From: a virus
Strand: one strand, 5' to 3'
IMG/VR virus record: IMGVR_UViG_3300007513_000010
Length of the DNA stretch: 64,000 bases
The position numbers and the translations under genes were made by a program. Positions 1-64,000 of this stretch are shown in pieces; position 1 is the stretch's first letter; every line of letters begins with the position of its first letter. The notes under the pieces were generated by a model. The model was not told the DNA's origin, did no database searches, and saw nothing but the letters and a program-made list of their open reading frames with translations.

Positions 1-3
1 ATG

Positions 4-56
4 AAAATAAACAATCCTTTCCTAACAACAAAGCAAAATAAAGGATTGTTTATTTT
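4..56. repeat. Perfect 17-bp inverted repeat (hairpin, 19-nt loop)
   Basis: AAAATAAACAATCCTTT (4-20) is the reverse complement of AAAGGATTGTTTATTTT (40-56). Confidence 0.9.
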
Positions 57-96
57 GGAACAAAAGGTTTACACTTAGAGCCAAGTGGAGTAAATT

Positions 97-119
97 TGTG
101 ACTCCCGCCACCTCCACCA
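97..119 (+). ncRNA. ssrA: tmRNA-type 3' end fragment (T-loop, 3' T-stem strand, alanine-type acceptor strand, CCA)
   Basis: ACTCCCGC-CACCTCC-A-CCA (101-119) closely matches canonical tmRNA 3' ends. The 5' T-stem strand (GCGGG) is absent immediately upstream, so the RNA is interrupted or partial. Confidence 0.6.
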
Positions 120-180
120 ACTTTTCTCTTTTTGGAGACTATTTAATATATGAAGCATAAACTTATAATGGAAAACTGGA
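108..180 (+). repeat. 73-bp direct repeat, copy 1 (RNA 3' tail + CTATTTA motif + first ~10 codons)
   Basis: Identical to 675-747 except for one synonymous G/A in codon 2. Confidence 0.95.
139..145 (+). promoter_or_regulatory. Putative late promoter motif CTATTTA
   Basis: The same motif recurs directly upstream of several gene starts (706, 2456, 3658, 27331, 41694). Confidence 0.65.
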
Positions 181-665
181 GAAATTACTTAATTGAAGAC
201 AAAGAAGAGCCGTCATTATTGCAATCTGAAAAGGGCAAAGACGCCCTTTTCCGGCTCATGCTCGGTGTTAATAGTTTGCATCACGTTGTAACTCCAAGTT
301 CTAATCAATTTAAACCTCCATCACATAGTGCGCGCACTCGGCCTAAATATGCCAAGGGCATCGACATCGGACCCGCGCACGCAAAGCCTGGATATCAGGC
401 CGCGCGAATATTTATTTATCTGGAAATGAAGCAAGGCCTGGCGCAGCTTAGAGAAGGGACAATAAAAGATTATAATAAATGGCTCCGTGGGGGCAATGTT
501 GCCGTATACGGCAAGAAAGTGGAAGCATTCCAGTCCTCGGCCGAAAATTTCTTTAAGCGTCTCGGAGTATCTGGTGAAATGAAACCATGGGCAACGGGAG
601 CTAAGGCCGCGAAAAGAGACAAAAGAGAATTTAGGATTATTTTACAAGTATATTACAAACTATAA
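150..665 (+). CDS. Hypothetical protein with conserved N-terminal leader MKHKLIMENWRNYLIE; putative internal head protein
   Basis: 171-aa ORF; the leader is shared with three neighbouring genes. Confidence 0.75.
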   Translation: MKHKLIMENWRNYLIEDKEEPSLLQSEKGKDALFRLMLGVNSLHHVVTPSSNQFKPPSHSARTRPKYAKGIDIGPAHAKPGYQAARIFIYLEMKQGLAQLREGTIKDYNKWLRGGNVAVYGKKVEAFQSSAENFFKRLGVSGEMKPWATGAKAAKRDKREFRIILQVYYKL

Positions 666-674
666 TTTGATAAA

Positions 675-747
675 CCACCTCCACCAACTTTTCTCTTTTT
701 GGAGACTATTTAATATATGAAACATAAACTTATAATGGAAAACTGGA
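675..747 (+). repeat. 73-bp direct repeat, copy 2
   Basis: Matches 108-180 at an offset of 567 bp; contains CTATTTA at 706-712. Confidence 0.95.
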
Positions 748-1196
748 AGAGATTCTTAAAAGAAGAAGACGAATCTCACTGGGCATCAGATCTTCCAACC
801 CTGGACCCACAAGAAGATGAGCAGCCAATTATTGATTTAGTTAGACAGGCACTCATTGCTGGATTTAATTATTTGAACGCCACCGGCTCAGATCAGGATG
901 ATGCATTACAACGTGTTATACAGACTAAAGTAGAGCTTGATCAACTTCAAGGAACAGCAAAGGAATTTGCAGATAAATTGATTGCAATTAACAAAGATAA
1001 ATTTGGTACCTTGGCGGGCGCCCCCCAATCTTTTGCAGCCGAGGAAGCAGAAGGCCGGGCCGCACCAGCAAAAAATCCACATACAGTCGCCGGCCAACAG
1101 TGGCGCGCCAAATTCGGCAATCGTGAAACCTCTCTTGGTCCTGGTGATATCGACCTGGACAAATCAGAACCAAAGATTCCATCAGGAGGACAGTAG
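717..1196 (+). CDS. Hypothetical protein with leader MKHKLIMENWKRFLKE; putative internal head protein
   Basis: 159-aa ORF; the body is unrelated to the preceding gene after the leader. Confidence 0.75.
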   Translation: MKHKLIMENWKRFLKEEDESHWASDLPTLDPQEDEQPIIDLVRQALIAGFNYLNATGSDQDDALQRVIQTKVELDQLQGTAKEFADKLIAINKDKFGTLAGAPQSFAAEEAEGRAAPAKNPHTVAGQQWRAKFGNRETSLGPGDIDLDKSEPKIPSGGQ

Positions 1197-1197
1197 A

Positions 1198-1845
1198 GTG
1201 AAACTCTTGATGGAAGGTTGGAAGAAATACTTAAAAGAAGGGACATTTTCGCAAAAACTCCTTGACACTGATGATTTCGAAGAGATTGCAACAAAAGATT
1301 TCGGCATGCCCGCAATATCAAAGGAAGAATCAGATATTATACGCCATGGCCACCTCGACATTCCAGCATTGCATGCCGCCGCTCAACAGGCCGGCGCGCG
1401 CCAAATTGATAGAGATTTTTTAATTGCGTGGGTCACCGGGCGCCTTTCACGGTATGGCGGCCCGTCACAAGAAAAAGCTCAGAGAATTTATGGAGATGAC
1501 TCGGCTTATGCGGGAGGCCAACTTTATTCTAAATACAAAGATATCCCAACCAAGTGGGATTCTCAAGAGCAATCCCAGCCTCCACACCAGGGAACTACGG
1601 ATCATCCTTCTGATGGTCTTTCACCTATGTCTCCCAGCGCTGCGGGCACACACGAGGGGGGACTTGAGGGAACCTCTTCCCCGGCATCAAGCCAACCACA
1701 AGGCGCGCCACCTTCAAGGGTCACTGTAGATCAGGTTTTACCAACATTGAAGAGGTTGGTCACAAAAGATTTTAGCACCCCAGAAGGTTCTCAGGCAGCA
1801 AAACAAATACTGCACACTCTTATATCCGCACTAGAACAAGAATAG
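1198..1845 (+). CDS. Hypothetical protein with leader MKLLMEGWKKYLKE (start re-called to GTG 1198)
   Basis: AGGAGGA at 1184-1190 precedes GTG 1198, which is in frame with track ORF 982..1845; the leader motif begins exactly there. Confidence 0.75.
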   Translation: MKLLMEGWKKYLKEGTFSQKLLDTDDFEEIATKDFGMPAISKEESDIIRHGHLDIPALHAAAQQAGARQIDRDFLIAWVTGRLSRYGGPSQEKAQRIYGDDSAYAGGQLYSKYKDIPTKWDSQEQSQPPHQGTTDHPSDGLSPMSPSAAGTHEGGLEGTSSPASSQPQGAPPSRVTVDQVLPTLKRLVTKDFSTPEGSQAAKQILHTLISALEQE

Positions 1846-1848
1846 AAA

Positions 1849-2445
1849 GTGAACAATGAGCAGAAGTTCAAGGTTCTATCTTCCCAAATTCAGATTTTAA
1901 ACAAAGATCTTGAAATGACAGAATATATTATGCAATTCGCCATCGGCGAGTTCGCATCTGCAGTCTCAAGAGTGGAGCAGCCAGATTATAAGCCAGAAGT
2001 TATAGAATCACCTCCAATTCCAGAAGTCGAAGATGACCCAGAAGAAGAAGCTGAGGAGATGGATCTTCCAGAAGAGGCGCCGAAAACTCAGCCAGAACCA
2101 GAGCATAAAAAACTTTTTAAGAAAATAGCAATGCTGTGTCACCCAGATAGGCTGAAAGGTGCCTCCTTGCGAGAAAAAAAGAAGAAAATGGACTTGTTTG
2201 AAAAGGCTAGAAAAGCAATTGTTAAGGATGATTATTATTCTCTAGTATCTGTAGCAGAAGAGTTAAGTATAGAAACTCCACCACCAACAGAGTCTCAATT
2301 ACGATCACTAAAATCAACAATCTTAAAGATTCAGAGTGATTTGACATCAAAAAAAGGATCCTTCGCATGGATTTGGTATCATGAATCAGATCCAGCAAAA
2401 AAGGATAAAATAGTAAAGGCCTATATTAAACAGTTGAAAGTTTAA
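1849..2445 (+). CDS. J-domain (DnaJ-like) protein
   Basis: KKLFKKIAMLCHPDRL is a helix-II + HPD motif, following an acidic/Pro-rich linker. Confidence 0.7.
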   Translation: MNNEQKFKVLSSQIQILNKDLEMTEYIMQFAIGEFASAVSRVEQPDYKPEVIESPPIPEVEDDPEEEAEEMDLPEEAPKTQPEPEHKKLFKKIAMLCHPDRLKGASLREKKKKMDLFEKARKAIVKDDYYSLVSVAEELSIETPPPTESQLRSLKSTILKIQSDLTSKKGSFAWIWYHESDPAKKDKIVKAYIKQLKV

Positions 2446-2455
2446 GATTTCGTTA

Positions 2456-2462
2456 CTATTTA
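2456..2462 (+). promoter_or_regulatory. Putative late promoter motif CTATTTA
   Basis: Intergenic, 6 nt before ATG 2469. Confidence 0.6.
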
Positions 2463-2468
2463 CAATAA

Positions 2469-2636
2469 ATGAAGAAATATTGTATTAAATGTAGGACACC
2501 TGCAAATTTTGTAATTCAGTGGGGCCCCAATGCAGATCAGAAAGAGTATGTCTGCTCATATCATTTGGCAGAAACCGTGGAAGCGATAAAGGCAATTGAG
2601 TTCTTTGTTGTAAAAATAGGAAAAATTGATCCATGA
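2469..2636 (+). CDS. Small putative zinc-binding protein (55 aa, not in ORF track)
   Basis: MKKYCIKC...YVCSYH (CxxC...CxxH). Fills the intergenic gap, and its TGA overlaps the next ATG (ATGA). Confidence 0.65.
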   Translation: MKKYCIKCRTPANFVIQWGPNADQKEYVCSYHLAETVEAIKAIEFFVVKIGKIDP

Positions 2637-3643
2637 AATTGATAATGGAAAGCTGGAGAAAATTTTTGATTGAAAAATTCGATTTCGACGAAACCGACTC
2701 CGAGGACGCGTTTTCTGATCTCGAAAATATTGGGAAAGGCCCTAGTCCTGAGATAATGAAACTTCAACAAAGATTGGAAAAACTCGGGATATCAAAAGAA
2801 GACTCGAAATCATTCATCGACTTTGAAGGAATGTCCGCCACCCGGGGCGCCAGCAAGATAGATACATTAGAAAAAAAGGTTGCAGCACTAGAAAGATTCG
2901 CTAACACTCCTATCAACAAGATGCCTCAAACGATGAAGGTCACCCCCGGTGAAGAAATTGATGTAATACATGGTCGCCGCTCATGGAAAGGTAAGGTTGG
3001 AGATCCGAAAGCACCACCTTGGGTTCAAATGATGATCCCAGGCTGGAAAACAAATAATCCAATTTGGCCAAAGGCACCTATGGATTTAGGTCTTTATGGG
3101 AAAACTATACTTTTTCAAAAGCTTCGTGCAGCAGGTGGGAAGATCCCCCAGGCAGCAGCACAGCAAAAGAAAGCTCCACCCGCGACGGACCAAGAGAAAG
3201 CACAAGCACAGCCCCCGGCTCCGGAGAAGCCCCCAAAGAAAGTCGTACCCCTTGATACCCTTAAAAAAGCCGCAGCCGAAAATCCTGAATTAAGAGGTCC
3301 GCTAAAGAAATTTGTAACAATAAGGCCTCCAAAGAGAGGCATGGTTAGCCTAAAAGACGTCCCCACGCAGTTGAAAAAACCAGTTCAGGCAGCAGTGCAA
3401 AAAGGAGAAGGAACCCCTGGAAAACCAAAAGAAAAAGGACCCTTTAGAAAGGAGCCCAATCTTCCTGCTTATGAAAAGAAACACAAAGGAAAGCCAGTCG
3501 CGGATTTCTCGAAAGACAAGCAGGTGATGAGACAAAGAGGAAAGAAAAGAAAGTTCAGAGCCGCTTACCGCCGCGCCAAAAAAGCAGGAATTAAATATTT
3601 TCACGTCCCGGGCTTGAAGTATAAGATATATGCTGTAGGGTAA
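2633..3643 (+). CDS. Lys/Pro-rich protein with leader MKLIMESWRKFLIE; putative DNA-binding internal head protein
   Basis: 336 aa; shared leader, acidic N-terminus, very basic C-terminus (RQRGKKRKFRAAYRRAKKAG). Confidence 0.7.
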   Translation: MKLIMESWRKFLIEKFDFDETDSEDAFSDLENIGKGPSPEIMKLQQRLEKLGISKEDSKSFIDFEGMSATRGASKIDTLEKKVAALERFANTPINKMPQTMKVTPGEEIDVIHGRRSWKGKVGDPKAPPWVQMMIPGWKTNNPIWPKAPMDLGLYGKTILFQKLRAAGGKIPQAAAQQKKAPPATDQEKAQAQPPAPEKPPKKVVPLDTLKKAAAENPELRGPLKKFVTIRPPKRGMVSLKDVPTQLKKPVQAAVQKGEGTPGKPKEKGPFRKEPNLPAYEKKHKGKPVADFSKDKQVMRQRGKKRKFRAAYRRAKKAGIKYFHVPGLKYKIYAVG

Positions 3644-3657
3644 TTTTTTAATTTATT

Positions 3658-3664
3658 CTATTTA
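3658..3664 (+). promoter_or_regulatory. Putative late promoter motif CTATTTA
   Basis: Intergenic, 4 nt before ATG 3669, with no Shine-Dalgarno sequence. Confidence 0.6.
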
Positions 3665-3668
3665 ATGT

Positions 3669-4346
3669 ATGGCAACTAAGATAAATCCAACAGCTATCGA
3701 TTGGGACGAAATATCCACTGGGACTATTGCGTCAGGAAAGAATCTAGGCCTAGATTCTAATGACAATGTTGTAAAGGCTTCTGTCTCCGGAGGCGGTGGA
3801 GGGTCGGACACTTTTGTGTTGCAATTTCAAGGATATCAGACAAGCACTCTTGGAGATTATTATTATTATAAAACGACCAGCGGATTTAACGGTAGCAGTT
3901 ATCACACAACCGCAACTATAAGTGGTTTTCCAGTTTCCGGAAACTTTACTAATTATCATTTATATTATAGAGCCATTGCGGCCGTAATTCCAGTGGGAGC
4001 AAACTTAACAGGCTGGCAGATTACAGGACTTAAAGAGTCGGGAGGTAGCAATAACTCCCTGTACGACAATAACGCCACTTTGCGTATTTGGAAGGCCGAA
4101 GCTCCGGGTACAGGAACGGGCGACGATGCAGACAGCGACAGCGATGTACCAACAGTAACATCTATAGCAGCAATAGATATAGATGTAAATTCAGATAAGA
4201 TGTTTAATTTTAGTGGCACACTGTCTTCGGGAAACAGTTTTTCGGCGGGTGATGGTATATTTATGACACTACAAAGAACCGATTCCGCTGCTTCTGTTTA
4301 TTCTGATCATTATTGGGTTTTGACTCTTAAATTCGAGCCAACTTAA
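3669..4346 (+). CDS. Putative virion structural/decoration or fibre protein
   Basis: S/T/G/N-rich beta-type composition, LGLDSNDNVVK followed by an SGGGGGS linker, and the late motif upstream. Confidence 0.55.
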   Translation: MATKINPTAIDWDEISTGTIASGKNLGLDSNDNVVKASVSGGGGGSDTFVLQFQGYQTSTLGDYYYYKTTSGFNGSSYHTTATISGFPVSGNFTNYHLYYRAIAAVIPVGANLTGWQITGLKESGGSNNSLYDNNATLRIWKAEAPGTGTGDDADSDSDVPTVTSIAAIDIDVNSDKMFNFSGTLSSGNSFSAGDGIFMTLQRTDSAASVYSDHYWVLTLKFEPT

Positions 4347-4352
4347 TAAAGC

Positions 4353-4381
4353 TTGACATCAACGATCTCGCATGCTATACT
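4353..4381 (+). promoter_or_regulatory. sigma70-type promoter with extended -10
   Basis: TTGACA (4353-4358), 17-nt spacer, TATACT (4376-4381), with TG at 4373-4374. Confidence 0.85.
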
Positions 4382-4409
4382 ATTGATAGAGAAAATTAAG
4401 GGCAGAGAT

Positions 4410-4583
4410 ATGAAAGAATATGTAATAACACTAATTAATACGGACGACAATACAACAAAACTTTTAAAAGTTAAAAGATTAACATTTCCGGAAGCTGTGC
4501 AACAAGCTTATAAGAATAAGAATATTTTAGGATTTAACTGGATGATTAAATCGATTATGGAAATAGAGCCAACAAAGGATTAA
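4410..4583 (+). CDS. Small hypothetical protein (57 aa; start re-called to ATG 4410)
   Basis: The track start (TTG 4353) is the -35 box; the first in-frame ATG after the promoter is 4410. Confidence 0.6.
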   Translation: MKEYVITLINTDDNTTKLLKVKRLTFPEAVQQAYKNKNILGFNWMIKSIMEIEPTKD

Positions 4584-4610
4584 GGACTAGAGTACGAGGA
4601 ATGATAAAAA

Positions 4611-5222
4611 ATGATACGTATTATAGGAAAAATACCACAAAGAGTGACAGTAGCCTGTTCCGGAGGGATAGACTCTATGTCTGTAGTGAATTTTCTTTTA
4701 GATGGGAAAAGGAAAGTTCAATTAGCTTATTTTAATCACGACACACCACATTCCAAAGAAGCGGAAAAATTTGTAAGAGAATATGCAGCTAAAAAAAAGT
4801 TAATTTTAACAATTGGTCGAGTAAAAGGGAACAGAGGAAAGCGATCTTTAGAGGAGTTTTGGAGAGATGAAAGATATAAGTTTTTGACTAGTTTGGGTTC
4901 CTCATATGTTATAACTTGTCATCATTTGGACGATGTTGTCGAGACTTGGCTCTTTAAATCTATCCATGGCAACCCGGGTTTAATTCCATACAAAAGAGAA
5001 CCAAACATTTATCGACCTTTTTTAATGACCGAGAAAAGAGAATTTCTATCTTATGCGGATAGAAAGAAGATAGAGTGGGTTGAAGATCCCTCAAATCGTA
5101 TGACAAAAAATATCATGAGAAATCAGATTAGGCACAACATAGTGCCACAAGTTCTCAAGGTCAATCCCGGGATCAGAACAACAATTCGAAAAAAATTGAT
5201 TGAAATATATCGTAATTTTTGA
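4611..5222 (+). CDS. tilS: tRNA(Ile)-lysidine synthetase, minimal catalytic-domain form
   Basis: PP-loop SGGIDS plus HHLDDVVET, RP, EDPSN and RNQIRH motifs; adjacent to a CAU tRNA. Confidence 0.92.
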   Translation: MIRIIGKIPQRVTVACSGGIDSMSVVNFLLDGKRKVQLAYFNHDTPHSKEAEKFVREYAAKKKLILTIGRVKGNRGKRSLEEFWRDERYKFLTSLGSSYVITCHHLDDVVETWLFKSIHGNPGLIPYKREPNIYRPFLMTEKREFLSYADRKKIEWVEDPSNRMTKNIMRNQIRHNIVPQVLKVNPGIRTTIRKKLIEIYRNF

Positions 5223-5228
5223 TATTAT
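5200..5228 (+). promoter_or_regulatory. Possible sigma70 promoter for the tRNA
   Basis: TTGAAA (5200-5205), 17 nt, TATTAT (5223-5228); an overlapping TATAAT lies at 5226-5231. Confidence 0.45.
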
Positions 5229-5237
5229 AATACTAAT

Positions 5238-5311
5238 GGGCCTCTAGCTCAATAGGTTAGAGCATCCGGCTCATAACCGGCAGGTTCACGGTTCAAGTCC
5301 GTGGAGGCCCA
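5238..5311 (+). tRNA. tRNA-Ile2 (anticodon CAT, lysidine-modified); CCA not encoded
   Basis: Cloverleaf: acceptor GGGCCTC/GAGGCCC, D-stem GCTC/GAGC, loop CT-CAT-AA, T-arm CACGG-TTCAAGT-CCGTG. C4:G69, C5:G68 and the tilS neighbour favour Ile2 over Met. Confidence 0.9.
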
Positions 5312-5336
5312 CTGAATACAAAAAAAGGAGAAAAAA

Positions 5337-5969
5337 TTGAAAGATAAGTTTTGGGGTTCGGAGGAAGAAACAGTACGACCAAACACTGTTCATGAAATGA
5401 CAGCTGAGTCTTTAGGTCACGCCAGTCAGGACCAGAATGTTGTAGAGTTTGCAAATAATAGAATATTTTTCTATTCTGCGGTTACAAGGCCAAAGATTTT
5501 GAAACTAAATAAAGGAATCTATAGTTTAAACGCAAATATGTTAACTAAAGCATCTTTATTTGAATATGATGCACCAAATATTCAACTTCATATTAATAGT
5601 TATGGTGGTTCGGTTTTCGCAGGTCTCGCGGCTGTTGATTATATAAAAAATTCTAAAATCCCCATTGAGACAACCATAGATGGCTGTGCAGCATCAGCTG
5701 CAACATTGATGTCTATAGTAGGTCATAATCGCAAAATGCAGAAAAATTCATGCATGTTGATTCATCAACTTTCAGGCCACATGTGGGGTAAATTTCAGGA
5801 AATGCAAGATGATATGGAAAATTCTGAAATGTTAATGAAGAAGATTATCTCTCTTTATGAGGAGCATACTAAGATTCCTAAGAAAGAGATCAACAATCTT
5901 CTTAAGAGAGATATTTGGTGGGAAGCGGAAACTTGTTTGAAATATGGCTTAGTCGACGAGGTTATCTGA
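5337..5969 (+). CDS. clpP: ClpP-family protease
   Basis: INSYGGSV, CAASAA (catalytic Ser), MLIHQ, and YGLVDEV; AGGAG SD before the TTG start. Confidence 0.9.
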   Translation: MKDKFWGSEEETVRPNTVHEMTAESLGHASQDQNVVEFANNRIFFYSAVTRPKILKLNKGIYSLNANMLTKASLFEYDAPNIQLHINSYGGSVFAGLAAVDYIKNSKIPIETTIDGCAASAATLMSIVGHNRKMQKNSCMLIHQLSGHMWGKFQEMQDDMENSEMLMKKIISLYEEHTKIPKKEINNLLKRDIWWEAETCLKYGLVDEVI

Positions 5970-5970
5970 C

Positions 5971-6273
5971 ATGCCGAGAAGAAAAAAAGAAAGAAGCTTA
6001 ACAGTCGACGAATCGTGGGAAAAGTTATCTGTAATAGTAGAAAAATATCCATTAATGAATTTTGCAAACCATAGAGCGTTTTTTAGAATCAAAGATAACG
6101 TTTTTAGGTTTACGGTAGATCTTATTTCCATGGATTTTTTGATTTCTTTGATGGAGTTAGAAGAAGTTAAGGATGTTTACTTTAATCCAGCACACCCTCC
6201 ACCTGGAGGGTCTATAGATGCAATATCTTTAAGATATAAGATTTATATAGAATATCACAAAATTAGGGACTAG
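5971..6273 (+). CDS. Hypothetical protein
   Basis: 100-aa ORF starting 1 nt after the clpP stop. Confidence 0.65.
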   Translation: MPRRKKERSLTVDESWEKLSVIVEKYPLMNFANHRAFFRIKDNVFRFTVDLISMDFLISLMELEEVKDVYFNPAHPPPGGSIDAISLRYKIYIEYHKIRD

Positions 6274-7042
6274 TCTGCAAAAGGAGGTAACCAGTAACTT
6301 CCATTGTAAACTCTTTTAATATATTGTGTCGAACGACCAGGGATATATGATCGCTCCTAGAAGACACAGCAAACAATATGCCGACTAGTTCAAAATTTTT
6401 GTTTAAAACTCCGGCACCACTGGCTCCCCCTTTTGCTGGTATTGTGGTTATTGAGGTCACCTCATCAACAGCACCTGAATATATACCTTTAAATATGGGA
6501 ACCATAGGTGGATGATAAACACCCCCAGGAGCCGCCATGGATATCAAGTCTTCACCTATTGTTGGAGCATTCTTTGAAATTTTTACTTTTGGGCAAGATT
6601 TTTTAAACCCGGAAACCTTTAGGGCGCATAAGTCACCATTTTTTTGTTCAGGATTGGGGTGTGTGTGCAAAATAACTTCAGCTTTGTGCATTAATCCATC
6701 ATAAAATTGAACAAAAACTTCTTGTTTTTGGGATTTTACAAGAATAGAGAGTTTTGCATTTAATATTGATTCACAAACATGCCCTGCAGTTAATATAATT
6801 GTCTCAGTTATTTTTGGATTTTGAAGGTCTATTATTATTCCTGAGCCCATTGATCTCCAGTTGCCCCCCGGGCATTTTTTATTTTTTGGATCTTTACAAT
6901 CAATTTTTATGGTGTGAAAAACCTTTACAAAGGCTTTGTTTGGTGTTCTAGTTATCGCCGTACTAGGGGCTATACAAGAAGCAGAAGTGAAGAGAAAACT
7001 TAGAAAAAATATTAAAAAAGCTATTTTGTTGTTTTTTAGCAT
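6263..7042 (-). CDS. Trypsin-like serine protease with signal peptide/possible lipobox (start re-called to ATG 7042)
   Basis: Triad motifs ILTAGHVC, GDLCAL and GGASGAGV; hydrophobic N-terminus ending TSASC; ATATTTA lies 6 nt upstream on the minus strand. Confidence 0.85.
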   Translation of the reverse strand: MLKNNKIAFLIFFLSFLFTSASCIAPSTAITRTPNKAFVKVFHTIKIDCKDPKNKKCPGGNWRSMGSGIIIDLQNPKITETIILTAGHVCESILNAKLSILVKSQKQEVFVQFYDGLMHKAEVILHTHPNPEQKNGDLCALKVSGFKKSCPKVKISKNAPTIGEDLISMAAPGGVYHPPMVPIFKGIYSGAVDEVTSITTIPAKGGASGAGVLNKNFELVGILFAVSSRSDHISLVVRHNILKEFTMEVTGYLLLQTSP

Positions 7043-7311
7043 ATATAATAAATATAGATCTAAAGTATTTTTTTTAAAATTAGAAACAAGGAGAATCTTC
7101 AAAATATGTTATTCGAGTTTATTTATATCTTTTTGCTAACTGGCCTCTTAGAATTTTCAATGGATCCAAATTTTTATTTCTATTCTGTAAAATCGGTTTC
7201 ACCACAGACCCAGAAGACCCAGATATTCAAATATCAAAAAACCCCCACGATCTGGCAAAAATACGAAAATTGTGATAATTAGTATGTTATTATAAAACTA
7301 AGGATACCAAC

Positions 7312-8634
7312 TTGGCAAAGAAAATATATGTATTAGACACGAGTGTCTATCTCACAAATGCGGAATGTTTAGAATCTTTCTCAAACAATGATATTATTAT
7401 CCCACTCAGAGTTTTAGATGAAATAGACAAGCACAAAAAAAGACAAGACACAGTGGGCGCACACTCCAGAAACATAATTAGGAAACTAGACGCTCTCAGG
7501 GCGAAAGGAAACCTGTTTACGGGTGTGCGAATTGCTCCAAAAAAAGGAATTTTAAAAATAAGAGGATACGATCCGTTTGCATTGCCAGACGATTTAGACC
7601 TAGAGGATTCCGATAATCAAATTATTGCAACGGCCCTGTCTGTACAGGCTGAACTTTCAAATAAAAATAGAAAAGTTATTGTAGTTTCTCGAGATATAAA
7701 CATGAGGGTTAAATGTGATGCTCTCAAATTATTAACAGAGGATTATAATGTAGAGCAAGTAGTGGCACAGGCAGACGGGCTATATAAAGGAATAACTGAA
7801 TACCTAGTGGATGACCAATTGATAGAACAAGCGTACGCGGGAGATAAGCCAATCTATTTCGAAAGAAGCGAGATAGAACTGAATCCAAATCAGTTTATTA
7901 TGCTTATTTCGAACTCTAACGAGAAAAAGACAGCTCTTGTTAAATTTACGTCATATGGCATGCCAGTAAGGGTTATGAAAAGTCCCAAAAAAGATATATG
8001 GGGTCTAAAGCCGCGAAACAAAGAGCAGATGTTTGCGTTAGACATCCTGTTAGATAAAAATATACCACTAGTTTCTTTGGTGGGAAAAGCAGGCTCAGGA
8101 AAGACTCTTTTAGCTCTCGCCGCAGGATTGGAGCAAACTTTCGGACACGACCCGGTATATAAAAAAATAGTGGTTACAAAACCAGTCGAGCCAGTAGGGA
8201 AAGACATAGGCTTTCTTCCGGGGTCCATGGAAGAAAAAATGATGCCATGGCTAGCTCCAATACAAGATAACTTGCAATTTTTAATGGGAAACGACAAAAC
8301 TACGCTAGATATGTATATAGAGGATGGAAAAATTGAAGTAGAAGCCATGACTTATATACGTGGTCGCTCTATATCCAATGCATTTATTGTTATTGATGAG
8401 GCCCAGAACATGACCCGTCACGAAATTAAAACTGTTTTGACTCGAGTCGGAGAAGGTACAAAAATAATCTTAACAGGAGATATAGAACAGATTGACAATG
8501 TTTATATAGATGCAACAAATAATGGATTAACATATGTTGTTGAAAAATTGAAAAATGAAGAAATTAGCGGCCACATGACACTAATAAAGGGCGAAAGATC
8601 AAGGGTTGCAACAATAGCTGCACACAAGCTTTAA
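7312..8634 (+). CDS. phoH: PIN-PhoH (PhoH2-type) ATPase
   Basis: PIN motifs VLDTSV and VSRDINMR, Walker A GKAGSGKT, GFLPG, IRGRS, IDEAQN, and GDIEQID. Confidence 0.95.
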   Translation: MAKKIYVLDTSVYLTNAECLESFSNNDIIIPLRVLDEIDKHKKRQDTVGAHSRNIIRKLDALRAKGNLFTGVRIAPKKGILKIRGYDPFALPDDLDLEDSDNQIIATALSVQAELSNKNRKVIVVSRDINMRVKCDALKLLTEDYNVEQVVAQADGLYKGITEYLVDDQLIEQAYAGDKPIYFERSEIELNPNQFIMLISNSNEKKTALVKFTSYGMPVRVMKSPKKDIWGLKPRNKEQMFALDILLDKNIPLVSLVGKAGSGKTLLALAAGLEQTFGHDPVYKKIVVTKPVEPVGKDIGFLPGSMEEKMMPWLAPIQDNLQFLMGNDKTTLDMYIEDGKIEVEAMTYIRGRSISNAFIVIDEAQNMTRHEIKTVLTRVGEGTKIILTGDIEQIDNVYIDATNNGLTYVVEKLKNEEISGHMTLIKGERSRVATIAAHKL

Positions 8635-8645
8635 AAGGATATATA

Positions 8646-8915
8646 ATGAAAGTAGAATATAGAAAAACTCAATATGACAACACTCCTTCCATGTCGCAAG
8701 AAGTAGAGGAAGACACAAAACTTAAAGAAATAATAGTACAATATGTGGGAAGCAAGATAAACCCAAAAGAAGAAAAAGTTACAGTTGAAAATATAGTAGA
8801 TATATTTGCAGATGAGTTTCCTGAGTTTGTTTTGGCCCTAGCGGAAGAAAACTGGATAAGAGGGTACAACCAAGGAGTCGCTGATAAAATTGTGATGCAA
8901 AAAGATGACAACTAG
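8646..8915 (+). CDS. Hypothetical protein
   Basis: 89-aa ORF in the operon, with an AAGGA SD. Confidence 0.7.
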   Translation: MKVEYRKTQYDNTPSMSQEVEEDTKLKEIIVQYVGSKINPKEEKVTVENIVDIFADEFPEFVLALAEENWIRGYNQGVADKIVMQKDDN

Positions 8916-9576
8916 GGGGTACATCAAAAATTCCAAACCACTTCAATTTAGAGTCAAAGGCGTCAAGGTTATACAAACTGGAAAATTTACTGGCAACTTT
9001 TCACCGAAAGAGAGCATAGAGCAGGCATTAGAGAGTATACCGCAACACTTGCTTGGGAATCTTGACTCAATATATATTGGTGATTATGAATTTCTGAAAG
9101 CGAGAGAGATAAACGCAGCCTACAAGGACGCGGCAATATTTGTCTCTAACGAACAAGATAACAATCAAGATCTGGCAGATGATATTGTTCATGAGGTGGC
9201 CCACTCGATAGAAGAAACCCACCAAGAGCTAATATATTCAGACAAAAGTATTGAACGGGAATTTTTAAACAAAAGAAGAGAACTGTATTCTATCTTAGCA
9301 ACAGAGGGGTATAAAGCAGAACTAATAAGATTTATAAACCCAGAGTATGATTCTGAGTTTGATCAGTTTTTGTACAAAGAGGTGGGATATTCGGCATTAT
9401 CAATGCTAAGCGTTAACTTGTTTTATTCTCCTTATGGGGCCACATCATTGAGGGAATATTTTGCAAATGGTTTTGAGGCACTCTTCCATCACAGGGATGT
9501 TGAAAGAATCCGCGCCATTAGTCCGAATTTATTTGACAAGCTGACAAAATTAGTGTATTCTAATAGAGAGGAATAG
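8905..9576 (+). CDS. HExxH zinc-metallopeptidase-like protein
   Basis: IVHEVAHSIE plus a downstream REYFANGFE third-ligand-like motif. Confidence 0.65.
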   Translation: MTTRGYIKNSKPLQFRVKGVKVIQTGKFTGNFSPKESIEQALESIPQHLLGNLDSIYIGDYEFLKAREINAAYKDAAIFVSNEQDNNQDLADDIVHEVAHSIEETHQELIYSDKSIEREFLNKRRELYSILATEGYKAELIRFINPEYDSEFDQFLYKEVGYSALSMLSVNLFYSPYGATSLREYFANGFEALFHHRDVERIRAISPNLFDKLTKLVYSNREE

Positions 9577-9578
9577 AA

Positions 9579-9950
9579 ATGAAGTATAAAATTGCCGAAG
9601 AGCCTGAATTGGTAAAAATAAAGGTAGAAATGCCGCAACGTCAGGCAGCTTCGCAAAAAAAACAATATTGTGATGTAGATGTTTGTTTGTTTCTTTTGAG
9701 AGAAGAGGGCATTGAAATAGAATCTATTTTACATGGCCACAATCTTGTTGTCTCCAACACAGAGATAGACTCTAGGCCATTTTCTGGAGAGTGGGTTTTT
9801 AGAAAAAAGAACTCTAGAAATTCATCCATAGCCCCACGCGAGGAAGAGGTTGTCAAAAAAGCACCTTTCCGCTCACGCATTAAGAAGGTGGCATCCAAGC
9901 CCAAGCCCACAACAACAAGATCAAGAAAAAAGACAACAAAACAACAATAA
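9579..9950 (+). CDS. Hypothetical protein with basic C-terminal tail
   Basis: 123-aa ORF with a GAGG SD. Confidence 0.65.
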   Translation: MKYKIAEEPELVKIKVEMPQRQAASQKKQYCDVDVCLFLLREEGIEIESILHGHNLVVSNTEIDSRPFSGEWVFRKKNSRNSSIAPREEEVVKKAPFRSRIKKVASKPKPTTTRSRKKTTKQQ

Positions 9951-9969
9951 ATAATACGAAAGAGAAAAA

Positions 9970-10743
9970 ATGGAAAAAATTAGCTTTTCTGAGCTTAAGA
10001 CGTGGAAAGAGTGCCCCTACAAGCACAAACTAACATATGTAGAGGGGAATAGGTTATTCCAGGGAAATATATATACAGCCTTCGGAACAGCAATTCATTC
10101 AGTTTGTGAGGAAATCATTGTAGATAATCGCAAGAATTCAAAAGAAATATTCTTGGCCTCTTACGAAAGGGAACTGGAAAACCTTCCAGACGATACTCGA
10201 CCCACCGATCAAGCAATTATAGATGAATTTAGAACACAGGGGTTGGGTTTGTGTGAACACATACTACCAGCTGTGAAGGAAGAGTTTAAAGAATACGAAG
10301 TTGTTTCAGTAGAAGAGCCGCTGTTTGAGCAAATAAATGACTTCGAAGCCTCCGGAAGAAATTTTAAGGGCTTTATTGATCTGGTCTTAAGAACTTCAGA
10401 TGGCAAGATTCACATAATTGATTGGAAATCTTGTAGTTGGGGCTGGAACATGAAAAAGAAATCAGACCCGATGGTTAATTACCAGTTAACTTTCTACAAA
10501 AAATTCTTTTCAGAAAAGCACAGTATTCCTCCGGAAGATATAGAAACGTATTTTGCTTTATTAAAGCGCACCGCCCGTGACAAAAAAGTAGAAATATTCC
10601 GGGTCACATCCGGGAAGAAGAAAACAAAAAACGCCCTTAATCTTTTGGAAATAGCTATTAAAAATATAGATAATAAAGTGTATATTAAGAATAGGCTTTC
10701 GTGTGAAAGGTGTGTGTTTTATAAAACTGAGTATTGTAAATGA
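9970..10743 (+). CDS. PD-(D/E)XK (RecB/Cas4-like) exonuclease
   Basis: ISFS..CP, FGTAIH, GFIDLV, IIDWKS, YQL..Y, and C-terminal CERC...C Fe-S ligands. Confidence 0.88.
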   Translation: MEKISFSELKTWKECPYKHKLTYVEGNRLFQGNIYTAFGTAIHSVCEEIIVDNRKNSKEIFLASYERELENLPDDTRPTDQAIIDEFRTQGLGLCEHILPAVKEEFKEYEVVSVEEPLFEQINDFEASGRNFKGFIDLVLRTSDGKIHIIDWKSCSWGWNMKKKSDPMVNYQLTFYKKFFSEKHSIPPEDIETYFALLKRTARDKKVEIFRVTSGKKKTKNALNLLEIAIKNIDNKVYIKNRLSCERCVFYKTEYCK

Positions 10744-11993
10744 GTAAAAAGAAAAAAGTACTAATATTGGCCGACTCTCCGTTTGCTCCATCCGGCATAG
10801 GGACCCAGACAAACTACATGATTAGAGGACTTCTAGCCACAGGGGAATATAGCTTTGTTTGTCTCGCCGGCGCCATAAAGCATGAGGACTACACCCCTAT
10901 AAAAACAGAAGAATACGGAGAAGACCTTATCGTGTATCCAGTAGATGGGTATGGTTCGCCAGAATTGGTTAGAAGTATGTTGGTCGTCCACCGGCCTGAT
11001 GTTGTGTGGTTTATGACAGATCCTAGATTTTGGGTATGGTTATGGCAAATGGAGAACGAGGTAAGAACGCATGTACCTATGGTATATTATCACGTTTGGG
11101 ATAACTACCCCTTTCCCAGGTATAATGCAATATATTATAATTCTAACGATTATGTTGTAGCAATCAGTAAATTGACAGAGGATATAGTCAGAAATACCTC
11201 TCCAGAAGTCCCTTTGGTTAGGATCCCTCACACTGTAGATACTAATGTTTTCCGCAAGATGCAGCCCCCGGAGTATGAGAAGTTTTATGATCAGGCCCCA
11301 TCTTTAAAAGATAAGCTTGTTTTTTTCTGGAATAATAGAAATGCTCGCAGGAAACAATCAGGAACTTTAATATGGTGGTTTAAGGAATATTTAGATATTG
11401 TTGGCAAAGATAAAGCAGTCTTGCTGATGCACACAGAACCAAAGGATGAACATGGCCAAGATTTAGAATCAATAATAGAGGAACTTGGAATAACAAACGG
11501 AGAGGTGATTCTTTCTACGAAAAAAATGTCAGCACAAGACTTGGCAAGGTTCTATAACATAGCTGATTGCACAATAAACATTTCAGATGCTGAGGGTTTT
11601 GGTCTTTCAACTTTAGAATCTTTATCTTGCGAAACACCAATAATTGTAAATATGACAGGCGGACTTCAAGAGCAAGTTACGGATGGTGAGCAGTTTTTTG
11701 GATACGGAATAGAGCCGGCCTCTAAAGCAGTTATAGGTTCTCAAACGGTGCCCTATATTTATGAAGATAGGATCTCAAAAGAAGACTTTTTGGATGTTAT
11801 GATAAAGTTTACAAATCTTACTGATGACGAGCGGGCTGCTTTGGGCACATCCGGCAGGAACCATGTTCTAAAAAATTATTCGATGTCGGGATACGTTAAT
11901 ATGTGGAACGCCCTTTTTAATGAAATTACATCTTCGTGTGGCTCTTGGGATACGAGGGTTGGATACAAACCGTGGAGTTTGGAGAAATTATGA
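10740..11993 (+). CDS. Glycosyltransferase, GT-B fold (GT4-like)
   Basis: EGFGLSTLESLSC (Ex7E), PHTVD, and NRNARRK. Confidence 0.9.
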   Translation: MSKKKKVLILADSPFAPSGIGTQTNYMIRGLLATGEYSFVCLAGAIKHEDYTPIKTEEYGEDLIVYPVDGYGSPELVRSMLVVHRPDVVWFMTDPRFWVWLWQMENEVRTHVPMVYYHVWDNYPFPRYNAIYYNSNDYVVAISKLTEDIVRNTSPEVPLVRIPHTVDTNVFRKMQPPEYEKFYDQAPSLKDKLVFFWNNRNARRKQSGTLIWWFKEYLDIVGKDKAVLLMHTEPKDEHGQDLESIIEELGITNGEVILSTKKMSAQDLARFYNIADCTINISDAEGFGLSTLESLSCETPIIVNMTGGLQEQVTDGEQFFGYGIEPASKAVIGSQTVPYIYEDRISKEDFLDVMIKFTNLTDDERAALGTSGRNHVLKNYSMSGYVNMWNALFNEITSSCGSWDTRVGYKPWSLEKL

Positions 11994-14038
11994 AAAAAGT
12001 TTTAGTTAAAGGGCCCGCTCTTAGTCGTTCGGGGTATGGCGAACAGACGAGATTTTTGTTGAAAAGCCTCAGAAGAATAGAATCAAAAATCGATATTTTA
12101 ATCATGAATATTTCTTGGGGTCACAGCGGGTGGATAACGGAAGCAGATGAAAATAGGAGCTGGATAGATCAAAAACTGCAAGAAACCCACAAATATTTAA
12201 CAGAAGGTGGACAAGTGGATGTCTCAATACAGGTCACCATTCCAAATGAATTTGAAAAAATAGCACCGGTAAACATTGGATATACCGCAGGGATAGAAGT
12301 CGACAGAGTAAGTCCAGAATGGATACAAAAATGCAATGAAATGGATAAAGTTATAGTAGTTTCAGATCATTCAAAGAAAGTTTTAGAGAAGACAAGATAT
12401 GAGATTTTAAAAAACGAACAACAGGTGGCAAATTTAGAGCTGTCGTCCCCGGTCGATTATGTGAACTATTGTGTAAGGTGTGTGGATCCTGATGATGAAT
12501 TTGAACTAAACCTAGAGACTGATTTCAATTTTTTGGCTGTAGCTCAAATAGGCCCCAGAAAGAACGTTCCGTTATTGCTCGAGTCATTCTTGGATGAGTT
12601 TAAGGATAACCCAAATGTGGGATTAGTTTTAAAAAGTCACTTTGCAAATTGTTCAAAATATGATCGCCATTATTGCAAAAAAGAACTTGGAGTCTTTCTG
12701 GAAAAACATGGAGACAGAAAATGCAAAGTTTATTTGCTGCATGGTGACATGTCTGAAAAAGAAATGTGTTCCCTATATAGGCATGACAAGATTAGCTCGA
12801 TGGTTTCGACAACTCATGGTGAGGGTTTTGGTCTCCCTTTGTTTGAGGCCGCCTGCAATGGCCTTCCAGTCATTGCCCCAAACTGGAGTGGACAAAGAGA
12901 TTTTCTAAATGCCCCGGTTCTGGAGAAGAAACGTAGTAAGTCTGGGAAAACAAAGACTTCAAAAAAGATTAAACCTTTATTTTGTGAAATACCGTTTACT
13001 CTAGAAGAGGTTGGACAAGAGGCCGTGTGGGATACTGTTATAAATAAAGACTCAAAATGGTGCACCGTAAAGGGGAATGATGTAAGAGGGGCAATGCGAA
13101 AGGTTTATAACAACCTTAAGACATATCAGGCTAAAGCAAACAAGTTGAAATCTCACATTTTAGAAAACTTTACTGAAGAGTTGTTGGCAAAAGAATTTTG
13201 TTTTAAACTTTTCGGGGAATCTGTCGAAAATCCGGCAGACAGGGTTTCGAAAGAAGAGATTCCAAAAATTTCATTAATTACTTCTGTGTTTAATGCAAAA
13301 GAGCATATTGAACAGCTCATGGAGGATGTGACAAGCCAGACCATATTTAAAGAAAAGTGCGAATGGGTAATATTGAATGCAAACCCAGAAGGTTCGGATG
13401 AGGAAGAAAAAGTAATACAAAAATATGTAAAAAAATTTCCAGAAAACATTATTTATCAAAGATTAGAGGCAGACCCTGGCATTTATGCAACTTGGAATTT
13501 GGCACTAAAAATGTCAACCGGAGAATTTATTACTAATATGAATTGTGACGATCGCCGCGCTCCAAATGCCTTAGAGCGTCAGGCAAAAACTTTAGTAGCA
13601 AATCCTGACGCCAGTCTTGTTTATAACGACAGCTATATTGTTCACGAGCCGAACATTAGCTGGGATACGCTACCACCAGATAGCAAGAAATATAATTTTG
13701 AAGAATTCTCGAAAGAATCCATGATAAGGGGTAACCAGCCGCACAACAATCCCATGTGGAAGAAGGATCTTCATGAAAAACATGGATATTTTAGAGAAGA
13801 TTACGGCTCAGCTTCAGATTGGGAATTTTGGCTTCGTTGTACTTTTGCGGGTGAGAGATTTATTAAATATCCCGAACCTTTGGGTATTTATTATTTTAAT
13901 CCGAAAGGGATTTCGACAGACCCCGAAAACAACAACTGGAAAAGAAAAGAAGAGAGAGAAATATTTAAAAAATATTTTGCAATTATGAAAGAAGAAAGAT
14001 CCAAACCCCCAGAAGAATCAACAGGCTTGGTTCTGTAG
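11990..14038 (+). CDS. Fused GT4-like + GT2 glycosyltransferase (start ATG 11990)
   Basis: N-half has SGYG, RKN and EGFGLPLFEAA; C-half has ISLITSVFN, NCDD and SDWEFWLR. Confidence 0.9.
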   Translation: MKKVLVKGPALSRSGYGEQTRFLLKSLRRIESKIDILIMNISWGHSGWITEADENRSWIDQKLQETHKYLTEGGQVDVSIQVTIPNEFEKIAPVNIGYTAGIEVDRVSPEWIQKCNEMDKVIVVSDHSKKVLEKTRYEILKNEQQVANLELSSPVDYVNYCVRCVDPDDEFELNLETDFNFLAVAQIGPRKNVPLLLESFLDEFKDNPNVGLVLKSHFANCSKYDRHYCKKELGVFLEKHGDRKCKVYLLHGDMSEKEMCSLYRHDKISSMVSTTHGEGFGLPLFEAACNGLPVIAPNWSGQRDFLNAPVLEKKRSKSGKTKTSKKIKPLFCEIPFTLEEVGQEAVWDTVINKDSKWCTVKGNDVRGAMRKVYNNLKTYQAKANKLKSHILENFTEELLAKEFCFKLFGESVENPADRVSKEEIPKISLITSVFNAKEHIEQLMEDVTSQTIFKEKCEWVILNANPEGSDEEEKVIQKYVKKFPENIIYQRLEADPGIYATWNLALKMSTGEFITNMNCDDRRAPNALERQAKTLVANPDASLVYNDSYIVHEPNISWDTLPPDSKKYNFEEFSKESMIRGNQPHNNPMWKKDLHEKHGYFREDYGSASDWEFWLRCTFAGERFIKYPEPLGIYYFNPKGISTDPENNNWKRKEEREIFKKYFAIMKEERSKPPEESTGLVL

Positions 14039-14039
14039 A

Positions 14040-14873
14040 ATGATAAATTTATGCTCAGTTGTAACCAAGAATTGTCTAAATGAATTTCTTTTAACAAAGT
14101 TTTCTTGTGAGAAGTTCAATGAGTGTAAATGGTATATTTCTTGTGATCAAGTTTCGGCTGAAACCTTATCAAATTTTGCAAATGTAGAGATTTTTGTTTT
14201 TAAAGTTAATGACGAAATTTCTGATCATAATTCCTCGATACCATCCCGCCGCGCACAATTTTTGAATATTATTTTAAATAAATTTAAAACTCTAGAGCGA
14301 TGCCTGGAGAAAGAGCGGCATGCCATTTTTCTGGACAGTGATATGTTATTCGTGGGCTCAATAGATTTGAAGTCTGTGAATCTACTTAATGATAAGGAAA
14401 TTGATTTTATAGTTTCGCCTCATTATTCTCGTGACCCTATGAACGAAGATAAGCATGGGTTTTATAATGTCGGAATGTTTGGCTTGCATGATCCTGAAAA
14501 TCTTAAACAATGGAAATATTTGACTGAAAATTGCGACAAACTTGGGCTTTACTATGAACAGAAGCCTTTTGAGCTGATACTTAGTAATTTTAAATCGTTA
14601 AATCTTCCAATTAATAACAACATTGGATGGTGGAGGTTTAATAATGCTAGAACGAGCAATAGAATTAATCAATTAAAATTAGAAAATGAAAAAATAATGT
14701 TTGGTCAACTGCCCGCAACAAATTTTCATTTTCATGTCTTCAAGGCACCCAACGGATATAATCCGGGCTCTTTTCTTGTGGAAAGGGTTTTTGGTTTATT
14801 ATCAGAGTCTGACCTGCCAGAATACAAAGAGATATTGGAATATTATGAGACCTTATCAAAAGAAGTTATTTGA
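14040..14873 (+). CDS. GT-A fold glycosyltransferase (GT8-like)
   Basis: IFLDSDM (DxD), YNVGMF, and YEQ. Confidence 0.7.
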   Translation: MINLCSVVTKNCLNEFLLTKFSCEKFNECKWYISCDQVSAETLSNFANVEIFVFKVNDEISDHNSSIPSRRAQFLNIILNKFKTLERCLEKERHAIFLDSDMLFVGSIDLKSVNLLNDKEIDFIVSPHYSRDPMNEDKHGFYNVGMFGLHDPENLKQWKYLTENCDKLGLYYEQKPFELILSNFKSLNLPINNNIGWWRFNNARTSNRINQLKLENEKIMFGQLPATNFHFHVFKAPNGYNPGSFLVERVFGLLSESDLPEYKEILEYYETLSKEVI

Positions 14874-15747
14874 ATTATTTGAAGAGTTTTGCCCCAACCC
14901 ACAATGGCCAACATATCCTCCATATCATGTGGGTCCATATCTCGAACAATATTTTATAAATTACTATAAAAATAGTCCGTTAGAGAAGGGTAGGTATTTT
15001 ATTCCTATACATTGGAGTGGTTGTTATATTAACAATCGAGACCAGCCTCTGATAACACTACAAAAAACATTAGATTCTCTAGATCAAGAACTGCCCTATT
15101 TTACAGTCTCGACTCATGATGATGCACCTAGGGAATCTTTACCAAGAAATACGGTTTGCTATTCGGCGGGAGGAAACGCTGCAGGTACGCCAATACCTCT
15201 GATAGTTTCGGAAATACCGAAAGAATACAGGACCTCAGCAGAAAAGAAGATTTTAGCATCCTTTATAGGTTCAGCAAACACCCACCCCTTAAGAGTAAAG
15301 ATGTATCAGCAATTTTTTAATAATAGTGATTTTTATTTTTCTCAAAGAAGTTGGTCAGAAAAAGTATCAGAAGACCAATTTGAAAATTTTGTGAATTATA
15401 CAAAGAGTAGTTATTTTGGTTTAGCGCCTAGAGGGTATGGAAAAACGAGTTATAGGCTTTATGAAATAATGCAGTTGGGGTCGGTACCTGTTTATATCAG
15501 TGATGATTTTTGGTTACCATGGATCGGAGATTTTGACTGGGATAAGGCGATTATAAAATGCAAACCAGAAGATTTAGATATACTAGATTTAACTCTGCAA
15601 GACTGTTTGTATTCGGGAGAGTACGAAGATAAGCTACAGTATATAAGAGAATCTTACGATAAATATTTTACAATAGACTCGACAACAAAAAAGATCTTAA
15701 AGAAGGTAGAAAATGAAGAAATTAATGTTCGCCATAGCGGACTATAA
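14845..15747 (+). CDS. Exostosin-family (GT47) glycosyltransferase (start ATG 14845)
   Basis: ASFIGS, SYFGLAPRGYGKTSYRLYE...GSVPVYISD..LP. Confidence 0.85.
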   Translation: MRPYQKKLFELFEEFCPNPQWPTYPPYHVGPYLEQYFINYYKNSPLEKGRYFIPIHWSGCYINNRDQPLITLQKTLDSLDQELPYFTVSTHDDAPRESLPRNTVCYSAGGNAAGTPIPLIVSEIPKEYRTSAEKKILASFIGSANTHPLRVKMYQQFFNNSDFYFSQRSWSEKVSEDQFENFVNYTKSSYFGLAPRGYGKTSYRLYEIMQLGSVPVYISDDFWLPWIGDFDWDKAIIKCKPEDLDILDLTLQDCLYSGEYEDKLQYIRESYDKYFTIDSTTKKILKKVENEEINVRHSGL

Positions 15748-16477
15748 AGATGAGAGACAGGAAATATTTGAAAAGCACTTGTCTCCTAGAAATCAAGAGT
15801 ACTGTGATCACCATGGCTTTGAATATAAGGTTATAAAAAATGGTATAAAATATAGAGGGAATTACACTTGGCATAAAGTCTATGAAATTAAAAGAATGCT
15901 TGATGAAGGAGAATTGCAAGATGGAGACTGTGTCTGTAATATAGATGCAGATATGTGTATTGTTGACGGCCGTCACTCAATCTTTCCATCTGAAGGGAAA
16001 AGCTTCTCTTTGGCCATAGATAATGGAAATACTCATTGCTGGGGCTGGATTTCTTTACGAGTTAATGACTGGTCTAGAAATATGATAAATCAAATCGTGG
16101 ACGACGAGAGGTGGGAAAGGTTAAAAAGCACACCTCACGGCACAGATTTTCGGGAACAGGCTATGTGGTATTTTCTTTGCGGAATCATGCCCCATAGTTG
16201 GAATTCATTTTTAGAAATGCCAAATTACGGTTGGTATAGCGCTTATGATGAAAAGGAAACATATTATGAGATAGACGAATTGTACGAAAATGTAGAAATT
16301 CGAGGCCCGGAATGGAATACCACTCTCCTTTCAGAAGAGCAGGCAGACCCGGTAAGCAGGTGGTTACAACAGTACAACATTGTTAAGTCAAATAAGGAGG
16401 ATACAATTATTAGGCACTGGGCAGGCCGTCAGCCTTGGAATTATCAAGAATATTGCAAGGGCTCTATAGTAAAATGA
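15713..16477 (+). CDS. GT34-like (GMA12/MNN10-type) glycosyltransferase
   Basis: YCDHHGFEY, WHKV, IDAD, EQA, and IRHWAG. Confidence 0.7.
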   Translation: MKKLMFAIADYKDERQEIFEKHLSPRNQEYCDHHGFEYKVIKNGIKYRGNYTWHKVYEIKRMLDEGELQDGDCVCNIDADMCIVDGRHSIFPSEGKSFSLAIDNGNTHCWGWISLRVNDWSRNMINQIVDDERWERLKSTPHGTDFREQAMWYFLCGIMPHSWNSFLEMPNYGWYSAYDEKETYYEIDELYENVEIRGPEWNTTLLSEEQADPVSRWLQQYNIVKSNKEDTIIRHWAGRQPWNYQEYCKGSIVK

Positions 16478-17478
16478 GAATATTATTCGTAACTACCATG
16501 TCTGCTAAAAAACAGGGAGACCTACTTGAAGTTGGCATTTTGCATGGCCTTAGAAGTCTCTTGGGAAAGGATTGTATAGACTACCCAAGGAAGAAAATAA
16601 TGTATCATGATTGGTCAGAAACAAAAAAAGAAGATCTTCACGGTATGGGTTTTTCTTTGTTGACTGAGTCAATCAAGGACATATCTACAGTCGAAAGACA
16701 TGACATGAAGAACATTGACGTTGTTTTATATGGTAATGTCGGCCAGTATGATTATGGTGAATTGGAGTATATAAATAGTTTGGTTGCAAAACAAGATATA
16801 TGGTATTTAGACAGTCACGATCTTTACGGTTATGCTCCAAAAATGATAGAACACCCTTCAGAACTTGGAAAAGTTATAGGAATACAAAAGAAGCCATGTT
16901 TTAAAAGAGAACTGTTAACAAACCAGCAAGATGTGTACCCAACAGGCTTATGCATTCCTTCATCTAGAATTAGGAAATTCGACTTGCAACTGAAAGAGCA
17001 GTGGTTTCAGAAAACCGCTCCGGATGTCGCCCTGTTCCGCACTCAAGAGGATCTTGGGAACAGAAAAAATTACAAATTTGAAGATGAAGAAGAATACATG
17101 CAAGACCTTCAAAAGTCTTGGTTTGGTTTAACATGTAAGAGGGGCGGCTGGGATGCACTTAGACACTATGAAATTCTTGCTTCTGGGGCTCTTTTACTAT
17201 TTAGGGACTATGATGATAAACCCGCATGGTGTTCTCCACAAGATTTGCCATGCTATTCCTACTCTAGCAAACAGGAGCTGACATCTTTGGTGACTAGATT
17301 GGTAAACTTTAACAATGGGCTACCAACATCAGAATATATTAACATGCTAGAGGCTCAAAGAAGCTGGCTAAAAGAGTGTGGAACGACCATCGCGAGAGCG
17401 CGAAAAATAGTAGATTGCTTAAAAGAACACAAACAAAAAAAGAAGGAGAACAAAAAATGGAAAACAAACTTTATTTAG
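16474..17478 (+). CDS. Putative glycosyltransferase (start ATG 16474)
   Basis: FKRE and GGWDALRHYEILASG GT-B-like C-terminal motif; operon context. Confidence 0.6.
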   Translation: MRILFVTTMSAKKQGDLLEVGILHGLRSLLGKDCIDYPRKKIMYHDWSETKKEDLHGMGFSLLTESIKDISTVERHDMKNIDVVLYGNVGQYDYGELEYINSLVAKQDIWYLDSHDLYGYAPKMIEHPSELGKVIGIQKKPCFKRELLTNQQDVYPTGLCIPSSRIRKFDLQLKEQWFQKTAPDVALFRTQEDLGNRKNYKFEDEEEYMQDLQKSWFGLTCKRGGWDALRHYEILASGALLLFRDYDDKPAWCSPQDLPCYSYSSKQELTSLVTRLVNFNNGLPTSEYINMLEAQRSWLKECGTTIARARKIVDCLKEHKQKKKENKKWKTNFI

Positions 17479-18155
17479 ACTTGCTAAAAAAAAGCGTTTT
17501 AAATGTTATTTATGAGCCTTTAACTGACGGCCTGATAAACGGAACGGTTCACCCCGTTTTGGCACATACCATGATTGGCTTAAAAAGATTAAACAATATA
17601 CAGTTTTGTTATGAAAATATAATAAAAGACTCAATCCCAGGCGCCCTCATAGAGACAGGCGTCTGGCGCGGCGGCGCAACAATTTTCATGGCAGGTTTAG
17701 TAAAAGCACAAGGCGAAAAAAGAAAAGTATATGTGGCGGATTCTTTTTGCGGTTTGCCAAAGCCCAACGCTGAAAAGTATCCAGCAGATCTCGGAGACAT
17801 GCACTGGACATATCAGGATCTAAATGTTTCTTTAGAGGAAGTAATATCCAATTTCAAATCATACGACTTGTTATCACAAGATATTATCTTTTTGAAGGGC
17901 TGGTTTCAGGACACTATGCCAACTTTGCACGAAGAAACCTTCTCTTTAATCAGGTTGGACGGAGATATGTATGAATCTACTTGGGTCGCTTTGGAAAACT
18001 TATATCCTCGTCTTTCTGCTGGGGGATACCTGATAGTTGATGACTGGCTGTTGCCCGGAGCCCAAAAAGCTGTAGTAGATTATCGAAATAAGTTTGACAT
18101 ACAAGGGGAGATGTGCTATATTGATGGTTCTAGTATTTTTTGGAGAAAAGCTTGA
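17457..18155 (+). CDS. TylF/MycF-family sugar O-methyltransferase (start ATG 17457)
   Basis: TMIG..RL, ETGVWRGG, DSFCGLP, GWFQDT, RLDGDMYEST, and GGYLIVDD; AAGGAG SD. Confidence 0.92.
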   Translation: MENKLYLDLLKKSVLNVIYEPLTDGLINGTVHPVLAHTMIGLKRLNNIQFCYENIIKDSIPGALIETGVWRGGATIFMAGLVKAQGEKRKVYVADSFCGLPKPNAEKYPADLGDMHWTYQDLNVSLEEVISNFKSYDLLSQDIIFLKGWFQDTMPTLHEETFSLIRLDGDMYESTWVALENLYPRLSAGGYLIVDDWLLPGAQKAVVDYRNKFDIQGEMCYIDGSSIFWRKA

Positions 18156-18883
18156 AACTAAAAGATATAACAATATGCCTGCATTGTGGCTGCGATCGCA
18201 GTATCGTTTTTGCTCAGATGGAGGCCTTAGAACCTTTAGAGCAAAAGTATAATATTGCCTGGAATAATCGTATAGACAGATATCCATTTGCCTACCCTAG
18301 TTATTCTCGACTTATAAATCATTCGATAGCAACTTCGCCAACAGAGTTTGTAATTTTAATAAATGATCGGTGCTCTCCTAGTGTAACAGAAGTCGAGAAA
18401 ATAATAGAGCATTTAGAAAACGGATATGCCTGCTCTTTTATGTATAACGTTGGTTTTATGGGTTTTTCAAAGCAGTTAATAAGGAAAATTGGCTGGTGGG
18501 ATGAAAGATTTTTTAATGGTGGCTGGGAAGATAGGGATTGGGTATTTAGAATAAAACAAGCAGACTTGGCCTTATATGAAAGTCAAGAAGGAACTTATGA
18601 CTATTCTTGGAAGTCACCATTACAACAAAACGATAAATGTGCCCTCTCGGAACCCCACTTTAATAAGAAATGGTCTATAGGGTCTGATATGATTTTAAAA
18701 AAAGTTAAAGAAGATACTTATAGTGAATGGGATAAGACCTTAGGCGCCGCACGAAAAGACATAGAAAAAACTTGGCTACCTTGGTCATCTTCTATCTTGG
18801 GTGTAGATTACGACAGGCCAAATTCTGGTCCACCCGGCTCAGCATGGCTCGAAAATAAAAAAATTCAGGAGAACTACAGATGA
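18152..18883 (+). CDS. GT2-like glycosyltransferase
   Basis: IGWWDERF..GGWEDRDW motif; TTG 18152 overlaps the upstream stop and has a GGAG SD. Confidence 0.75.
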   Translation: MKLKDITICLHCGCDRSIVFAQMEALEPLEQKYNIAWNNRIDRYPFAYPSYSRLINHSIATSPTEFVILINDRCSPSVTEVEKIIEHLENGYACSFMYNVGFMGFSKQLIRKIGWWDERFFNGGWEDRDWVFRIKQADLALYESQEGTYDYSWKSPLQQNDKCALSEPHFNKKWSIGSDMILKKVKEDTYSEWDKTLGAARKDIEKTWLPWSSSILGVDYDRPNSGPPGSAWLENKKIQENYR

Positions 18884-19854
18884 AAAAAAAGATATTAATA
18901 ACCGGAGGTCTCGGATTCATAGGAACGCACTGTATAGAAAAGTGGCATTCAGAAGGTTGGGAAATACATGTTATTGATAACCTTTCCACAAACGCTATTG
19001 ATCAATATCACGAGATTGCAAAAAAAGCAGAAAACGTAATAACAAAAGATATACTCGAAACAAAATACACAGAGATGCCAAAGTTTGACATGATACTCCA
19101 TCTTGCCTCCCCAGTTGGCCCAGTTGGAGTCCTAAAACACTCGGGCCAAATGGCAAAAATTATTTTAGAAGATATATATTGGGCTATTGGTGCCGTAAAA
19201 CACAGCAATTGTCCTTTGGTTTTTATATCGACATCTGAGATTTATGGACACAGAGATGGAAAAACTTATTTAAAGGAAGAGGGAGACAAGGTGCTGAGAG
19301 GCGAGTTCACGGTAAGGAACGAGTACTCTATGGCTAAATTACTATCAGAAATTGTTCTAACCAATGTCGGAAAAGTGGATAAAGAATTTAAGTATCAAAT
19401 AATTCGCCCATTTAATGTAACAGGTGAATACCAGCTGCCAAACGGAGGGTTCGTGTTACCAAGGTTTGTACACCAGGCTCTAAAGGGAGATGACATAACG
19501 GTATACTACTCAGGTAGTCAGATCAGAGCGTTTACTTGGGTCAAAGATATTATTCAGGGAATCTTCTTAGCCTCAACCGCAAAAGATGAATTCTGGAACC
19601 AAGAATGGAATGTGGGTAACCCACAAAACGAGCAAACGATATTATATTTAGCGGAAAAAGTAAAAGAACTAACGGCCTCTGATTCACAGATCACTCATGT
19701 TGACCCAACTATTTTACACGGACCTCTTTTTGCTGAAGCTCCGGAGAAAATTCCCGATAGTGAAAAAATAATGAATCTTTTAGGGTGGCAACCTACAAAA
19801 CTTGTGGATGATGTGGTTGAAGAAGTTGTAGATTTTTGGAAAGATAAAGTATGA
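18880..19854 (+). CDS. NAD-dependent nucleotide-sugar epimerase/decarboxylase (extended SDR)
   Basis: ITGGLGFIG, HLASP, STSEIYG, YSMAK, and RPFNV. Confidence 0.88.
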   Translation: MKKKILITGGLGFIGTHCIEKWHSEGWEIHVIDNLSTNAIDQYHEIAKKAENVITKDILETKYTEMPKFDMILHLASPVGPVGVLKHSGQMAKIILEDIYWAIGAVKHSNCPLVFISTSEIYGHRDGKTYLKEEGDKVLRGEFTVRNEYSMAKLLSEIVLTNVGKVDKEFKYQIIRPFNVTGEYQLPNGGFVLPRFVHQALKGDDITVYYSGSQIRAFTWVKDIIQGIFLASTAKDEFWNQEWNVGNPQNEQTILYLAEKVKELTASDSQITHVDPTILHGPLFAEAPEKIPDSEKIMNLLGWQPTKLVDDVVEEVVDFWKDKV

Positions 19855-20846
19855 AGATAGTTTTACACTCATACCAACTGGGTTCTAGAGGTACTGAAAT
19901 TTGTCTTTATAAATATGCCAAATATGCTAGAGAGATTTTAGGTTGGGATCCCATAATCGTATCAACATCTTCAAGACCTACTCCAACTCTGTCTAGATTC
20001 GAAAGAGAGTTTGATGTTCACTTGTATCCAGATGTATGGCAACCAGATGGCAAGAATATTGAAATTGTAAGGTATTTTAATAATTTAATTTCCAAAGAAA
20101 ATGTTGATTTTCTATATGCCATAAAAGGCGGAGAGGACGATGGGATTTTAACAAATTTGGACTGTCCATCAGCCGCACATTGTATATTTAGGATGGACGA
20201 GCCTCACGGAAGTGTATATGCGGGAGTTTGTAAATATATTAGTAAAAAGCACGGACTCTTTCATCCGTGGGTTGACCACATAGTCGACTATGAAAAACTA
20301 AACCCATCAGACAACTATAGGGAGGAACTTGGGATTCCAAAAGATGCACTTGTTGGGTTTCGACACGGAGGAAATGATACATTTAGTTTGGGTTTTGTAC
20401 ACGAAGAAATTGAAAAGTCTTTAAAGGAGAGATCAGATCTTTGGTTTATCTTCTTAAATACCAAGAAATTTATTGATCATTCTAGGGTACTTTTTCTTGA
20501 TTGGACTTCTGATCTGAGTAAGATATTAAAATTTGTTAATACTGGAGACTTTTTTATGCACGCTAGGTATGATGGCGAAATATTCCCATTAACAGTTGCC
20601 GAGGCTTCAACTCAAAATAAACCAGTAGTAACGTGGAACCCGGATGAGCCACCAGCGCATTATGATACGGGCCACATCGATCTTCTTGGACCTGCAGGAA
20701 TATACTATAAGGGGCCCAAAGACTTACATAATATCTTAATAAATTTAGATAGAAGTGATATCATTAAGAAAGAGTGGGACATTTATAAAGACACTTACTC
20801 GCCGGAAAACGTCATGAATCAATTTAGAGAAGTATTCGTAGGATAG
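19851..20846 (+). CDS. GT-B fold glycosyltransferase
   Basis: RGTE, RHGG.DTF, HARYDGEIFPLTVAE (Ex7E-like). Confidence 0.75.
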   Translation: MKIVLHSYQLGSRGTEICLYKYAKYAREILGWDPIIVSTSSRPTPTLSRFEREFDVHLYPDVWQPDGKNIEIVRYFNNLISKENVDFLYAIKGGEDDGILTNLDCPSAAHCIFRMDEPHGSVYAGVCKYISKKHGLFHPWVDHIVDYEKLNPSDNYREELGIPKDALVGFRHGGNDTFSLGFVHEEIEKSLKERSDLWFIFLNTKKFIDHSRVLFLDWTSDLSKILKFVNTGDFFMHARYDGEIFPLTVAEASTQNKPVVTWNPDEPPAHYDTGHIDLLGPAGIYYKGPKDLHNILINLDRSDIIKKEWDIYKDTYSPENVMNQFREVFVG

Positions 20847-20849
20847 GAT

Positions 20850-21818
20850 ATGATTATAGCAAAGTGTCCATTGAGAATTTCTTTAGCAGGGGGCTCCACT
20901 GACCTGGAAGGCTTTTTGGAGCAAAACGATTACGGGGCAGTTGTAAGTTTTCCGTGCAATCTTTACACCTATATTGCTGTTCATAATGATGTTTTCGGGT
21001 TTAACAGGAGTTCCAATAAATATATCATCAATTATACGACAAGAGAAGAGGTGGGGAAAGTCTGCGAAATACAAAATGATGTCGCCCGAGAAGTGCTACA
21101 ACATTTTGCAGCGCCACCGGTTACTTGCACCTTTACAGGAGATGTTTTCTCTAGAGGTTCGGGATTGGCTTCGTCCTCTTCTTACACAATCGCTTTCATT
21201 AAGGCAATCTCAATGATAAAGGAGATGAACTTATCAGCACATGAGATGTGTAAACTTTCACTTCAGCTAGAGAGAAGTTTTAATCCACTTACGGGACACC
21301 AGGACCCGTACGGCTGTGGGTTAGGTGCTTTAAAGAAAATGATATTTAAAAAAGACACTGATCCGTCGATCAGTTTTTTGCCTAAAGAAATTTTTGAGTC
21401 AATGGACATGTTCCTTATTCACACCGGCGTAACCAGAAGATCCACTGATGTTCTGAAGACTTTTGATGAGGGTCCCCAAGACAACAGGCGCCTCTTATTA
21501 AGTTTGGTTGATGAGATGGAAGAAAATATTAAATCCAAAGACATGGTTTCGTTTTGTAAAACGATAAATGAGGGCTGGGAAGTAAAAAAGAAGATTTCTA
21601 GAGTTATTACTGAAAACTTGTTTCTCAAAAATATAGAAGATTCGTTGCAAAATGAAGATAGAATTTTGGCTCATCGTTTATGTGGAGCCGGCAACGGCGG
21701 GTATTTTTTGGTTTTTATGGACAGGGACAAACAAAATGAAAATTTCTTAACAAGCATTTATTCGAATGTTATTCCGATACAAATAGTAGACACCGGTGTC
21801 GAGGGTCACACTGTATGA
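20850..21818 (+). CDS. hddA: GHMP kinase, D-glycero-alpha-D-manno-heptose-7-phosphate kinase-like
   Basis: PLRISLAGGSTD, GSGLASSS, GHQD, and GAGNGG. Confidence 0.85.
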   Translation: MIIAKCPLRISLAGGSTDLEGFLEQNDYGAVVSFPCNLYTYIAVHNDVFGFNRSSNKYIINYTTREEVGKVCEIQNDVAREVLQHFAAPPVTCTFTGDVFSRGSGLASSSSYTIAFIKAISMIKEMNLSAHEMCKLSLQLERSFNPLTGHQDPYGCGLGALKKMIFKKDTDPSISFLPKEIFESMDMFLIHTGVTRRSTDVLKTFDEGPQDNRRLLLSLVDEMEENIKSKDMVSFCKTINEGWEVKKKISRVITENLFLKNIEDSLQNEDRILAHRLCGAGNGGYFLVFMDRDKQNENFLTSIYSNVIPIQIVDTGVEGHTV

Positions 21819-22315
21819 ATATTTCAAATTTTATAGAGTCTTTGGAAAAAATAGACAAACACAAGATATTGGCGTTAAAGAAAATAATACTAGACTATGA
21901 AGATATTATAATTCTTGGAAATGGCGGAAGCAACAGTATTGCGTCCCACATTTCGCAAGACTACACGAAACAATTGGGAAAAAGGGCCATTTCGTTTTCT
22001 GACCCATCAAGACTTACCTGTTATATAAACGATTACGGCATGGAACATGCATATAGCCAATTCTTAAAAGATTTTAAAACAGAAAAAACATTAGTAATTT
22101 TAATCTCTTCATCTGGGGAAAGTGAAAATATCTTTAAAGCAGCAACATTTTGTAGAGATACAGAAATTTCTTTTATTATATTGACAGGGTTTGATCCAAG
22201 AAACAGGCTAAGAGAATTTAGAGCAGAAGATTCCGAGTTAGAATTTTGGGTAGATTCAGACGATTATGGTATTGTTGAGTGCACCCATCAAGCAATTTTA
22301 CATACGGCGGTGTGA
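21815..22315 (+). CDS. gmhA: SIS-domain phosphoheptose isomerase
   Basis: GNGGS..ASH, NDYG, ISSSGES.N, LTGF, and YGIVE..H. Confidence 0.85.
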   Translation: MNISNFIESLEKIDKHKILALKKIILDYEDIIILGNGGSNSIASHISQDYTKQLGKRAISFSDPSRLTCYINDYGMEHAYSQFLKDFKTEKTLVILISSSGESENIFKAATFCRDTEISFIILTGFDPRNRLREFRAEDSELEFWVDSDDYGIVECTHQAILHTAV

Positions 22316-23032
22316 ATGATATACTGTTTTGACATAGATGGGACCATTTGTTCTTTGAGGGAGGACGGTAATTATCTTGAAGCAGAATTGTTTGTAGATG
22401 TTGCCTTGAGCATTAACAACTTATATTTAGAGGGTCATACGATCATAATAATGACAGCTAGGGGCTCGGTTTCTGGTAAGGATTGGGCGGCGGAGACCAC
22501 AAATCAACTCAAAGAGTGGGGAATTCAATATCACGAACTAATAATGAACAAGAAGCCCCATGCAGATATTTTTGTTGATGACAAAGCAATAAACATAAAT
22601 GATTACAGATCCTTGATAAGAAACAAAAGAGAAAGTGCCTTTGTCGCTGGCAGTTTTGATGTGATTCACCCCGGTTATATACAGGTGTTCAAAAGAGCCA
22701 AAGAGGTGGGCAAGCATTTGGTGGTTGGGCTCCACAAGGACCCATCTCAAGAAAATCCAAATAAGATTAAACCAATTTTGTCTCTTGAGGAAAGAATAGA
22801 AATTCTTGAATCAATAAAATATGTTGATGAGATTCATGTTTATGAGACCGAAGCAGAATTACTGGATTATTTAAAGAATAACAAAATATGTGTTAGAATG
22901 TTAGGAGATGATTATAGAGAGAAGGAAAAATACACAGGAAGGGGTTTAGATATACCTATTTGTTATGTTGATCGTTCGCACGGCTGGTCTACTACAAAAT
23001 TTAAAAATATGATAAAGGATAGTTTAAAATGA
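22316..23032 (+). CDS. Fusion of HAD phosphatase and cytidylyltransferase-family nucleotidyltransferase
   Basis: N-part has FDIDGT, TARG, KP and VDDK; C-part has AGSFDVIHPGY, YVDE, GDDY and RSHGWSTT. Confidence 0.85.
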   Translation: MIYCFDIDGTICSLREDGNYLEAELFVDVALSINNLYLEGHTIIIMTARGSVSGKDWAAETTNQLKEWGIQYHELIMNKKPHADIFVDDKAININDYRSLIRNKRESAFVAGSFDVIHPGYIQVFKRAKEVGKHLVVGLHKDPSQENPNKIKPILSLEERIEILESIKYVDEIHVYETEAELLDYLKNNKICVRMLGDDYREKEKYTGRGLDIPICYVDRSHGWSTTKFKNMIKDSLK

Positions 23033-23943
23033 AATGTATAGTTACAGGGGGGAATGGATTTATAGGAAGTCATTTAGTTGACAAACTTATAAAAGAAGGG
23101 AACAATGTAACAGTAATAGACAATCTCTCTGCAGAGTGCAATGAAGAGTTCTATTTTAATGAGAAGGCCGAGAATCACAAGCTAGACATCTGTGATTACG
23201 AATCAATAGAGCCGCTGTTCCACAGTGCCGACTGCGTGTTTCACTTAGCTGCAGAATCAAGAATACAGCCAGCCATACTGAACCCTGCTCTAGCAGCTAG
23301 AGTGAACGTCGTCGGCACCACCAATGTTTTGCAAGCTTCACGAGCCAACAATGTTAAGAGGGTGATTTATTCCGGCACTAGTTCTGGCTATGGCCTTAAA
23401 AATAAGCCGCCACTTAAGGAGACCATGCCAAATGATTGCTTGAATCCTTATTCTGTAACCAAGTGTGCCGGTGAGCAGATGTGTGAAATGTATACTAATC
23501 TATTTGGATTGGAGACGGTGATTTTAAGATACTTTAATGTATACGGAGAAAGGAGCCCTCTTAAGGGGCATTACGCTCCTGTTGTGGGGCTGTTTTTAAA
23601 GCAACATTTTTCTGGCAAAAGCATGACAATTGTTGGTACCGGGGAACAAAGAAGAGATTTTACCCACGTCCGAGATGTTGTGGAGGCAAACTTGCTTGCT
23701 GCATGTTCTCCATCCCCCGGGGTAGTGGGAGAAGTCTTTAATGTTGGTAGCGGCGAAAATATATCAATACTGGATATCGCAAAACATATTAGCAATAAAT
23801 ATGAGTTTATTCCACCGCGCCCGGGCGAAGCAGAAGAAACGTTGGCAGATATTACAAAAATAAGAGACTTTCTCGGATGGTCACCGTCGATAGATGTCCT
23901 AGACTGGATTTCAGAAGTTTTAAAAGGAAATGAAAATTATTAA
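23029..23943 (+). CDS. NAD-dependent nucleotide-sugar epimerase/dehydratase
   Basis: VTGGNGFIGSH, FHLAA, PYSVTK, LRYFNVYG, and RDFTHV. Confidence 0.9.
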   Translation: MKCIVTGGNGFIGSHLVDKLIKEGNNVTVIDNLSAECNEEFYFNEKAENHKLDICDYESIEPLFHSADCVFHLAAESRIQPAILNPALAARVNVVGTTNVLQASRANNVKRVIYSGTSSGYGLKNKPPLKETMPNDCLNPYSVTKCAGEQMCEMYTNLFGLETVILRYFNVYGERSPLKGHYAPVVGLFLKQHFSGKSMTIVGTGEQRRDFTHVRDVVEANLLAACSPSPGVVGEVFNVGSGENISILDIAKHISNKYEFIPPRPGEAEETLADITKIRDFLGWSPSIDVLDWISEVLKGNENY

Positions 23944-24874
23944 AAGGCCAAATATTTTAATTACAGGCGCCTCCGGCATGGTTGGGTCTGCTTTTTATAA
24001 GAGCAGTAGACATATGGAGTTTATTTTTGTTGAATCTAAAGAGTGTGATCTATCGGATTATGATCAAACAATCTCTTTGTTTGCCTTTCATCGCCCTGAT
24101 ATTGTGATTCATTTGGCTGCAAAGGTCGGTGGCCTGATTGCAAACATGGAAAATATGGGAGAATTTTATTTAAAAAACATTCAAATAAACACAAACGTTC
24201 TCGAAGCAGCAAAGCAATTTCATGTCGCGAAGGTGGTCTCTCTTTTGAGTACGTGTGTATATCCAGCAGAAGCTTCCTATCCTTTAACGGAAGACCAGAT
24301 TCATTCCGGCCCACCTCATGAATCTAATTTTGCTTATGCCTATGCTAAAAGAATGCTGGACATTCAATCCAGAGCATATCGAAAACAGTATGGGTGTAAC
24401 TTTATCACAGCTGTTCCAAACAATCTATATGGTAAACACGATAATTTTGATTTAGAAAACTCTCATGTAATTCCTGCCATGATAAGAAAGATATATATGG
24501 CTCGCGAGGACAAGAGAGATGTGGTTTTGTGGGGCAGCGGATCTCCAGTGAGAGAGTTTACTTACGCTCAAGACTTGGTGGATATTGTGTTGTTTTTGGT
24601 GGATCATTATTCGGACCCAGAGCCAATCAACGTTGGAAACACAAAAGAATACAGCATTAAGAGCTTAGCTGAAATTATCGCCAAAAAATTAAACTTTAAA
24701 GGAAATATTATTTGGGATACCGAAAAACCCGATGGTCAGAAAAGAAAACCCTCTGATAATTCTAAACTCATATCTTTGGGGTGGAGAGAGGAAAATTATA
24801 CTTCTTTGGAGCAGGGTTTGGATTCGACCATTGAGTGGTTTGAGTCTATTTATCCCATGGTAAGAGGACTATGA
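23930..24874 (+). CDS. fcl: GDP-L-fucose synthase
   Basis: [39 protein letters not shown], and [10 protein letters not shown]. Confidence 0.93.
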
Positions 24875-25869
24875 ACGAAAACAGGAAACTCGCCATCATA
24901 ACTGGTGTGACCGGACAGGATGGAAGCTATTTGGCTGAACTCTTGTTAAAAAAGAAATATAAGGTTATAGGCCTAAAAAGAAGATCCTCTCTCATCAATT
25001 CTGATAGGGTTGACCACATATATGGCCATCCAAGGTTTTATATGGAATATTATGATCTAAATGATGCAGGAAGCATATGGAAGATAATACACAAATATAA
25101 GCCAGATGAATTTTATAATTTAGCAGCACAATCTCATGTTAGGGTTTCTTTTGACATTCCGGAACATACCGTCGATGGTATTGCGATGGGCACCTTAAGG
25201 ATTTTAAACGCAATAAAAGAACTCTCGCCTAAATGTAGATTTTATCAGGCGTCTTCATCAGAGATGTATGGAGACTGTAAAACGTTTCCACAAGATGAAA
25301 AAACAAAATTCAACCCTGCTTCGCCATATGCCTGTGCTAAGTTGTTTGCTCACAATTTAGTTAACAACTATAGAGAAAGCTATGGGCTGCATGCCTCTTC
25401 TGGCATATTGTTTAATCACGAGTCGCCCCGACGCGGGGAAACTTTTGTAACTAGAAAAATAACTTTGGCGGCAGCTAATATAAAATTAGGGCTGCAAAAA
25501 AAGATTCATCTAGGAAATCTAGAAGCAAAAAGAGATTGGGGATTTGCAGGTGACTATGTAGAGGCGATGTGGCTCATGTTGCAGCATCCTGTTGCTAGCG
25601 ATTACGTTATCGCAACCGGCGAGACACATACGGTAAGAGAGTTTCTGGATTGTGTTTTTGATATAGCGGGCCTTGGACCTGCAGAGCAGTATGTGGAAAT
25701 TGATCAGAGACTTTTCCGTCCCCAAGAAGTTCCAATATTGCTCGGCGACCCGTCAAAGGCAAAACAAGTGCTTGGCTGGGAGCCGAAACACAAATTTAAA
25801 GATTTAGCAGAATTGATGTATAGGAGTGATTTTGATTTATTGTCAAAGAACAAAAGGAGTGTAAAATGA
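24871..25869 (+). CDS. gmd: GDP-mannose 4,6-dehydratase
   Basis: [36 protein letters not shown], and [17 protein letters not shown]. Confidence 0.97.
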
Positions 25870-26090
25870 AATTATCAAATCAAGCAATGGGGGCCTTGAT
25901 GATGGCCCTGCAAAAGTCTCTATTAGAGCAATCAGATATAGTACCAGTGTTGAAGGGATTTAACTTTAATATCACTGAAAACGAGGAATTGGAAGTTACA
26001 AACCCGCCACAGTTTAAACTCGATCATGCCACACCATTGGTGAATTATGACGTTGAGGCAGAGAATAACAAAACAGTGGGTAGTGATTAA
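25866..26090 (+). CDS. Hypothetical protein
   Basis: 74-aa ORF with an AGGAG SD, overlapping the gmd stop. Confidence 0.7.
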
Positions 26091-26341
26091 TGCCCATATA
26101 TTCTTATCGCTGTGACCATTGTAAAGAGATGTTCGATGTTAGACATGGTATGTTTTTTGTACAAGATCGATGCATAAAATGTCATACAAGCGGTTTCTTA
26201 GAAAAGATACCAAGCATTTCTTTTAAGCCCTCTTCGGAAGAGACTAAAAAGAAGGTAGGCACAGAAGTTAAGAGATTCATCGAACAAACAAGAGACGATA
26301 TTGCAAAAGAAAAAGAAAGGTTAAAGAAGGAGCAAATATGA
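26090..26341 (+). CDS. FmdB-family zinc-ribbon protein
   Basis: [11 protein letters not shown]...F...CIKC. Confidence 0.85.
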   Translation: MPIYSYRCDHCKEMFDVRHGMFFVQDRCIKCHTSGFLEKIPSISFKPSSEETKKKVGTEVKRFIEQTRDDIAKEKERLKKEQI

Positions 26342-26670
26342 TATCAATAATTATCATATCTTTGTTGACTCTTGCAAATATATATATGTTTGTTTATGTT
26401 AGGTGGCTTCTGAGAGAAATAGCAACAGCACAGGAGCATTCAGACGATATTTGGATGATGATAGGGGAATATGTGACCCACGTGAAATCAATCCATGGTC
26501 TAGAAATGTATTATGGTGATAATCATTTACAGAATTTGATACTACACGGAAACGAGATAATGGAAAAAATAGAAAAATTTGATTCGATTTTAAAAGAAGA
26601 GGAGGAAGAGGGCCTTGAAACAGGTGAGGAAAAAGAGGAAAAAGAACAACTATTTCACAAAGATCCATGA
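26338..26670 (+). CDS. Hypothetical membrane-anchored protein
   Basis: Hydrophobic N-terminal helix, acidic tail, AAGGAG SD. Confidence 0.65.
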   Translation: MISIIIISLLTLANIYMFVYVRWLLREIATAQEHSDDIWMMIGEYVTHVKSIHGLEMYYGDNHLQNLILHGNEIMEKIEKFDSILKEEEEEGLETGEEKEEKEQLFHKDP

Positions 26671-27316
26671 AGATGCCATAGTAAGATATTCAAATTCTGA
26701 ATGTATCAAAGAGAGAACCGGACTATACATAGAGTATATCGCCCCAGCTCTTGATGAAATGGTTAACAAGATTATCTTTACTTATAAGTTTAATAACTTG
26801 CCGAATATAGATCCGCTGAGAGATGAGTGCAAAGTTTGGTTAACCACTATTTTAGACAAATATGATCCAAACAAGGGAAGTAAGGCTTTCTCCTACTTCT
26901 CTGTTGTGACAAAAAATTGGTTTATTCACAAGGTAAAAAAGAATGCCACCAAAGCAAGAAAAGAGGTTTCGTTTGAAAATTTGGTGGAAAATGGCGGAGC
27001 AGACATTTTAGGAACTTCTGACAAGAAAGAAGATTATTTTGAAAAAAGACAGACACAAGAATTTTGGCTTTTATTGTTACAAAATTTAGATAGGTGGGAT
27101 AGTATAAATTTAAAAGAAAATGAAAAAAAAGTTCTTCAAGCTGTGAAGATTTTGATGACAAGTGTTGATGATTTAGAGATTTTGAATAAAAAAGCAGTAT
27201 ATCTATACTTGAGAGAAATAACAGGCTTGAACACAAAACAAGTTGTTAGCAATCTTAATAAAATTAGAGAAAAATATAGAATCTTTAAGACTAAATGGGA
27301 CACTGGGCAGATATAA
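26615..27316 (+). CDS. Phage sigma factor for late transcription (T4 gp55-like)
   Basis: Region-2-like KYDPNKGSKAFSYFSVVTKNWFI; N-terminal KKNNYFT; sits just before the structural genes. Confidence 0.75.
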   Translation: MKQVRKKRKKNNYFTKIHEDAIVRYSNSECIKERTGLYIEYIAPALDEMVNKIIFTYKFNNLPNIDPLRDECKVWLTTILDKYDPNKGSKAFSYFSVVTKNWFIHKVKKNATKARKEVSFENLVENGGADILGTSDKKEDYFEKRQTQEFWLLLLQNLDRWDSINLKENEKKVLQAVKILMTSVDDLEILNKKAVYLYLREITGLNTKQVVSNLNKIREKYRIFKTKWDTGQI

Positions 27317-27330
27317 ACTTCTTCGTTGAT

Positions 27331-27337
27331 CTATTTA
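27331..27337 (+). promoter_or_regulatory. Putative late promoter motif CTATTTA
   Basis: Intergenic, 7 nt before ATG 27345, at the head of the structural block. Confidence 0.65.
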
Positions 27338-27344
27338 TAGTGTT

Positions 27345-27641
27345 ATGAAAAAGATAAAAGAATTTATTGAACAGGCAACAACTAATGTGACCGAAGACCG
27401 GGCTGCAACCAAGGTACTTCTCATGAGTCTAATGAAGTATATGCAAACTGGTGCTGACAGACACAAAGAGGTGGGCCTGATCGCAGCAAAGTATTTGGAA
27501 ACCCTGCAGAGATCAAACGAGCAGTTGGTCAAAATTGCAGGAATAATCCAAAAGAGAGAATCGAAAACAGAGTCAATTTCAGAAAGCGAGGTTGAAGAGC
27601 TATTTGATTTGATTAATGAACCAGAGGAGGAGGAAGAGTGA
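27345..27641 (+). CDS. Hypothetical helical protein
   Basis: 98-aa ORF after the late motif. Confidence 0.7.
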   Translation: MKKIKEFIEQATTNVTEDRAATKVLLMSLMKYMQTGADRHKEVGLIAAKYLETLQRSNEQLVKIAGIIQKRESKTESISESEVEELFDLINEPEEEEE

Positions 27642-28327
27642 ATTTAAAAGAAAAAAGAATGTATAATCTTTTGGCCCCTCAGAATTTAAGAAAATACAAC
27701 GAACTTGAAAATAGCGCAAACAACAAGGATCCTATCCGGCTTTGGGATGAACTGTTAGAGTTAAATCGCTTAGAGTCTCTAGATGTAATCCCAAAAGCAG
27801 GAAAAGAGATATATGCCTTTATAATACATACGAGAGAGGTGTCAATAAGGAATTCTGGTGTTGCGAACAAGGACCTGGCATCGATAGATCCTGCTTTTGG
27901 GTATTATGGCAAAGATGATCCGAATGGTACGACGAAAAAGTGGATCAAAGCTCATGGTTATGTAGATTTTTATTCTTCTTGTTTGCCTTTTCCTGAAGAA
28001 AGTTTAATAGGAAAGCAGGACCTTATAGAACTCCATAAAGGAAAAAGTGGATCAGCATGGTATCCAGAGTTGCTACTTGATGCATGGTCTATTGAGAGGA
28101 TTTCTAGGTTTCCATACTTTCTTGTTCCAGTCAAAAATACTGGTTCTGGCAAGCCGCAAGATCTGCCCACTGTTGGAACAATGGCTGTGGTTAAGTTTCT
28201 TGATAGTGATAATTTTTCGTATGGCGTCTTTCTTAGGTCTGCACCTGTCGAGGCCACAATAGACAAAAAGAGTAAACAGACTGCAGTTAATTATACGCAG
28301 CCAGTGCCTCTTGTGATGACCGCATAG
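27638..28327 (+). CDS. Putative baseplate spike N-terminal (gp5/VgrG OB-fold-like) protein
   Basis: LPTVGTMAVVKFLDSD resembles the P-x-VG-x-x-V-x-V-x-F motif of spike OB-folds; GTG start with a strong SD. Confidence 0.45.
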   Translation: MNLKEKRMYNLLAPQNLRKYNELENSANNKDPIRLWDELLELNRLESLDVIPKAGKEIYAFIIHTREVSIRNSGVANKDLASIDPAFGYYGKDDPNGTTKKWIKAHGYVDFYSSCLPFPEESLIGKQDLIELHKGKSGSAWYPELLLDAWSIERISRFPYFLVPVKNTGSGKPQDLPTVGTMAVVKFLDSDNFSYGVFLRSAPVEATIDKKSKQTAVNYTQPVPLVMTA

Positions 28328-28334
28328 GAAAAAG

Positions 28335-29939
28335 ATGACAGACCCAAACCAAAAACTTAAAGTTTTAAAACACTCATATCAACATAAAGGAGAGAAGCGT
28401 TACCGTATCAGTATAGTTGATACTAAGACCGGAGAAAAATTTGACGATCTTTCTCTAGATTTGAATGAGTCGGGTTACAACAACTTTGTTAACAATGGCG
28501 GCGAACAGGCCATGTGTGTTGCTTGTGATTATGTTTCTGGTCTTAAGAAAAACAAGGGCACTTCACCAGAAGAGTTATCAAGTCTCAAGGAAGACTGGCT
28601 TGAGCATGCCGAAACTTTAGCAGATGATATGGGTCTCGAAGAAAACGACCCAAGGAGGCAATTGATAGAATCTGCTGACGAGATTTCTCCACTTCCCCTG
28701 TCAGAATCGACTAAAAATCTAAAAAGCGAACTAGACCAAAAGGTCGAAGATTTAGACGGAGATGGAATTCCAGACGACCAAGACAGAATCGACGATCGAG
28801 ATTCCGACGCCCCGGGTCAACTAGAGTTTAAAAATGCTGGCAAGTATATTGATTGGCCAGAGGGTGTGACAAAGACAGGCGCCGGCGGCCAAGAGATGGA
28901 TGAGTCCTCTTTTCTTCCAAAATTTCTTGATAGAAAGGGATCCGACACTCTGTATGTCGGAAAAAACAATACTCACATAGTCCTTGGCCGCGACCGCACC
29001 GGCATATCTGATAAATCGGACAAGACCAAAACGGGAGAACCAAAAGGTTTAGGTTCCGGGTACGGCGAAGATCAGGCCGCCGGCGCAATTGATATCGTTG
29101 TTGGTCGTGGTGCTCCATATCCTTTAGGGTCTATGGAGCTGGGTCCTCTTTTCATGACCGATTGGTCCAAAAAAACCTCCCTGGCTAGAAAAAAATTAAC
29201 TGAAGGAAACAATCACCCTGGATATATGATGGACGCAGCCAGAATCTATATATCACAAAAAACAGATGTAGATTTTAATTTTGGTATAAACGACTCAGTG
29301 TCTGGATTAACCTCGCCTGTTCTGGCGAATATTAAGTCCATGGACGAAATCAAAACACTTAAGATGTTAAACGACAAGGACGGCGCCGCAAAAAGCACAC
29401 TGTCCAAGGCGAAGGTTAAACCAAATTCAGCCATCGCAATGAAGGCTGATCAAATAAGGCTAATAGCGAGAGAGGAAATTAAATTAGTCACCTCCGGACC
29501 CGAGGAGGAGTTTAATTCAGTGGGCGGAAAACTAAACTCAATCAAGGGTATTCACTTGGTTGCTGGGAACGGAGAAGATGCATTCGGCAAGGACAATTTC
29601 CAAGAACCCATACCAAAAGGAAAAAGATTGCTGTCTGCTATGGATGCTTTAGTGGGCCTCTTGCATGATTTAGCCGCGATATTGGAGGCCATATTGATGT
29701 CGCAGATGGAATTTAATGCTTTTGTTATGACTCACTTCCACCTGTCTCCGTTGTTTGGTGTCCCAACTACTCCATCACCTTTATTACCCTTTGCGGGAAT
29801 GAAAACTATGATTGATCATTTGGTTCGCGGCTATTTAGGAATAATAATGTTAAGAGTAAATCTAGGAGGCTTTGATTTAAATTATTTAAAGCCCAGCTCC
29901 AAGCAGTATATTTTGAGTAGATATAATACGACAAATTAA
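28335..29939 (+). CDS. Putative baseplate central spike protein
   Basis: Short beta-strand repeats (IVLGRDR, IDIVVGR, RIYISQ, IAMKADQIRLIARE) and an HxH (THFH) metal-site motif near the C-terminus; located upstream of gp25. Confidence 0.55.
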   Translation: MTDPNQKLKVLKHSYQHKGEKRYRISIVDTKTGEKFDDLSLDLNESGYNNFVNNGGEQAMCVACDYVSGLKKNKGTSPEELSSLKEDWLEHAETLADDMGLEENDPRRQLIESADEISPLPLSESTKNLKSELDQKVEDLDGDGIPDDQDRIDDRDSDAPGQLEFKNAGKYIDWPEGVTKTGAGGQEMDESSFLPKFLDRKGSDTLYVGKNNTHIVLGRDRTGISDKSDKTKTGEPKGLGSGYGEDQAAGAIDIVVGRGAPYPLGSMELGPLFMTDWSKKTSLARKKLTEGNNHPGYMMDAARIYISQKTDVDFNFGINDSVSGLTSPVLANIKSMDEIKTLKMLNDKDGAAKSTLSKAKVKPNSAIAMKADQIRLIAREEIKLVTSGPEEEFNSVGGKLNSIKGIHLVAGNGEDAFGKDNFQEPIPKGKRLLSAMDALVGLLHDLAAILEAILMSQMEFNAFVMTHFHLSPLFGVPTTPSPLLPFAGMKTMIDHLVRGYLGIIMLRVNLGGFDLNYLKPSSKQYILSRYNTTN

Positions 29940-29947
29940 CTTGATAG

Positions 29948-29954
29948 CTAGTTA
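29948..29954 (+). promoter_or_regulatory. Variant late promoter motif CTAGTTA
   Basis: One mismatch to CTATTTA; intergenic before the 3896-aa gene. Confidence 0.4.
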
Positions 29955-29969
29955 ATAGTAGGTTTTAAG

Positions 29970-32900
29970 ATGGCGATAGTAAAGAAAAGTTTTAGAATAA
30001 CCAGATCATATGAAGCGGCAGACGGAACACCTTCAGAGGGTGCAATTTCTTTTGGCCCACGCACACCCGGCGAACAGGGGAAAGATATATTAGCAGCTAA
30101 GATCGCCACAGGGATGGTCAGCCCAAATCCAATATTGCAAACTGGCACACCAGAAAACGAAACAGTAGAAGAGGGGGTTTGGTTTGATTGTGAATCATCA
30201 ACTCCAATTGATTTAGAGACTGGAACCCAGTTCGATAAAAAGTTTGAAATATATTTGATGAACTTTCAACTTCAACACCGCGAGGAGATTGTTAGATTTT
30301 TGATAAAAGATCTGGTAATTACTTGGCCTGATGATTCGCAAATTTTAGCAGAAGACATTATTTTTGATTCTGAGCTTGGGCTTTTGGGTGATGCCACCTT
30401 GCACGTTCTTCATGGTTGGCGCTCTCGTCACGATCAGTTTACAAATGAAGCTTTTAACCTAGCAAAACCTGAACTAGACATTGAACCCAGAGACCCTGAA
30501 GCGGAGTTTTCAGATCTTCCGGATCGGTCCACAGGGGCAAGGCAAGCCGGTGAAGCAGCTCTTATTTATGCTTCCGGAAGACTGACAAGTCAAAACCCCT
30601 TGAATGATCGCCTAGACACGGGTCCGGCATCATTTAATTATAAGATGATAGAGCCTCATCCAGAGGGATACAAGAGTCCCCTTTCAGAGGCGGTAGCTAT
30701 AACTCTCGAGCGTTCACCGCCCGTGATGCCTAATGATGATTCATTGTCTGAAGAGGAGAGAAGAAATCTTGTTATATCAGCAACAGAACCGGACCCATTC
30801 ATAGATCCAGATCCGTTTGTTTTGACAAAAGACTTGCATGGATTTTTCTATAAAACGCAATATGATTTTGACAATCCTCCGATTTTTGCCACACCAGAAG
30901 ACGAAGCTGCAGCCATAAGAAGGCTAGAAGAAAGGGCCTTAAAAGAGGTGCTAGATCACTTTTCAAAACCACACATTTGGTTTGCAAATCCAGAAAATAA
31001 TTTTTTTAAAGATGTGTGGGACCTACATTTTACTTCTAATCGCCCACGCCACTCTGGAAAGCACACAGAGCTAACTAATTGGTGCTTGGGGTATGGGGAG
31101 ATTAATGCAACTCTCGTTAAGCCAGATAGCTATCAGAACTATAGAACAATTGAAAACACCGCAGCAAAACCATTAATAGAGTTTGTAGATTTTAGGACAC
31201 CAACAAGCCGCCCGGGCGATGTATATCGTGCTTATTTTGAAATATACAAGCCAAAGTTAGATACCATAGAGATGGGTTTGGTTATATCACCAGAGGGAGA
31301 TACAACATTCAAGTCTGCCGCGCTAAAAGTGAGAGAAGAGACTCAGAAATTCCAAGAGTCCGCAGCGACATGTGCAATTGATACCGAGGAAGCCATCGCC
31401 CGGATTGCTGAGCATCGTTCATATGCTGCGAAAAGAAAAAAGGAAATCGCTCGCCGCATGAGAGAACAGGCAGCCACTGCACAGTATCGCCAAAGAAGGC
31501 AAGATTCTGCTCTTTCTTACGGCGGCCGCGAAAAGGCGTCAACTAATTTGAATTTAGGCCCACTGGGGTCTTACGATTTTTCTACTGATAACCTCACAGG
31601 TCAGCCCGGGGACAACGGCTTTCCCCGGAGATACACAACTACTGGTGTGAATTACGACCCAAGCTCTAGAACCCTTACAATACCTCAAAATAGATTAAAA
31701 AATATTGTAAATGACGCAGCTGCCATGTTGAAAAAATCAGCAAAAGATATGTCTGGCGTCTTGACGAATCCGAGTATCAATGTCTCACAAGAGGCAACAC
31801 TTTTAAAGCAGGTCCTGCCTGCGCTTGATAACTTGCTTAAATCATCGAAAGACTATCAAAAACTAGTAGAAAAAGAAGGATTCTCCTATGATCCCTTAGG
31901 AGTGAATGATCCTCCGAACAATAAACCACAACATGGCATTGATTCAAAGTTGGCTAGAATCGATTTGCAGATTAAATTTGAACCAGTTTTTAAGAATCAA
32001 GCAGAAGCTGAGCAAGGTATGGGTGACGCTTATCAGCAAGAGCTTGGCCTAAAGATTAAGAGCATCCGCGCTACGACATCGGGTAAGAGCACAATATTGA
32101 CACCACTTAATCCACCTCTTACAAAAAAGTTTAATATTAGTCCGCTCAACCGCCCCAGGACAATGAATTACTTTGCTCAAGTCGGTGAGCTGGCCAAAGG
32201 AGGCGGAGGGATCCCATTGTTGGGCGGCTCGGGCTGTGGTCTTTTAGCGCCCTCCGGTCGAGAGATAGTTTTTAAGTTTACTTCTCCAAAGTTACAAGAA
32301 ATCGGAACTGGCGATGAGGAAGCATCGGCTAGCTTTCTTGAAGATTCGTGGAATTCTGCAAGAAGTGGAGTTCAAGAATGGTGGAACACGTCTCAGAAAA
32401 ACTTGAATAGCAATAATTTTGGCATGACACCAGATTATAATATTGCAGATATTATGCCAAGTTTTGGAGACTTGTGTGAGTTTGAGGACCTATGGGATCA
32501 GTTTGTCAGCAAGTTTAGCCTTTTGGATTTAATTTGTGATTATGTAAGATGTATGAAGCTACCAAACGTTAACATAAGTTTGGACATTGACTTCAGATTG
32601 CCTCCAATTCCAAAACTTCCAACAATTGATTTTATGAATTTCCTCAGGCTATTGTTGACAGAAATGTTAATCGAGATGCTGAAAAGAATGTTGTGCTCAA
32701 TCATAAGTGCGATATTAGACGCCTTGAAGATGGATCCCTGTCCAGGAGAACTAGAAGAAGATTTGTTTGGAAACTTAGACTTTGATAGCTTGGTCCAAGG
32801 CGCAGGCGAAAATCCAATTGAGGGCCTTAACGATTTGCCAACGAACGCCCGCATCGGTGTGAAGGCCCTTTCCGAGGCGCTAGCTGACACGGGTCTGCCA

Positions 32901-35900
32901 CCGGATAGGCTAGAGGATGCTAAATCAATTATTGATGATATTTTTAAGATATTGACTCCACGGGAGATTTGTAAGCTTCTCAAGGGAGAATCAAGTAAAA
33001 GAGTTCTTACAGCTATTAAGAATTTGATAGAGTCTTTGCACGATCCTTTCTTTGCAGAGCATTTCAGTGTAGAAGAGAATATAATATACTTTTTTGAAAG
33101 CGTTGGAGTCTTCATAAGCCCGGATCTTTGCGAAGAGTTGGAAAAGGTTGACACGGTCTTGGGAGAAATCACGTGCTCAGAGATGAACGATGCGATTTCA
33201 ACTTTAAGGAGAAATCTTGAAAACAGAGGAAAGTTAGCGGAAGACGAGATTCAAAAATTATTAGATATTGCACAAGATAATTTGGATAAGCGCGCAGCTG
33301 CCTTGGGTGCTCTTATGAGTGGCGACAGTCTTGCATCTGTGGTTCCAGATCTGTTCAACCCCGGCAGTGATGACGCCTTATTATCGGCCCTGCCGGATTC
33401 ATTCAAAAACACTTTAGAGACTGCCTCAAAGGCTATTTTTGAAACAGCAAAGATGGCATATATAAATGACTTGGCAAAGTTTACACCAGCTTTATACAAC
33501 AATAAGCAATATTTGCCACAACCGGGTGACCCAGACTATAATGCACATGGCAGAATGGAGCTCGAGAAAACAACAGAGATACTGCGAATCTTTGAACAGC
33601 AACTGGGCGGATTATCGTTGGACGACGAAAGAAGACATACGGTTCCGAAGCATGTCCATGGCACGGCTTCGGGAGGTTGGGATGGATTCAGGTATAATAA
33701 TTATATTTCCAGTGGCGACGGTTCAATTGCTATAAATCTCGAAAAATTTGAAATAAACTACGCGCTTCATGAAGCTGAAAATATAAACAATTTGCCTGTG
33801 ATTAATTTGTTTACGATGAGAGAATCCTTGTACGTTGATTTTGTTGTTGACTATTACGATCCAAAAGACGGAAAAGTTTATATAGAAGACAATGAACAGT
33901 CACCTAGAATTCCTTTTTATAGGAGGCAGGAAATTCTTAAGCCTGTTGATCCGGAGAATCCAAATGGTGGGAAGATTAAAGTTTTAAGCTTGGTGAGGGC
34001 AAACAAATTCGAAAAGAATACGTCTCAACTTTGGCTAAAGAATTTCGCTGCCGACCTATCTCGAGCCGTTCGTGAGCCGCTATATGGCCCGCAGATGAAC
34101 CCAGGTTCGGTTTATCATTATGGCCCGAAGAATCCAAAATCAATAATCAACAACTATCGCGATTTGGCTTATTATTGTTATAAGTTTTACAGAAAAGCCA
34201 CAGATGGGGGCAAAAAACACAAAGACGAAAACGAATCTCGACGCGGCCATAGTGATGACGAAGCCTTGTGGAAAGGTGAACACCCGGTAGACCCAGAGAG
34301 TAACGACCATGCTCACATGTCCATCTTAAGGCTTTCCTTAATAGAAGACATAGGGAAAAGATTAGAGGCCCTATCTGGTAAAATAAGCGATGTGATGCAA
34401 CAGGGTACACTGAGAGTCACAAACAATACGGAACTCCTGCCAGAGATAAAGCCATATTTTGATAAAATTACAGAAACCATCAAGAACAGAAGAACGCAAG
34501 ACGTAGAAGAGAACCTTAGGGATGGTATTTTTGGAGAGCCGCAATTAACCCCGGAGCTTGAAGAGATACCAGTTGGGATTGAAGCTGTTGATGCTAGTTT
34601 GGATGACCAAGGCCGCCCACTGGTTTCGTTGGTTTTTGAGCCTTCGACATATATAAGAACTTTTGATGGCCGCGAGAGATACAAGAGATTTGCCTTGGAT
34701 AATCCGCCATCGATTGAGTTTATTGAAAACCCCTGGTCTCTGTCTTCGGATACTTATTCCTATACCGTAAACATCAATGACCCTTATTTGATAAAAAAGA
34801 AGATAGAGTTTGAAGAATGTTTGATAGTGCCGGACGAATTAAAGGTTTTTGTACCCAACAATGATAGCAAGTTTATTAGAAGAGATTCTTATGCTAAGCT
34901 GTTTCTCAAAGATTATCAAACGGTTCTAGATAGATACAAGATACGCATTGACAGAAACATGAACCAAAAGCTTTTAGCAGATGACTCAAAAATAAAAAAT
35001 GAACTAATAAAGGAATCAATCTATAGATCAACACTTGAATCGATGTTTGAATTTGTCTTGTTTCGACTGTCAAACTCCAATCTTTTTGATGAAAGTTATG
35101 TGAACCTTTTAGAAAAAAGAATCACAGGCACGAAATATTATGATCCAAGGACAGATTGCATACAGAATCCAACCGGTCTATCGGAAGGCAATATATTAAA
35201 ATTTGGAGACCTTATTAGTGATATGATCACAGAGGTACAAAATGAGTACGCCAAACCAGAGAATTATCCGCAAAATATGGACTTCTCTCAACCTGGACCA
35301 GTAGAGAAGGCGTTCCAAAATGTTATTGTTCGTGCAATAATAAAGATTTTTCATATTGAGTTTATGCTTCGCGGAGCACTGACAAACTCTACATACTCTC
35401 CGTCTTACTACAAAGACAACAGGCTTTTGGACAAATATTTTGAAGAATTTGTTTTGTCACAGCTAGCAAACAAGAGGGCTTTTGGCGGCGCGACATCTAA
35501 TGCGGAAGAGACAATGAATGAGTTTTATAAGGTCTTGATTAGAGTTTCTGGGGTTAGCCAAACAAGCTATAGTGAATCAAATAGAAAATTAGCACTAAGA
35601 TCACTAATACAGAAAGAAAAAGAAAAGATTCCAAACTTGTCGAACCATCTTTATCAAACTTCTACCACAAAAGATTATGTAGAAACTTTTGTAAAGCAGT
35701 TGCCAATTTTGGATGTAAAATCTTATATTCAATATACCGAACCACATCATGGCGGCGTCAACGACGCACTAAACATAAAGATGTATCAGAGGGGAAATTC
35801 GGACGCTGATATTTTTTTCATACAAGATATACCGCAAGATATGACAATCAATGGCGGCTTTTATTTGGAACATTATCTTCGATTAAATCAAAAGCCAGGA

Positions 35901-38900
35901 GCAGCCGAATCCCTAACTAATTTCAGAGTAGAGACCGGAGAAATACTAAGAGAGAAAATCTTTCAAAATTTGAGAGACTTTGCAGAAACTCAGTCATTCG
36001 CATCTCCTCCAGACAGCCCGGACGATTTAGAAATAAATGTTGACGAAATGAGGGCAAATATTGAACTGCATGCAAATGACGATGAATTCAGAGAAACAGA
36101 GGTCATTTCAGGAAGAGAACTTCAAACCCTATTATCAGACTATGTTGAGGCCAAATTGTTTTCAGATGAGGCCGAGACGGAATTAGAAAGAGAACTGAGA
36201 GAGGAATTCACATCTACACTAAATGTCCTCCGCCGCGACGAGTGCGGGATTGTTGATTTCGATTTTAATTATAGTGAAAGTTCTGAGGATATTCGAAGAA
36301 GAAGAAACGATTTAGTTGACCACCCTAGAGTGGTAAGAAGGCTTCCGTCACGACTTATAAAGAGAAACAGGACACATTTCAAGATTTCAGATTTTTTGTG
36401 GGGCAAGACGGAACCTGATAGGGAATCTTTTGTTAGGGCTTCGGATGGCAATTTAAATGAGAAATACATTAAAGATCTTTTTAAGGGGTCGGTCAATTTC
36501 GACTCCAGGGCATCAGAAGAGACAAGGTATTATGCTATTCCGATGGACGCTTGTTACCATTACGAACGTACCCGCTTTTGGGAACTAAATCACGATGACC
36601 CAGAAGTGACGGGTGAAATGTTGGATTTCTATAATCTAAATATGACAAATATTGATTCTGATGTAAACCCAGAGGAACTAAGAGGGGAAAATTACCATTA
36701 TACAAACTTTGGCGGACCCCAATATAAGATAGAGGAAATCGACGCTCCACGTGATGCTTATAAAAAGCTGCAAAGCGAACCCGGTCAGCCTTTGGTGGCA
36801 GACGGTCCCGCCCCAGTGATGTTTGGCCCTCTAGACTCAGGAGACAGTGACGATCTTCCTTCTTCTGGGGTAAAGAGAGGGGTTGTTCACCACCCTCATG
36901 TTACTTCGGTTGGGGTTATATATGACACTCTTGATACACCTTATCATCCTTTTGACCCAGCGGCACCATGGTTTTCGGAGACTAAGCAAGCTTCAGATCA
37001 GATTGAGCCGGCTTATTCAAACCATTTTGGGCTTCTGGAAAAAGAAGAGTTTCAATATGTGGTTGACATGTTTAAGGAGAATACTACTTGTACAAATACT
37101 GATACCCAAGAGGTGGAGTTTGAAGATTGGGATGAGATAGTTATAGACTTGTACGGAGAGTCGAGTGTCCCATATCATATTCCAGGTGAAAGTTTTCATC
37201 TTACTGATGAGCTTCCAATACTGACTTGGCGCGAAGTTGAATATCATGATTTTCTTTTACCCTACTGGAACACTACCAACAGCAATACCCGATCTCCAAA
37301 TTATACAAAAGTAAACTATCTTTCGACAGTTCCGCAAACGATTGGCGAAATGAGTATCCCTGATACGGAAAAGTTTATAAATCGGTTGTCCGCTTTCGAC
37401 ATATCGAATTTGGGAGTGGGAAATGTCGAATATGAGAACACCGGGCAACAACTTAATCAATATGGAGCCTACGCTTCGCCTTTTCGTTTCTCTGGGAACA
37501 CAGGGGGGTGGAAACAAGGTATACCGGAGATTATAGCTACAGAACATATGCCAGTTTTGGGAAACCTGACAGCGACCGGCCTCGACGTCGACACGGACGG
37601 CAACTACACAACGAATAAGATGAAGCCGATTTTAGGCTCCTCGAGAACGATAAGAAGAAACTCAAATGTTATTTCGGCTCCTGATAGTTGGGCAAAATAT
37701 GAAGAGGATCCACACATTAACGGCGGACACTATAATCGCGAAATATGGCGACCTCTATATTGGGACGCTATCAGAGTCTCTAGACCATTTGGTCATACGC
37801 CTATGAGTTATGAGAGCAAAATAGTAGACAAGGTAACAAGGATTTGGAGAGTCTCTTCAGACGAGGCGACTCAAAATTACCCCAATACAAATCTAGATCC
37901 AGTTTATAAAATAGAATTTAACGAAAGAGTATATGGGCCGAACACTTACTATATTCCAATTCGACTTTTGCTTACACAAGTTGTGCGCCGCGGTGGCCCC
38001 GGCCACCAATTGGCTCACTATAGAGATCACTCATCTCGTGGAGATACATTTGCAAGAGTCTTGATACCGGAACTGCTAAAGCCTCATGACTTTCCTAATC
38101 CAAGTTTAGATCCCCCTCCTGTGAATGACTTTAGAAAAGATCTTTTGCAGGAAGCCATGAATAATATATATAAGGAATATCTAGATATATTAATTACAGT
38201 TAGGAACGATTCACGACACAACTTGCATCATCAGGCAAATTTAGGATTCAGTCCCCCTAATCAGATTCTTGAAGAGGGTGATGCTAATTTTGGAGACAAT
38301 GAAACATCAGATCAAGCCCGCTGGAACCACAATTCCCAAACCCGTGCATATATTTCGAATTTGCCTACTTTTGCAAAATCGGCTTATAATAATGATTTCA
38401 ACGCAGGATTGACACAGGCAGCCGCAACCAGTAAATCTATAAATTTTCCAGCATTCTTTTCTGTGTCAAAATTATATAGCAGGGCATGCGAACTAGAGGC
38501 AGAAAAACAAATTGGTACGTTTACTTCTGATTCATCAAAAATTGATGAACAGTTTTTAAATAATCCCGGATTGTTGTTAAAAGATTGGGTAGATTTTAAC
38601 ACCTTAAACATGCCTATTAGGGACTTTACTCCAAAAACACCCATAAGACTTGCCCTAGATGGGGTCTCAAAAGATCAGGACTCGCTCTCCATCGGCGGCC
38701 GAGTGTATCATAATTGTGGTTTTGGGTTTAGGTTTCCTTTCTTTTCAAAGATAGAATCAGAAGATATTGATACGTACGATAAGGACCTTCTTGCTTACAA
38801 TAGGCAATTCAAGAGCGGCATGCCCAAGAATCTAGATCAATTGATTGACGATAGTATAAAGCCAACTTTTGGTGACGATATGGTAGCGACAATCGACACT

Positions 38901-41660
38901 ATAGTTCGAAAATGGTTTGGAGCAAAGAGGTATGATAGTTTTTGGGGAAAAACATCAAGCAGGAGTTGGTTGTTTGGAAACCAACTAAGCCTTGAGGGGA
39001 TAACAGATTCAATATATCGTCGCCCCGGCCAACCGGATTTATCTCAAGAAGAATCCATTCGGAGGGCCAACGCACGCGCGGGACGTCCACCAACTTGGGA
39101 CGACCTTTATCGCACGTACTCTTATGCAAGAGATATTTCAGACGTCGAGCTGGTTCGCTCAATACATAAAAATTGGCAATGCCCTCATGAATGGCCAAAT
39201 GGTCCTAAATGTGGTTTATCGCCGTTTGTCGCAGATGGACGCTGGACAATAACGGAGCTACAATATATGAAGGAACTGTGGGGACAATCGCCGACGTCGT
39301 CGATTATTGACGCTTTTAGTATAACAGCAGATCGCTTGGACGGGGAGCTTTTTGAGTGGGAAGTTCTTAATAGATCGGAAATACAAGACATGTCAGCAGA
39401 AGAACTTCTTGCTCGTCACCCTAATAAAGCTTTGTTGTCTCTTATTCATGTGGGCCCACATGGGCAAGTACGACAAAGACTTAATGCTCATTGGAATCAA
39501 GGCCGCGGCTGGGGGAATCAACCTTACGAAGTGGAAGTGAGAAGAGGTACGACAACCCGGAAAGAAACTCGTTACACTCTAGAAGAAAGAGGAGAGCTTG
39601 GCTATTTCACAAGAAATATGATGCTTGGTGATGATATAGGAAGCATCAATTGGATGATAGACACTATACTTATGGATTCTGAACAGAACAACCCGTGGGT
39701 ATCTGATATGATTTGGTATTTGAAATCCTCTCGCACATCGCAGTACGAACTTTCATCCACTAGGGGAGTGGTTGCAACCGCCGGAACTGGAGGCCCTATG
39801 ACGGTTTTAGGTGTTCGGGGATATTTAAATTTTCTTGTAGCAGCAGAGCTGAAGAGCCTGGGGGTAATGATTGGAGAGGAGTGGGTTGGCGGCTCGACAA
39901 ATATCGGCACCGCCGCGTCTGATTCTGATTGGGCCATGGCCGAGCGCGCCCAAACTATACTAGAAGGGGAAAGTTCATATATTCGACAAGTGGGGGAACA
40001 AATAAATCCAAGATCAGCATTCAATAAGAACCAAAAGTATTTAAATTTGTATGCTAAATATCGTCGTTATTTTGGGCTGTCACTCGACCAGCACGTGCGA
40101 TACACTCACACTAGACACAATCTTATAAACAGGCTGGTAACTCGAAAGCCAAAAGTTCTTCTATATTCAATTGAGGTTTTTGCTAGGCAGCATGAGTTTG
40201 TCGAGGCTATTAACAACATTTTTTGGACCTTTTTAGAAAATGACTCAACAATGCTTGAAGAAATGGAAGAAACCAGAAGAGCGGTGATAGAAGAAGTCCT
40301 AAATAGAATGAGAATGCTGTTTAATAACACTGAAATAAAATTCGGAGTTAGATTGGTTCAAGTTGTAAAGAGTACCCTTACAGATAAAATAATGCGAGCC
40401 TATAGAGATGCAGATCCAAAATTAGTTTCTTTAATCCCGAAAGAAGAGAGGAGTTATTTTCTTAAGCCAAGATCACCAGAGGATGATCGAAGCAGCGGAG
40501 AATATAGTATGTTGACAAATAGTCCCAACGATTTTGTTTTTTGCAATCCGTTGATATCATTTGAAGAGGAATTTCCAGCAGATTGTGTGAATTACCACAA
40601 TGTTTATCGTAGATATGTAAACGAAGAAGGCAGGAAATATTTAAGATCAAAGCTTTTTGACACTCCAGAATTTAGAGCGTTGACTGAATTCATTTATCCA
40701 TTAGATAAATTTGCAACAATGACCAACATATTTTCAACACAAATTTTATCTTCTAGGGCGAGTACACAAGAGATTTTAGACACAACTAAGGTTACTTTAA
40801 TGGAAATCTTTAAGACAATGATAAACAGAAATGACTTTGGCCGTAAAGGACCGTTTGATCACCTTGGCGCCGCAGCACTGAGCAATTCAGAACTGTTTAA
40901 TCAATTTAACAAGTATGCTACGTCCGAAGGTCCAGATATGAAGTGTATTGAGTTTCCAGATATGGGTCAATTCTTAGAAGCGTTGATTGATCAAATTAAA
41001 AATATAATATATTACACTCCTTCTATTATTTTAAGAGGAATAGCTAGCGCGATCGATCCAATGTATATGGACATGAAACAGAAGCACAACACATGCGAGC
41101 CAGGATCTGAGCACGTTAAAAACCTCAAGTGGAGCGGCACCACGATGTACACTGAAAAGAAACACAAAAGCTTGGGAGAGGGCACAACAGGGTGTGACAG
41201 CAATAAATATGCCCCTGTGTTTCCTGGTTTTGCGATAGACATGATGACATCGATAGCAAGCCTGCTATCGTTTGATGGTCGCCCTCTCGGTCGAACGCTT
41301 GATAAGTTTGCCACATATTTATATGATGCAGATCTGCCATTTTTTAAGTTTGATTTTGAATTTGATATTCCATGCTTAATGGATGAGCCTTATGAAAAAG
41401 AATACGAAGCGCCGACTCTTGGCTCTCATGGTAGGTATGGGCACTTTCTATCTCCGATTACTGTCCTTGCGTTATCAACTCCAGAGCTTCCAACGGAGAA
41501 GAATACAAAGTGCGGACCCTCGTGTGATGATCCGCCGATTATTTCCACAAAAGAGGAAAGAGATGCAACTGAAGGGTGCCCAGAACTAGAATCGCCTGAT
41601 GATTCTGCGGCTATCTCCGCCCAGGCGGCCGCCGACGCTATCGGTCTTGGAGAAGACTAA
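29970..41660 (+). CDS. Giant 3896-aa putative virion/baseplate-associated protein
   Basis: Uninterrupted 11.7-kb ORF between the spike-like gene and gp25; possible degenerate peptidoglycan-binding domain at the N-terminus. Confidence 0.8.
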   Translation: MAIVKKSFRITRSYEAADGTPSEGAISFGPRTPGEQGKDILAAKIATGMVSPNPILQTGTPENETVEEGVWFDCESSTPIDLETGTQFDKKFEIYLMNFQLQHREEIVRFLIKDLVITWPDDSQILAEDIIFDSELGLLGDATLHVLHGWRSRHDQFTNEAFNLAKPELDIEPRDPEAEFSDLPDRSTGARQAGEAALIYASGRLTSQNPLNDRLDTGPASFNYKMIEPHPEGYKSPLSEAVAITLERSPPVMPNDDSLSEEERRNLVISATEPDPFIDPDPFVLTKDLHGFFYKTQYDFDNPPIFATPEDEAAAIRRLEERALKEVLDHFSKPHIWFANPENNFFKDVWDLHFTSNRPRHSGKHTELTNWCLGYGEINATLVKPDSYQNYRTIENTAAKPLIEFVDFRTPTSRPGDVYRAYFEIYKPKLDTIEMGLVISPEGDTTFKSAALKVREETQKFQESAATCAIDTEEAIARIAEHRSYAAKRKKEIARRMREQAATAQYRQRRQDSALSYGGREKASTNLNLGPLGSYDFSTDNLTGQPGDNGFPRRYTTTGVNYDPSSRTLTIPQNRLKNIVNDAAAMLKKSAKDMSGVLTNPSINVSQEATLLKQVLPALDNLLKSSKDYQKLVEKEGFSYDPLGVNDPPNNKPQHGIDSKLARIDLQIKFEPVFKNQAEAEQGMGDAYQQELGLKIKSIRATTSGKSTILTPLNPPLTKKFNISPLNRPRTMNYFAQVGELAKGGGGIPLLGGSGCGLLAPSGREIVFKFTSPKLQEIGTGDEEASASFLEDSWNSARSGVQEWWNTSQKNLNSNNFGMTPDYNIADIMPSFGDLCEFEDLWDQFVSKFSLLDLICDYVRCMKLPNVNISLDIDFRLPPIPKLPTIDFMNFLRLLLTEMLIEMLKRMLCSIISAILDALKMDPCPGELEEDLFGNLDFDSLVQGAGENPIEGLNDLPTNARIGVKALSEALADTGLPPDRLEDAKSIIDDIFKILTPREICKLLKGESSKRVLTAIKNLIESLHDPFFAEHFSVEENIIYFFESVGVFISPDLCEELEKVDTVLGEITCSEMNDAISTLRRNLENRGKLAEDEIQKLLDIAQDNLDKRAAALGALMSGDSLASVVPDLFNPGSDDALLSALPDSFKNTLETASKAIFETAKMAYINDLAKFTPALYNNKQYLPQPGDPDYNAHGRMELEKTTEILRIFEQQLGGLSLDDERRHTVPKHVHGTASGGWDGFRYNNYISSGDGSIAINLEKFEINYALHEAENINNLPVINLFTMRESLYVDFVVDYYDPKDGKVYIEDNEQSPRIPFYRRQEILKPVDPENPNGGKIKVLSLVRANKFEKNTSQLWLKNFAADLSRAVREPLYGPQMNPGSVYHYGPKNPKSIINNYRDLAYYCYKFYRKATDGGKKHKDENESRRGHSDDEALWKGEHPVDPESNDHAHMSILRLSLIEDIGKRLEALSGKISDVMQQGTLRVTNNTELLPEIKPYFDKITETIKNRRTQDVEENLRDGIFGEPQLTPELEEIPVGIEAVDASLDDQGRPLVSLVFEPSTYIRTFDGRERYKRFALDNPPSIEFIENPWSLSSDTYSYTVNINDPYLIKKKIEFEECLIVPDELKVFVPNNDSKFIRRDSYAKLFLKDYQTVLDRYKIRIDRNMNQKLLADDSKIKNELIKESIYRSTLESMFEFVLFRLSNSNLFDESYVNLLEKRITGTKYYDPRTDCIQNPTGLSEGNILKFGDLISDMITEVQNEYAKPENYPQNMDFSQPGPVEKAFQNVIVRAIIKIFHIEFMLRGALTNSTYSPSYYKDNRLLDKYFEEFVLSQLANKRAFGGATSNAEETMNEFYKVLIRVSGVSQTSYSESNRKLALRSLIQKEKEKIPNLSNHLYQTSTTKDYVETFVKQLPILDVKSYIQYTEPHHGGVNDALNIKMYQRGNSDADIFFIQDIPQDMTINGGFYLEHYLRLNQKPGAAESLTNFRVETGEILREKIFQNLRDFAETQSFASPPDSPDDLEINVDEMRANIELHANDDEFRETEVISGRELQTLLSDYVEAKLFSDEAETELERELREEFTSTLNVLRRDECGIVDFDFNYSESSEDIRRRRNDLVDHPRVVRRLPSRLIKRNRTHFKISDFLWGKTEPDRESFVRASDGNLNEKYIKDLFKGSVNFDSRASEETRYYAIPMDACYHYERTRFWELNHDDPEVTGEMLDFYNLNMTNIDSDVNPEELRGENYHYTNFGGPQYKIEEIDAPRDAYKKLQSEPGQPLVADGPAPVMFGPLDSGDSDDLPSSGVKRGVVHHPHVTSVGVIYDTLDTPYHPFDPAAPWFSETKQASDQIEPAYSNHFGLLEKEEFQYVVDMFKENTTCTNTDTQEVEFEDWDEIVIDLYGESSVPYHIPGESFHLTDELPILTWREVEYHDFLLPYWNTTNSNTRSPNYTKVNYLSTVPQTIGEMSIPDTEKFINRLSAFDISNLGVGNVEYENTGQQLNQYGAYASPFRFSGNTGGWKQGIPEIIATEHMPVLGNLTATGLDVDTDGNYTTNKMKPILGSSRTIRRNSNVISAPDSWAKYEEDPHINGGHYNREIWRPLYWDAIRVSRPFGHTPMSYESKIVDKVTRIWRVSSDEATQNYPNTNLDPVYKIEFNERVYGPNTYYIPIRLLLTQVVRRGGPGHQLAHYRDHSSRGDTFARVLIPELLKPHDFPNPSLDPPPVNDFRKDLLQEAMNNIYKEYLDILITVRNDSRHNLHHQANLGFSPPNQILEEGDANFGDNETSDQARWNHNSQTRAYISNLPTFAKSAYNNDFNAGLTQAAATSKSINFPAFFSVSKLYSRACELEAEKQIGTFTSDSSKIDEQFLNNPGLLLKDWVDFNTLNMPIRDFTPKTPIRLALDGVSKDQDSLSIGGRVYHNCGFGFRFPFFSKIESEDIDTYDKDLLAYNRQFKSGMPKNLDQLIDDSIKPTFGDDMVATIDTIVRKWFGAKRYDSFWGKTSSRSWLFGNQLSLEGITDSIYRRPGQPDLSQEESIRRANARAGRPPTWDDLYRTYSYARDISDVELVRSIHKNWQCPHEWPNGPKCGLSPFVADGRWTITELQYMKELWGQSPTSSIIDAFSITADRLDGELFEWEVLNRSEIQDMSAEELLARHPNKALLSLIHVGPHGQVRQRLNAHWNQGRGWGNQPYEVEVRRGTTTRKETRYTLEERGELGYFTRNMMLGDDIGSINWMIDTILMDSEQNNPWVSDMIWYLKSSRTSQYELSSTRGVVATAGTGGPMTVLGVRGYLNFLVAAELKSLGVMIGEEWVGGSTNIGTAASDSDWAMAERAQTILEGESSYIRQVGEQINPRSAFNKNQKYLNLYAKYRRYFGLSLDQHVRYTHTRHNLINRLVTRKPKVLLYSIEVFARQHEFVEAINNIFWTFLENDSTMLEEMEETRRAVIEEVLNRMRMLFNNTEIKFGVRLVQVVKSTLTDKIMRAYRDADPKLVSLIPKEERSYFLKPRSPEDDRSSGEYSMLTNSPNDFVFCNPLISFEEEFPADCVNYHNVYRRYVNEEGRKYLRSKLFDTPEFRALTEFIYPLDKFATMTNIFSTQILSSRASTQEILDTTKVTLMEIFKTMINRNDFGRKGPFDHLGAAALSNSELFNQFNKYATSEGPDMKCIEFPDMGQFLEALIDQIKNIIYYTPSIILRGIASAIDPMYMDMKQKHNTCEPGSEHVKNLKWSGTTMYTEKKHKSLGEGTTGCDSNKYAPVFPGFAIDMMTSIASLLSFDGRPLGRTLDKFATYLYDADLPFFKFDFEFDIPCLMDEPYEKEYEAPTLGSHGRYGHFLSPITVLALSTPELPTEKNTKCGPSCDDPPIISTKEERDATEGCPELESPDDSAAISAQAAADAIGLGED

Positions 41661-41693
41661 ACTATATTATCGAGATAGATTCGGGAATATACA

Positions 41694-41700
41694 CTATTTA
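41694..41700 (+). promoter_or_regulatory. Putative late promoter motif CTATTTA
   Basis: Intergenic, followed by AGGAGG and ATG 41718. Confidence 0.65.
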
Positions 41701-41717
41701 AAGTAGGAGGCCGCTGT

Positions 41718-42143
41718 ATGTCCGGATATTCACCATCACTACCCTTATCTATGGGAAGCAGTGATGACACATATCAGTATTTAGATGAAATTACAGATCT
41801 TATTAGGCAAAACGTAAAAACGATTCTTCTTACGTGTCCTGGCGAGAGGATCTGGATGCCAACATTTGGTGTTGGTTTGAGAAATTTTTTATTTGAATTT
41901 CCAACAGAGGAGTTGAAAGAAGCAATAACAGATAAAATAAAGTCTCAATTTAAGCGATACATGCCGTTTTTAGACATCAATGCTATTATTTTAACCTCTG
42001 GCGGCCAAACAGAAGAAGTGTTAAAAATAAAAATCGAATATTTGATAAAGCCGCTTTCCGTATTCGAAATATTACAACTAGAATATAACGCTCTAGAGAA
42101 GAGTGTCATAATAGTAGATAACCTAGCAAACAGAAGGGGGTAA
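41718..42143 (+). CDS. Baseplate wedge subunit, gp25/GPW family
   Basis: IRQNVKTILLTCPGERIWMPTFGVGLRNFLFE. Confidence 0.93.
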   Translation: MSGYSPSLPLSMGSSDDTYQYLDEITDLIRQNVKTILLTCPGERIWMPTFGVGLRNFLFEFPTEELKEAITDKIKSQFKRYMPFLDINAIILTSGGQTEEVLKIKIEYLIKPLSVFEILQLEYNALEKSVIIVDNLANRRG

Positions 42144-42156
42144 TTGAAAAAAGAAA

Positions 42157-43968
42157 ATGTCAAAGAATAAAGTAATCCCAGTAGACTATACAAGTAGAGA
42201 TTTCAATTCAATAAAGAGGGATCTTTTAACTTATGCAAAAAGATATTACCCAGATACTTATCAAGATTTTAACGAAGCCTCTTTTGGTTCTCTTATGTTG
42301 GACACCGTTGCGTACGTTGGGGACATGTTATCTTTTTATTTAGATTATAATGCAAACGAATCTTTTCTCGAAACAGCACTAGAATACGACAACGTTATCG
42401 GTCTTGCAAACGAGATGGGGTTTAAATATAGCGAGACAATACAATCATATTCAAATGCAACATTCAGCATGCTTATTCCCTCAAAGGCATCAGACAATGA
42501 GCCGGATTTGTCTTATGTTGGCAAGCTCCGAGCAGGAACCACTTGCAAGACACAGGGGGGCAATGTCTTTACTTTGACCGAGGATATAGACTTTTTAAAT
42601 GAAAATACTGATGTTGTCGGAGCGATTCTTTCAGCGGACAAGACGAGAACAGACTGGTATGTGCTGCAAACTACTGGCAAAGTCGTTTCGGGAAGAGAAT
42701 ACGAAACAAATATAGAATTTGGAGATTTTAAAAGATTTCAAAAAGCGGAACTTCCAGGGGAGAATATTGGAGAAATAATAGAAGTTGTGACGTCTGAAGG
42801 ACATCAATATCAAGAAGTTGACTTTTTGAGTCAAAATACTGTTTTCAAAGCAGTGAAGAATACTGGAAAATATAGCAACTCAGTGCCAAATTTGTTAAAG
42901 GCTTTCCCCGTCCCCCGACGCTTTATTATTGAGCGAGAACGTGGCAAGAGCTTTTTGGTGTTTGGTTATGGATCAGAAGAGGACATAAAAAAGAACAATA
43001 TCGCAGAACCCTCAGAAGTGGCAATAAATCTGCATGGCCGGCCCCACGAACCGGGAATGTCTTTTGATCCAAGCAAACTAGTTTCAACAGAAAAATTTGG
43101 AATCGCGCCGTCGAACACCACTCTCAATATAAAATATAGAGTCAATAGTTTTAAAAATGTTAATGCCGCAGCCGGAACACTCAATAAGGTCATCGATGCA
43201 AAAACTTATTTTTCAAACGAGGCCTCTCTAGACGAAGGGAAAGTTTCTTATATAAAAGATAATATATCAGTTATCAACAATGAACCAATAAACGGACACA
43301 CTTCAACATTAACGACAGAAGAGATCAAAAGAAAAGCAAAAGACATGTATGCCATGCAAGGAAGGGCGGTAACAAAACAAGATTATGTTACGGCAGTATA
43401 CGCGATGCCCTCAAAATTTGGATCAATAAAGAGAGTATCGATACAGAGAGATACAGATGATCTTAGAAGAAACATAAATATGTATGTTGTTTCCGAGTCA
43501 GCAAGCGGTACGCTTGAAAAGACAAACTCAGCAATAAAAGAAAATTTAAGAACTTGGCTAAACAAGGTGAGAATGATTTCGGATACTGTTGATATTTTAG
43601 ATGCAACGGTTATTAATCTAGGCATAGAATTTGAACTACTTTTCGAAGAGGAGAAGAATCGATTTGATGTTATGAATGCAGCCGTGGCAGAAATAGAAGA
43701 AGCGCTCACAACAATCTATCCAGAAATTGGAGAACCTTTTTACATAACAGATGTGTTTAAGGCACTAAAAGATGTCCCAGGCGTTCTAGATGTGTCAGAT
43801 GTCAGGATATACAATAAAAGCAAAGGAGTGTACTCGGATTTTGAGTACTCTATAGAAGACAATATATCACTAGACGGAAGAAGGGTAGAGATTCCTGGGC
43901 ACTGTATATGGGAAATAAAGAACCCAACTTCTGATATAAGAGGCACATCACGCGAGGGAAGAAGCTAA
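42157..43968 (+). CDS. Baseplate wedge subunit, T4 gp6/baseplate-J-like
   Basis: YTSRDFNSIK, DFNEASFG, YVGDMLSFYLD, ESFLETA, and RAVTKQDY. Confidence 0.9.
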   Translation: MSKNKVIPVDYTSRDFNSIKRDLLTYAKRYYPDTYQDFNEASFGSLMLDTVAYVGDMLSFYLDYNANESFLETALEYDNVIGLANEMGFKYSETIQSYSNATFSMLIPSKASDNEPDLSYVGKLRAGTTCKTQGGNVFTLTEDIDFLNENTDVVGAILSADKTRTDWYVLQTTGKVVSGREYETNIEFGDFKRFQKAELPGENIGEIIEVVTSEGHQYQEVDFLSQNTVFKAVKNTGKYSNSVPNLLKAFPVPRRFIIERERGKSFLVFGYGSEEDIKKNNIAEPSEVAINLHGRPHEPGMSFDPSKLVSTEKFGIAPSNTTLNIKYRVNSFKNVNAAAGTLNKVIDAKTYFSNEASLDEGKVSYIKDNISVINNEPINGHTSTLTTEEIKRKAKDMYAMQGRAVTKQDYVTAVYAMPSKFGSIKRVSIQRDTDDLRRNINMYVVSESASGTLEKTNSAIKENLRTWLNKVRMISDTVDILDATVINLGIEFELLFEEEKNRFDVMNAAVAEIEEALTTIYPEIGEPFYITDVFKALKDVPGVLDVSDVRIYNKSKGVYSDFEYSIEDNISLDGRRVEIPGHCIWEIKNPTSDIRGTSREGRS

Positions 43969-43969
43969 A

Positions 43970-45859
43970 ATGTCTGTAAAAAAATATATTGCATCCAAGG
44001 ACAACACCATATCGAATCTTTTTTTAGAAAACTTATCAGACCGCGGTTCCTCTGGCAATACGGGCCAGTCTGATATTTTAGAAATGTTTTCTATCTATGC
44101 CCAAGCCAGTACGGGCTCTTTAGAGAAGTCTAGAATTTTAATAGATTTTCCGATTAGTGAAATTTTAAAAGATAGAGCAAACAAAGAGATTCCTGCTTCT
44201 GGGAGCGTTAACTTTGTTTTAAGATTATTTAATGCTCCCCATGGCCAGTCAACACCTAGCGATTATTACGTTGAAGCTAGTCCTCTATTATCTTCGTGGG
44301 ACGAGGGGTACGGACTAGACATGGAGACTTATCTAGACAAAGGGGCAAGTAATTGGATTTCTTCCTCGAAGGATACCCCTTGGCCACACCCGGGTTCAAG
44401 TTATTTTAAGCAAGACTTTAATGTTGCGAAAAACTTTACTTATGCGCAGTATTTAGAAAACGGTTTAGAAAATATAGAAATAGATATAACGCCAGCAGTT
44501 GAAGAGTGGCTGAAGGTTTCAGAAAGCCCATCGGCACTAGTTGTTTCAAAAACAAATTTAAAATTTAATGACATTCCAGCAGTAAGTAGCAGCGTTAGGC
44601 TTACAGATGCCTTCGGCACTTCTAAAATATTTTATTTCAAAAACAACGATCAACCACAAGTGACGGGAGACACTTCCGGAAGTTATAATATAGTTCTAAG
44701 GGGTGCAAACGTTTCTGGAACAATAGACAACTTTGTAACCGCACTACAAGATCCAAATAGCGGATTTTTGACATCCAGCAATCAGGGCTTTGTTTTTGAC
44801 AAGTCTCAGCCATGGCTATCGCTGACTCAGTCTTTATCTGGTGCTTCTGGAAATACTTTTGTAAACCTGGAAGGCGTAACAAACATAGCAGCTTCCAGTT
44901 TTTCTTCCGGCGCTGGTCTGTCGAATTCTGGTATGGTACTTTTTCTTTCTGGAGCATACGAAGATGGCTCTCTGGAAAAATCGTTTTATACTAAAAAACT
45001 CTTTGCCCGCGGCAGCCATCACTTTTTTAAGAGGCCTTCAATTGAGGCCCGGTGGGACGATAGCAAAACAGACGATCGCTCTTCTTCTTACGTGTCTAGC
45101 AGTATGGTGCCTCCTGTGGAAAATGTATATAAGATATATTTCTATAATAGATTTCGGGGAAACCTATATGATTTGCCAAATCCGACACCTCCGCATGCTG
45201 GAATCATCAATCCGACCACCCAGCTTTCCTGTAGCCTTTATCAATCTTTAGGAGGTCCAAAGATAGTTCTTCATGATGGAAAGACTCACGTCTCTGCCTC
45301 AAACCCATCAGTAGGGGTCTACAGTGTGGAATTTTGTGTAACAGGTTCGGGAACTTTTTATGATGTTTGGTCAAACAGGGAAGACAAGGGAACCGCAAAT
45401 GCTGGAGACGACATATACACGGAATATCACACGGGGTCTGCAATAGTGGTGAAGACCAACTCTCCAGAAGACTACTATGAAGAGTTAAGGCATGTTGTAA
45501 AGATTGTAAATTTGCAAGATTCATATAAAAACAATGAAAAGGTAACTTTGAGGGCCCACGTAAGAGAAAAGAATTGGAAGCCAAACATTTACACAAAGGC
45601 GACAAACAAAATACAGACAAGCAACATTAGAGAGGCCTATTATCAAGTAAAGCGAATTTCGGATAATTTAATTGTTCTCCCGTTTTCTACGGGGTCAGTA
45701 AGATATACGGCACTTTCTTATGACACCAGTGGAAGTTATTTTGATCTAGATTTATCTTTGCTCGAGCCTAATTATTCATATGAAATAGGGTTTTTGTTCA
45801 AACTAAACAACACCTACAAGGAACAAAAAGACAAATTTAAATTTAGAGTTGAAGTATGA
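43970..45859 (+). CDS. Virion structural protein with DNRLRE-like N-terminal domain and inserted module
   Basis: SRILIDF, WDEG.G, DITPAVEEW...NSGMVL; rich in TGS/SGS/SSS. Confidence 0.7.
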   Translation: MSVKKYIASKDNTISNLFLENLSDRGSSGNTGQSDILEMFSIYAQASTGSLEKSRILIDFPISEILKDRANKEIPASGSVNFVLRLFNAPHGQSTPSDYYVEASPLLSSWDEGYGLDMETYLDKGASNWISSSKDTPWPHPGSSYFKQDFNVAKNFTYAQYLENGLENIEIDITPAVEEWLKVSESPSALVVSKTNLKFNDIPAVSSSVRLTDAFGTSKIFYFKNNDQPQVTGDTSGSYNIVLRGANVSGTIDNFVTALQDPNSGFLTSSNQGFVFDKSQPWLSLTQSLSGASGNTFVNLEGVTNIAASSFSSGAGLSNSGMVLFLSGAYEDGSLEKSFYTKKLFARGSHHFFKRPSIEARWDDSKTDDRSSSYVSSSMVPPVENVYKIYFYNRFRGNLYDLPNPTPPHAGIINPTTQLSCSLYQSLGGPKIVLHDGKTHVSASNPSVGVYSVEFCVTGSGTFYDVWSNREDKGTANAGDDIYTEYHTGSAIVVKTNSPEDYYEELRHVVKIVNLQDSYKNNEKVTLRAHVREKNWKPNIYTKATNKIQTSNIREAYYQVKRISDNLIVLPFSTGSVRYTALSYDTSGSYFDLDLSLLEPNYSYEIGFLFKLNNTYKEQKDKFKFRVEV

Positions 45860-48800
45860 GCGGAAAAGATCAAGGCGGTAAAACAGGCGGCTCAAAGTTG
45901 GGAGACTTCCTTAATAAGGAAAAGTCTATCCTAAACAAGAGCCTGGAAGACATCTCGCGCGACGCCGAGTCGCCAAAGTTTATTAAATCAAAATCACAGT
46001 CTAGAAGTAGGTTTTTGCCGGATATAGACTATTCTCAGCCATCTAATTTTGCGCGCTTCGGCTCCGCGGAGAGATACTACAAAGACTCTATTGAGAGGAT
46101 CTACAAAACCTATCCATATGATGGATCAAAGCACGAACAAGAAGAGTGGTTCTTGTCATCTTCTCATTTAGATTTATATCTCTTTAAGAAAGAGTATCCT
46201 CACGCCACCGGCGCCGTGAAATTTTCTCATTCTGGCTGGGGTTCTAAAACTGGTGCGTCACAACAATCTTATGGACAACCGGCAGATAAGCAGTACATAT
46301 TGTTTTACGGTGGTCCGACAAAGGGAGATTTATACGATACTTCTTTGGGGAGAGAGAGTTGCTTAAAATTTACCCCAACTGCGGGCAACACTGTAGAGTT
46401 CTGGCTTAAGAAAGGAGAATATGTCAATTCTTTGACAGAAAAAGAAGTAATATTCGACTGCTACAGCAAAAACGCCGCAGGCGCAGCTGACACTGCTCGC
46501 TTTAAAATAGAATTAGATTCTACAGTAGGTTCAAGTGCCAGCCCCTTTAAGCTAACTTATATGTCTGGTAATGTAGGTTTAAACCACGTTTCGGTAGGAA
46601 CGGTTTCAAAATCCGCATTGGTGGATAACAAGTGGCATCATTATGCATTTTCATTGGTTGCCTCTGGGTCGGTACTTAAGCATGATTTTTATGTTGACGG
46701 AGTGATAAACGAACAGGGGACAAGTTCTATCGCACCCATGGGAGATAGCAATCGAAACATGATAGCTACACTTGGATCCCTGGTTACGACAGTTTCCTCG
46801 CAAGCTGGTCTAGGCTGGGGTAAGCTGTCAGGCTCCTTGGATGATTTCAGGTTTTGGAAAAAATATAGGAATCCAAAAGATGTCGGCCGGTTTTATCACG
46901 ATTCTGTAAACGGTGGCACTAAAAATGATCACACTAATTCTAGTTTGGGAATCTACTTTAAGTTCAACGAGGGTATAACTGGAGACTACTCACAGGACAG
47001 TACGATATTAGATTATTCCGGATGGGCAAAAAACGGTGCGGTGGTTGGGTACACTTCAGGCTTTAGAACGGAAGAGAGTGCCATTCATGAATCAGGGGCA
47101 ACAAAGTGGACAGAAAAGGGTGATCCAATCATGTTGCCGATACATCCAAAAGTCGACAACATGTTGTCGACTTTTAAAACAAAGGGTCAGGCCTGGGATA
47201 TAGAGAACACGAACAATCTTTTTAATACTTTTCCTTCATTTATGTTAGAAGAGGATAGGGGAAGGCTTTATGAATTAATTCAAATTATGTCGAGCCAGTT
47301 CGATGAAATATATACACTTATAGAGCATTTGCCAAAATTAAAAAGAAAAGGTTTTAAAGACGTAAACGTTTCTGGCAGTGCGTCAATAAGAACAAAAGCA
47401 AATTCAGAAGTTCACAATAAAACATATTGCGACCCAGATTATCAGACAGAGAACACCGGTGGCCGATTTGAAGACCCAACAAAAGTAAAACTAATACCAG
47501 ACGGTAGAGGTATATTTGGGGGAGCAGACCTTTTTTCTTCTTTCTTGGATCGTGATGACAGAGAGCAGTACGATTACAGTCTTTTGCAGATAAGGGACTT
47601 TTTTATACAAAACCTCTACAATACCGCAACAGAAATTAACAAAAGGAAAGGGACAGAGGATTCGTTTAGAAATCTTATAAGATGTTTTGGCATAGATGAC
47701 AAAATAATAAAACTAAACATATATGCAGACAACTTTGAATATAAAGTAGATGAAAGTCAATTACACACTGTTTCTAAGCAGAAATCGCTAAATTGTGGGG
47801 TCACCGATCACTTTAACGCAACCGTGCACCACAACACTGGGAGCGCTTCGTACACTAGAAACTATATCGCCGGTTCCACGCCAACAAACTCAGGACAAGG
47901 GATCACTCTAGAGGGAAATGTGATCTTTCCAAAGGTAGATTCAGAGGCTAGTCCCTATTATGTTTCAAAAGATTTTGAAACAATTTCAATTTTCGGAATG
48001 CACAAAGCAGAGTTGCTTACAGAAAATCTTAAAGTTGATTACTCAAATCCAGCAAGCTTTCAGGTTCAGGCAGTCAGAGACATAGTTAGGCCAAATGATG
48101 TGCATTTTAGGTTAACAAGTTCTGCGGGGTTGATAACAGAACTAACAAGCAGTGTATATCAGGAGATTTATGACAATAAGCCGTGGAACCTGTCTATCAG
48201 GATAAAGCCAAATTCAGAGTCCTTGTTCGGAACTTTGACAGGATCTGTAGACAAGAACTACACTTTGGAGTTTTCAGGGTACAATTACGATTTGGACTCT
48301 TTGAGCGAAACTTTTCAACTTACTGCTTCTCTCTCTTCCGCTGTAGCTAACGCTGTCTTGGCAGCCAACAAGCGCGTATATATGGGCGCCCACCGAAATA
48401 ACATGACTGGGTCAACGAGAGAGAAGACTGATCTTAGATTTGTTTCTCTGTCTTATTGGCAGGATTATTTAGAGTCTGCCGAGCTGCAAGCCCACGCGCG
48501 AGACTTCGGAAACATTGGCCGCCTAGGTTTGTATAAAAATATAGATGTCAATGCCGGAGCGCTGGATAATTACGACATTCGGAAAAATGACGCTCTTGCA
48601 CTTCATTGGAATTTCGAAATGCATACAGCATCTTCAGATACTGGTGTTATGGACATTTTGGATATTTCCAGCGGCTCCTTGGACACTATTGGTGCGTTCG
48701 GTCACTATGGAAACATAGTAGGGTACCAGCATCCAGGAAAAGTACAATTTGCAAACATTCCTTCAAAGGCTATTATGCAAGAGTTCTTATCAGTTTCTAA

Positions 48801-51800
48801 ATTTTCATATTTGGAAAACATCCATTCAAGCGATCAGGTTCAAATTTTAGATTTAGACAGGACGACCTTTAAAAGAAATGAAAAACCAATAACTTTCTTT
48901 TATTCTTTTGAGAAGAGTATGTATGCTGCCATTTCAGAAGAGATATTGAAGTATTTTGCTGGCCTAATCGAGTTCAACAACCTGATTGGCGAACCGGTAA
49001 ACAAATATAGGTCAGATTATAAGGGCTTGAGAGTGTTAGCTCAAAGGTTTTTTGAAAAATCTCAAGGAGACCTAGATTATGATAGGTTTGTTGAATTTTA
49101 TAGATGGGTGGATGACTCAATTTCTAAATTTATAGATCAAATTAAGCCATATTCGGCCCGGTTTTCGAAGAAAATTTTAAATGTGGTCGAAAGCCACACA
49201 CTAGAAAGAAACAAATATGACCACAAATTTCCAACGATAGAGATGAAATTGAATGACCCAATTGCACCTATTTTGGGCATAAACGAATTATTGTATGATT
49301 GGGAACACGGCCATGCGCCATTAACAACAACAGTTTCTTCTGGTACTTTAGCCGCGGCCACTGGAAAGATTACGATTATGGGCAGTTCCGCTTCTTTGTT
49401 GGACGGGGGAACTGTGACAATAACAAATACTGCAGGCCTAGAGAAGGTGTATATATTTGACGATGACGGCGACGGTGCCACCGGAACGGTAGATGGTTCC
49501 GGAAGAGTGAGAGTTCAGATTAGTGGTTTTAGTAAAGACGCCATGGCCACCCAGTTGAAGAATGCAATTAATCACGACAATGGTCACGGAGATACGATTA
49601 CTATTACGGGACCAGGCCTAGAGTGGTCCGATGACGGAATATTAAATTTTACCCAAGCCACAGCCGGGTCAGCCGGAAACGTAACGATCACAAGCACTGT
49701 CAGTAGTGGATATTTCGACCCGGAAGGTTTTAGCGGCGGCACGGGAGGTTCAACTTCTAGCAGATCCGAGAAAGATAAATGCTTGTGGTGGAAAGATCGA
49801 GCAGACAGGAGGCATGATATTCCAGCGGCCGCCTCTGTAGACAAAGACAGAGAGAGGCAAAGAGTTGCAAGAAACACCCACGCATCTGGCTCAACTTATG
49901 TATTGCGAAAACTATCAAGACCCTATAAATTTGGGGTCACCATGCAGACAGGTTTTAGATCAGGGCAAAATAGAAAAACAAACAAAAATGATGAGTTCTA
50001 CAAGTCAGTATCAAAATTTGGCAGCACAGCAAATATAACCCTTCCAGCGGTAGATATAATAGAGGACACTTATTGTAATGATATTATAGATCCGAACTAC
50101 AAAGAAAGATTTAGAATTAAATCTTATACGGTGGGAGTTGATGGATATTATGATAGGGACTCGGATTATAGTTTGCCGTTTAGTCTGTTTTCATCGTCGG
50201 CTGGTTCATCTTTTCCGAGCACCAAGGCCGGCTTGATCGTGACGAACAACCATCATGATCATTACGGCGATGATCACGAGATTCCATTACAGGGGCCCTT
50301 TACTGAGGCTCACGTTGGAGGTATGCCTCACCGCCATGAATCTTTAGCAGGTACACTTAGCCAGGCTCGCGCAACAATTCAGGTTGACACTGGAGAACTT
50401 GGAACAACAACGTTGATTCTTAAAAACTCTGGAGGAACTACTCATACGATTACTGCTGCAGCTCTAGGTGCGAGTAATCCATCAACTGCAACAAAGATAA
50501 ACACTGACCTCATTGGAAACGCTAATGACGCTACTGTACAAATGAAGGTGTCTTTGGACGCCGCCAACGCGGCCGGCAACATTAAGATGAATGTTTCCAC
50601 TATTACTAATAATTCGGACGGGAACCCTAGAATAATAACTTTAACTCAATTTGATACTGGTGGTCATGGGAACACACCGATCGCGGGTACCATGGTGTCT
50701 GGAAACAAGGTTCTTGTTAATAGTTTGGACCCCGACAGCGCCCATGGTGAATTATTTTTCACTGGGGGGAATCGCATAGAGAGGTTAGAAGCCTATGAAG
50801 TAAGGTCGGATGCGAACTCTATTACCATCCATCCGGTACCAGCTTCTGATCCTAGATCTTATTATTTTAGAGATGGTCTAGCAAAAAGGCCTGTAAATAT
50901 TGCAAACATTAAATATACAACAGGGTCAGCAATATTGGGAAATTACGACCGCGACTATCAAGTAGTGCTTACTAACGGGCGCTCTTTGAACAACAATGAT
51001 TTTGTTGATAATGAGGGTTTTTCTTTTTCTGGCTCTGCATCAACCTTTATAAACGAAATTATAGATACATCTAAGCCAGCGAGAACAAAGACGGAACATG
51101 TAATAGTTAATAGGTTTAGCAATGCAGGCCCAGAAACGGCAGCAGACTCTAACGGAGGTTATTCTGTAGATGTGGAGTCAGGAGAGTTCTCAGCCTATAA
51201 TACAATTAATTATAAAAACATGAATGCGAGAAGGATCCTAAGCAGGCTTCATATTGAAAAGTCAGAGCAATTTGGTCTCCGATCAGGCTCCTTGAACACT
51301 TTGCTTGATTATACTCTAACAAGTAGTTTGGATGGCCCAACTGAAATCAGGCCGTCTATGGCGACTTCTGTTCATATGCAAAACAGAAACCCTCACTACT
51401 ACCTGGATCTTCCCGTCAGAGCAACTATGACGATTATGACGGACACTGGCACTCTGAGTACAAACTCCTTGACGCTTAAGAATTCTGACGGAACGACGCA
51501 CACCATTAGTGCTGCAGCCTTAGGCGGCGGGAACCCCTCTACGGCGACACAAGTAAATACAGATATTGTTGGTAACGCCAACGATGCAGCAACACAAATC
51601 AGGGCATCGCTAGCGGCCGCTGCGACAGCAGGCAGCATAGATATGATAGTGTCGGCGGTCACGAACAACTCTGCAGGAGACCCTCGAGTCATTACTTTAA
51701 CCCAAAACCACCCCGGCACTACTGGCAACACAGAGGTTGCGGGATCTTTGGTTAGCAGTAACAAGCTCATCATAAATAATATAACTGCTGGTGGATCACA

Positions 51801-54800
51801 TGGTGAGTTATTTTTTACTGGCGGTGCCAACCCTGGCTCTTATGATTATGACAACTTTGTGGTGTATCACCAGATCCCACAAAATGATATCCAGTACACT
51901 TGGATAACAGCATCCTCTACGGATACTATAAAAACTTTCAGAGGACACACTTCTAATTTTACTATCCCGTCATCTTCCGGCCACCAATACCCTGCAGAGA
52001 TTCAATTTTTGCAAAAGAGCGACCATGCAAGCTACTGGTGGATGGAGCCGAGCACATACTCTCGCATTTGGGGTATTGCCCCCGGATATGCCTCCGCCGA
52101 GGGTGAGAACCCCCCGGGCTATCAGCAACCCGTTTATACTGATTTTGTGGGAATGAATGCAAATATATATGAACCGGTGTCTTCTTCTATAAATACCTTA
52201 GGTTATTCATCTTTGGAATTTAGTGACACCGCCAAGGCCGGCCACACGGGCCTCTTTGTGAGTATAAATTACACAAATCAGACTTTTCTTGATGGTAATT
52301 TTGTTTATGGCGGCCAAACCTCACCCGGCGAAGAATCAAGAGTCTATGGGGTAGGCAGCCACGGATATGCTTGGGGCAATATGATCCTTAACGCACTAAT
52401 ACAACATCGACAGGGCCCTTATGGTTGGCCATCATGGAAACAGCTCCGCGGAGCATCTCATCCAATTATGAGAAGTCATAGAAAAAATAACCAATATTCT
52501 ATACATTTTCGAGAAGGGGTTCCTAGTACTTCGCCGATAGTGGACTACGAATACGATATATCACCCCGCGGTTCTAAAATAAAGGACAAATCAGCAAGAT
52601 ATTCTAGTAGGGTTGCAAAGAATTATTTTGATATTCCTGTTACATCCAAGTTTGATCCATTTGTAATGATGAATTTTTCGGACTCAACTCTTCGGTTCAT
52701 AGAAGACATGGGTTCGGGCACCGGTGATCAGGTGATGGAAAACGTTCTTTGGTGGCTTACTGATGTTAGCACAGTCTTTCAGCCTGATTCTCAAATGTTT
52801 GAGAATATGTATTTTGCAGTTCGAGACACATACACAAATGCGATATCTACTTTTTCAAATCCTGAAATTATTAGTGCTCTCAAGATAGATGAGGTGACAC
52901 ACCAGCCCATGGAATCAATGATGGCCGCTTATCAGGATGATAGCAGGGCAGACAAGCCAGACGCTTTTCATCAGATTAACTACCTTGAAGCAATATACCC
53001 AAGAGAGATCAACACATATACAAAGAATGCCAGAAATAGAGAGAATTTTGTTTTTCACTCTTGGAATTCTGATAGATCTAAGAGAGAAAACATTTTAATC
53101 GGAAGTGCAATATCGGCATATTCAGATAATTCTGTAATTTTTCCAAAAATTAGACCAGTTATAGAAAACTATACGGAAACAAATTCTCTTTTTGTGGACA
53201 CCTTAGATTACAAGAACTCCGGAGCGACGATAGTTCAATACATTACATCAAGTGCGTGGCTGCTTGATAGTCGTAAAGACTTTTCTAAAGAGCCCCTTTC
53301 TCTTACCGCATCATATACATCCACTAATGCTAGCTTTTTAGCAAATAGAGACCAGGGAGTCAGAGGCGAAGGGGAGCTACAAAATGATTATAGTATATTT
53401 GGCCTAGGTTATAATAGAATTCATGGAACCCCTCCTCCTGCTTTGGTGTATAATCGTCGCATTCCACAGCCGTACGGCACATATGGCGCCGACGGCTATG
53501 AGGAGTATTTAGCAGGGGAAAGCAAGTGGGAGGTGAACAAGGATAGTAGTTCTCCATTTTACGATAAATACACAGATTACAACGAAGAGATAAGATTAGT
53601 AGGGCAGAACTATTCTCTGGTCCCTGAATTCAAGATAAGTGACCACATAGAGACCATCGTCAAATTATCTGACCAAAGCACATCTCGAGAAGACTTTAAC
53701 ACGCCGCTAGAAACTTTGTTAAGCTTGACAGGAGGCGTCTACAATACTTCTCATGGAACTTTGGCAGTCGGTTCTAATTTTTATAAAACATATTCGACAT
53801 CAGATTTCTTAAAGTATTTCGGAACAATTCAAGACTCTTTCGAAGAATCAAATGCCCCTTTTGCCCCCGGGCGCCTCACACTAAAGTGCAAGGGTGTTAT
53901 GAAATTTTTGCCCTATAGGGGCTTTTATCCGGTCGAGAGAACAGCGCAGATAGGTGAAATTTTTACTAAATGTTACTTGCAAGACTATAGATATAAATCT
54001 TTAAACGGCTCAGACGTGAGTGATCATTTAGATAAAAAGATGTCAGGGTCTTTGCATCATGCTATAAAACCTCTCATGGCTCCTGGGGTTTTGTATAATT
54101 CGATCAAATCTGGGGTTGCAGTTGATTATCCTTTGTTTGAGAATGATATAAGGGGAACTAAGGCAATAGGGTTCATAAACATCAATCTTTTGGATGCTTC
54201 AAAGACAGCGTGGACCGCAAATTCAATTTCCTCTGCAGGGACATACCCAAAGATACAAATGGGACTATTAGAGGCGGATGGTACAACAACAACAAAGACA
54301 TTCCACTTCTTTTCGGATGCAGTAGACAACGCGAGTGAGTCAACTCACGTTAAATATGTTGATGTTGGCCAGCCTCCAGAACTTGCAGCTTCGCTTGACC
54401 GCAGGTCTGCATCTAGAAACACTCAGGTTGCTCGACAGCTTTCTGCTAAGCTGGTCGCCGCCGGCTTTGAAGTGGTGGATTTAAATTATTTAGTTGAGAC
54501 GGATTATTCTGTTATCAACACCGATGGGTCGATCTCATCAGGAACCAATCCACCAGACCGAATGCCCACTGCCTTGTGGTCAACTGGAGATCCTGACTTT
54601 AACATAGGCGTCATCCCCGACCCCGGTGAAGATAGTTCCGGCCGCGCGAAGGCCATGTACATTCCTGGTGTTGGGCTGGTTTCAGTGCCGGGAGTAGGGG
54701 GAGCTTGTATTGTTTTTCGGCAGCCTTATGTTGGTTCTTCTGGTAACGTTGCGCTGAGTGTGTCTGATGGTGTGCGAGATGGCTCTGGTCAAGAAGCAAG

Positions 54801-57537
54801 TAAAATTCATTTTTCTGCTAATCCCGGGCGCGGCGTCACTATATCGGGAGGTCATTCTATCAATATGCGCCTAGGGGCTGGAGGCTCCTCTGGCGTTGGG
54901 CCCGGGTTTCTAAGAGAATTATCTACATCGCCAACTTCCAATTCTAATTTACGCAGCTCTTTGGGTCAGTATTTTGCAGGAGGTGTTACTGGATCTTTTG
55001 TAAACAATACAAAAGATAAAGGCATTCCAAGAATTAAAGCAAAAGCCATAAAAAGAGTTTCTTTCGAGGATTTACTAGACGTGGAAGGTTTGTTGGGTAT
55101 TGATTTGCCAGATAACGAGCCCCATCCTTCGGCAAGTTTTATATACGGAAACCAGTACTGGTATAAGACTTTTGATTACCCTTTTAAGTTTGGTACCGCT
55201 AATGTTGAGCACTCAAGAGAGTCTTTAGGGTTGGGCGCTTTTAGTAGTTTAAGCGACTATACAACATATAAGATGGCAATTAATAATTTTACAGCAGAAA
55301 CTGTAAACTTTTTCCTAAAAGATCAAAAGCTAACATCTTTTAAATCTAAAAAAATAAATTTCATATCTCCACCTGGAGTTAGTTATAAGATGAGAGTCTA
55401 CCTTCACAATCAGGACTTGGTGATGTATGATCGTCATTCCGCTTTTGGGCCACCCGTCGATGCCGGAGATGTTGTTAAAGAGGTGCGAACCGCGACAAAT
55501 GCTCAAGTTGGCAACAAAGCCTCTGGTAATTTTACAGTAAGTATTACAGATTCAGGCGGCAGTAACCATTGGACTCTGGACGCGCAATTAAATTCAACTA
55601 GCAACGGTGGCAACGAGGGCAAGTATCCGGGTATTACGATACCGCTATACAGCGGCTCTTCATCGACCAATATAAGCTTTTTGTTTTATCATGACGCTGC
55701 CAATAGTATGGCAAGTAACAACACTAGTGTTAAATATTTTATTAACTTGGAAGATGGCAGCGGCCTAAAGACAAATATCGAAGTCGCAAAAGAACTGAGA
55801 ATAGCGCTATCTTCTGCAGGTTTTTTGGTTACTAATTCTGACGCTGCAAAAATAATATTTACACAACCTGTGCAAGGCTCAGGCGGCAACGCGACTTTGG
55901 TCTCTGTTGATGGCGGCATTGCTAGCAATGTAGAGGCAGATGGTGTGGTGAAGGGCCTGAATGATGGAGGGAGTCACGAGGGCTATGTTATCGCCGCCGG
56001 CTGGTCAAACCCTCAAGGGGGGTCCTCCGCATCCGGAGTGGAGTATTTTACTTCTGGCAAGCAGCTTTTTGAGGGGTCTCATGGTTTTGCCCCTTATGTG
56101 CCGCCATTTTTGGACCCTGGCGCAGATCCTTATGTTGAGTTCACTTTTAATACCACCAAAGAAGGAGAAAATCAAACATACTCTTATGATGATCTCATGA
56201 GCGGCATGACTTTAGAATATAGGAACTTTTACAACATAGAGGCCCAGACTTCTTCTGCGACAAACTTTCAGCACGCGATGTGCCTAAGTGCAAGTCTCGA
56301 CCTTAAGTCGGGCTATTTGGAGCCAACATTCGAAAGAGAGTATGAATCAGGTAACAACTTAACAAGAATTCCTGGTAATCTTAGGGTTGTTATACCCAAA
56401 GATTCTTCTTCAAAGCGCTGGGTAATACAATCAAAGTGGGAGACCCCGCTGCTGGATTTTGAAAATGTGCCGATGTCTGTTTTGGATTTATCAAATTCAA
56501 CAGTAAATACTGCAGTTACAGACTCTCCATGGAAAACAGAAAATTGGTTAACGTATTTGACGCACTCTGTAAATACGGCAACAACCTATTTGACCGCTTC
56601 TAGAGGAATGTGGCACCAAAGGGGCAAACTACCAGGTGAAAACAAGAAGGGATATTTCTTGTCGATCGCAGATGTTAAAAGATCTGACGGAGAATATCAC
56701 CCCTCTTTAGCGAAAGCTGTAGGATTTTTACCAGAAGATCAAAAAACAAGCACACTTCGTATGGGAGCCATCGCTGAAGAAAAAGAAATAAGTGAAGCGG
56801 TGGTTGCAATACCGTATTATTGTGATATACACGAAAATGTGCAATTTTTCAAACTCCAGGAAAAGCAAATTCAAGTAGCTGAAGAAGAAAATAGAAAAAT
56901 TTTTGAAATGCCGGAAGGAGAGGGAAGAGAGAGAAGATTGAAAGAAGTGCGAAATCCGATAGCATTTCAGATGAGAATGATGAAAAAATATATTTTTCCT
57001 CCTCAGTTTGATTTTGTGCAATTTCCAAAAAAGGTCAGAAAAAAGGAAGCAGTAGCTATGTACGTTTTTGAATTCAACGCGAAGCTAACAAAGGAAGATC
57101 TTAAGAATATTTGGGAGAATACGTCCCCGACCTCCGCAGAATCAACAGCGATGCCCCAGCATTCCAATTCGGGTCTACGCGCGGGATCCACAATGGATAC
57201 CCAATATGTTTCACATACACTGCATTCTTCTTTGGAAAACCCATTAGATCCTAGGTTTTTGAAAGAGGAGGTGCGATGGCTTGTTTTTAAAGTCAAATAC
57301 CGAGCAGAAAAAGACTATGCACAAGTAAAACTTAATTCATTATATCGTGGCATGGAAAATATGGACTTGATTTCTATGGACGCTTTGTCAGACTTGTCAA
57401 CTTATAACTTAACGAGAGATTTGCAAGATATCCACTATTCTTACAATTGGCCGTATGACTTCTTTTCTTTAGTAGAGCTAGTTAAAGTAGAGGCAAAGGT
57501 AGATTTTGTAACGGCTAGAGATCCAGGTAAACCATAA
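45856..57537 (+). CDS. Giant 3893-aa baseplate/tail protein with LamG (concanavalin A-like) domain(s) and repeated inserted modules
   Basis: LamG motifs TVEFWLK, KWHHYAF, FYVDG and GSLDDFRFW; KRKGT..S.R.LIRCFG baseplate-type motif; internal ~130-aa repeats. Confidence 0.8.
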   Translation: MSGKDQGGKTGGSKLGDFLNKEKSILNKSLEDISRDAESPKFIKSKSQSRSRFLPDIDYSQPSNFARFGSAERYYKDSIERIYKTYPYDGSKHEQEEWFLSSSHLDLYLFKKEYPHATGAVKFSHSGWGSKTGASQQSYGQPADKQYILFYGGPTKGDLYDTSLGRESCLKFTPTAGNTVEFWLKKGEYVNSLTEKEVIFDCYSKNAAGAADTARFKIELDSTVGSSASPFKLTYMSGNVGLNHVSVGTVSKSALVDNKWHHYAFSLVASGSVLKHDFYVDGVINEQGTSSIAPMGDSNRNMIATLGSLVTTVSSQAGLGWGKLSGSLDDFRFWKKYRNPKDVGRFYHDSVNGGTKNDHTNSSLGIYFKFNEGITGDYSQDSTILDYSGWAKNGAVVGYTSGFRTEESAIHESGATKWTEKGDPIMLPIHPKVDNMLSTFKTKGQAWDIENTNNLFNTFPSFMLEEDRGRLYELIQIMSSQFDEIYTLIEHLPKLKRKGFKDVNVSGSASIRTKANSEVHNKTYCDPDYQTENTGGRFEDPTKVKLIPDGRGIFGGADLFSSFLDRDDREQYDYSLLQIRDFFIQNLYNTATEINKRKGTEDSFRNLIRCFGIDDKIIKLNIYADNFEYKVDESQLHTVSKQKSLNCGVTDHFNATVHHNTGSASYTRNYIAGSTPTNSGQGITLEGNVIFPKVDSEASPYYVSKDFETISIFGMHKAELLTENLKVDYSNPASFQVQAVRDIVRPNDVHFRLTSSAGLITELTSSVYQEIYDNKPWNLSIRIKPNSESLFGTLTGSVDKNYTLEFSGYNYDLDSLSETFQLTASLSSAVANAVLAANKRVYMGAHRNNMTGSTREKTDLRFVSLSYWQDYLESAELQAHARDFGNIGRLGLYKNIDVNAGALDNYDIRKNDALALHWNFEMHTASSDTGVMDILDISSGSLDTIGAFGHYGNIVGYQHPGKVQFANIPSKAIMQEFLSVSKFSYLENIHSSDQVQILDLDRTTFKRNEKPITFFYSFEKSMYAAISEEILKYFAGLIEFNNLIGEPVNKYRSDYKGLRVLAQRFFEKSQGDLDYDRFVEFYRWVDDSISKFIDQIKPYSARFSKKILNVVESHTLERNKYDHKFPTIEMKLNDPIAPILGINELLYDWEHGHAPLTTTVSSGTLAAATGKITIMGSSASLLDGGTVTITNTAGLEKVYIFDDDGDGATGTVDGSGRVRVQISGFSKDAMATQLKNAINHDNGHGDTITITGPGLEWSDDGILNFTQATAGSAGNVTITSTVSSGYFDPEGFSGGTGGSTSSRSEKDKCLWWKDRADRRHDIPAAASVDKDRERQRVARNTHASGSTYVLRKLSRPYKFGVTMQTGFRSGQNRKTNKNDEFYKSVSKFGSTANITLPAVDIIEDTYCNDIIDPNYKERFRIKSYTVGVDGYYDRDSDYSLPFSLFSSSAGSSFPSTKAGLIVTNNHHDHYGDDHEIPLQGPFTEAHVGGMPHRHESLAGTLSQARATIQVDTGELGTTTLILKNSGGTTHTITAAALGASNPSTATKINTDLIGNANDATVQMKVSLDAANAAGNIKMNVSTITNNSDGNPRIITLTQFDTGGHGNTPIAGTMVSGNKVLVNSLDPDSAHGELFFTGGNRIERLEAYEVRSDANSITIHPVPASDPRSYYFRDGLAKRPVNIANIKYTTGSAILGNYDRDYQVVLTNGRSLNNNDFVDNEGFSFSGSASTFINEIIDTSKPARTKTEHVIVNRFSNAGPETAADSNGGYSVDVESGEFSAYNTINYKNMNARRILSRLHIEKSEQFGLRSGSLNTLLDYTLTSSLDGPTEIRPSMATSVHMQNRNPHYYLDLPVRATMTIMTDTGTLSTNSLTLKNSDGTTHTISAAALGGGNPSTATQVNTDIVGNANDAATQIRASLAAAATAGSIDMIVSAVTNNSAGDPRVITLTQNHPGTTGNTEVAGSLVSSNKLIINNITAGGSHGELFFTGGANPGSYDYDNFVVYHQIPQNDIQYTWITASSTDTIKTFRGHTSNFTIPSSSGHQYPAEIQFLQKSDHASYWWMEPSTYSRIWGIAPGYASAEGENPPGYQQPVYTDFVGMNANIYEPVSSSINTLGYSSLEFSDTAKAGHTGLFVSINYTNQTFLDGNFVYGGQTSPGEESRVYGVGSHGYAWGNMILNALIQHRQGPYGWPSWKQLRGASHPIMRSHRKNNQYSIHFREGVPSTSPIVDYEYDISPRGSKIKDKSARYSSRVAKNYFDIPVTSKFDPFVMMNFSDSTLRFIEDMGSGTGDQVMENVLWWLTDVSTVFQPDSQMFENMYFAVRDTYTNAISTFSNPEIISALKIDEVTHQPMESMMAAYQDDSRADKPDAFHQINYLEAIYPREINTYTKNARNRENFVFHSWNSDRSKRENILIGSAISAYSDNSVIFPKIRPVIENYTETNSLFVDTLDYKNSGATIVQYITSSAWLLDSRKDFSKEPLSLTASYTSTNASFLANRDQGVRGEGELQNDYSIFGLGYNRIHGTPPPALVYNRRIPQPYGTYGADGYEEYLAGESKWEVNKDSSSPFYDKYTDYNEEIRLVGQNYSLVPEFKISDHIETIVKLSDQSTSREDFNTPLETLLSLTGGVYNTSHGTLAVGSNFYKTYSTSDFLKYFGTIQDSFEESNAPFAPGRLTLKCKGVMKFLPYRGFYPVERTAQIGEIFTKCYLQDYRYKSLNGSDVSDHLDKKMSGSLHHAIKPLMAPGVLYNSIKSGVAVDYPLFENDIRGTKAIGFININLLDASKTAWTANSISSAGTYPKIQMGLLEADGTTTTKTFHFFSDAVDNASESTHVKYVDVGQPPELAASLDRRSASRNTQVARQLSAKLVAAGFEVVDLNYLVETDYSVINTDGSISSGTNPPDRMPTALWSTGDPDFNIGVIPDPGEDSSGRAKAMYIPGVGLVSVPGVGGACIVFRQPYVGSSGNVALSVSDGVRDGSGQEASKIHFSANPGRGVTISGGHSINMRLGAGGSSGVGPGFLRELSTSPTSNSNLRSSLGQYFAGGVTGSFVNNTKDKGIPRIKAKAIKRVSFEDLLDVEGLLGIDLPDNEPHPSASFIYGNQYWYKTFDYPFKFGTANVEHSRESLGLGAFSSLSDYTTYKMAINNFTAETVNFFLKDQKLTSFKSKKINFISPPGVSYKMRVYLHNQDLVMYDRHSAFGPPVDAGDVVKEVRTATNAQVGNKASGNFTVSITDSGGSNHWTLDAQLNSTSNGGNEGKYPGITIPLYSGSSSTNISFLFYHDAANSMASNNTSVKYFINLEDGSGLKTNIEVAKELRIALSSAGFLVTNSDAAKIIFTQPVQGSGGNATLVSVDGGIASNVEADGVVKGLNDGGSHEGYVIAAGWSNPQGGSSASGVEYFTSGKQLFEGSHGFAPYVPPFLDPGADPYVEFTFNTTKEGENQTYSYDDLMSGMTLEYRNFYNIEAQTSSATNFQHAMCLSASLDLKSGYLEPTFEREYESGNNLTRIPGNLRVVIPKDSSSKRWVIQSKWETPLLDFENVPMSVLDLSNSTVNTAVTDSPWKTENWLTYLTHSVNTATTYLTASRGMWHQRGKLPGENKKGYFLSIADVKRSDGEYHPSLAKAVGFLPEDQKTSTLRMGAIAEEKEISEAVVAIPYYCDIHENVQFFKLQEKQIQVAEEENRKIFEMPEGEGRERRLKEVRNPIAFQMRMMKKYIFPPQFDFVQFPKKVRKKEAVAMYVFEFNAKLTKEDLKNIWENTSPTSAESTAMPQHSNSGLRAGSTMDTQYVSHTLHSSLENPLDPRFLKEEVRWLVFKVKYRAEKDYAQVKLNSLYRGMENMDLISMDALSDLSTYNLTRDLQDIHYSYNWPYDFFSLVELVKVEAKVDFVTARDPGKP
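50362..51825 (+). repeat. Two diverged copies of a ~135-codon module (about 50362-50769 and 51412-51825)
   Basis: Both copies share LKNSxGTTHTI, AAALG, NPSTAT, GNANDA, PRxITLTQ and HGELFFTGG; about 60% aa identity by manual alignment. Confidence 0.9.
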
Positions 57538-58359
57538 ATGGCTTTTATTAACAAAAAAGAAGAAGTAATACAGATAAAGTTAACACAGTTTGGAAAAACG
57601 CAGCTAGCAAAGGGTCGATTCCGCCCACACTATTATGCTTTTTTTGATGACGACATTATTTATGATGCTTCCCACGCCGGAGTTGTGGAGGATCAGAACG
57701 ATATAATAACGAGAATTAAAGAGTCTCCTAGACTTGACCTACAACACGTAACAAAGGGAGTAGAGCTTAATTACTTGACTGGGTCAGATTTAATAGAAAA
57801 GGGAGAGAGAGACCTTTACGAGCCGCTAGATGAATTTCAAGAGACTGAAGAGAGGGATAGAATTCTAAATAGAATATTGGGATCCTCTCATCATGGCACC
57901 CAAGAGGCGCCCTATTATACTCTAGACGCTCTGGGGGGGGCGATTATAAAAAACGAAAACTTGCAAGTAACTTTTAGTACAGGTTCGGGAGAGTCTAAAA
58001 TACCACAAATAGAATTTAGGCCAGAGTATGTGATATTTAGCGATAATAGAAGAAAGAGGGATCCGATTCAGGATCTTGAAACCTTTGTAGACCTTTTATC
58101 TGAAAATATAGAATTTTTAGACGGAACGACACTTCACATAGAAAAGGAAGATCTTGTTCTTGGTCTAACAGAAAGTAACGCACCTTTCATAAAGGATACT
58201 TTTGAATATCAGCTTTATGAAATAAACAAAGAGCAGGGTGAAGAAAAGTTAGTCCCAATTGAGGACGACGGTCAGCTTTTCGAGATAAGGAAAGACAAAA
58301 AAATATCTAACTATGAAAAGCATAAAAAAGGGCTTGTTAAGGGCTTTTTCAACACATAG
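57538..58359 (+). CDS. Putative virion structural protein
   Basis: 273-aa ORF directly abutting the giant gene; N-terminal LTQFGK..LAKG.F...YYAFFDDDI.Y. Confidence 0.7.
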   Translation: MAFINKKEEVIQIKLTQFGKTQLAKGRFRPHYYAFFDDDIIYDASHAGVVEDQNDIITRIKESPRLDLQHVTKGVELNYLTGSDLIEKGERDLYEPLDEFQETEERDRILNRILGSSHHGTQEAPYYTLDALGGAIIKNENLQVTFSTGSGESKIPQIEFRPEYVIFSDNRRKRDPIQDLETFVDLLSENIEFLDGTTLHIEKEDLVLGLTESNAPFIKDTFEYQLYEINKEQGEEKLVPIEDDGQLFEIRKDKKISNYEKHKKGLVKGFFNT

Positions 58360-58376
58360 GAGAAATAACTGATTTT

Positions 58377-61300
58377 ATGTTAGAATACGCAAAAACACCC
58401 ACCATTTTGACAAAAAGAATAATAGTTACGCCAAGAAGCGTCCCTGTTGATCCGCTAGGCGCTGAACCCGCTCGAAACCTAGCAATAGACGTAGACTTTT
58501 TAATAAGAGAGGCTAGAGATTATTCGTGGTTTAGGATACCGGAGTTTAAAAAATACATAAACCTTTATGTCTTAGAGGTCCGTGGTTCAACAGGATATGC
58601 TCAGAATCTTTATAGTATGCTTTACGACACATCACGAAGATGGGGTGCTTTAAAGGATTGGCTGATAACAACCCACCACATTCCAAGAGAGGTGGCAGAG
58701 TCTCAACACTCTATTGAAGGAATATTTCAATCTCTTATGGCCTATAGCGATGAAAGGTTGGGGGTTACGTGCCACACATACAGCCTGAACGATGTCATAG
58801 ACCAACACTCTACAACGCTAACTATGCAAGCTCAGAGTGACCTAGATCTAAATTCAGGTACGGGGGTTTCGGGAGCAGAACCGTTTGATTATCTTTTTAG
58901 TAAAGAATACAAAATCAGTAAAGACATTCAAAATTTATCATTTATATGTTTTTCCCACGTGGATGTCGAACAAATGTTAGAAGACTTCTCAATAGATCCA
59001 ACGATTTATCCATCTGCGATAGATGAAATTCATCAAGTTGGTGGGATAACAACTATGGATGTAGTCTTTGAAGAGGGAAAAGTCCCCACACAAAGCCTTA
59101 TATATGTCCACCGCGAGGATGAAACAAAGATTTGGAATGGCCCCACTCACTATCACCCCCCAAACAGCCCCTCTCCGGATGGATACGTTGGGTGGATGGG
59201 TGGAGTTTCTCATGTATCTCCGGGACCTAAACCGAAGTTAAAGCAGATAGGAGTCAGAAATACGAAAGTTAAATACGATGCTGACCCGGTTTCGATTGAT
59301 TATTTCGGCGGCGACCCGGGCTATGGTGCACCAATCGCAAATTATCCTATAAGTGTTGGTAATTATGACTTTTCGACAATTGAGAGATCAATTGATATGA
59401 TTTCTCGCATGACGAGAGATACAAACGATAGCTCTATAAGACAAAAATTTGAGGAGATCCTAGAAAAACACAGAGGAGACAACGTGATAGATGGTTTTAT
59501 GGAAATAAGTAGAGACCTTCAGGGATCAGCAAAAATGGTTTTTTCGTTTGACTATCTCAATGTGATAAAGCAGAATTCAAAATATGGTTATTTTTTAGAT
59601 TTTGTTCCCCCTGGCGTTAAAGCGGCTATGTTAACTAGCAGTCAAATACTTAGCCTTAAGGTTGTGAGGAAAAGGGTGAGCAATTATCCTACTGGAATAG
59701 GGTATTTTGGAGAAAACGACTATAAACCTATGGATACTGATGATGTGCCTCATTTGGTTGTCGAAACTGCAGACTCAAGCGACCCGGTTTGGAATCACAA
59801 ATTGATCACAAAAGCACAACGAGATAAGAGACAAGAAAGAGTAATAGCAAAGATTGAGGAGTGCGCCATAAGCTTGCCAGACGAGCCAACCCCGGAGACT
59901 TTTAGGCACTTTGTCCTGAGGGACTATGACTTTTCTAGAGTTAATGCAGGGGTTTATACTTACCAGATTCACTTAATCATAAAAGACGGGATAGAGGAGA
60001 CCCTAAGAGAACTGCTTTCCAACGCCCGGAAAGCAGCAAACGAATTGTCGGATTTTATACAGATTGCAAGAATACCAAAAATAAAATATAAGAATTCCGA
60101 GGATCGATATTATGACTATCATGTCGATAGGGGTGGCGCTTTTGATGTTTATAGGCTTAGTGACTCAAGAGTTGGGGAGTCTTCTGGTCATTACGATTAT
60201 GAGAAGAAAGTTTTTACTGAGGAGTTTAGAGAACAGGATGATGTTATCTCAAAGTTGGAAAATGCAATAGATATATATACTTTGATAAGAACTATTTTCG
60301 CTTATATTTCTGGTACTGGAGAATCTTTGGATTGGAACTTGGTGTCGCATCATATAGAGGTTAACACAAGTCCTCTTATGAATGGTACTTTAGAATCTTG
60401 TGAAATATTTTACCAGAGATTTCGAGATATTGTCGCCTTCTTATCTTCTACGTTGGGAGAAAAACTTGAACCAAACTCGACCATTTCGGAGAACCCGACC
60501 GCGGCCTTTAATGCAAGGTTGAATTCCTATAAACCCCCAGCACACATTGAGGTTTGCAAGGACTATAAGGCTTACATAAATGCTGTAAAACGCCCAGTTA
60601 CTCGTTCTTATTTTGGGCCCCTCACTATGTTCACAGCTTTAGCTGACATTGTTGAAAAACTACAGCTAGATAGGAATATATACTCTCTGCCGCTAAGTTT
60701 TTACGACGGACCAGGAACCATAGTATTCCCGGATGCATATTTGCTTTCCGGCCCATCGACATCATCGAGCTCCACCACAATGCCCGCTTCGGAAAGTTAT
60801 TTTGATGATCCTCGCCGCGGCAGCAAATACAACCAGGGAGCAAAAGAATACTATAAGAAAAATACGATCCTTGCGTCAAGGATGCTGTACAGCAAGCCCA
60901 TAGAAGAACTGGCTCCTATAAAGTTTGGTCTTGATAGGCTCACAAAGCGCGCCGCCGCGTCCTCAATTGGTGGCATGTCGGGCATTTATACAAAAACTTT
61001 TGACGCTACTGGTTTTGTTGGCTATATAGAGGGTCTAAGTGTCGGGGCGCTGGGTTTTGGTACTGGTATGGTGTTCCAAAATCTTGTCGACCCTTCTCCG
61101 AAGAACACACTTACGCATGAAAATTTCAATAAATTGTTGTGTGGGGCTTTGTACGTTTTGGACTCGGCAAAAGATTATAGAAAATTTATAAGAAACATAA
61201 TTAAAGAAAGAAATTATTTGGTTAAAAATGATGGACTAATGAAGTATATTGATGTTTTAAAAAACTATAGAACGTTTGCCGGAAATGTTACAAAAGGTCC

Positions 61301-61754
61301 GTACGACACCTCTAAAAGATATTTAGAATCTTCTTCTATGGCTGAGCACAAAGAGGCAAACAAGTTTAAAGAAAAGTTCGAAGAACTAGAAGCAGCTGGC
61401 ATACGTGACCCAAACGCTTTTGATATAAAAAGCAAATATCTCTTGGGCTCTCCTATGGAATTAGTGATGAGGACAAGGATATCTTCCTTAAATACGGGCG
61501 GTCCCCGTTCGAGCAACAAGTCTTCTGCAACCGGGTTTAGGGCGTTTTTGCAAAATTCGAGACCCTCTGAGCCGGCAGAGTCGGCACTCTCTATGTTGAA
61601 TCGAGCTTCTAGAAGGTCCCGCTCAGGGCAAACTGTCCGCCGAATAAAGGTTCTCACCCTAGAGCCGGTAATCTCACCCACATCATCAGTTGGTAAAACT
61701 TTTGAAGAGAATGATTTTGATACGGCAGATACAACAATGTTGGTGGAATTTTAA
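58377..61754 (+). CDS. Large hypothetical protein (1125 aa), probably structural
   Basis: Long ORF in the structural operon with AGGAG upstream. Confidence 0.75.
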   Translation: MLEYAKTPTILTKRIIVTPRSVPVDPLGAEPARNLAIDVDFLIREARDYSWFRIPEFKKYINLYVLEVRGSTGYAQNLYSMLYDTSRRWGALKDWLITTHHIPREVAESQHSIEGIFQSLMAYSDERLGVTCHTYSLNDVIDQHSTTLTMQAQSDLDLNSGTGVSGAEPFDYLFSKEYKISKDIQNLSFICFSHVDVEQMLEDFSIDPTIYPSAIDEIHQVGGITTMDVVFEEGKVPTQSLIYVHREDETKIWNGPTHYHPPNSPSPDGYVGWMGGVSHVSPGPKPKLKQIGVRNTKVKYDADPVSIDYFGGDPGYGAPIANYPISVGNYDFSTIERSIDMISRMTRDTNDSSIRQKFEEILEKHRGDNVIDGFMEISRDLQGSAKMVFSFDYLNVIKQNSKYGYFLDFVPPGVKAAMLTSSQILSLKVVRKRVSNYPTGIGYFGENDYKPMDTDDVPHLVVETADSSDPVWNHKLITKAQRDKRQERVIAKIEECAISLPDEPTPETFRHFVLRDYDFSRVNAGVYTYQIHLIIKDGIEETLRELLSNARKAANELSDFIQIARIPKIKYKNSEDRYYDYHVDRGGAFDVYRLSDSRVGESSGHYDYEKKVFTEEFREQDDVISKLENAIDIYTLIRTIFAYISGTGESLDWNLVSHHIEVNTSPLMNGTLESCEIFYQRFRDIVAFLSSTLGEKLEPNSTISENPTAAFNARLNSYKPPAHIEVCKDYKAYINAVKRPVTRSYFGPLTMFTALADIVEKLQLDRNIYSLPLSFYDGPGTIVFPDAYLLSGPSTSSSSTTMPASESYFDDPRRGSKYNQGAKEYYKKNTILASRMLYSKPIEELAPIKFGLDRLTKRAAASSIGGMSGIYTKTFDATGFVGYIEGLSVGALGFGTGMVFQNLVDPSPKNTLTHENFNKLLCGALYVLDSAKDYRKFIRNIIKERNYLVKNDGLMKYIDVLKNYRTFAGNVTKGPYDTSKRYLESSSMAEHKEANKFKEKFEELEAAGIRDPNAFDIKSKYLLGSPMELVMRTRISSLNTGGPRSSNKSSATGFRAFLQNSRPSEPAESALSMLNRASRRSRSGQTVRRIKVLTLEPVISPTSSVGKTFEENDFDTADTTMLVEF

Positions 61755-64000
61755 ATGGCTAATATTTATGAATTATTAAAAAAAGAGAAGGAGAAGGCAG
61801 AAATAATAAAAAACTCTCCAACAACTCTAGGCGCATCTGAAGGTGCTTTAACAGTTGGTAAGAATGTGGAGAATCTTTTGTTGCCGCCTTCGTCAGGGCC
61901 TTTTTGTGAAGGGTATCCACCACGCCCAGCACCCCCAGATGGTAGTAATATACGCAAGAAACATAAATCTGAAGATGCTAGTCACGGACTAAGTATATAT
62001 AGTGATCCAAATCAGCCAGATCTCTCTGTCCAGCGTCAACATCTTCCTGTATATTTGTATCCTTTGGAGACGATTGATTCCCCCCAGACTTCAAGCACGA
62101 GAAACAAGCTACTAATTAATGAAGGTCTTTTCTGCCCACTTCCAGACGAAAACAACATAAAGGAGTTTGTCAGTTCTCTCGATGGCGACGTTGTCCGCCG
62201 CAGAGACCCACTAGCAATAGTTCAACACTTGGGAAGACTAAGAAATGATATGGAAGAAGATTCGGCACCCCTTCGTGCTGACATTTTTCGTATTTGCTGC
62301 GGCCGTCACTGGACCTATCGCAATCCAGGGCCAAGTAGAGAGGGTCACGAGCTGTTGTTTTCTGAGTATATTTTATCGCAGCCGACATTAGAGCATGAAA
62401 TTAACTTTGTTGTAAGTTTTTTAGATGCTACTTTTCAAGGCTATGACGCACCGAATCAGCAATACAGCGAAAGGCTTCTTATAAATTTAAATGGGTTTGA
62501 GGGTGTTCTTGGTGATCCGTCCGCATTCAAGCCAGCAAGAATCGCCAATCTTGCGACAATCGACATTTCCGATAAACTTAGAAAGATGGTGCCAGAACAC
62601 AAGCTATATGCTCTATATTTTTATGGTAAAAAGCCAGTAAGTAATTTTTCGGTACCTTCCTCAGAGTTTACTGGCCCTCTAGCAGAAATACCAGGCGGAG
62701 TCCCGGTAAAACCCTTTGTTGATAAGTTGGGGCTTTTTCCTGTTCTTGGTCTGAGTAATATTTATTATGATTTTGTTCATAGTACGGAAATACCATTTTA
62801 TCAGAACGAGGCTAGTTTGCTTGGGTACAATCAGTTTTCCACAATTGATATAAGGGTGGTGACAAATTCGACCTTTTATAAGAGAGAATCTCATTGGGCC
62901 ACATACAAGAATATTTATCGCACCCACGAACAGCTGAGAAAATCTGAAAACTCTAAACTGGAATTTAGAAACAAAGAACCGTGTAACGTGGAGGACAATA
63001 TATTACTTTTCCCATCAGCGCAGGTAGAGAGTTTTGAAGAGGTGGCGAAAAAGACATCAATGTATTTTCCACAACACGTTGAGTTTGACATACACACCCA
63101 ACAGGGTTCCGCATTTGCTGCCATGGCTTCGCTAACAAGAATGGATAAATACTTTCTTGATCTCATAGCAAACCCAAGAGGGATATACGACAAACACAGA
63201 ATAAGAGAACCATATCGCGAAACCATGGACGAAGAAACTCAGAATTCAGAGAAGGCAAGCCTGAATGATAGATTTATTTCAGACCCTAAGATGCTGGACA
63301 CTTATGATATAATATCCTTTATATCAGAAATGGATAAAGACGTGATTGAGCAGGTATATGAAAGAAAAGATATGTTTCCTATGGGCCTTAATCCTCCTCG
63401 AAGAAGTGAGTTCTCTTTAGGAGAAGAAGAGGAAGAGAACGCAACGTTGGATGGTTTTTGGGATCTTATTAATAAGAATGTTTTCGTTTCAAAATTATAT
63501 AAGTTTATAACGCCAGAAAAGATTAGGAGATTTAAAGACATCTGGAATGGAGAGTTAGCTTATTCTGAGACTGTGGCTTATAAGGTTTGTAAGTATGATT
63601 TTCATGAAGATGGTCTCCCAAACTCAACACCTTTGCAGGAGTTTGTTTTTTTTGATAATGAGAATATAACTAATTTTAAGTTTATAGACAACCAGGTTCT
63701 TTACGGCGAGAAATACCACTATAGAATATTTGCCTACAATATCGTGATAGGTTCGGAATATAAGTATGAAGGGTCGTATAATAAAAATCATGGCAAGTAT
63801 GAGATAGACGGATTCAGGGATAGAAGAACAAACGTCACAGTGACCACAAAACCAAAAATAGTATTAGTTCAAGTGCCTTATTTTGAGAAAACTTTAGAAA
63901 CTCGCGACAGGCCACCGATGTTTCCAGACGTTTCTTTTCTGCCTTACAAGGGGATAGATACCGAGGTAGGCATTGTTTTGACTACGAATTATGGAGAGTA
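61755..64000 (+). CDS. Large hypothetical protein, truncated by the window end (not in ORF track)
   Basis: ATG immediately follows the previous TAA; the frame MANIYELLKK... stays open to the window end and includes FIDNQVLYGEKYHYRIFAY. Confidence 0.75.
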   Translation, partial: MANIYELLKKEKEKAEIIKNSPTTLGASEGALTVGKNVENLLLPPSSGPFCEGYPPRPAPPDGSNIRKKHKSEDASHGLSIYSDPNQPDLSVQRQHLPVYLYPLETIDSPQTSSTRNKLLINEGLFCPLPDENNIKEFVSSLDGDVVRRRDPLAIVQHLGRLRNDMEEDSAPLRADIFRICCGRHWTYRNPGPSREGHELLFSEYILSQPTLEHEINFVVSFLDATFQGYDAPNQQYSERLLINLNGFEGVLGDPSAFKPARIANLATIDISDKLRKMVPEHKLYALYFYGKKPVSNFSVPSSEFTGPLAEIPGGVPVKPFVDKLGLFPVLGLSNIYYDFVHSTEIPFYQNEASLLGYNQFSTIDIRVVTNSTFYKRESHWATYKNIYRTHEQLRKSENSKLEFRNKEPCNVEDNILLFPSAQVESFEEVAKKTSMYFPQHVEFDIHTQQGSAFAAMASLTRMDKYFLDLIANPRGIYDKHRIREPYRETMDEETQNSEKASLNDRFISDPKMLDTYDIISFISEMDKDVIEQVYERKDMFPMGLNPPRRSEFSLGEEEEENATLDGFWDLINKNVFVSKLYKFITPEKIRRFKDIWNGELAYSETVAYKVCKYDFHEDGLPNSTPLQEFVFFDNENITNFKFIDNQVLYGEKYHYRIFAYNIVIGSEYKYEGSYNKNHGKYEIDGFRDRRTNVTVTTKPKIVLVQVPYFEKTLETRDRPPMFPDVSFLPYKGIDTEVGIVLTTNYGE

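Follow-up and report, generated by a model that had tools for sequence, protein, structure and literature searches.

A conserved glycosyltransferase pair and a directional serine-ended tripeptide on outer tail proteins: a candidate O-glycosylation system in an aquatic T4-like phage lineage

The question raised by this window, a stretch of 64,000 nucleotides of DNA from an uncultured T4-like phage of marine origin, is which acceptor is modified by the sugar genes that lie upstream of its tail genes. The sequence-only reading had proposed that a tripeptide, [ST][GAS]S, in selected tail proteins is an O-glycosylation acceptor served by a neighboring glycan locus. The locus itself was confirmed by Pfam and NCBIfam, which found a GT4, a GT4+GT2 fusion, a GT47, an O-methyltransferase and SDRs. 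Its proposed position next to the sigma factor and tail genes held for the window lineage (phrog_234 match; gp25/gp6 at 41718-43968) but not for the phages immuto and RM378, in which the glycosyltransferase (GT) pair lies among replication and lysis genes and beside a nuclease.

Both the two-gene head of the island and the genomic slot that it occupies are fixed, and all of the features described here are on the + strand. It is preceded by a gene for a PD-(D/E)XK nuclease (9970..10743; PF12705, E 4e-20), which is start/stop-overlapped with GT4a and lies upstream of it in five of five relatives and in phage immuto. GT4a (10740..11993; 417 aa; PF00534 at 1.5e-12) is a conserved, retaining-type GT-B glycosyltransferase, and GT4b (11936..14038) is fused to a GT2 domain (PF00534 at residues 188-324, PF00535 at residues 446-596), the two parts being split into separate genes of ~420 aa and ~540 aa in relatives. 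The PF00534 scores were 47.8 bits for GT4a and 35.1 bits for GT4b, against a curated cut-off of 26.4. The E-x7-E motif was intact in all eight aligned GT4a orthologues; for GT4b, three of the eight aligned rows were inspected, and it was intact in those of the window and immuto and missing in that of RM378. Orthologues of GT4a (55-63% identity) were present in 9 of 10 and in a further 18 of 20 related contigs, the exceptions being explicable by contig ends, and homologues at ~30% identity were found in the cultured phages immuto, Mel-JY01 and RM378. A model of the GT4a-GT4b complex scored 0.82, compared to 0.21 for the best control, with at least 98% of contacts the same between runs and a partner pLDDT of at least 87; of 80 solved complexes, 58 attained this mark, as did 2 of 110 mismatched pairs (rough counts; 6-row custom alignments were used). 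The modeling suggests that GT4a and GT4b probably form a heterodimer. The complex score may also reflect likeness to solved GT-B pairs.

The remainder of the island is a variable sugar cassette (14040..25869), all of whose proteins are soluble. By Pfam and NCBIfam, it encodes a GT47/exostosin (14701-15747), a TylF-type O-methyltransferase (17376-18155), four SDR epimerases/dehydratases including Gmd (24871-25869), a HddA-like GHMP kinase, an SIS isomerase and a HAD-nucleotidyltransferase. Five locus ORFs had no significant family match, with sub-threshold GT-A/GT-B hints only, and the GT34 and GT8 enzymes assigned earlier were not confirmed. A gp55-like late sigma factor (26615..27316; phrog_234, E 5.4e-5), at 56-67% identity in relatives, closes the island; promoter scans around the island were uninformative. 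Unrelated sugar genes took the place of this cassette in five relatives. From the gene content, a fucose/heptose/O-methyl glycan, as proposed earlier, would be the putative product in the window. The genes that would supply these sugars are not shared across the lineage, and the cassette differs from one relative to the next.

Motif counts in the tail region of the window were compared with 2000 composition-preserving shuffles. The 629-aa baseplate protein (43970..45859), a chain of beta-sandwich domains in the AF2 model (pLDDT 83.5), contained 13 motifs compared to 4.0 expected (z 4.5, p 0.001), precisely the approximate number counted earlier by hand. The 3893-aa giant baseplate-region protein (45856..57537) contained 42 compared to 18.0 expected (z 5.8; reached by none of the 2000 shuffles), the earlier estimate being ~30. 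The 3896-aa giant protein (29970..41660) served as a motif-poor internal contrast, with 5 motifs compared to 6.8 expected, the "handful" of the earlier count. Enrichment over shuffled controls, proposed as a check by the sequence-only reading, was therefore present in the 629-aa and 3893-aa proteins and absent in the 3896-aa protein. A 273-aa protein encoded downstream of the 3893-aa gene (57538..58359) was also enriched, with 2 motifs compared to 0.2 expected. The z values were unchanged when residues were shuffled inside blocks of 30, 60 or 120 residues, and local composition therefore does not explain the excess. All tripeptides whose expected counts were high enough were also ranked without bias: TGS, SGS and SAS came 1, 2 and 3 of 191 in the three motif-rich proteins of the window, and TGS, SGS and TAS came 1, 2 and 3 of 3730 in the 3893-aa family.

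Several simpler causes of the excess were rejected. BLAST found no repeat inside the 3893-aa protein, which rules out internal repeats, and no similarity between the 3893-aa and 629-aa proteins. A shared "plug-in" module was considered as well, and the variable insertion in the 629-aa protein (residues ~190-300) held only 3 sites, all non-conserved. General clustering of small residues was true in part, with permuted patterns at 1.3-2.6x, but it left the direction and the residue specificity unexplained.

The motif excess was lineage-wide (120 homologues, 80 related loci). Over the 80 related loci, enrichment was 3.0x in the 3893-aa family (87 homologue ORFs), 3.6x in the 629-aa family and 3.4x in the 273-aa family (14 homologues), and the families of gp6 (0.54x), gp25 (0.18x) and the 3896-aa protein (0.72x) were not enriched. 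The excess was directional: TGS outnumbered SGT by 508 to 167 in the 3893-aa family and by 342 to 40 in the 629-aa family, both orders being equally expected. TGN, TGD and NGS, tested alongside TGS, were not enriched.

To locate the excess on the virion, a complete relative of 191 kb was examined. It was confined there to eight ORFs, namely the sheath, a neck-region fibre, a gp13-like neck protein, baseplate proteins and two unknowns, and the remainder of the genome had 78 motifs observed vs 100.6 expected. The major capsid protein, portal, terminase and prohead protease were checked and showed no enrichment; two gp23 homologues had 2 motifs compared to 1.6 expected and 3 compared to 1.7. In the window, the gp25 and gp6 baseplate wedge homologues (41718..43968; PF04965, phrog_219/phrog_6) were motif-depleted. 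None of the 13 sites of one sheath homologue and none of the 10 sites of another fell within the C-terminal core alignable with T4 gp18, and in the neck-region fibre the motif sat within a periodic beta-helix-type repeat. The excess is confined to outer tail parts, which comprise the neck, the fibre, the periphery of the baseplate and the sheath in its outer half. The proteins sharing it are of unrelated sequence and different folds, including sheath outer domains, beta-sandwich chains, an alpha/beta segment without a PDB match and a beta-helix. Searches of the giant proteins in Pfam, PHROGs and a protein atlas found nothing, the 3896-aa protein having no Pfam or PHROG match, and no PDB fold resembled the model built for residues 735-1005 of the 3893-aa protein. 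A fold search with the 629-aa model brought up multi-domain Ig-like proteins, but as generic matches of low TM only. Nothing usable came from PDB sequence searches that took the 629-aa family profile or gp6 as query, and neither the baseplate region (blastn) nor the 629-aa protein (tblastn) matched cultured phages.

The motif sites are partly position-fixed and partly turning over. Among homologues at ~34-45% identity, the 629-aa family kept nine sites, and the 3893-aa family eleven, in at least 60% of sequences, with conserved sites of the 629-aa protein at residues 48, 77, 131, 376, 442, 488, 574 and 587. At conserved sites, position 1 was Ser/Thr in 84-94% of sequences, and position 3 was Ser in 89-90% and Thr in only 1.4-2.2%; where position 3 departed from the motif, its residue was mostly Ala, Asn, Gly or Pro. 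When the conserved columns were masked, the variable sites were still enriched 1.3-2.5x. The usual context was hydrophobic-[ST]-[GAS]-S-hydrophobic at a loop-to-strand junction, and in the models the conserved sites of both families fell in ordered, confidently predicted regions. The expectation that motifs would lie on surface turns was borne out as to loops and strand starts of confident models and the outer sheath, the surface position itself being a prediction. The near-absence of Thr at position 3 could reflect a steric constraint just as readily as the preference of a Ser-specific enzyme. Near-invariant sites in ordered structure (~9 to 11 per protein), as a structural turn or bulge motif would show, count against reading the motif as a sugar tag.

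The GT pair and the TGS bias occurred together in three deep branches: the window lineage, immuto and RM378. The TGS:SGT ratio was 33:10 in the enriched ORFs of immuto and 24:7 genome-wide in RM378, which has the GT pair without any cassette. Phages T4, HTVC008M and P-SSM2 had neither the GT pair nor the TGS bias (TGS:SGT of 20:42 in HTVC008M and 50:67 in P-SSM2); Ser-rich tripeptides were enriched 2-2.7x in the giant tail proteins of HTVC008M and P-SSM2 without the GT pair, but symmetrically. The co-occurrence of motif and GT4 genes that the sequence-only reading had asked about therefore holds in every lineage examined. No independent gain or loss of the motif or the GT pair was found; both were inherited in one deep lineage, and the co-occurrence is therefore a single evolutionary observation rather than a replicated one. 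One contig carried GT4a split in two ORFs, which may be an assembly error. Considered as a possible natural knock-out, it had a motif density at the low end yet no lower than that of a contig with an intact gene.

The content of the island bears on where its sugars go. The 16 locus proteins and 56 cassette proteins from five relatives contained no transmembrane segment in a Kyte-Doolittle scan, and six island versions yielded neither an initiating phosphoglycosyl transferase nor a flippase, polymerase, ligase or ABC exporter. Sugar-nucleotide synthesis and several transferases were present, as in surface polysaccharide loci (Gmd, SDRs, heptose-pathway enzymes, GT2, GT4 and GT47). It is very improbable, in our estimate, that GT4a/GT4b and the cassette act on phage DNA, hypermodifying it with sugars against restriction, with the adjacent nuclease removing unmodified host DNA. 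Such a role would fit the nuclease gene directly before the GT pair in the window lineage, immuto and perhaps RM378, the match of GT4a to the Pfam "GT4-conflict" model PF20706 (E 4e-8), and documented phage GT clusters that put diverse glycans, heptose included, on DNA (bioRxiv 10.1101/2023.12.21.572611; PMC13326640). However, the known routes need either a ThyA-family hydroxymethylase/hydroxylase or a methyltransferase with TET. Among ten long relatives, two of them complete, none had a ThyA-like enzyme (PF00303), none had TET (PF12851) in a search run without a positive control, and one had a C5-methyltransferase (PF00145). Sugars on DNA instead of the virion had been named as a finding that would speak against the acceptor idea, and the DNA of Flavobacterium phage immuto, which shares the nuclease-GT-GT-cassette arrangement with the window lineage, was reported by LC-UV-MS to contain dA, dC, dT and fdPreQ1 only, with no sugar-modified base (bioRxiv 10.1101/2023.04.13.536721). 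Gene content and this analysis suggest that the acceptor of the island would be cytoplasmic and other than DNA.

A serious though doubtful alternative is that the tripeptide is purely structural, as a small-residue turn, bulge or strand-start cap typical of tail-decoration domains in this lineage, and that the glycan island targets a non-virion acceptor. That acceptor would most likely be host envelope glycans, built at the cytoplasmic face and then carried out by the export machinery of the host, with superinfection exclusion or the masking of receptors on debris as the purpose. Many sites are indeed position-conserved, in ordered structure at loop-to-strand junctions, the fibre motif is embedded in a periodic repeat, and the non-motif residues of position 3 are turn formers, with Thr rare. 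The hypervariable cassettes resemble O-antigen/capsule diversity, the best sub-threshold NCBIfam matches of the transferases were the cell-envelope/small-molecule enzymes BshA, EpsE and TuaG, and the GT pair is away from the tail genes in immuto and RM378. Against this, the six island versions encode no export or membrane protein, a generic motif would be expected in the tails of T4, HTVC008M and P-SSM2 too, where the TGS-over-SGT bias is missing, and the motif recurs across unrelated sequences and different folds, with enrichment at variable sites surviving the masking of conserved columns. Glycosylation of virion proteins by the locus at other places (e.g., unstructured Ser/Thr-rich stretches), with the tripeptide excess as an unrelated structural signature, is unlikely: the arguments for a cytoplasmic, non-DNA acceptor apply to it equally, and no short sequon is apparent in the available text on the mycobacteriophage precedent, but no other candidate acceptor pattern was seen and the motif-rich protein set is exactly the outward-facing tail parts. 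The hydroxyl-residue specificity, direction and protein selectivity would also fit any enzyme-read motif that has nothing to do with the island, be it a site of phosphorylation or acylation or a signal for a chaperone or for assembly; we consider this quite unlikely, given that no conserved kinase or other candidate writer was found beside the tail genes in the window and that the analysis identified no lineage-wide modifying enzyme apart from the GT pair.

O-glycosylation of tail proteins at the [ST][GAS]S motif is the best reading of these data, and it is put forward tentatively. The proposal that the tripeptide is an acceptor survived the shuffle, mapping, co-occurrence and DNA tests, whereas the link between motif and transferases comes down to co-inheritance within one lineage. 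The phage would encode a cytoplasmic glycosylation system in which the conserved, probably heterodimeric GT4a/GT4b start a glycan that the swappable cassette, with its soluble sugar-nucleotide enzymes, further transferases and methyltransferases, then diversifies. The likeliest acceptors would be its own outer tail proteins, namely the baseplate periphery, neck, fibres and outer sheath domains, where hydrophobic-[Ser/Thr]-[Gly/Ala/Ser]-Ser-hydrophobic would mark a Ser/Thr for O-glycosylation, ahead of tail assembly or while it proceeds. The motif statistics, the conservation, the distribution over the virion and the gene content, with its lack of export genes and of DNA-acceptor pathways, are results of the analysis; we infer that proteins are what the transferases modify, that the motif is their acceptor, and which sugars are added. 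It is conceivable, though we hold it with some doubt, that throughout an abundant aquatic T4-like ("Far-T4"-type) lineage of global distribution, including immuto, RM378 and Mel-JY01, a dedicated heterodimeric GT4 reads a short, directional sequon on folded outer tail proteins and starts a cassette-varied glycan coat. Such a system might, with the same reserve, represent sequon-directed, phage-autonomous and tail-specific protein O-glycosylation.

Phage virion glycosylation has so far been documented for a few mycobacteriophages only. If the proposal is true, a very common marine and freshwater phage lineage would carry a self-made, strain-variable tail glycan whose placement follows a simple sequon. 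The understanding of marine viruses would then change as regards their adsorption, host range, particle stability, grazing and decay, and the "LPS-like" auxiliary genes that form a large class among aquatic phages would be explained. It would also offer a compact cytoplasmic Ser-directed O-glycosylation tag and enzyme pair for glyco-engineering. The claim is testable now because the gene pair and the motif excess both recur in a phage that is in culture, Flavobacterium phage immuto.

Among known systems, GtfA-GtfB of streptococci and staphylococci is the O-GlcNAc transferase of serine-rich-repeat adhesins, a complex of two adjacent GT-B/GT4-type proteins that modifies serines of Ser-x-Ser-type patterns in the cytoplasm, after which GT2/GT8-type enzymes extend the glycan. 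The phages described here likewise have two adjacent GT4 proteins, which may form a complex, and Ser-ended tripeptides, in their case on outer tail proteins. However, GtfB is a non-catalytic subunit and the acceptors are long low-complexity repeats, whereas GT4b here keeps E-x7-E in most members inspected and the candidate acceptors are dispersed single tripeptides in folded domains. GT4a, at 417 aa, has no room for an extra DUF1975-type domain, and the NCBIfam models of GtfA and GtfB had no match in the locus, which gave only a faint SdgA match (E 2e-4).

T4-like cyanophages such as P-SSM2 carry LPS/O-antigen-like gene clusters of unknown target. They resemble the window in being marine T4-like phages whose sugar-nucleotide and transferase genes form one large block, but P-SSM2 has no GT4a homologue and no TGS-over-SGT bias, and the island described here has a fixed head of two genes and a fixed slot. 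Phage DNA glycosylation, as by the T4 alpha/beta-glucosyltransferases, the arabinosyl-5-hydroxycytosine of RB69/DLP3 (PMC13326640) and MT/TET-dependent glycans (bioRxiv 10.1101/2023.12.21.572611), likewise uses soluble GT-B enzymes, sometimes with heptose-type sugar-nucleotide genes, near nucleases or structural genes; it differs in its acceptor-base enzymes, which are absent from the relatives here, and immuto has no reported glycosylated nucleoside. Chloroviruses glycosylate their capsid with virus-encoded cytoplasmic enzymes, independently of host export, although the glycans are N-linked and on the capsid protein of a eukaryotic virus (PMC4691112). The chlorovirus GT4 protein B736L (PDB 3oy2) was the second-best PDB sequence match of GT4a (E 3e-7), a match at the generic GT4 level only.

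Mycobacteriophages Che8 and Rita carry glycans on virion proteins (PMC11256854, PMC12582341, citing Freeman et al. 2023, Cell Host Microbe). They are actinobacterial siphoviruses, and the available text of these sources reports their glycans on the major capsid protein, whereas the phages described here are aquatic T4-like myoviruses in which few motifs occur in capsid, portal and tube-side proteins and only outer tail parts are candidates, so that any glycosylation would be directed at the tail. A directional tripeptide and a GT4 heterodimer with a swappable cassette are not described in that text. What the two would have in common is that phage-encoded glycosyltransferases (at least four GT domains here) and methyltransferases act in the cytoplasm, with no need of export machinery, to coat the structural proteins of the phage that encodes them.

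Judged from its gp25 and gp6 baseplate homologues and its gp55-like late sigma factor, the window is a T4-type myovirus. Its large ORFs all lie on the plus strand, and the contig has a GC content of about 40%. A DNA-level search against cultured phages yielded no match to the window. The closest gp6 relatives (29-31% identity) were Microcystis phage Mel-JY01, Flavobacterium phage immuto and an uncultured 484-kb phage. A homologue of the window glycosyltransferase GT4a (10740-11993) is encoded by Rhodothermus phage RM378, which was named by Roux et al. in connection with Far-T4 morphology (PMC4360716).

The tripeptide [ST][GAS]S (hereafter the motif) had been proposed in the sequence-only reading as an O-glycosylation acceptor that is abundant in selected tail proteins. 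Compared with shuffled sequences, the motif was in excess as claimed in the 629-aa protein (43970-45859; 13 observed, 4.0 expected, z 4.5) and the 3893-aa protein (45856-57537; 42 observed, 18.0 expected, z 5.8), and the 3896-aa protein (29970-41660) indeed held only a handful (5 observed, 6.8 expected). The excess was unchanged by shuffling inside blocks of 30-120 residues. Permuted small-residue patterns were also raised, by 1.3-2.6-fold; therefore, part of the signal is ordinary small-residue clustering. Even so, when all tripeptides were scanned without bias, the proposed pattern stood out as the extreme: ranks 1-3 of 191 went to TGS, SGS and SAS in the three motif-rich window proteins, and in the 3893-aa family TGS, SGS and TAS held ranks 1-3 of 3730. 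In the families of gp6 and the 3896-aa protein, these tripeptides ranked near the bottom.

The excess was directional. In the window alone, T[GAS]S was counted 24 times against 8 for its reverse, S[GAS]T, where 8.8 of each would be expected. TGS was enriched 4.8-fold in the 3893-aa family versus 1.6-fold for SGT (TAS 3.4-fold versus SAT 1.3-fold; TSS 2.3-fold versus SST 1.2-fold), and 8.4-fold in the 629-aa family versus 1.0-fold for SGT. The ordinary turn formers TGN, TGD and NGS were not enriched. At conserved sites, position 1 was Ser or Thr in 84-94%, position 2 was Gly (44-52%), Ser (24%) or Ala (20%), and position 3 was Ser in 89-90% and Thr in only 1.4-2.2%. A hydrophobic residue stood directly before the motif in 44-55% and directly after it in 47-49%, against a background of 31%; in an extended chain, both hydroxyl residues would thus be placed on the face opposite the hydrophobic ones.

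The enrichment was a property of the lineage. Hundreds of metagenomic homologues of the 629-aa protein exist, and all 120 retrieved were motif-enriched (1702 observed, 513 expected; [ST]GS, 813 against 138). Eight of the 13 sites in the window protein carried the motif in >75% of homologues, one further site conserved at that level was missing from it, and conserved sites varied within the class (e.g., SSS/TSS/SAS/SGS at one site). Across 80 related IMG/VR loci, enrichment was 3.0-fold in the 3893-aa family, 3.6-fold in the 629-aa family and 3.4-fold in the family of the 273-aa protein (57538-58359), compared with 0.54-fold in gp6, 0.18-fold in gp25, 0.72-fold in the 3896-aa family, 0.41-fold in a 534-aa neighbour and 1.18-fold in all other ORFs. 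In the 3893-aa family, 11 sites were kept in 60% or more of 40 sequences, and many others came and went. Masking columns conserved at 50%, 25% and 10% left sites 2.4-2.5-, 1.9-2.1- and 1.3-1.7-fold enriched, respectively. BLAST detected neither internal repeats nor any similarity of the 629-aa protein to the 3893-aa protein.

Among cultured phages, immuto demonstrated a motif excess in nine tail-region ORFs, with a TGS:SGT ratio of 33:10 in the enriched ORFs versus 20:34 elsewhere, and RM378 a ratio of 24:7 genome-wide. Candidate acceptors in genome MW353176 are the sheath (146982-149108), a short homologue of the 629-aa protein (84135-85241) and the proteins at 97614-100772 and 135031-136149. 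The control phages HTVC008M and P-SSM2 encoded no GT4a homologue, and a search of the cultured-phage collection for GT4a matches did not bring up T4. T4 virion proteins contained 26 motifs (28.3 expected) and 3 [ST]GS (9.3 expected), and TGS:SGT was 20:42 in HTVC008M and 50:67 in P-SSM2. Ser-rich tripeptides were nevertheless raised 2-2.7-fold in giant tail-region proteins of the unrelated marine T4-like phages HTVC008M (37918-43920 and 33435-36482) and P-SSM2 (18953-20743), so such an excess is not unique to the window lineage. Theirs was symmetrical, with TGS about equal to SGT, and gives a helpful reference level against which to judge sequon claims in phage tails; among the phages compared, the bias of TGS over SGT was unique to the lineage that includes immuto and RM378.

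In a complete 191-kb relative with terminal repeats, the motif excess was concentrated in eight ORFs, namely an enlarged tail sheath (13 observed, 4.8 expected), a 1381-aa fibre adjoining the neck gene (34 observed, 8.8 expected, as part of a periodic repeat), a gp13-like neck protein, two unknown proteins of about 350 aa and baseplate homologues; the remainder of the genome held 78 motifs against 100.6 expected. Homologues of capsid, portal, terminase and prohead protease were not enriched. In T4 gp18, the inner sheath core is made by the C-terminal part, with the other domains protruding. All sheath sites, 13/13 in the 191-kb relative and 10/10 in immuto, lay outside the C-terminal region aligning with T4 gp18 (simple binomial chance about 0.003 for each homologue). 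AF2 modelled the 629-aa protein (pLDDT 83.5) as a chain of beta-sandwich domains, with most motif sites in well-ordered parts where a loop passes into a strand. Residues 735-1005 of the 3893-aa protein (48058-48870) were modelled as an alpha/beta segment (pLDDT 76.7) with seven sites in loops or strand ends, and Foldseek found no fold match for this model in the PDB. Neither giant protein has a Pfam or PHROG family.

The glycan island of the window encodes GT4a, a GT4b-GT2 fusion (11936-14038) and, in a cassette (14040-25869) that precedes the sigma factor (26615-27316), GT47, a TylF-type O-methyltransferase, Gmd and three more SDRs, together with an HddA-like kinase, a SIS isomerase and a HAD-nucleotidyltransferase of a heptose-type route. 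The GT34 and GT8 labels assigned earlier were not confirmed, and five island ORFs received no family assignment from family searches. Five relatives shared the gene order PIN-PhoH, unknown, PD-(D/E)XK nuclease, GT4a, GT4b, cassette and sigma factor, with identity to the window of 55-62% for GT4a and 43-47% for GT4b. Their cassettes comprised 9-15 genes between GT4b and the sigma factor, unrelated to those of the window save for a few SDR/Gmd-type, GT2 and GT47 genes, and encoded GT2s, SDRs, DegT aminotransferases, UDP-GlcNAc 2-epimerases, NeuB, WbqC, C-/O-methyltransferases and dioxygenases. No membrane segment was predicted in 16 window proteins or in 56 cassette proteins of relatives. Two of 54 cassette proteins from loci L084-L088 gave matches that would not be expected of a sugar island in a phage: one to the catalytic domain of the RuBisCO large chain (E 4e-32), the other to that of glutamine synthetase (E 2.5e-15).

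The expected co-occurrence of motif enrichment with the two GT4 genes was borne out: GT4a orthologues were present in 9/10 long and 18/20 mid-sized related contigs, and in the three contigs without one its expected position was at or past the contig end. The order nuclease-GT4a-GT4b (window 9970-14038; locus L099, 10801-14720; locus L108, 5045-8726) is retained in the window lineage, immuto and RM378 despite very deep divergence, to about 30% identity. The preceding nuclease is PD-(D/E)XK in the window lineage and immuto and, in the window, has a start/stop overlap with GT4a; the RM378 gene ahead of the pair is annotated 'similar to DNA polymerase I'. Immuto follows nuclease, GT and GT with its own cassette, and RM378 has the pair and no cassette. 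Contig G011 (that of locus L009) has its GT4a orthologue broken into two ORFs, 135 aa and 297 aa long (22288-23506), which reflects either natural pseudogenization or a fault in the assembly; the giant tail protein there has 7.8 motifs per 1000 aa, at the low end of the range and not distinct from others.

Both GT4a and GT4b of the window retain the E-x7-E motif. Their complex scored 0.82 (best control 0.21), a score reached by 58/80 solved complexes and 2/110 mismatched pairs, with contact agreement of at least 98% and partner pLDDT of at least 87; because it was modelled on alignments built in this analysis, the two benchmark counts apply only approximately. The model supports binding as a prediction. 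The conserved C-terminal tail of GT4a (residues 411-417) was modelled as an added strand on GT4b (residues about 247-255; window 10740-13255), a contact suggesting that the two may form an obligate two-subunit enzyme.

Upstream of the island, window 4611-8634 encodes a PP-loop ATPase (ATP_bind_3, E 9e-32) and a ClpP-like protease, as well as a trypsin-like peptidase that lies on the minus strand and has a single hydrophobic segment; a PIN-PhoH fusion also encoded there was kept in 5/5 relatives examined. The octamer ACTATTTA was found at window 138, 705, 2455 and 41693, in intergenic gaps directly upstream of virion-type genes, one copy sitting 18 nt ahead of gp25; its total of 6 in the window was not above chance (3.4 expected). 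The glycan operon has no copy ahead of it, and its single gap (8634-8905) contains sigma-70-like hexamers.

What the island modifies was weighed among several targets. Phage DNA is an unlikely one: known glycosyl-DNA routes need a ThyA-family enzyme, TET or C5-methyltransferase (PMC13326640; bioRxiv 10.1101/2023.12.21.572611), whereas no ThyA-family enzyme or TET was found in 10 long relatives (two complete), with a C5-methyltransferase in 1/10, and immuto DNA by LC-UV-MS consisted of dA, dC, dT and fdPreQ1 (bioRxiv 10.1101/2023.04.13.536721). A host-surface polymer is a possible product, and only via host initiation and export, because no membrane component is encoded in the island. Virion proteins would be the obvious cytoplasmic acceptor, and the motif-rich ones coincide with outward-facing tail parts. 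We consider virion glycosylation by the island, in whatever form, close to an even chance.

O-glycosylation of tail proteins at the motif itself is the best single reading, though somewhat less likely than not. Its serious rival is that the motif is a structural feature rather than a glycan acceptor, since the sites with the strongest conservation behave like structural residues and the fibre motif belongs to a structural repeat. Two further observations speak against tail glycosylation: motif and GT pair have been inherited together rather than gained or lost independently, and in immuto and RM378 the pair adjoins a nuclease and is surrounded by non-structural genes.

The closest case on record is virion glycosylation in mycobacteriophages, which is reported on capsid proteins (PMC11256854). 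The window lineage differs from that account in that its capsid homologues are not motif-enriched. GT4a and GT4b did not classify within the GtfA/GtfB family. In mechanism, the nearest analogue of the GT pair is GtfA-GtfB, whose targets are the Ser-x-Ser repeats in adhesins of Gram-positive bacteria.
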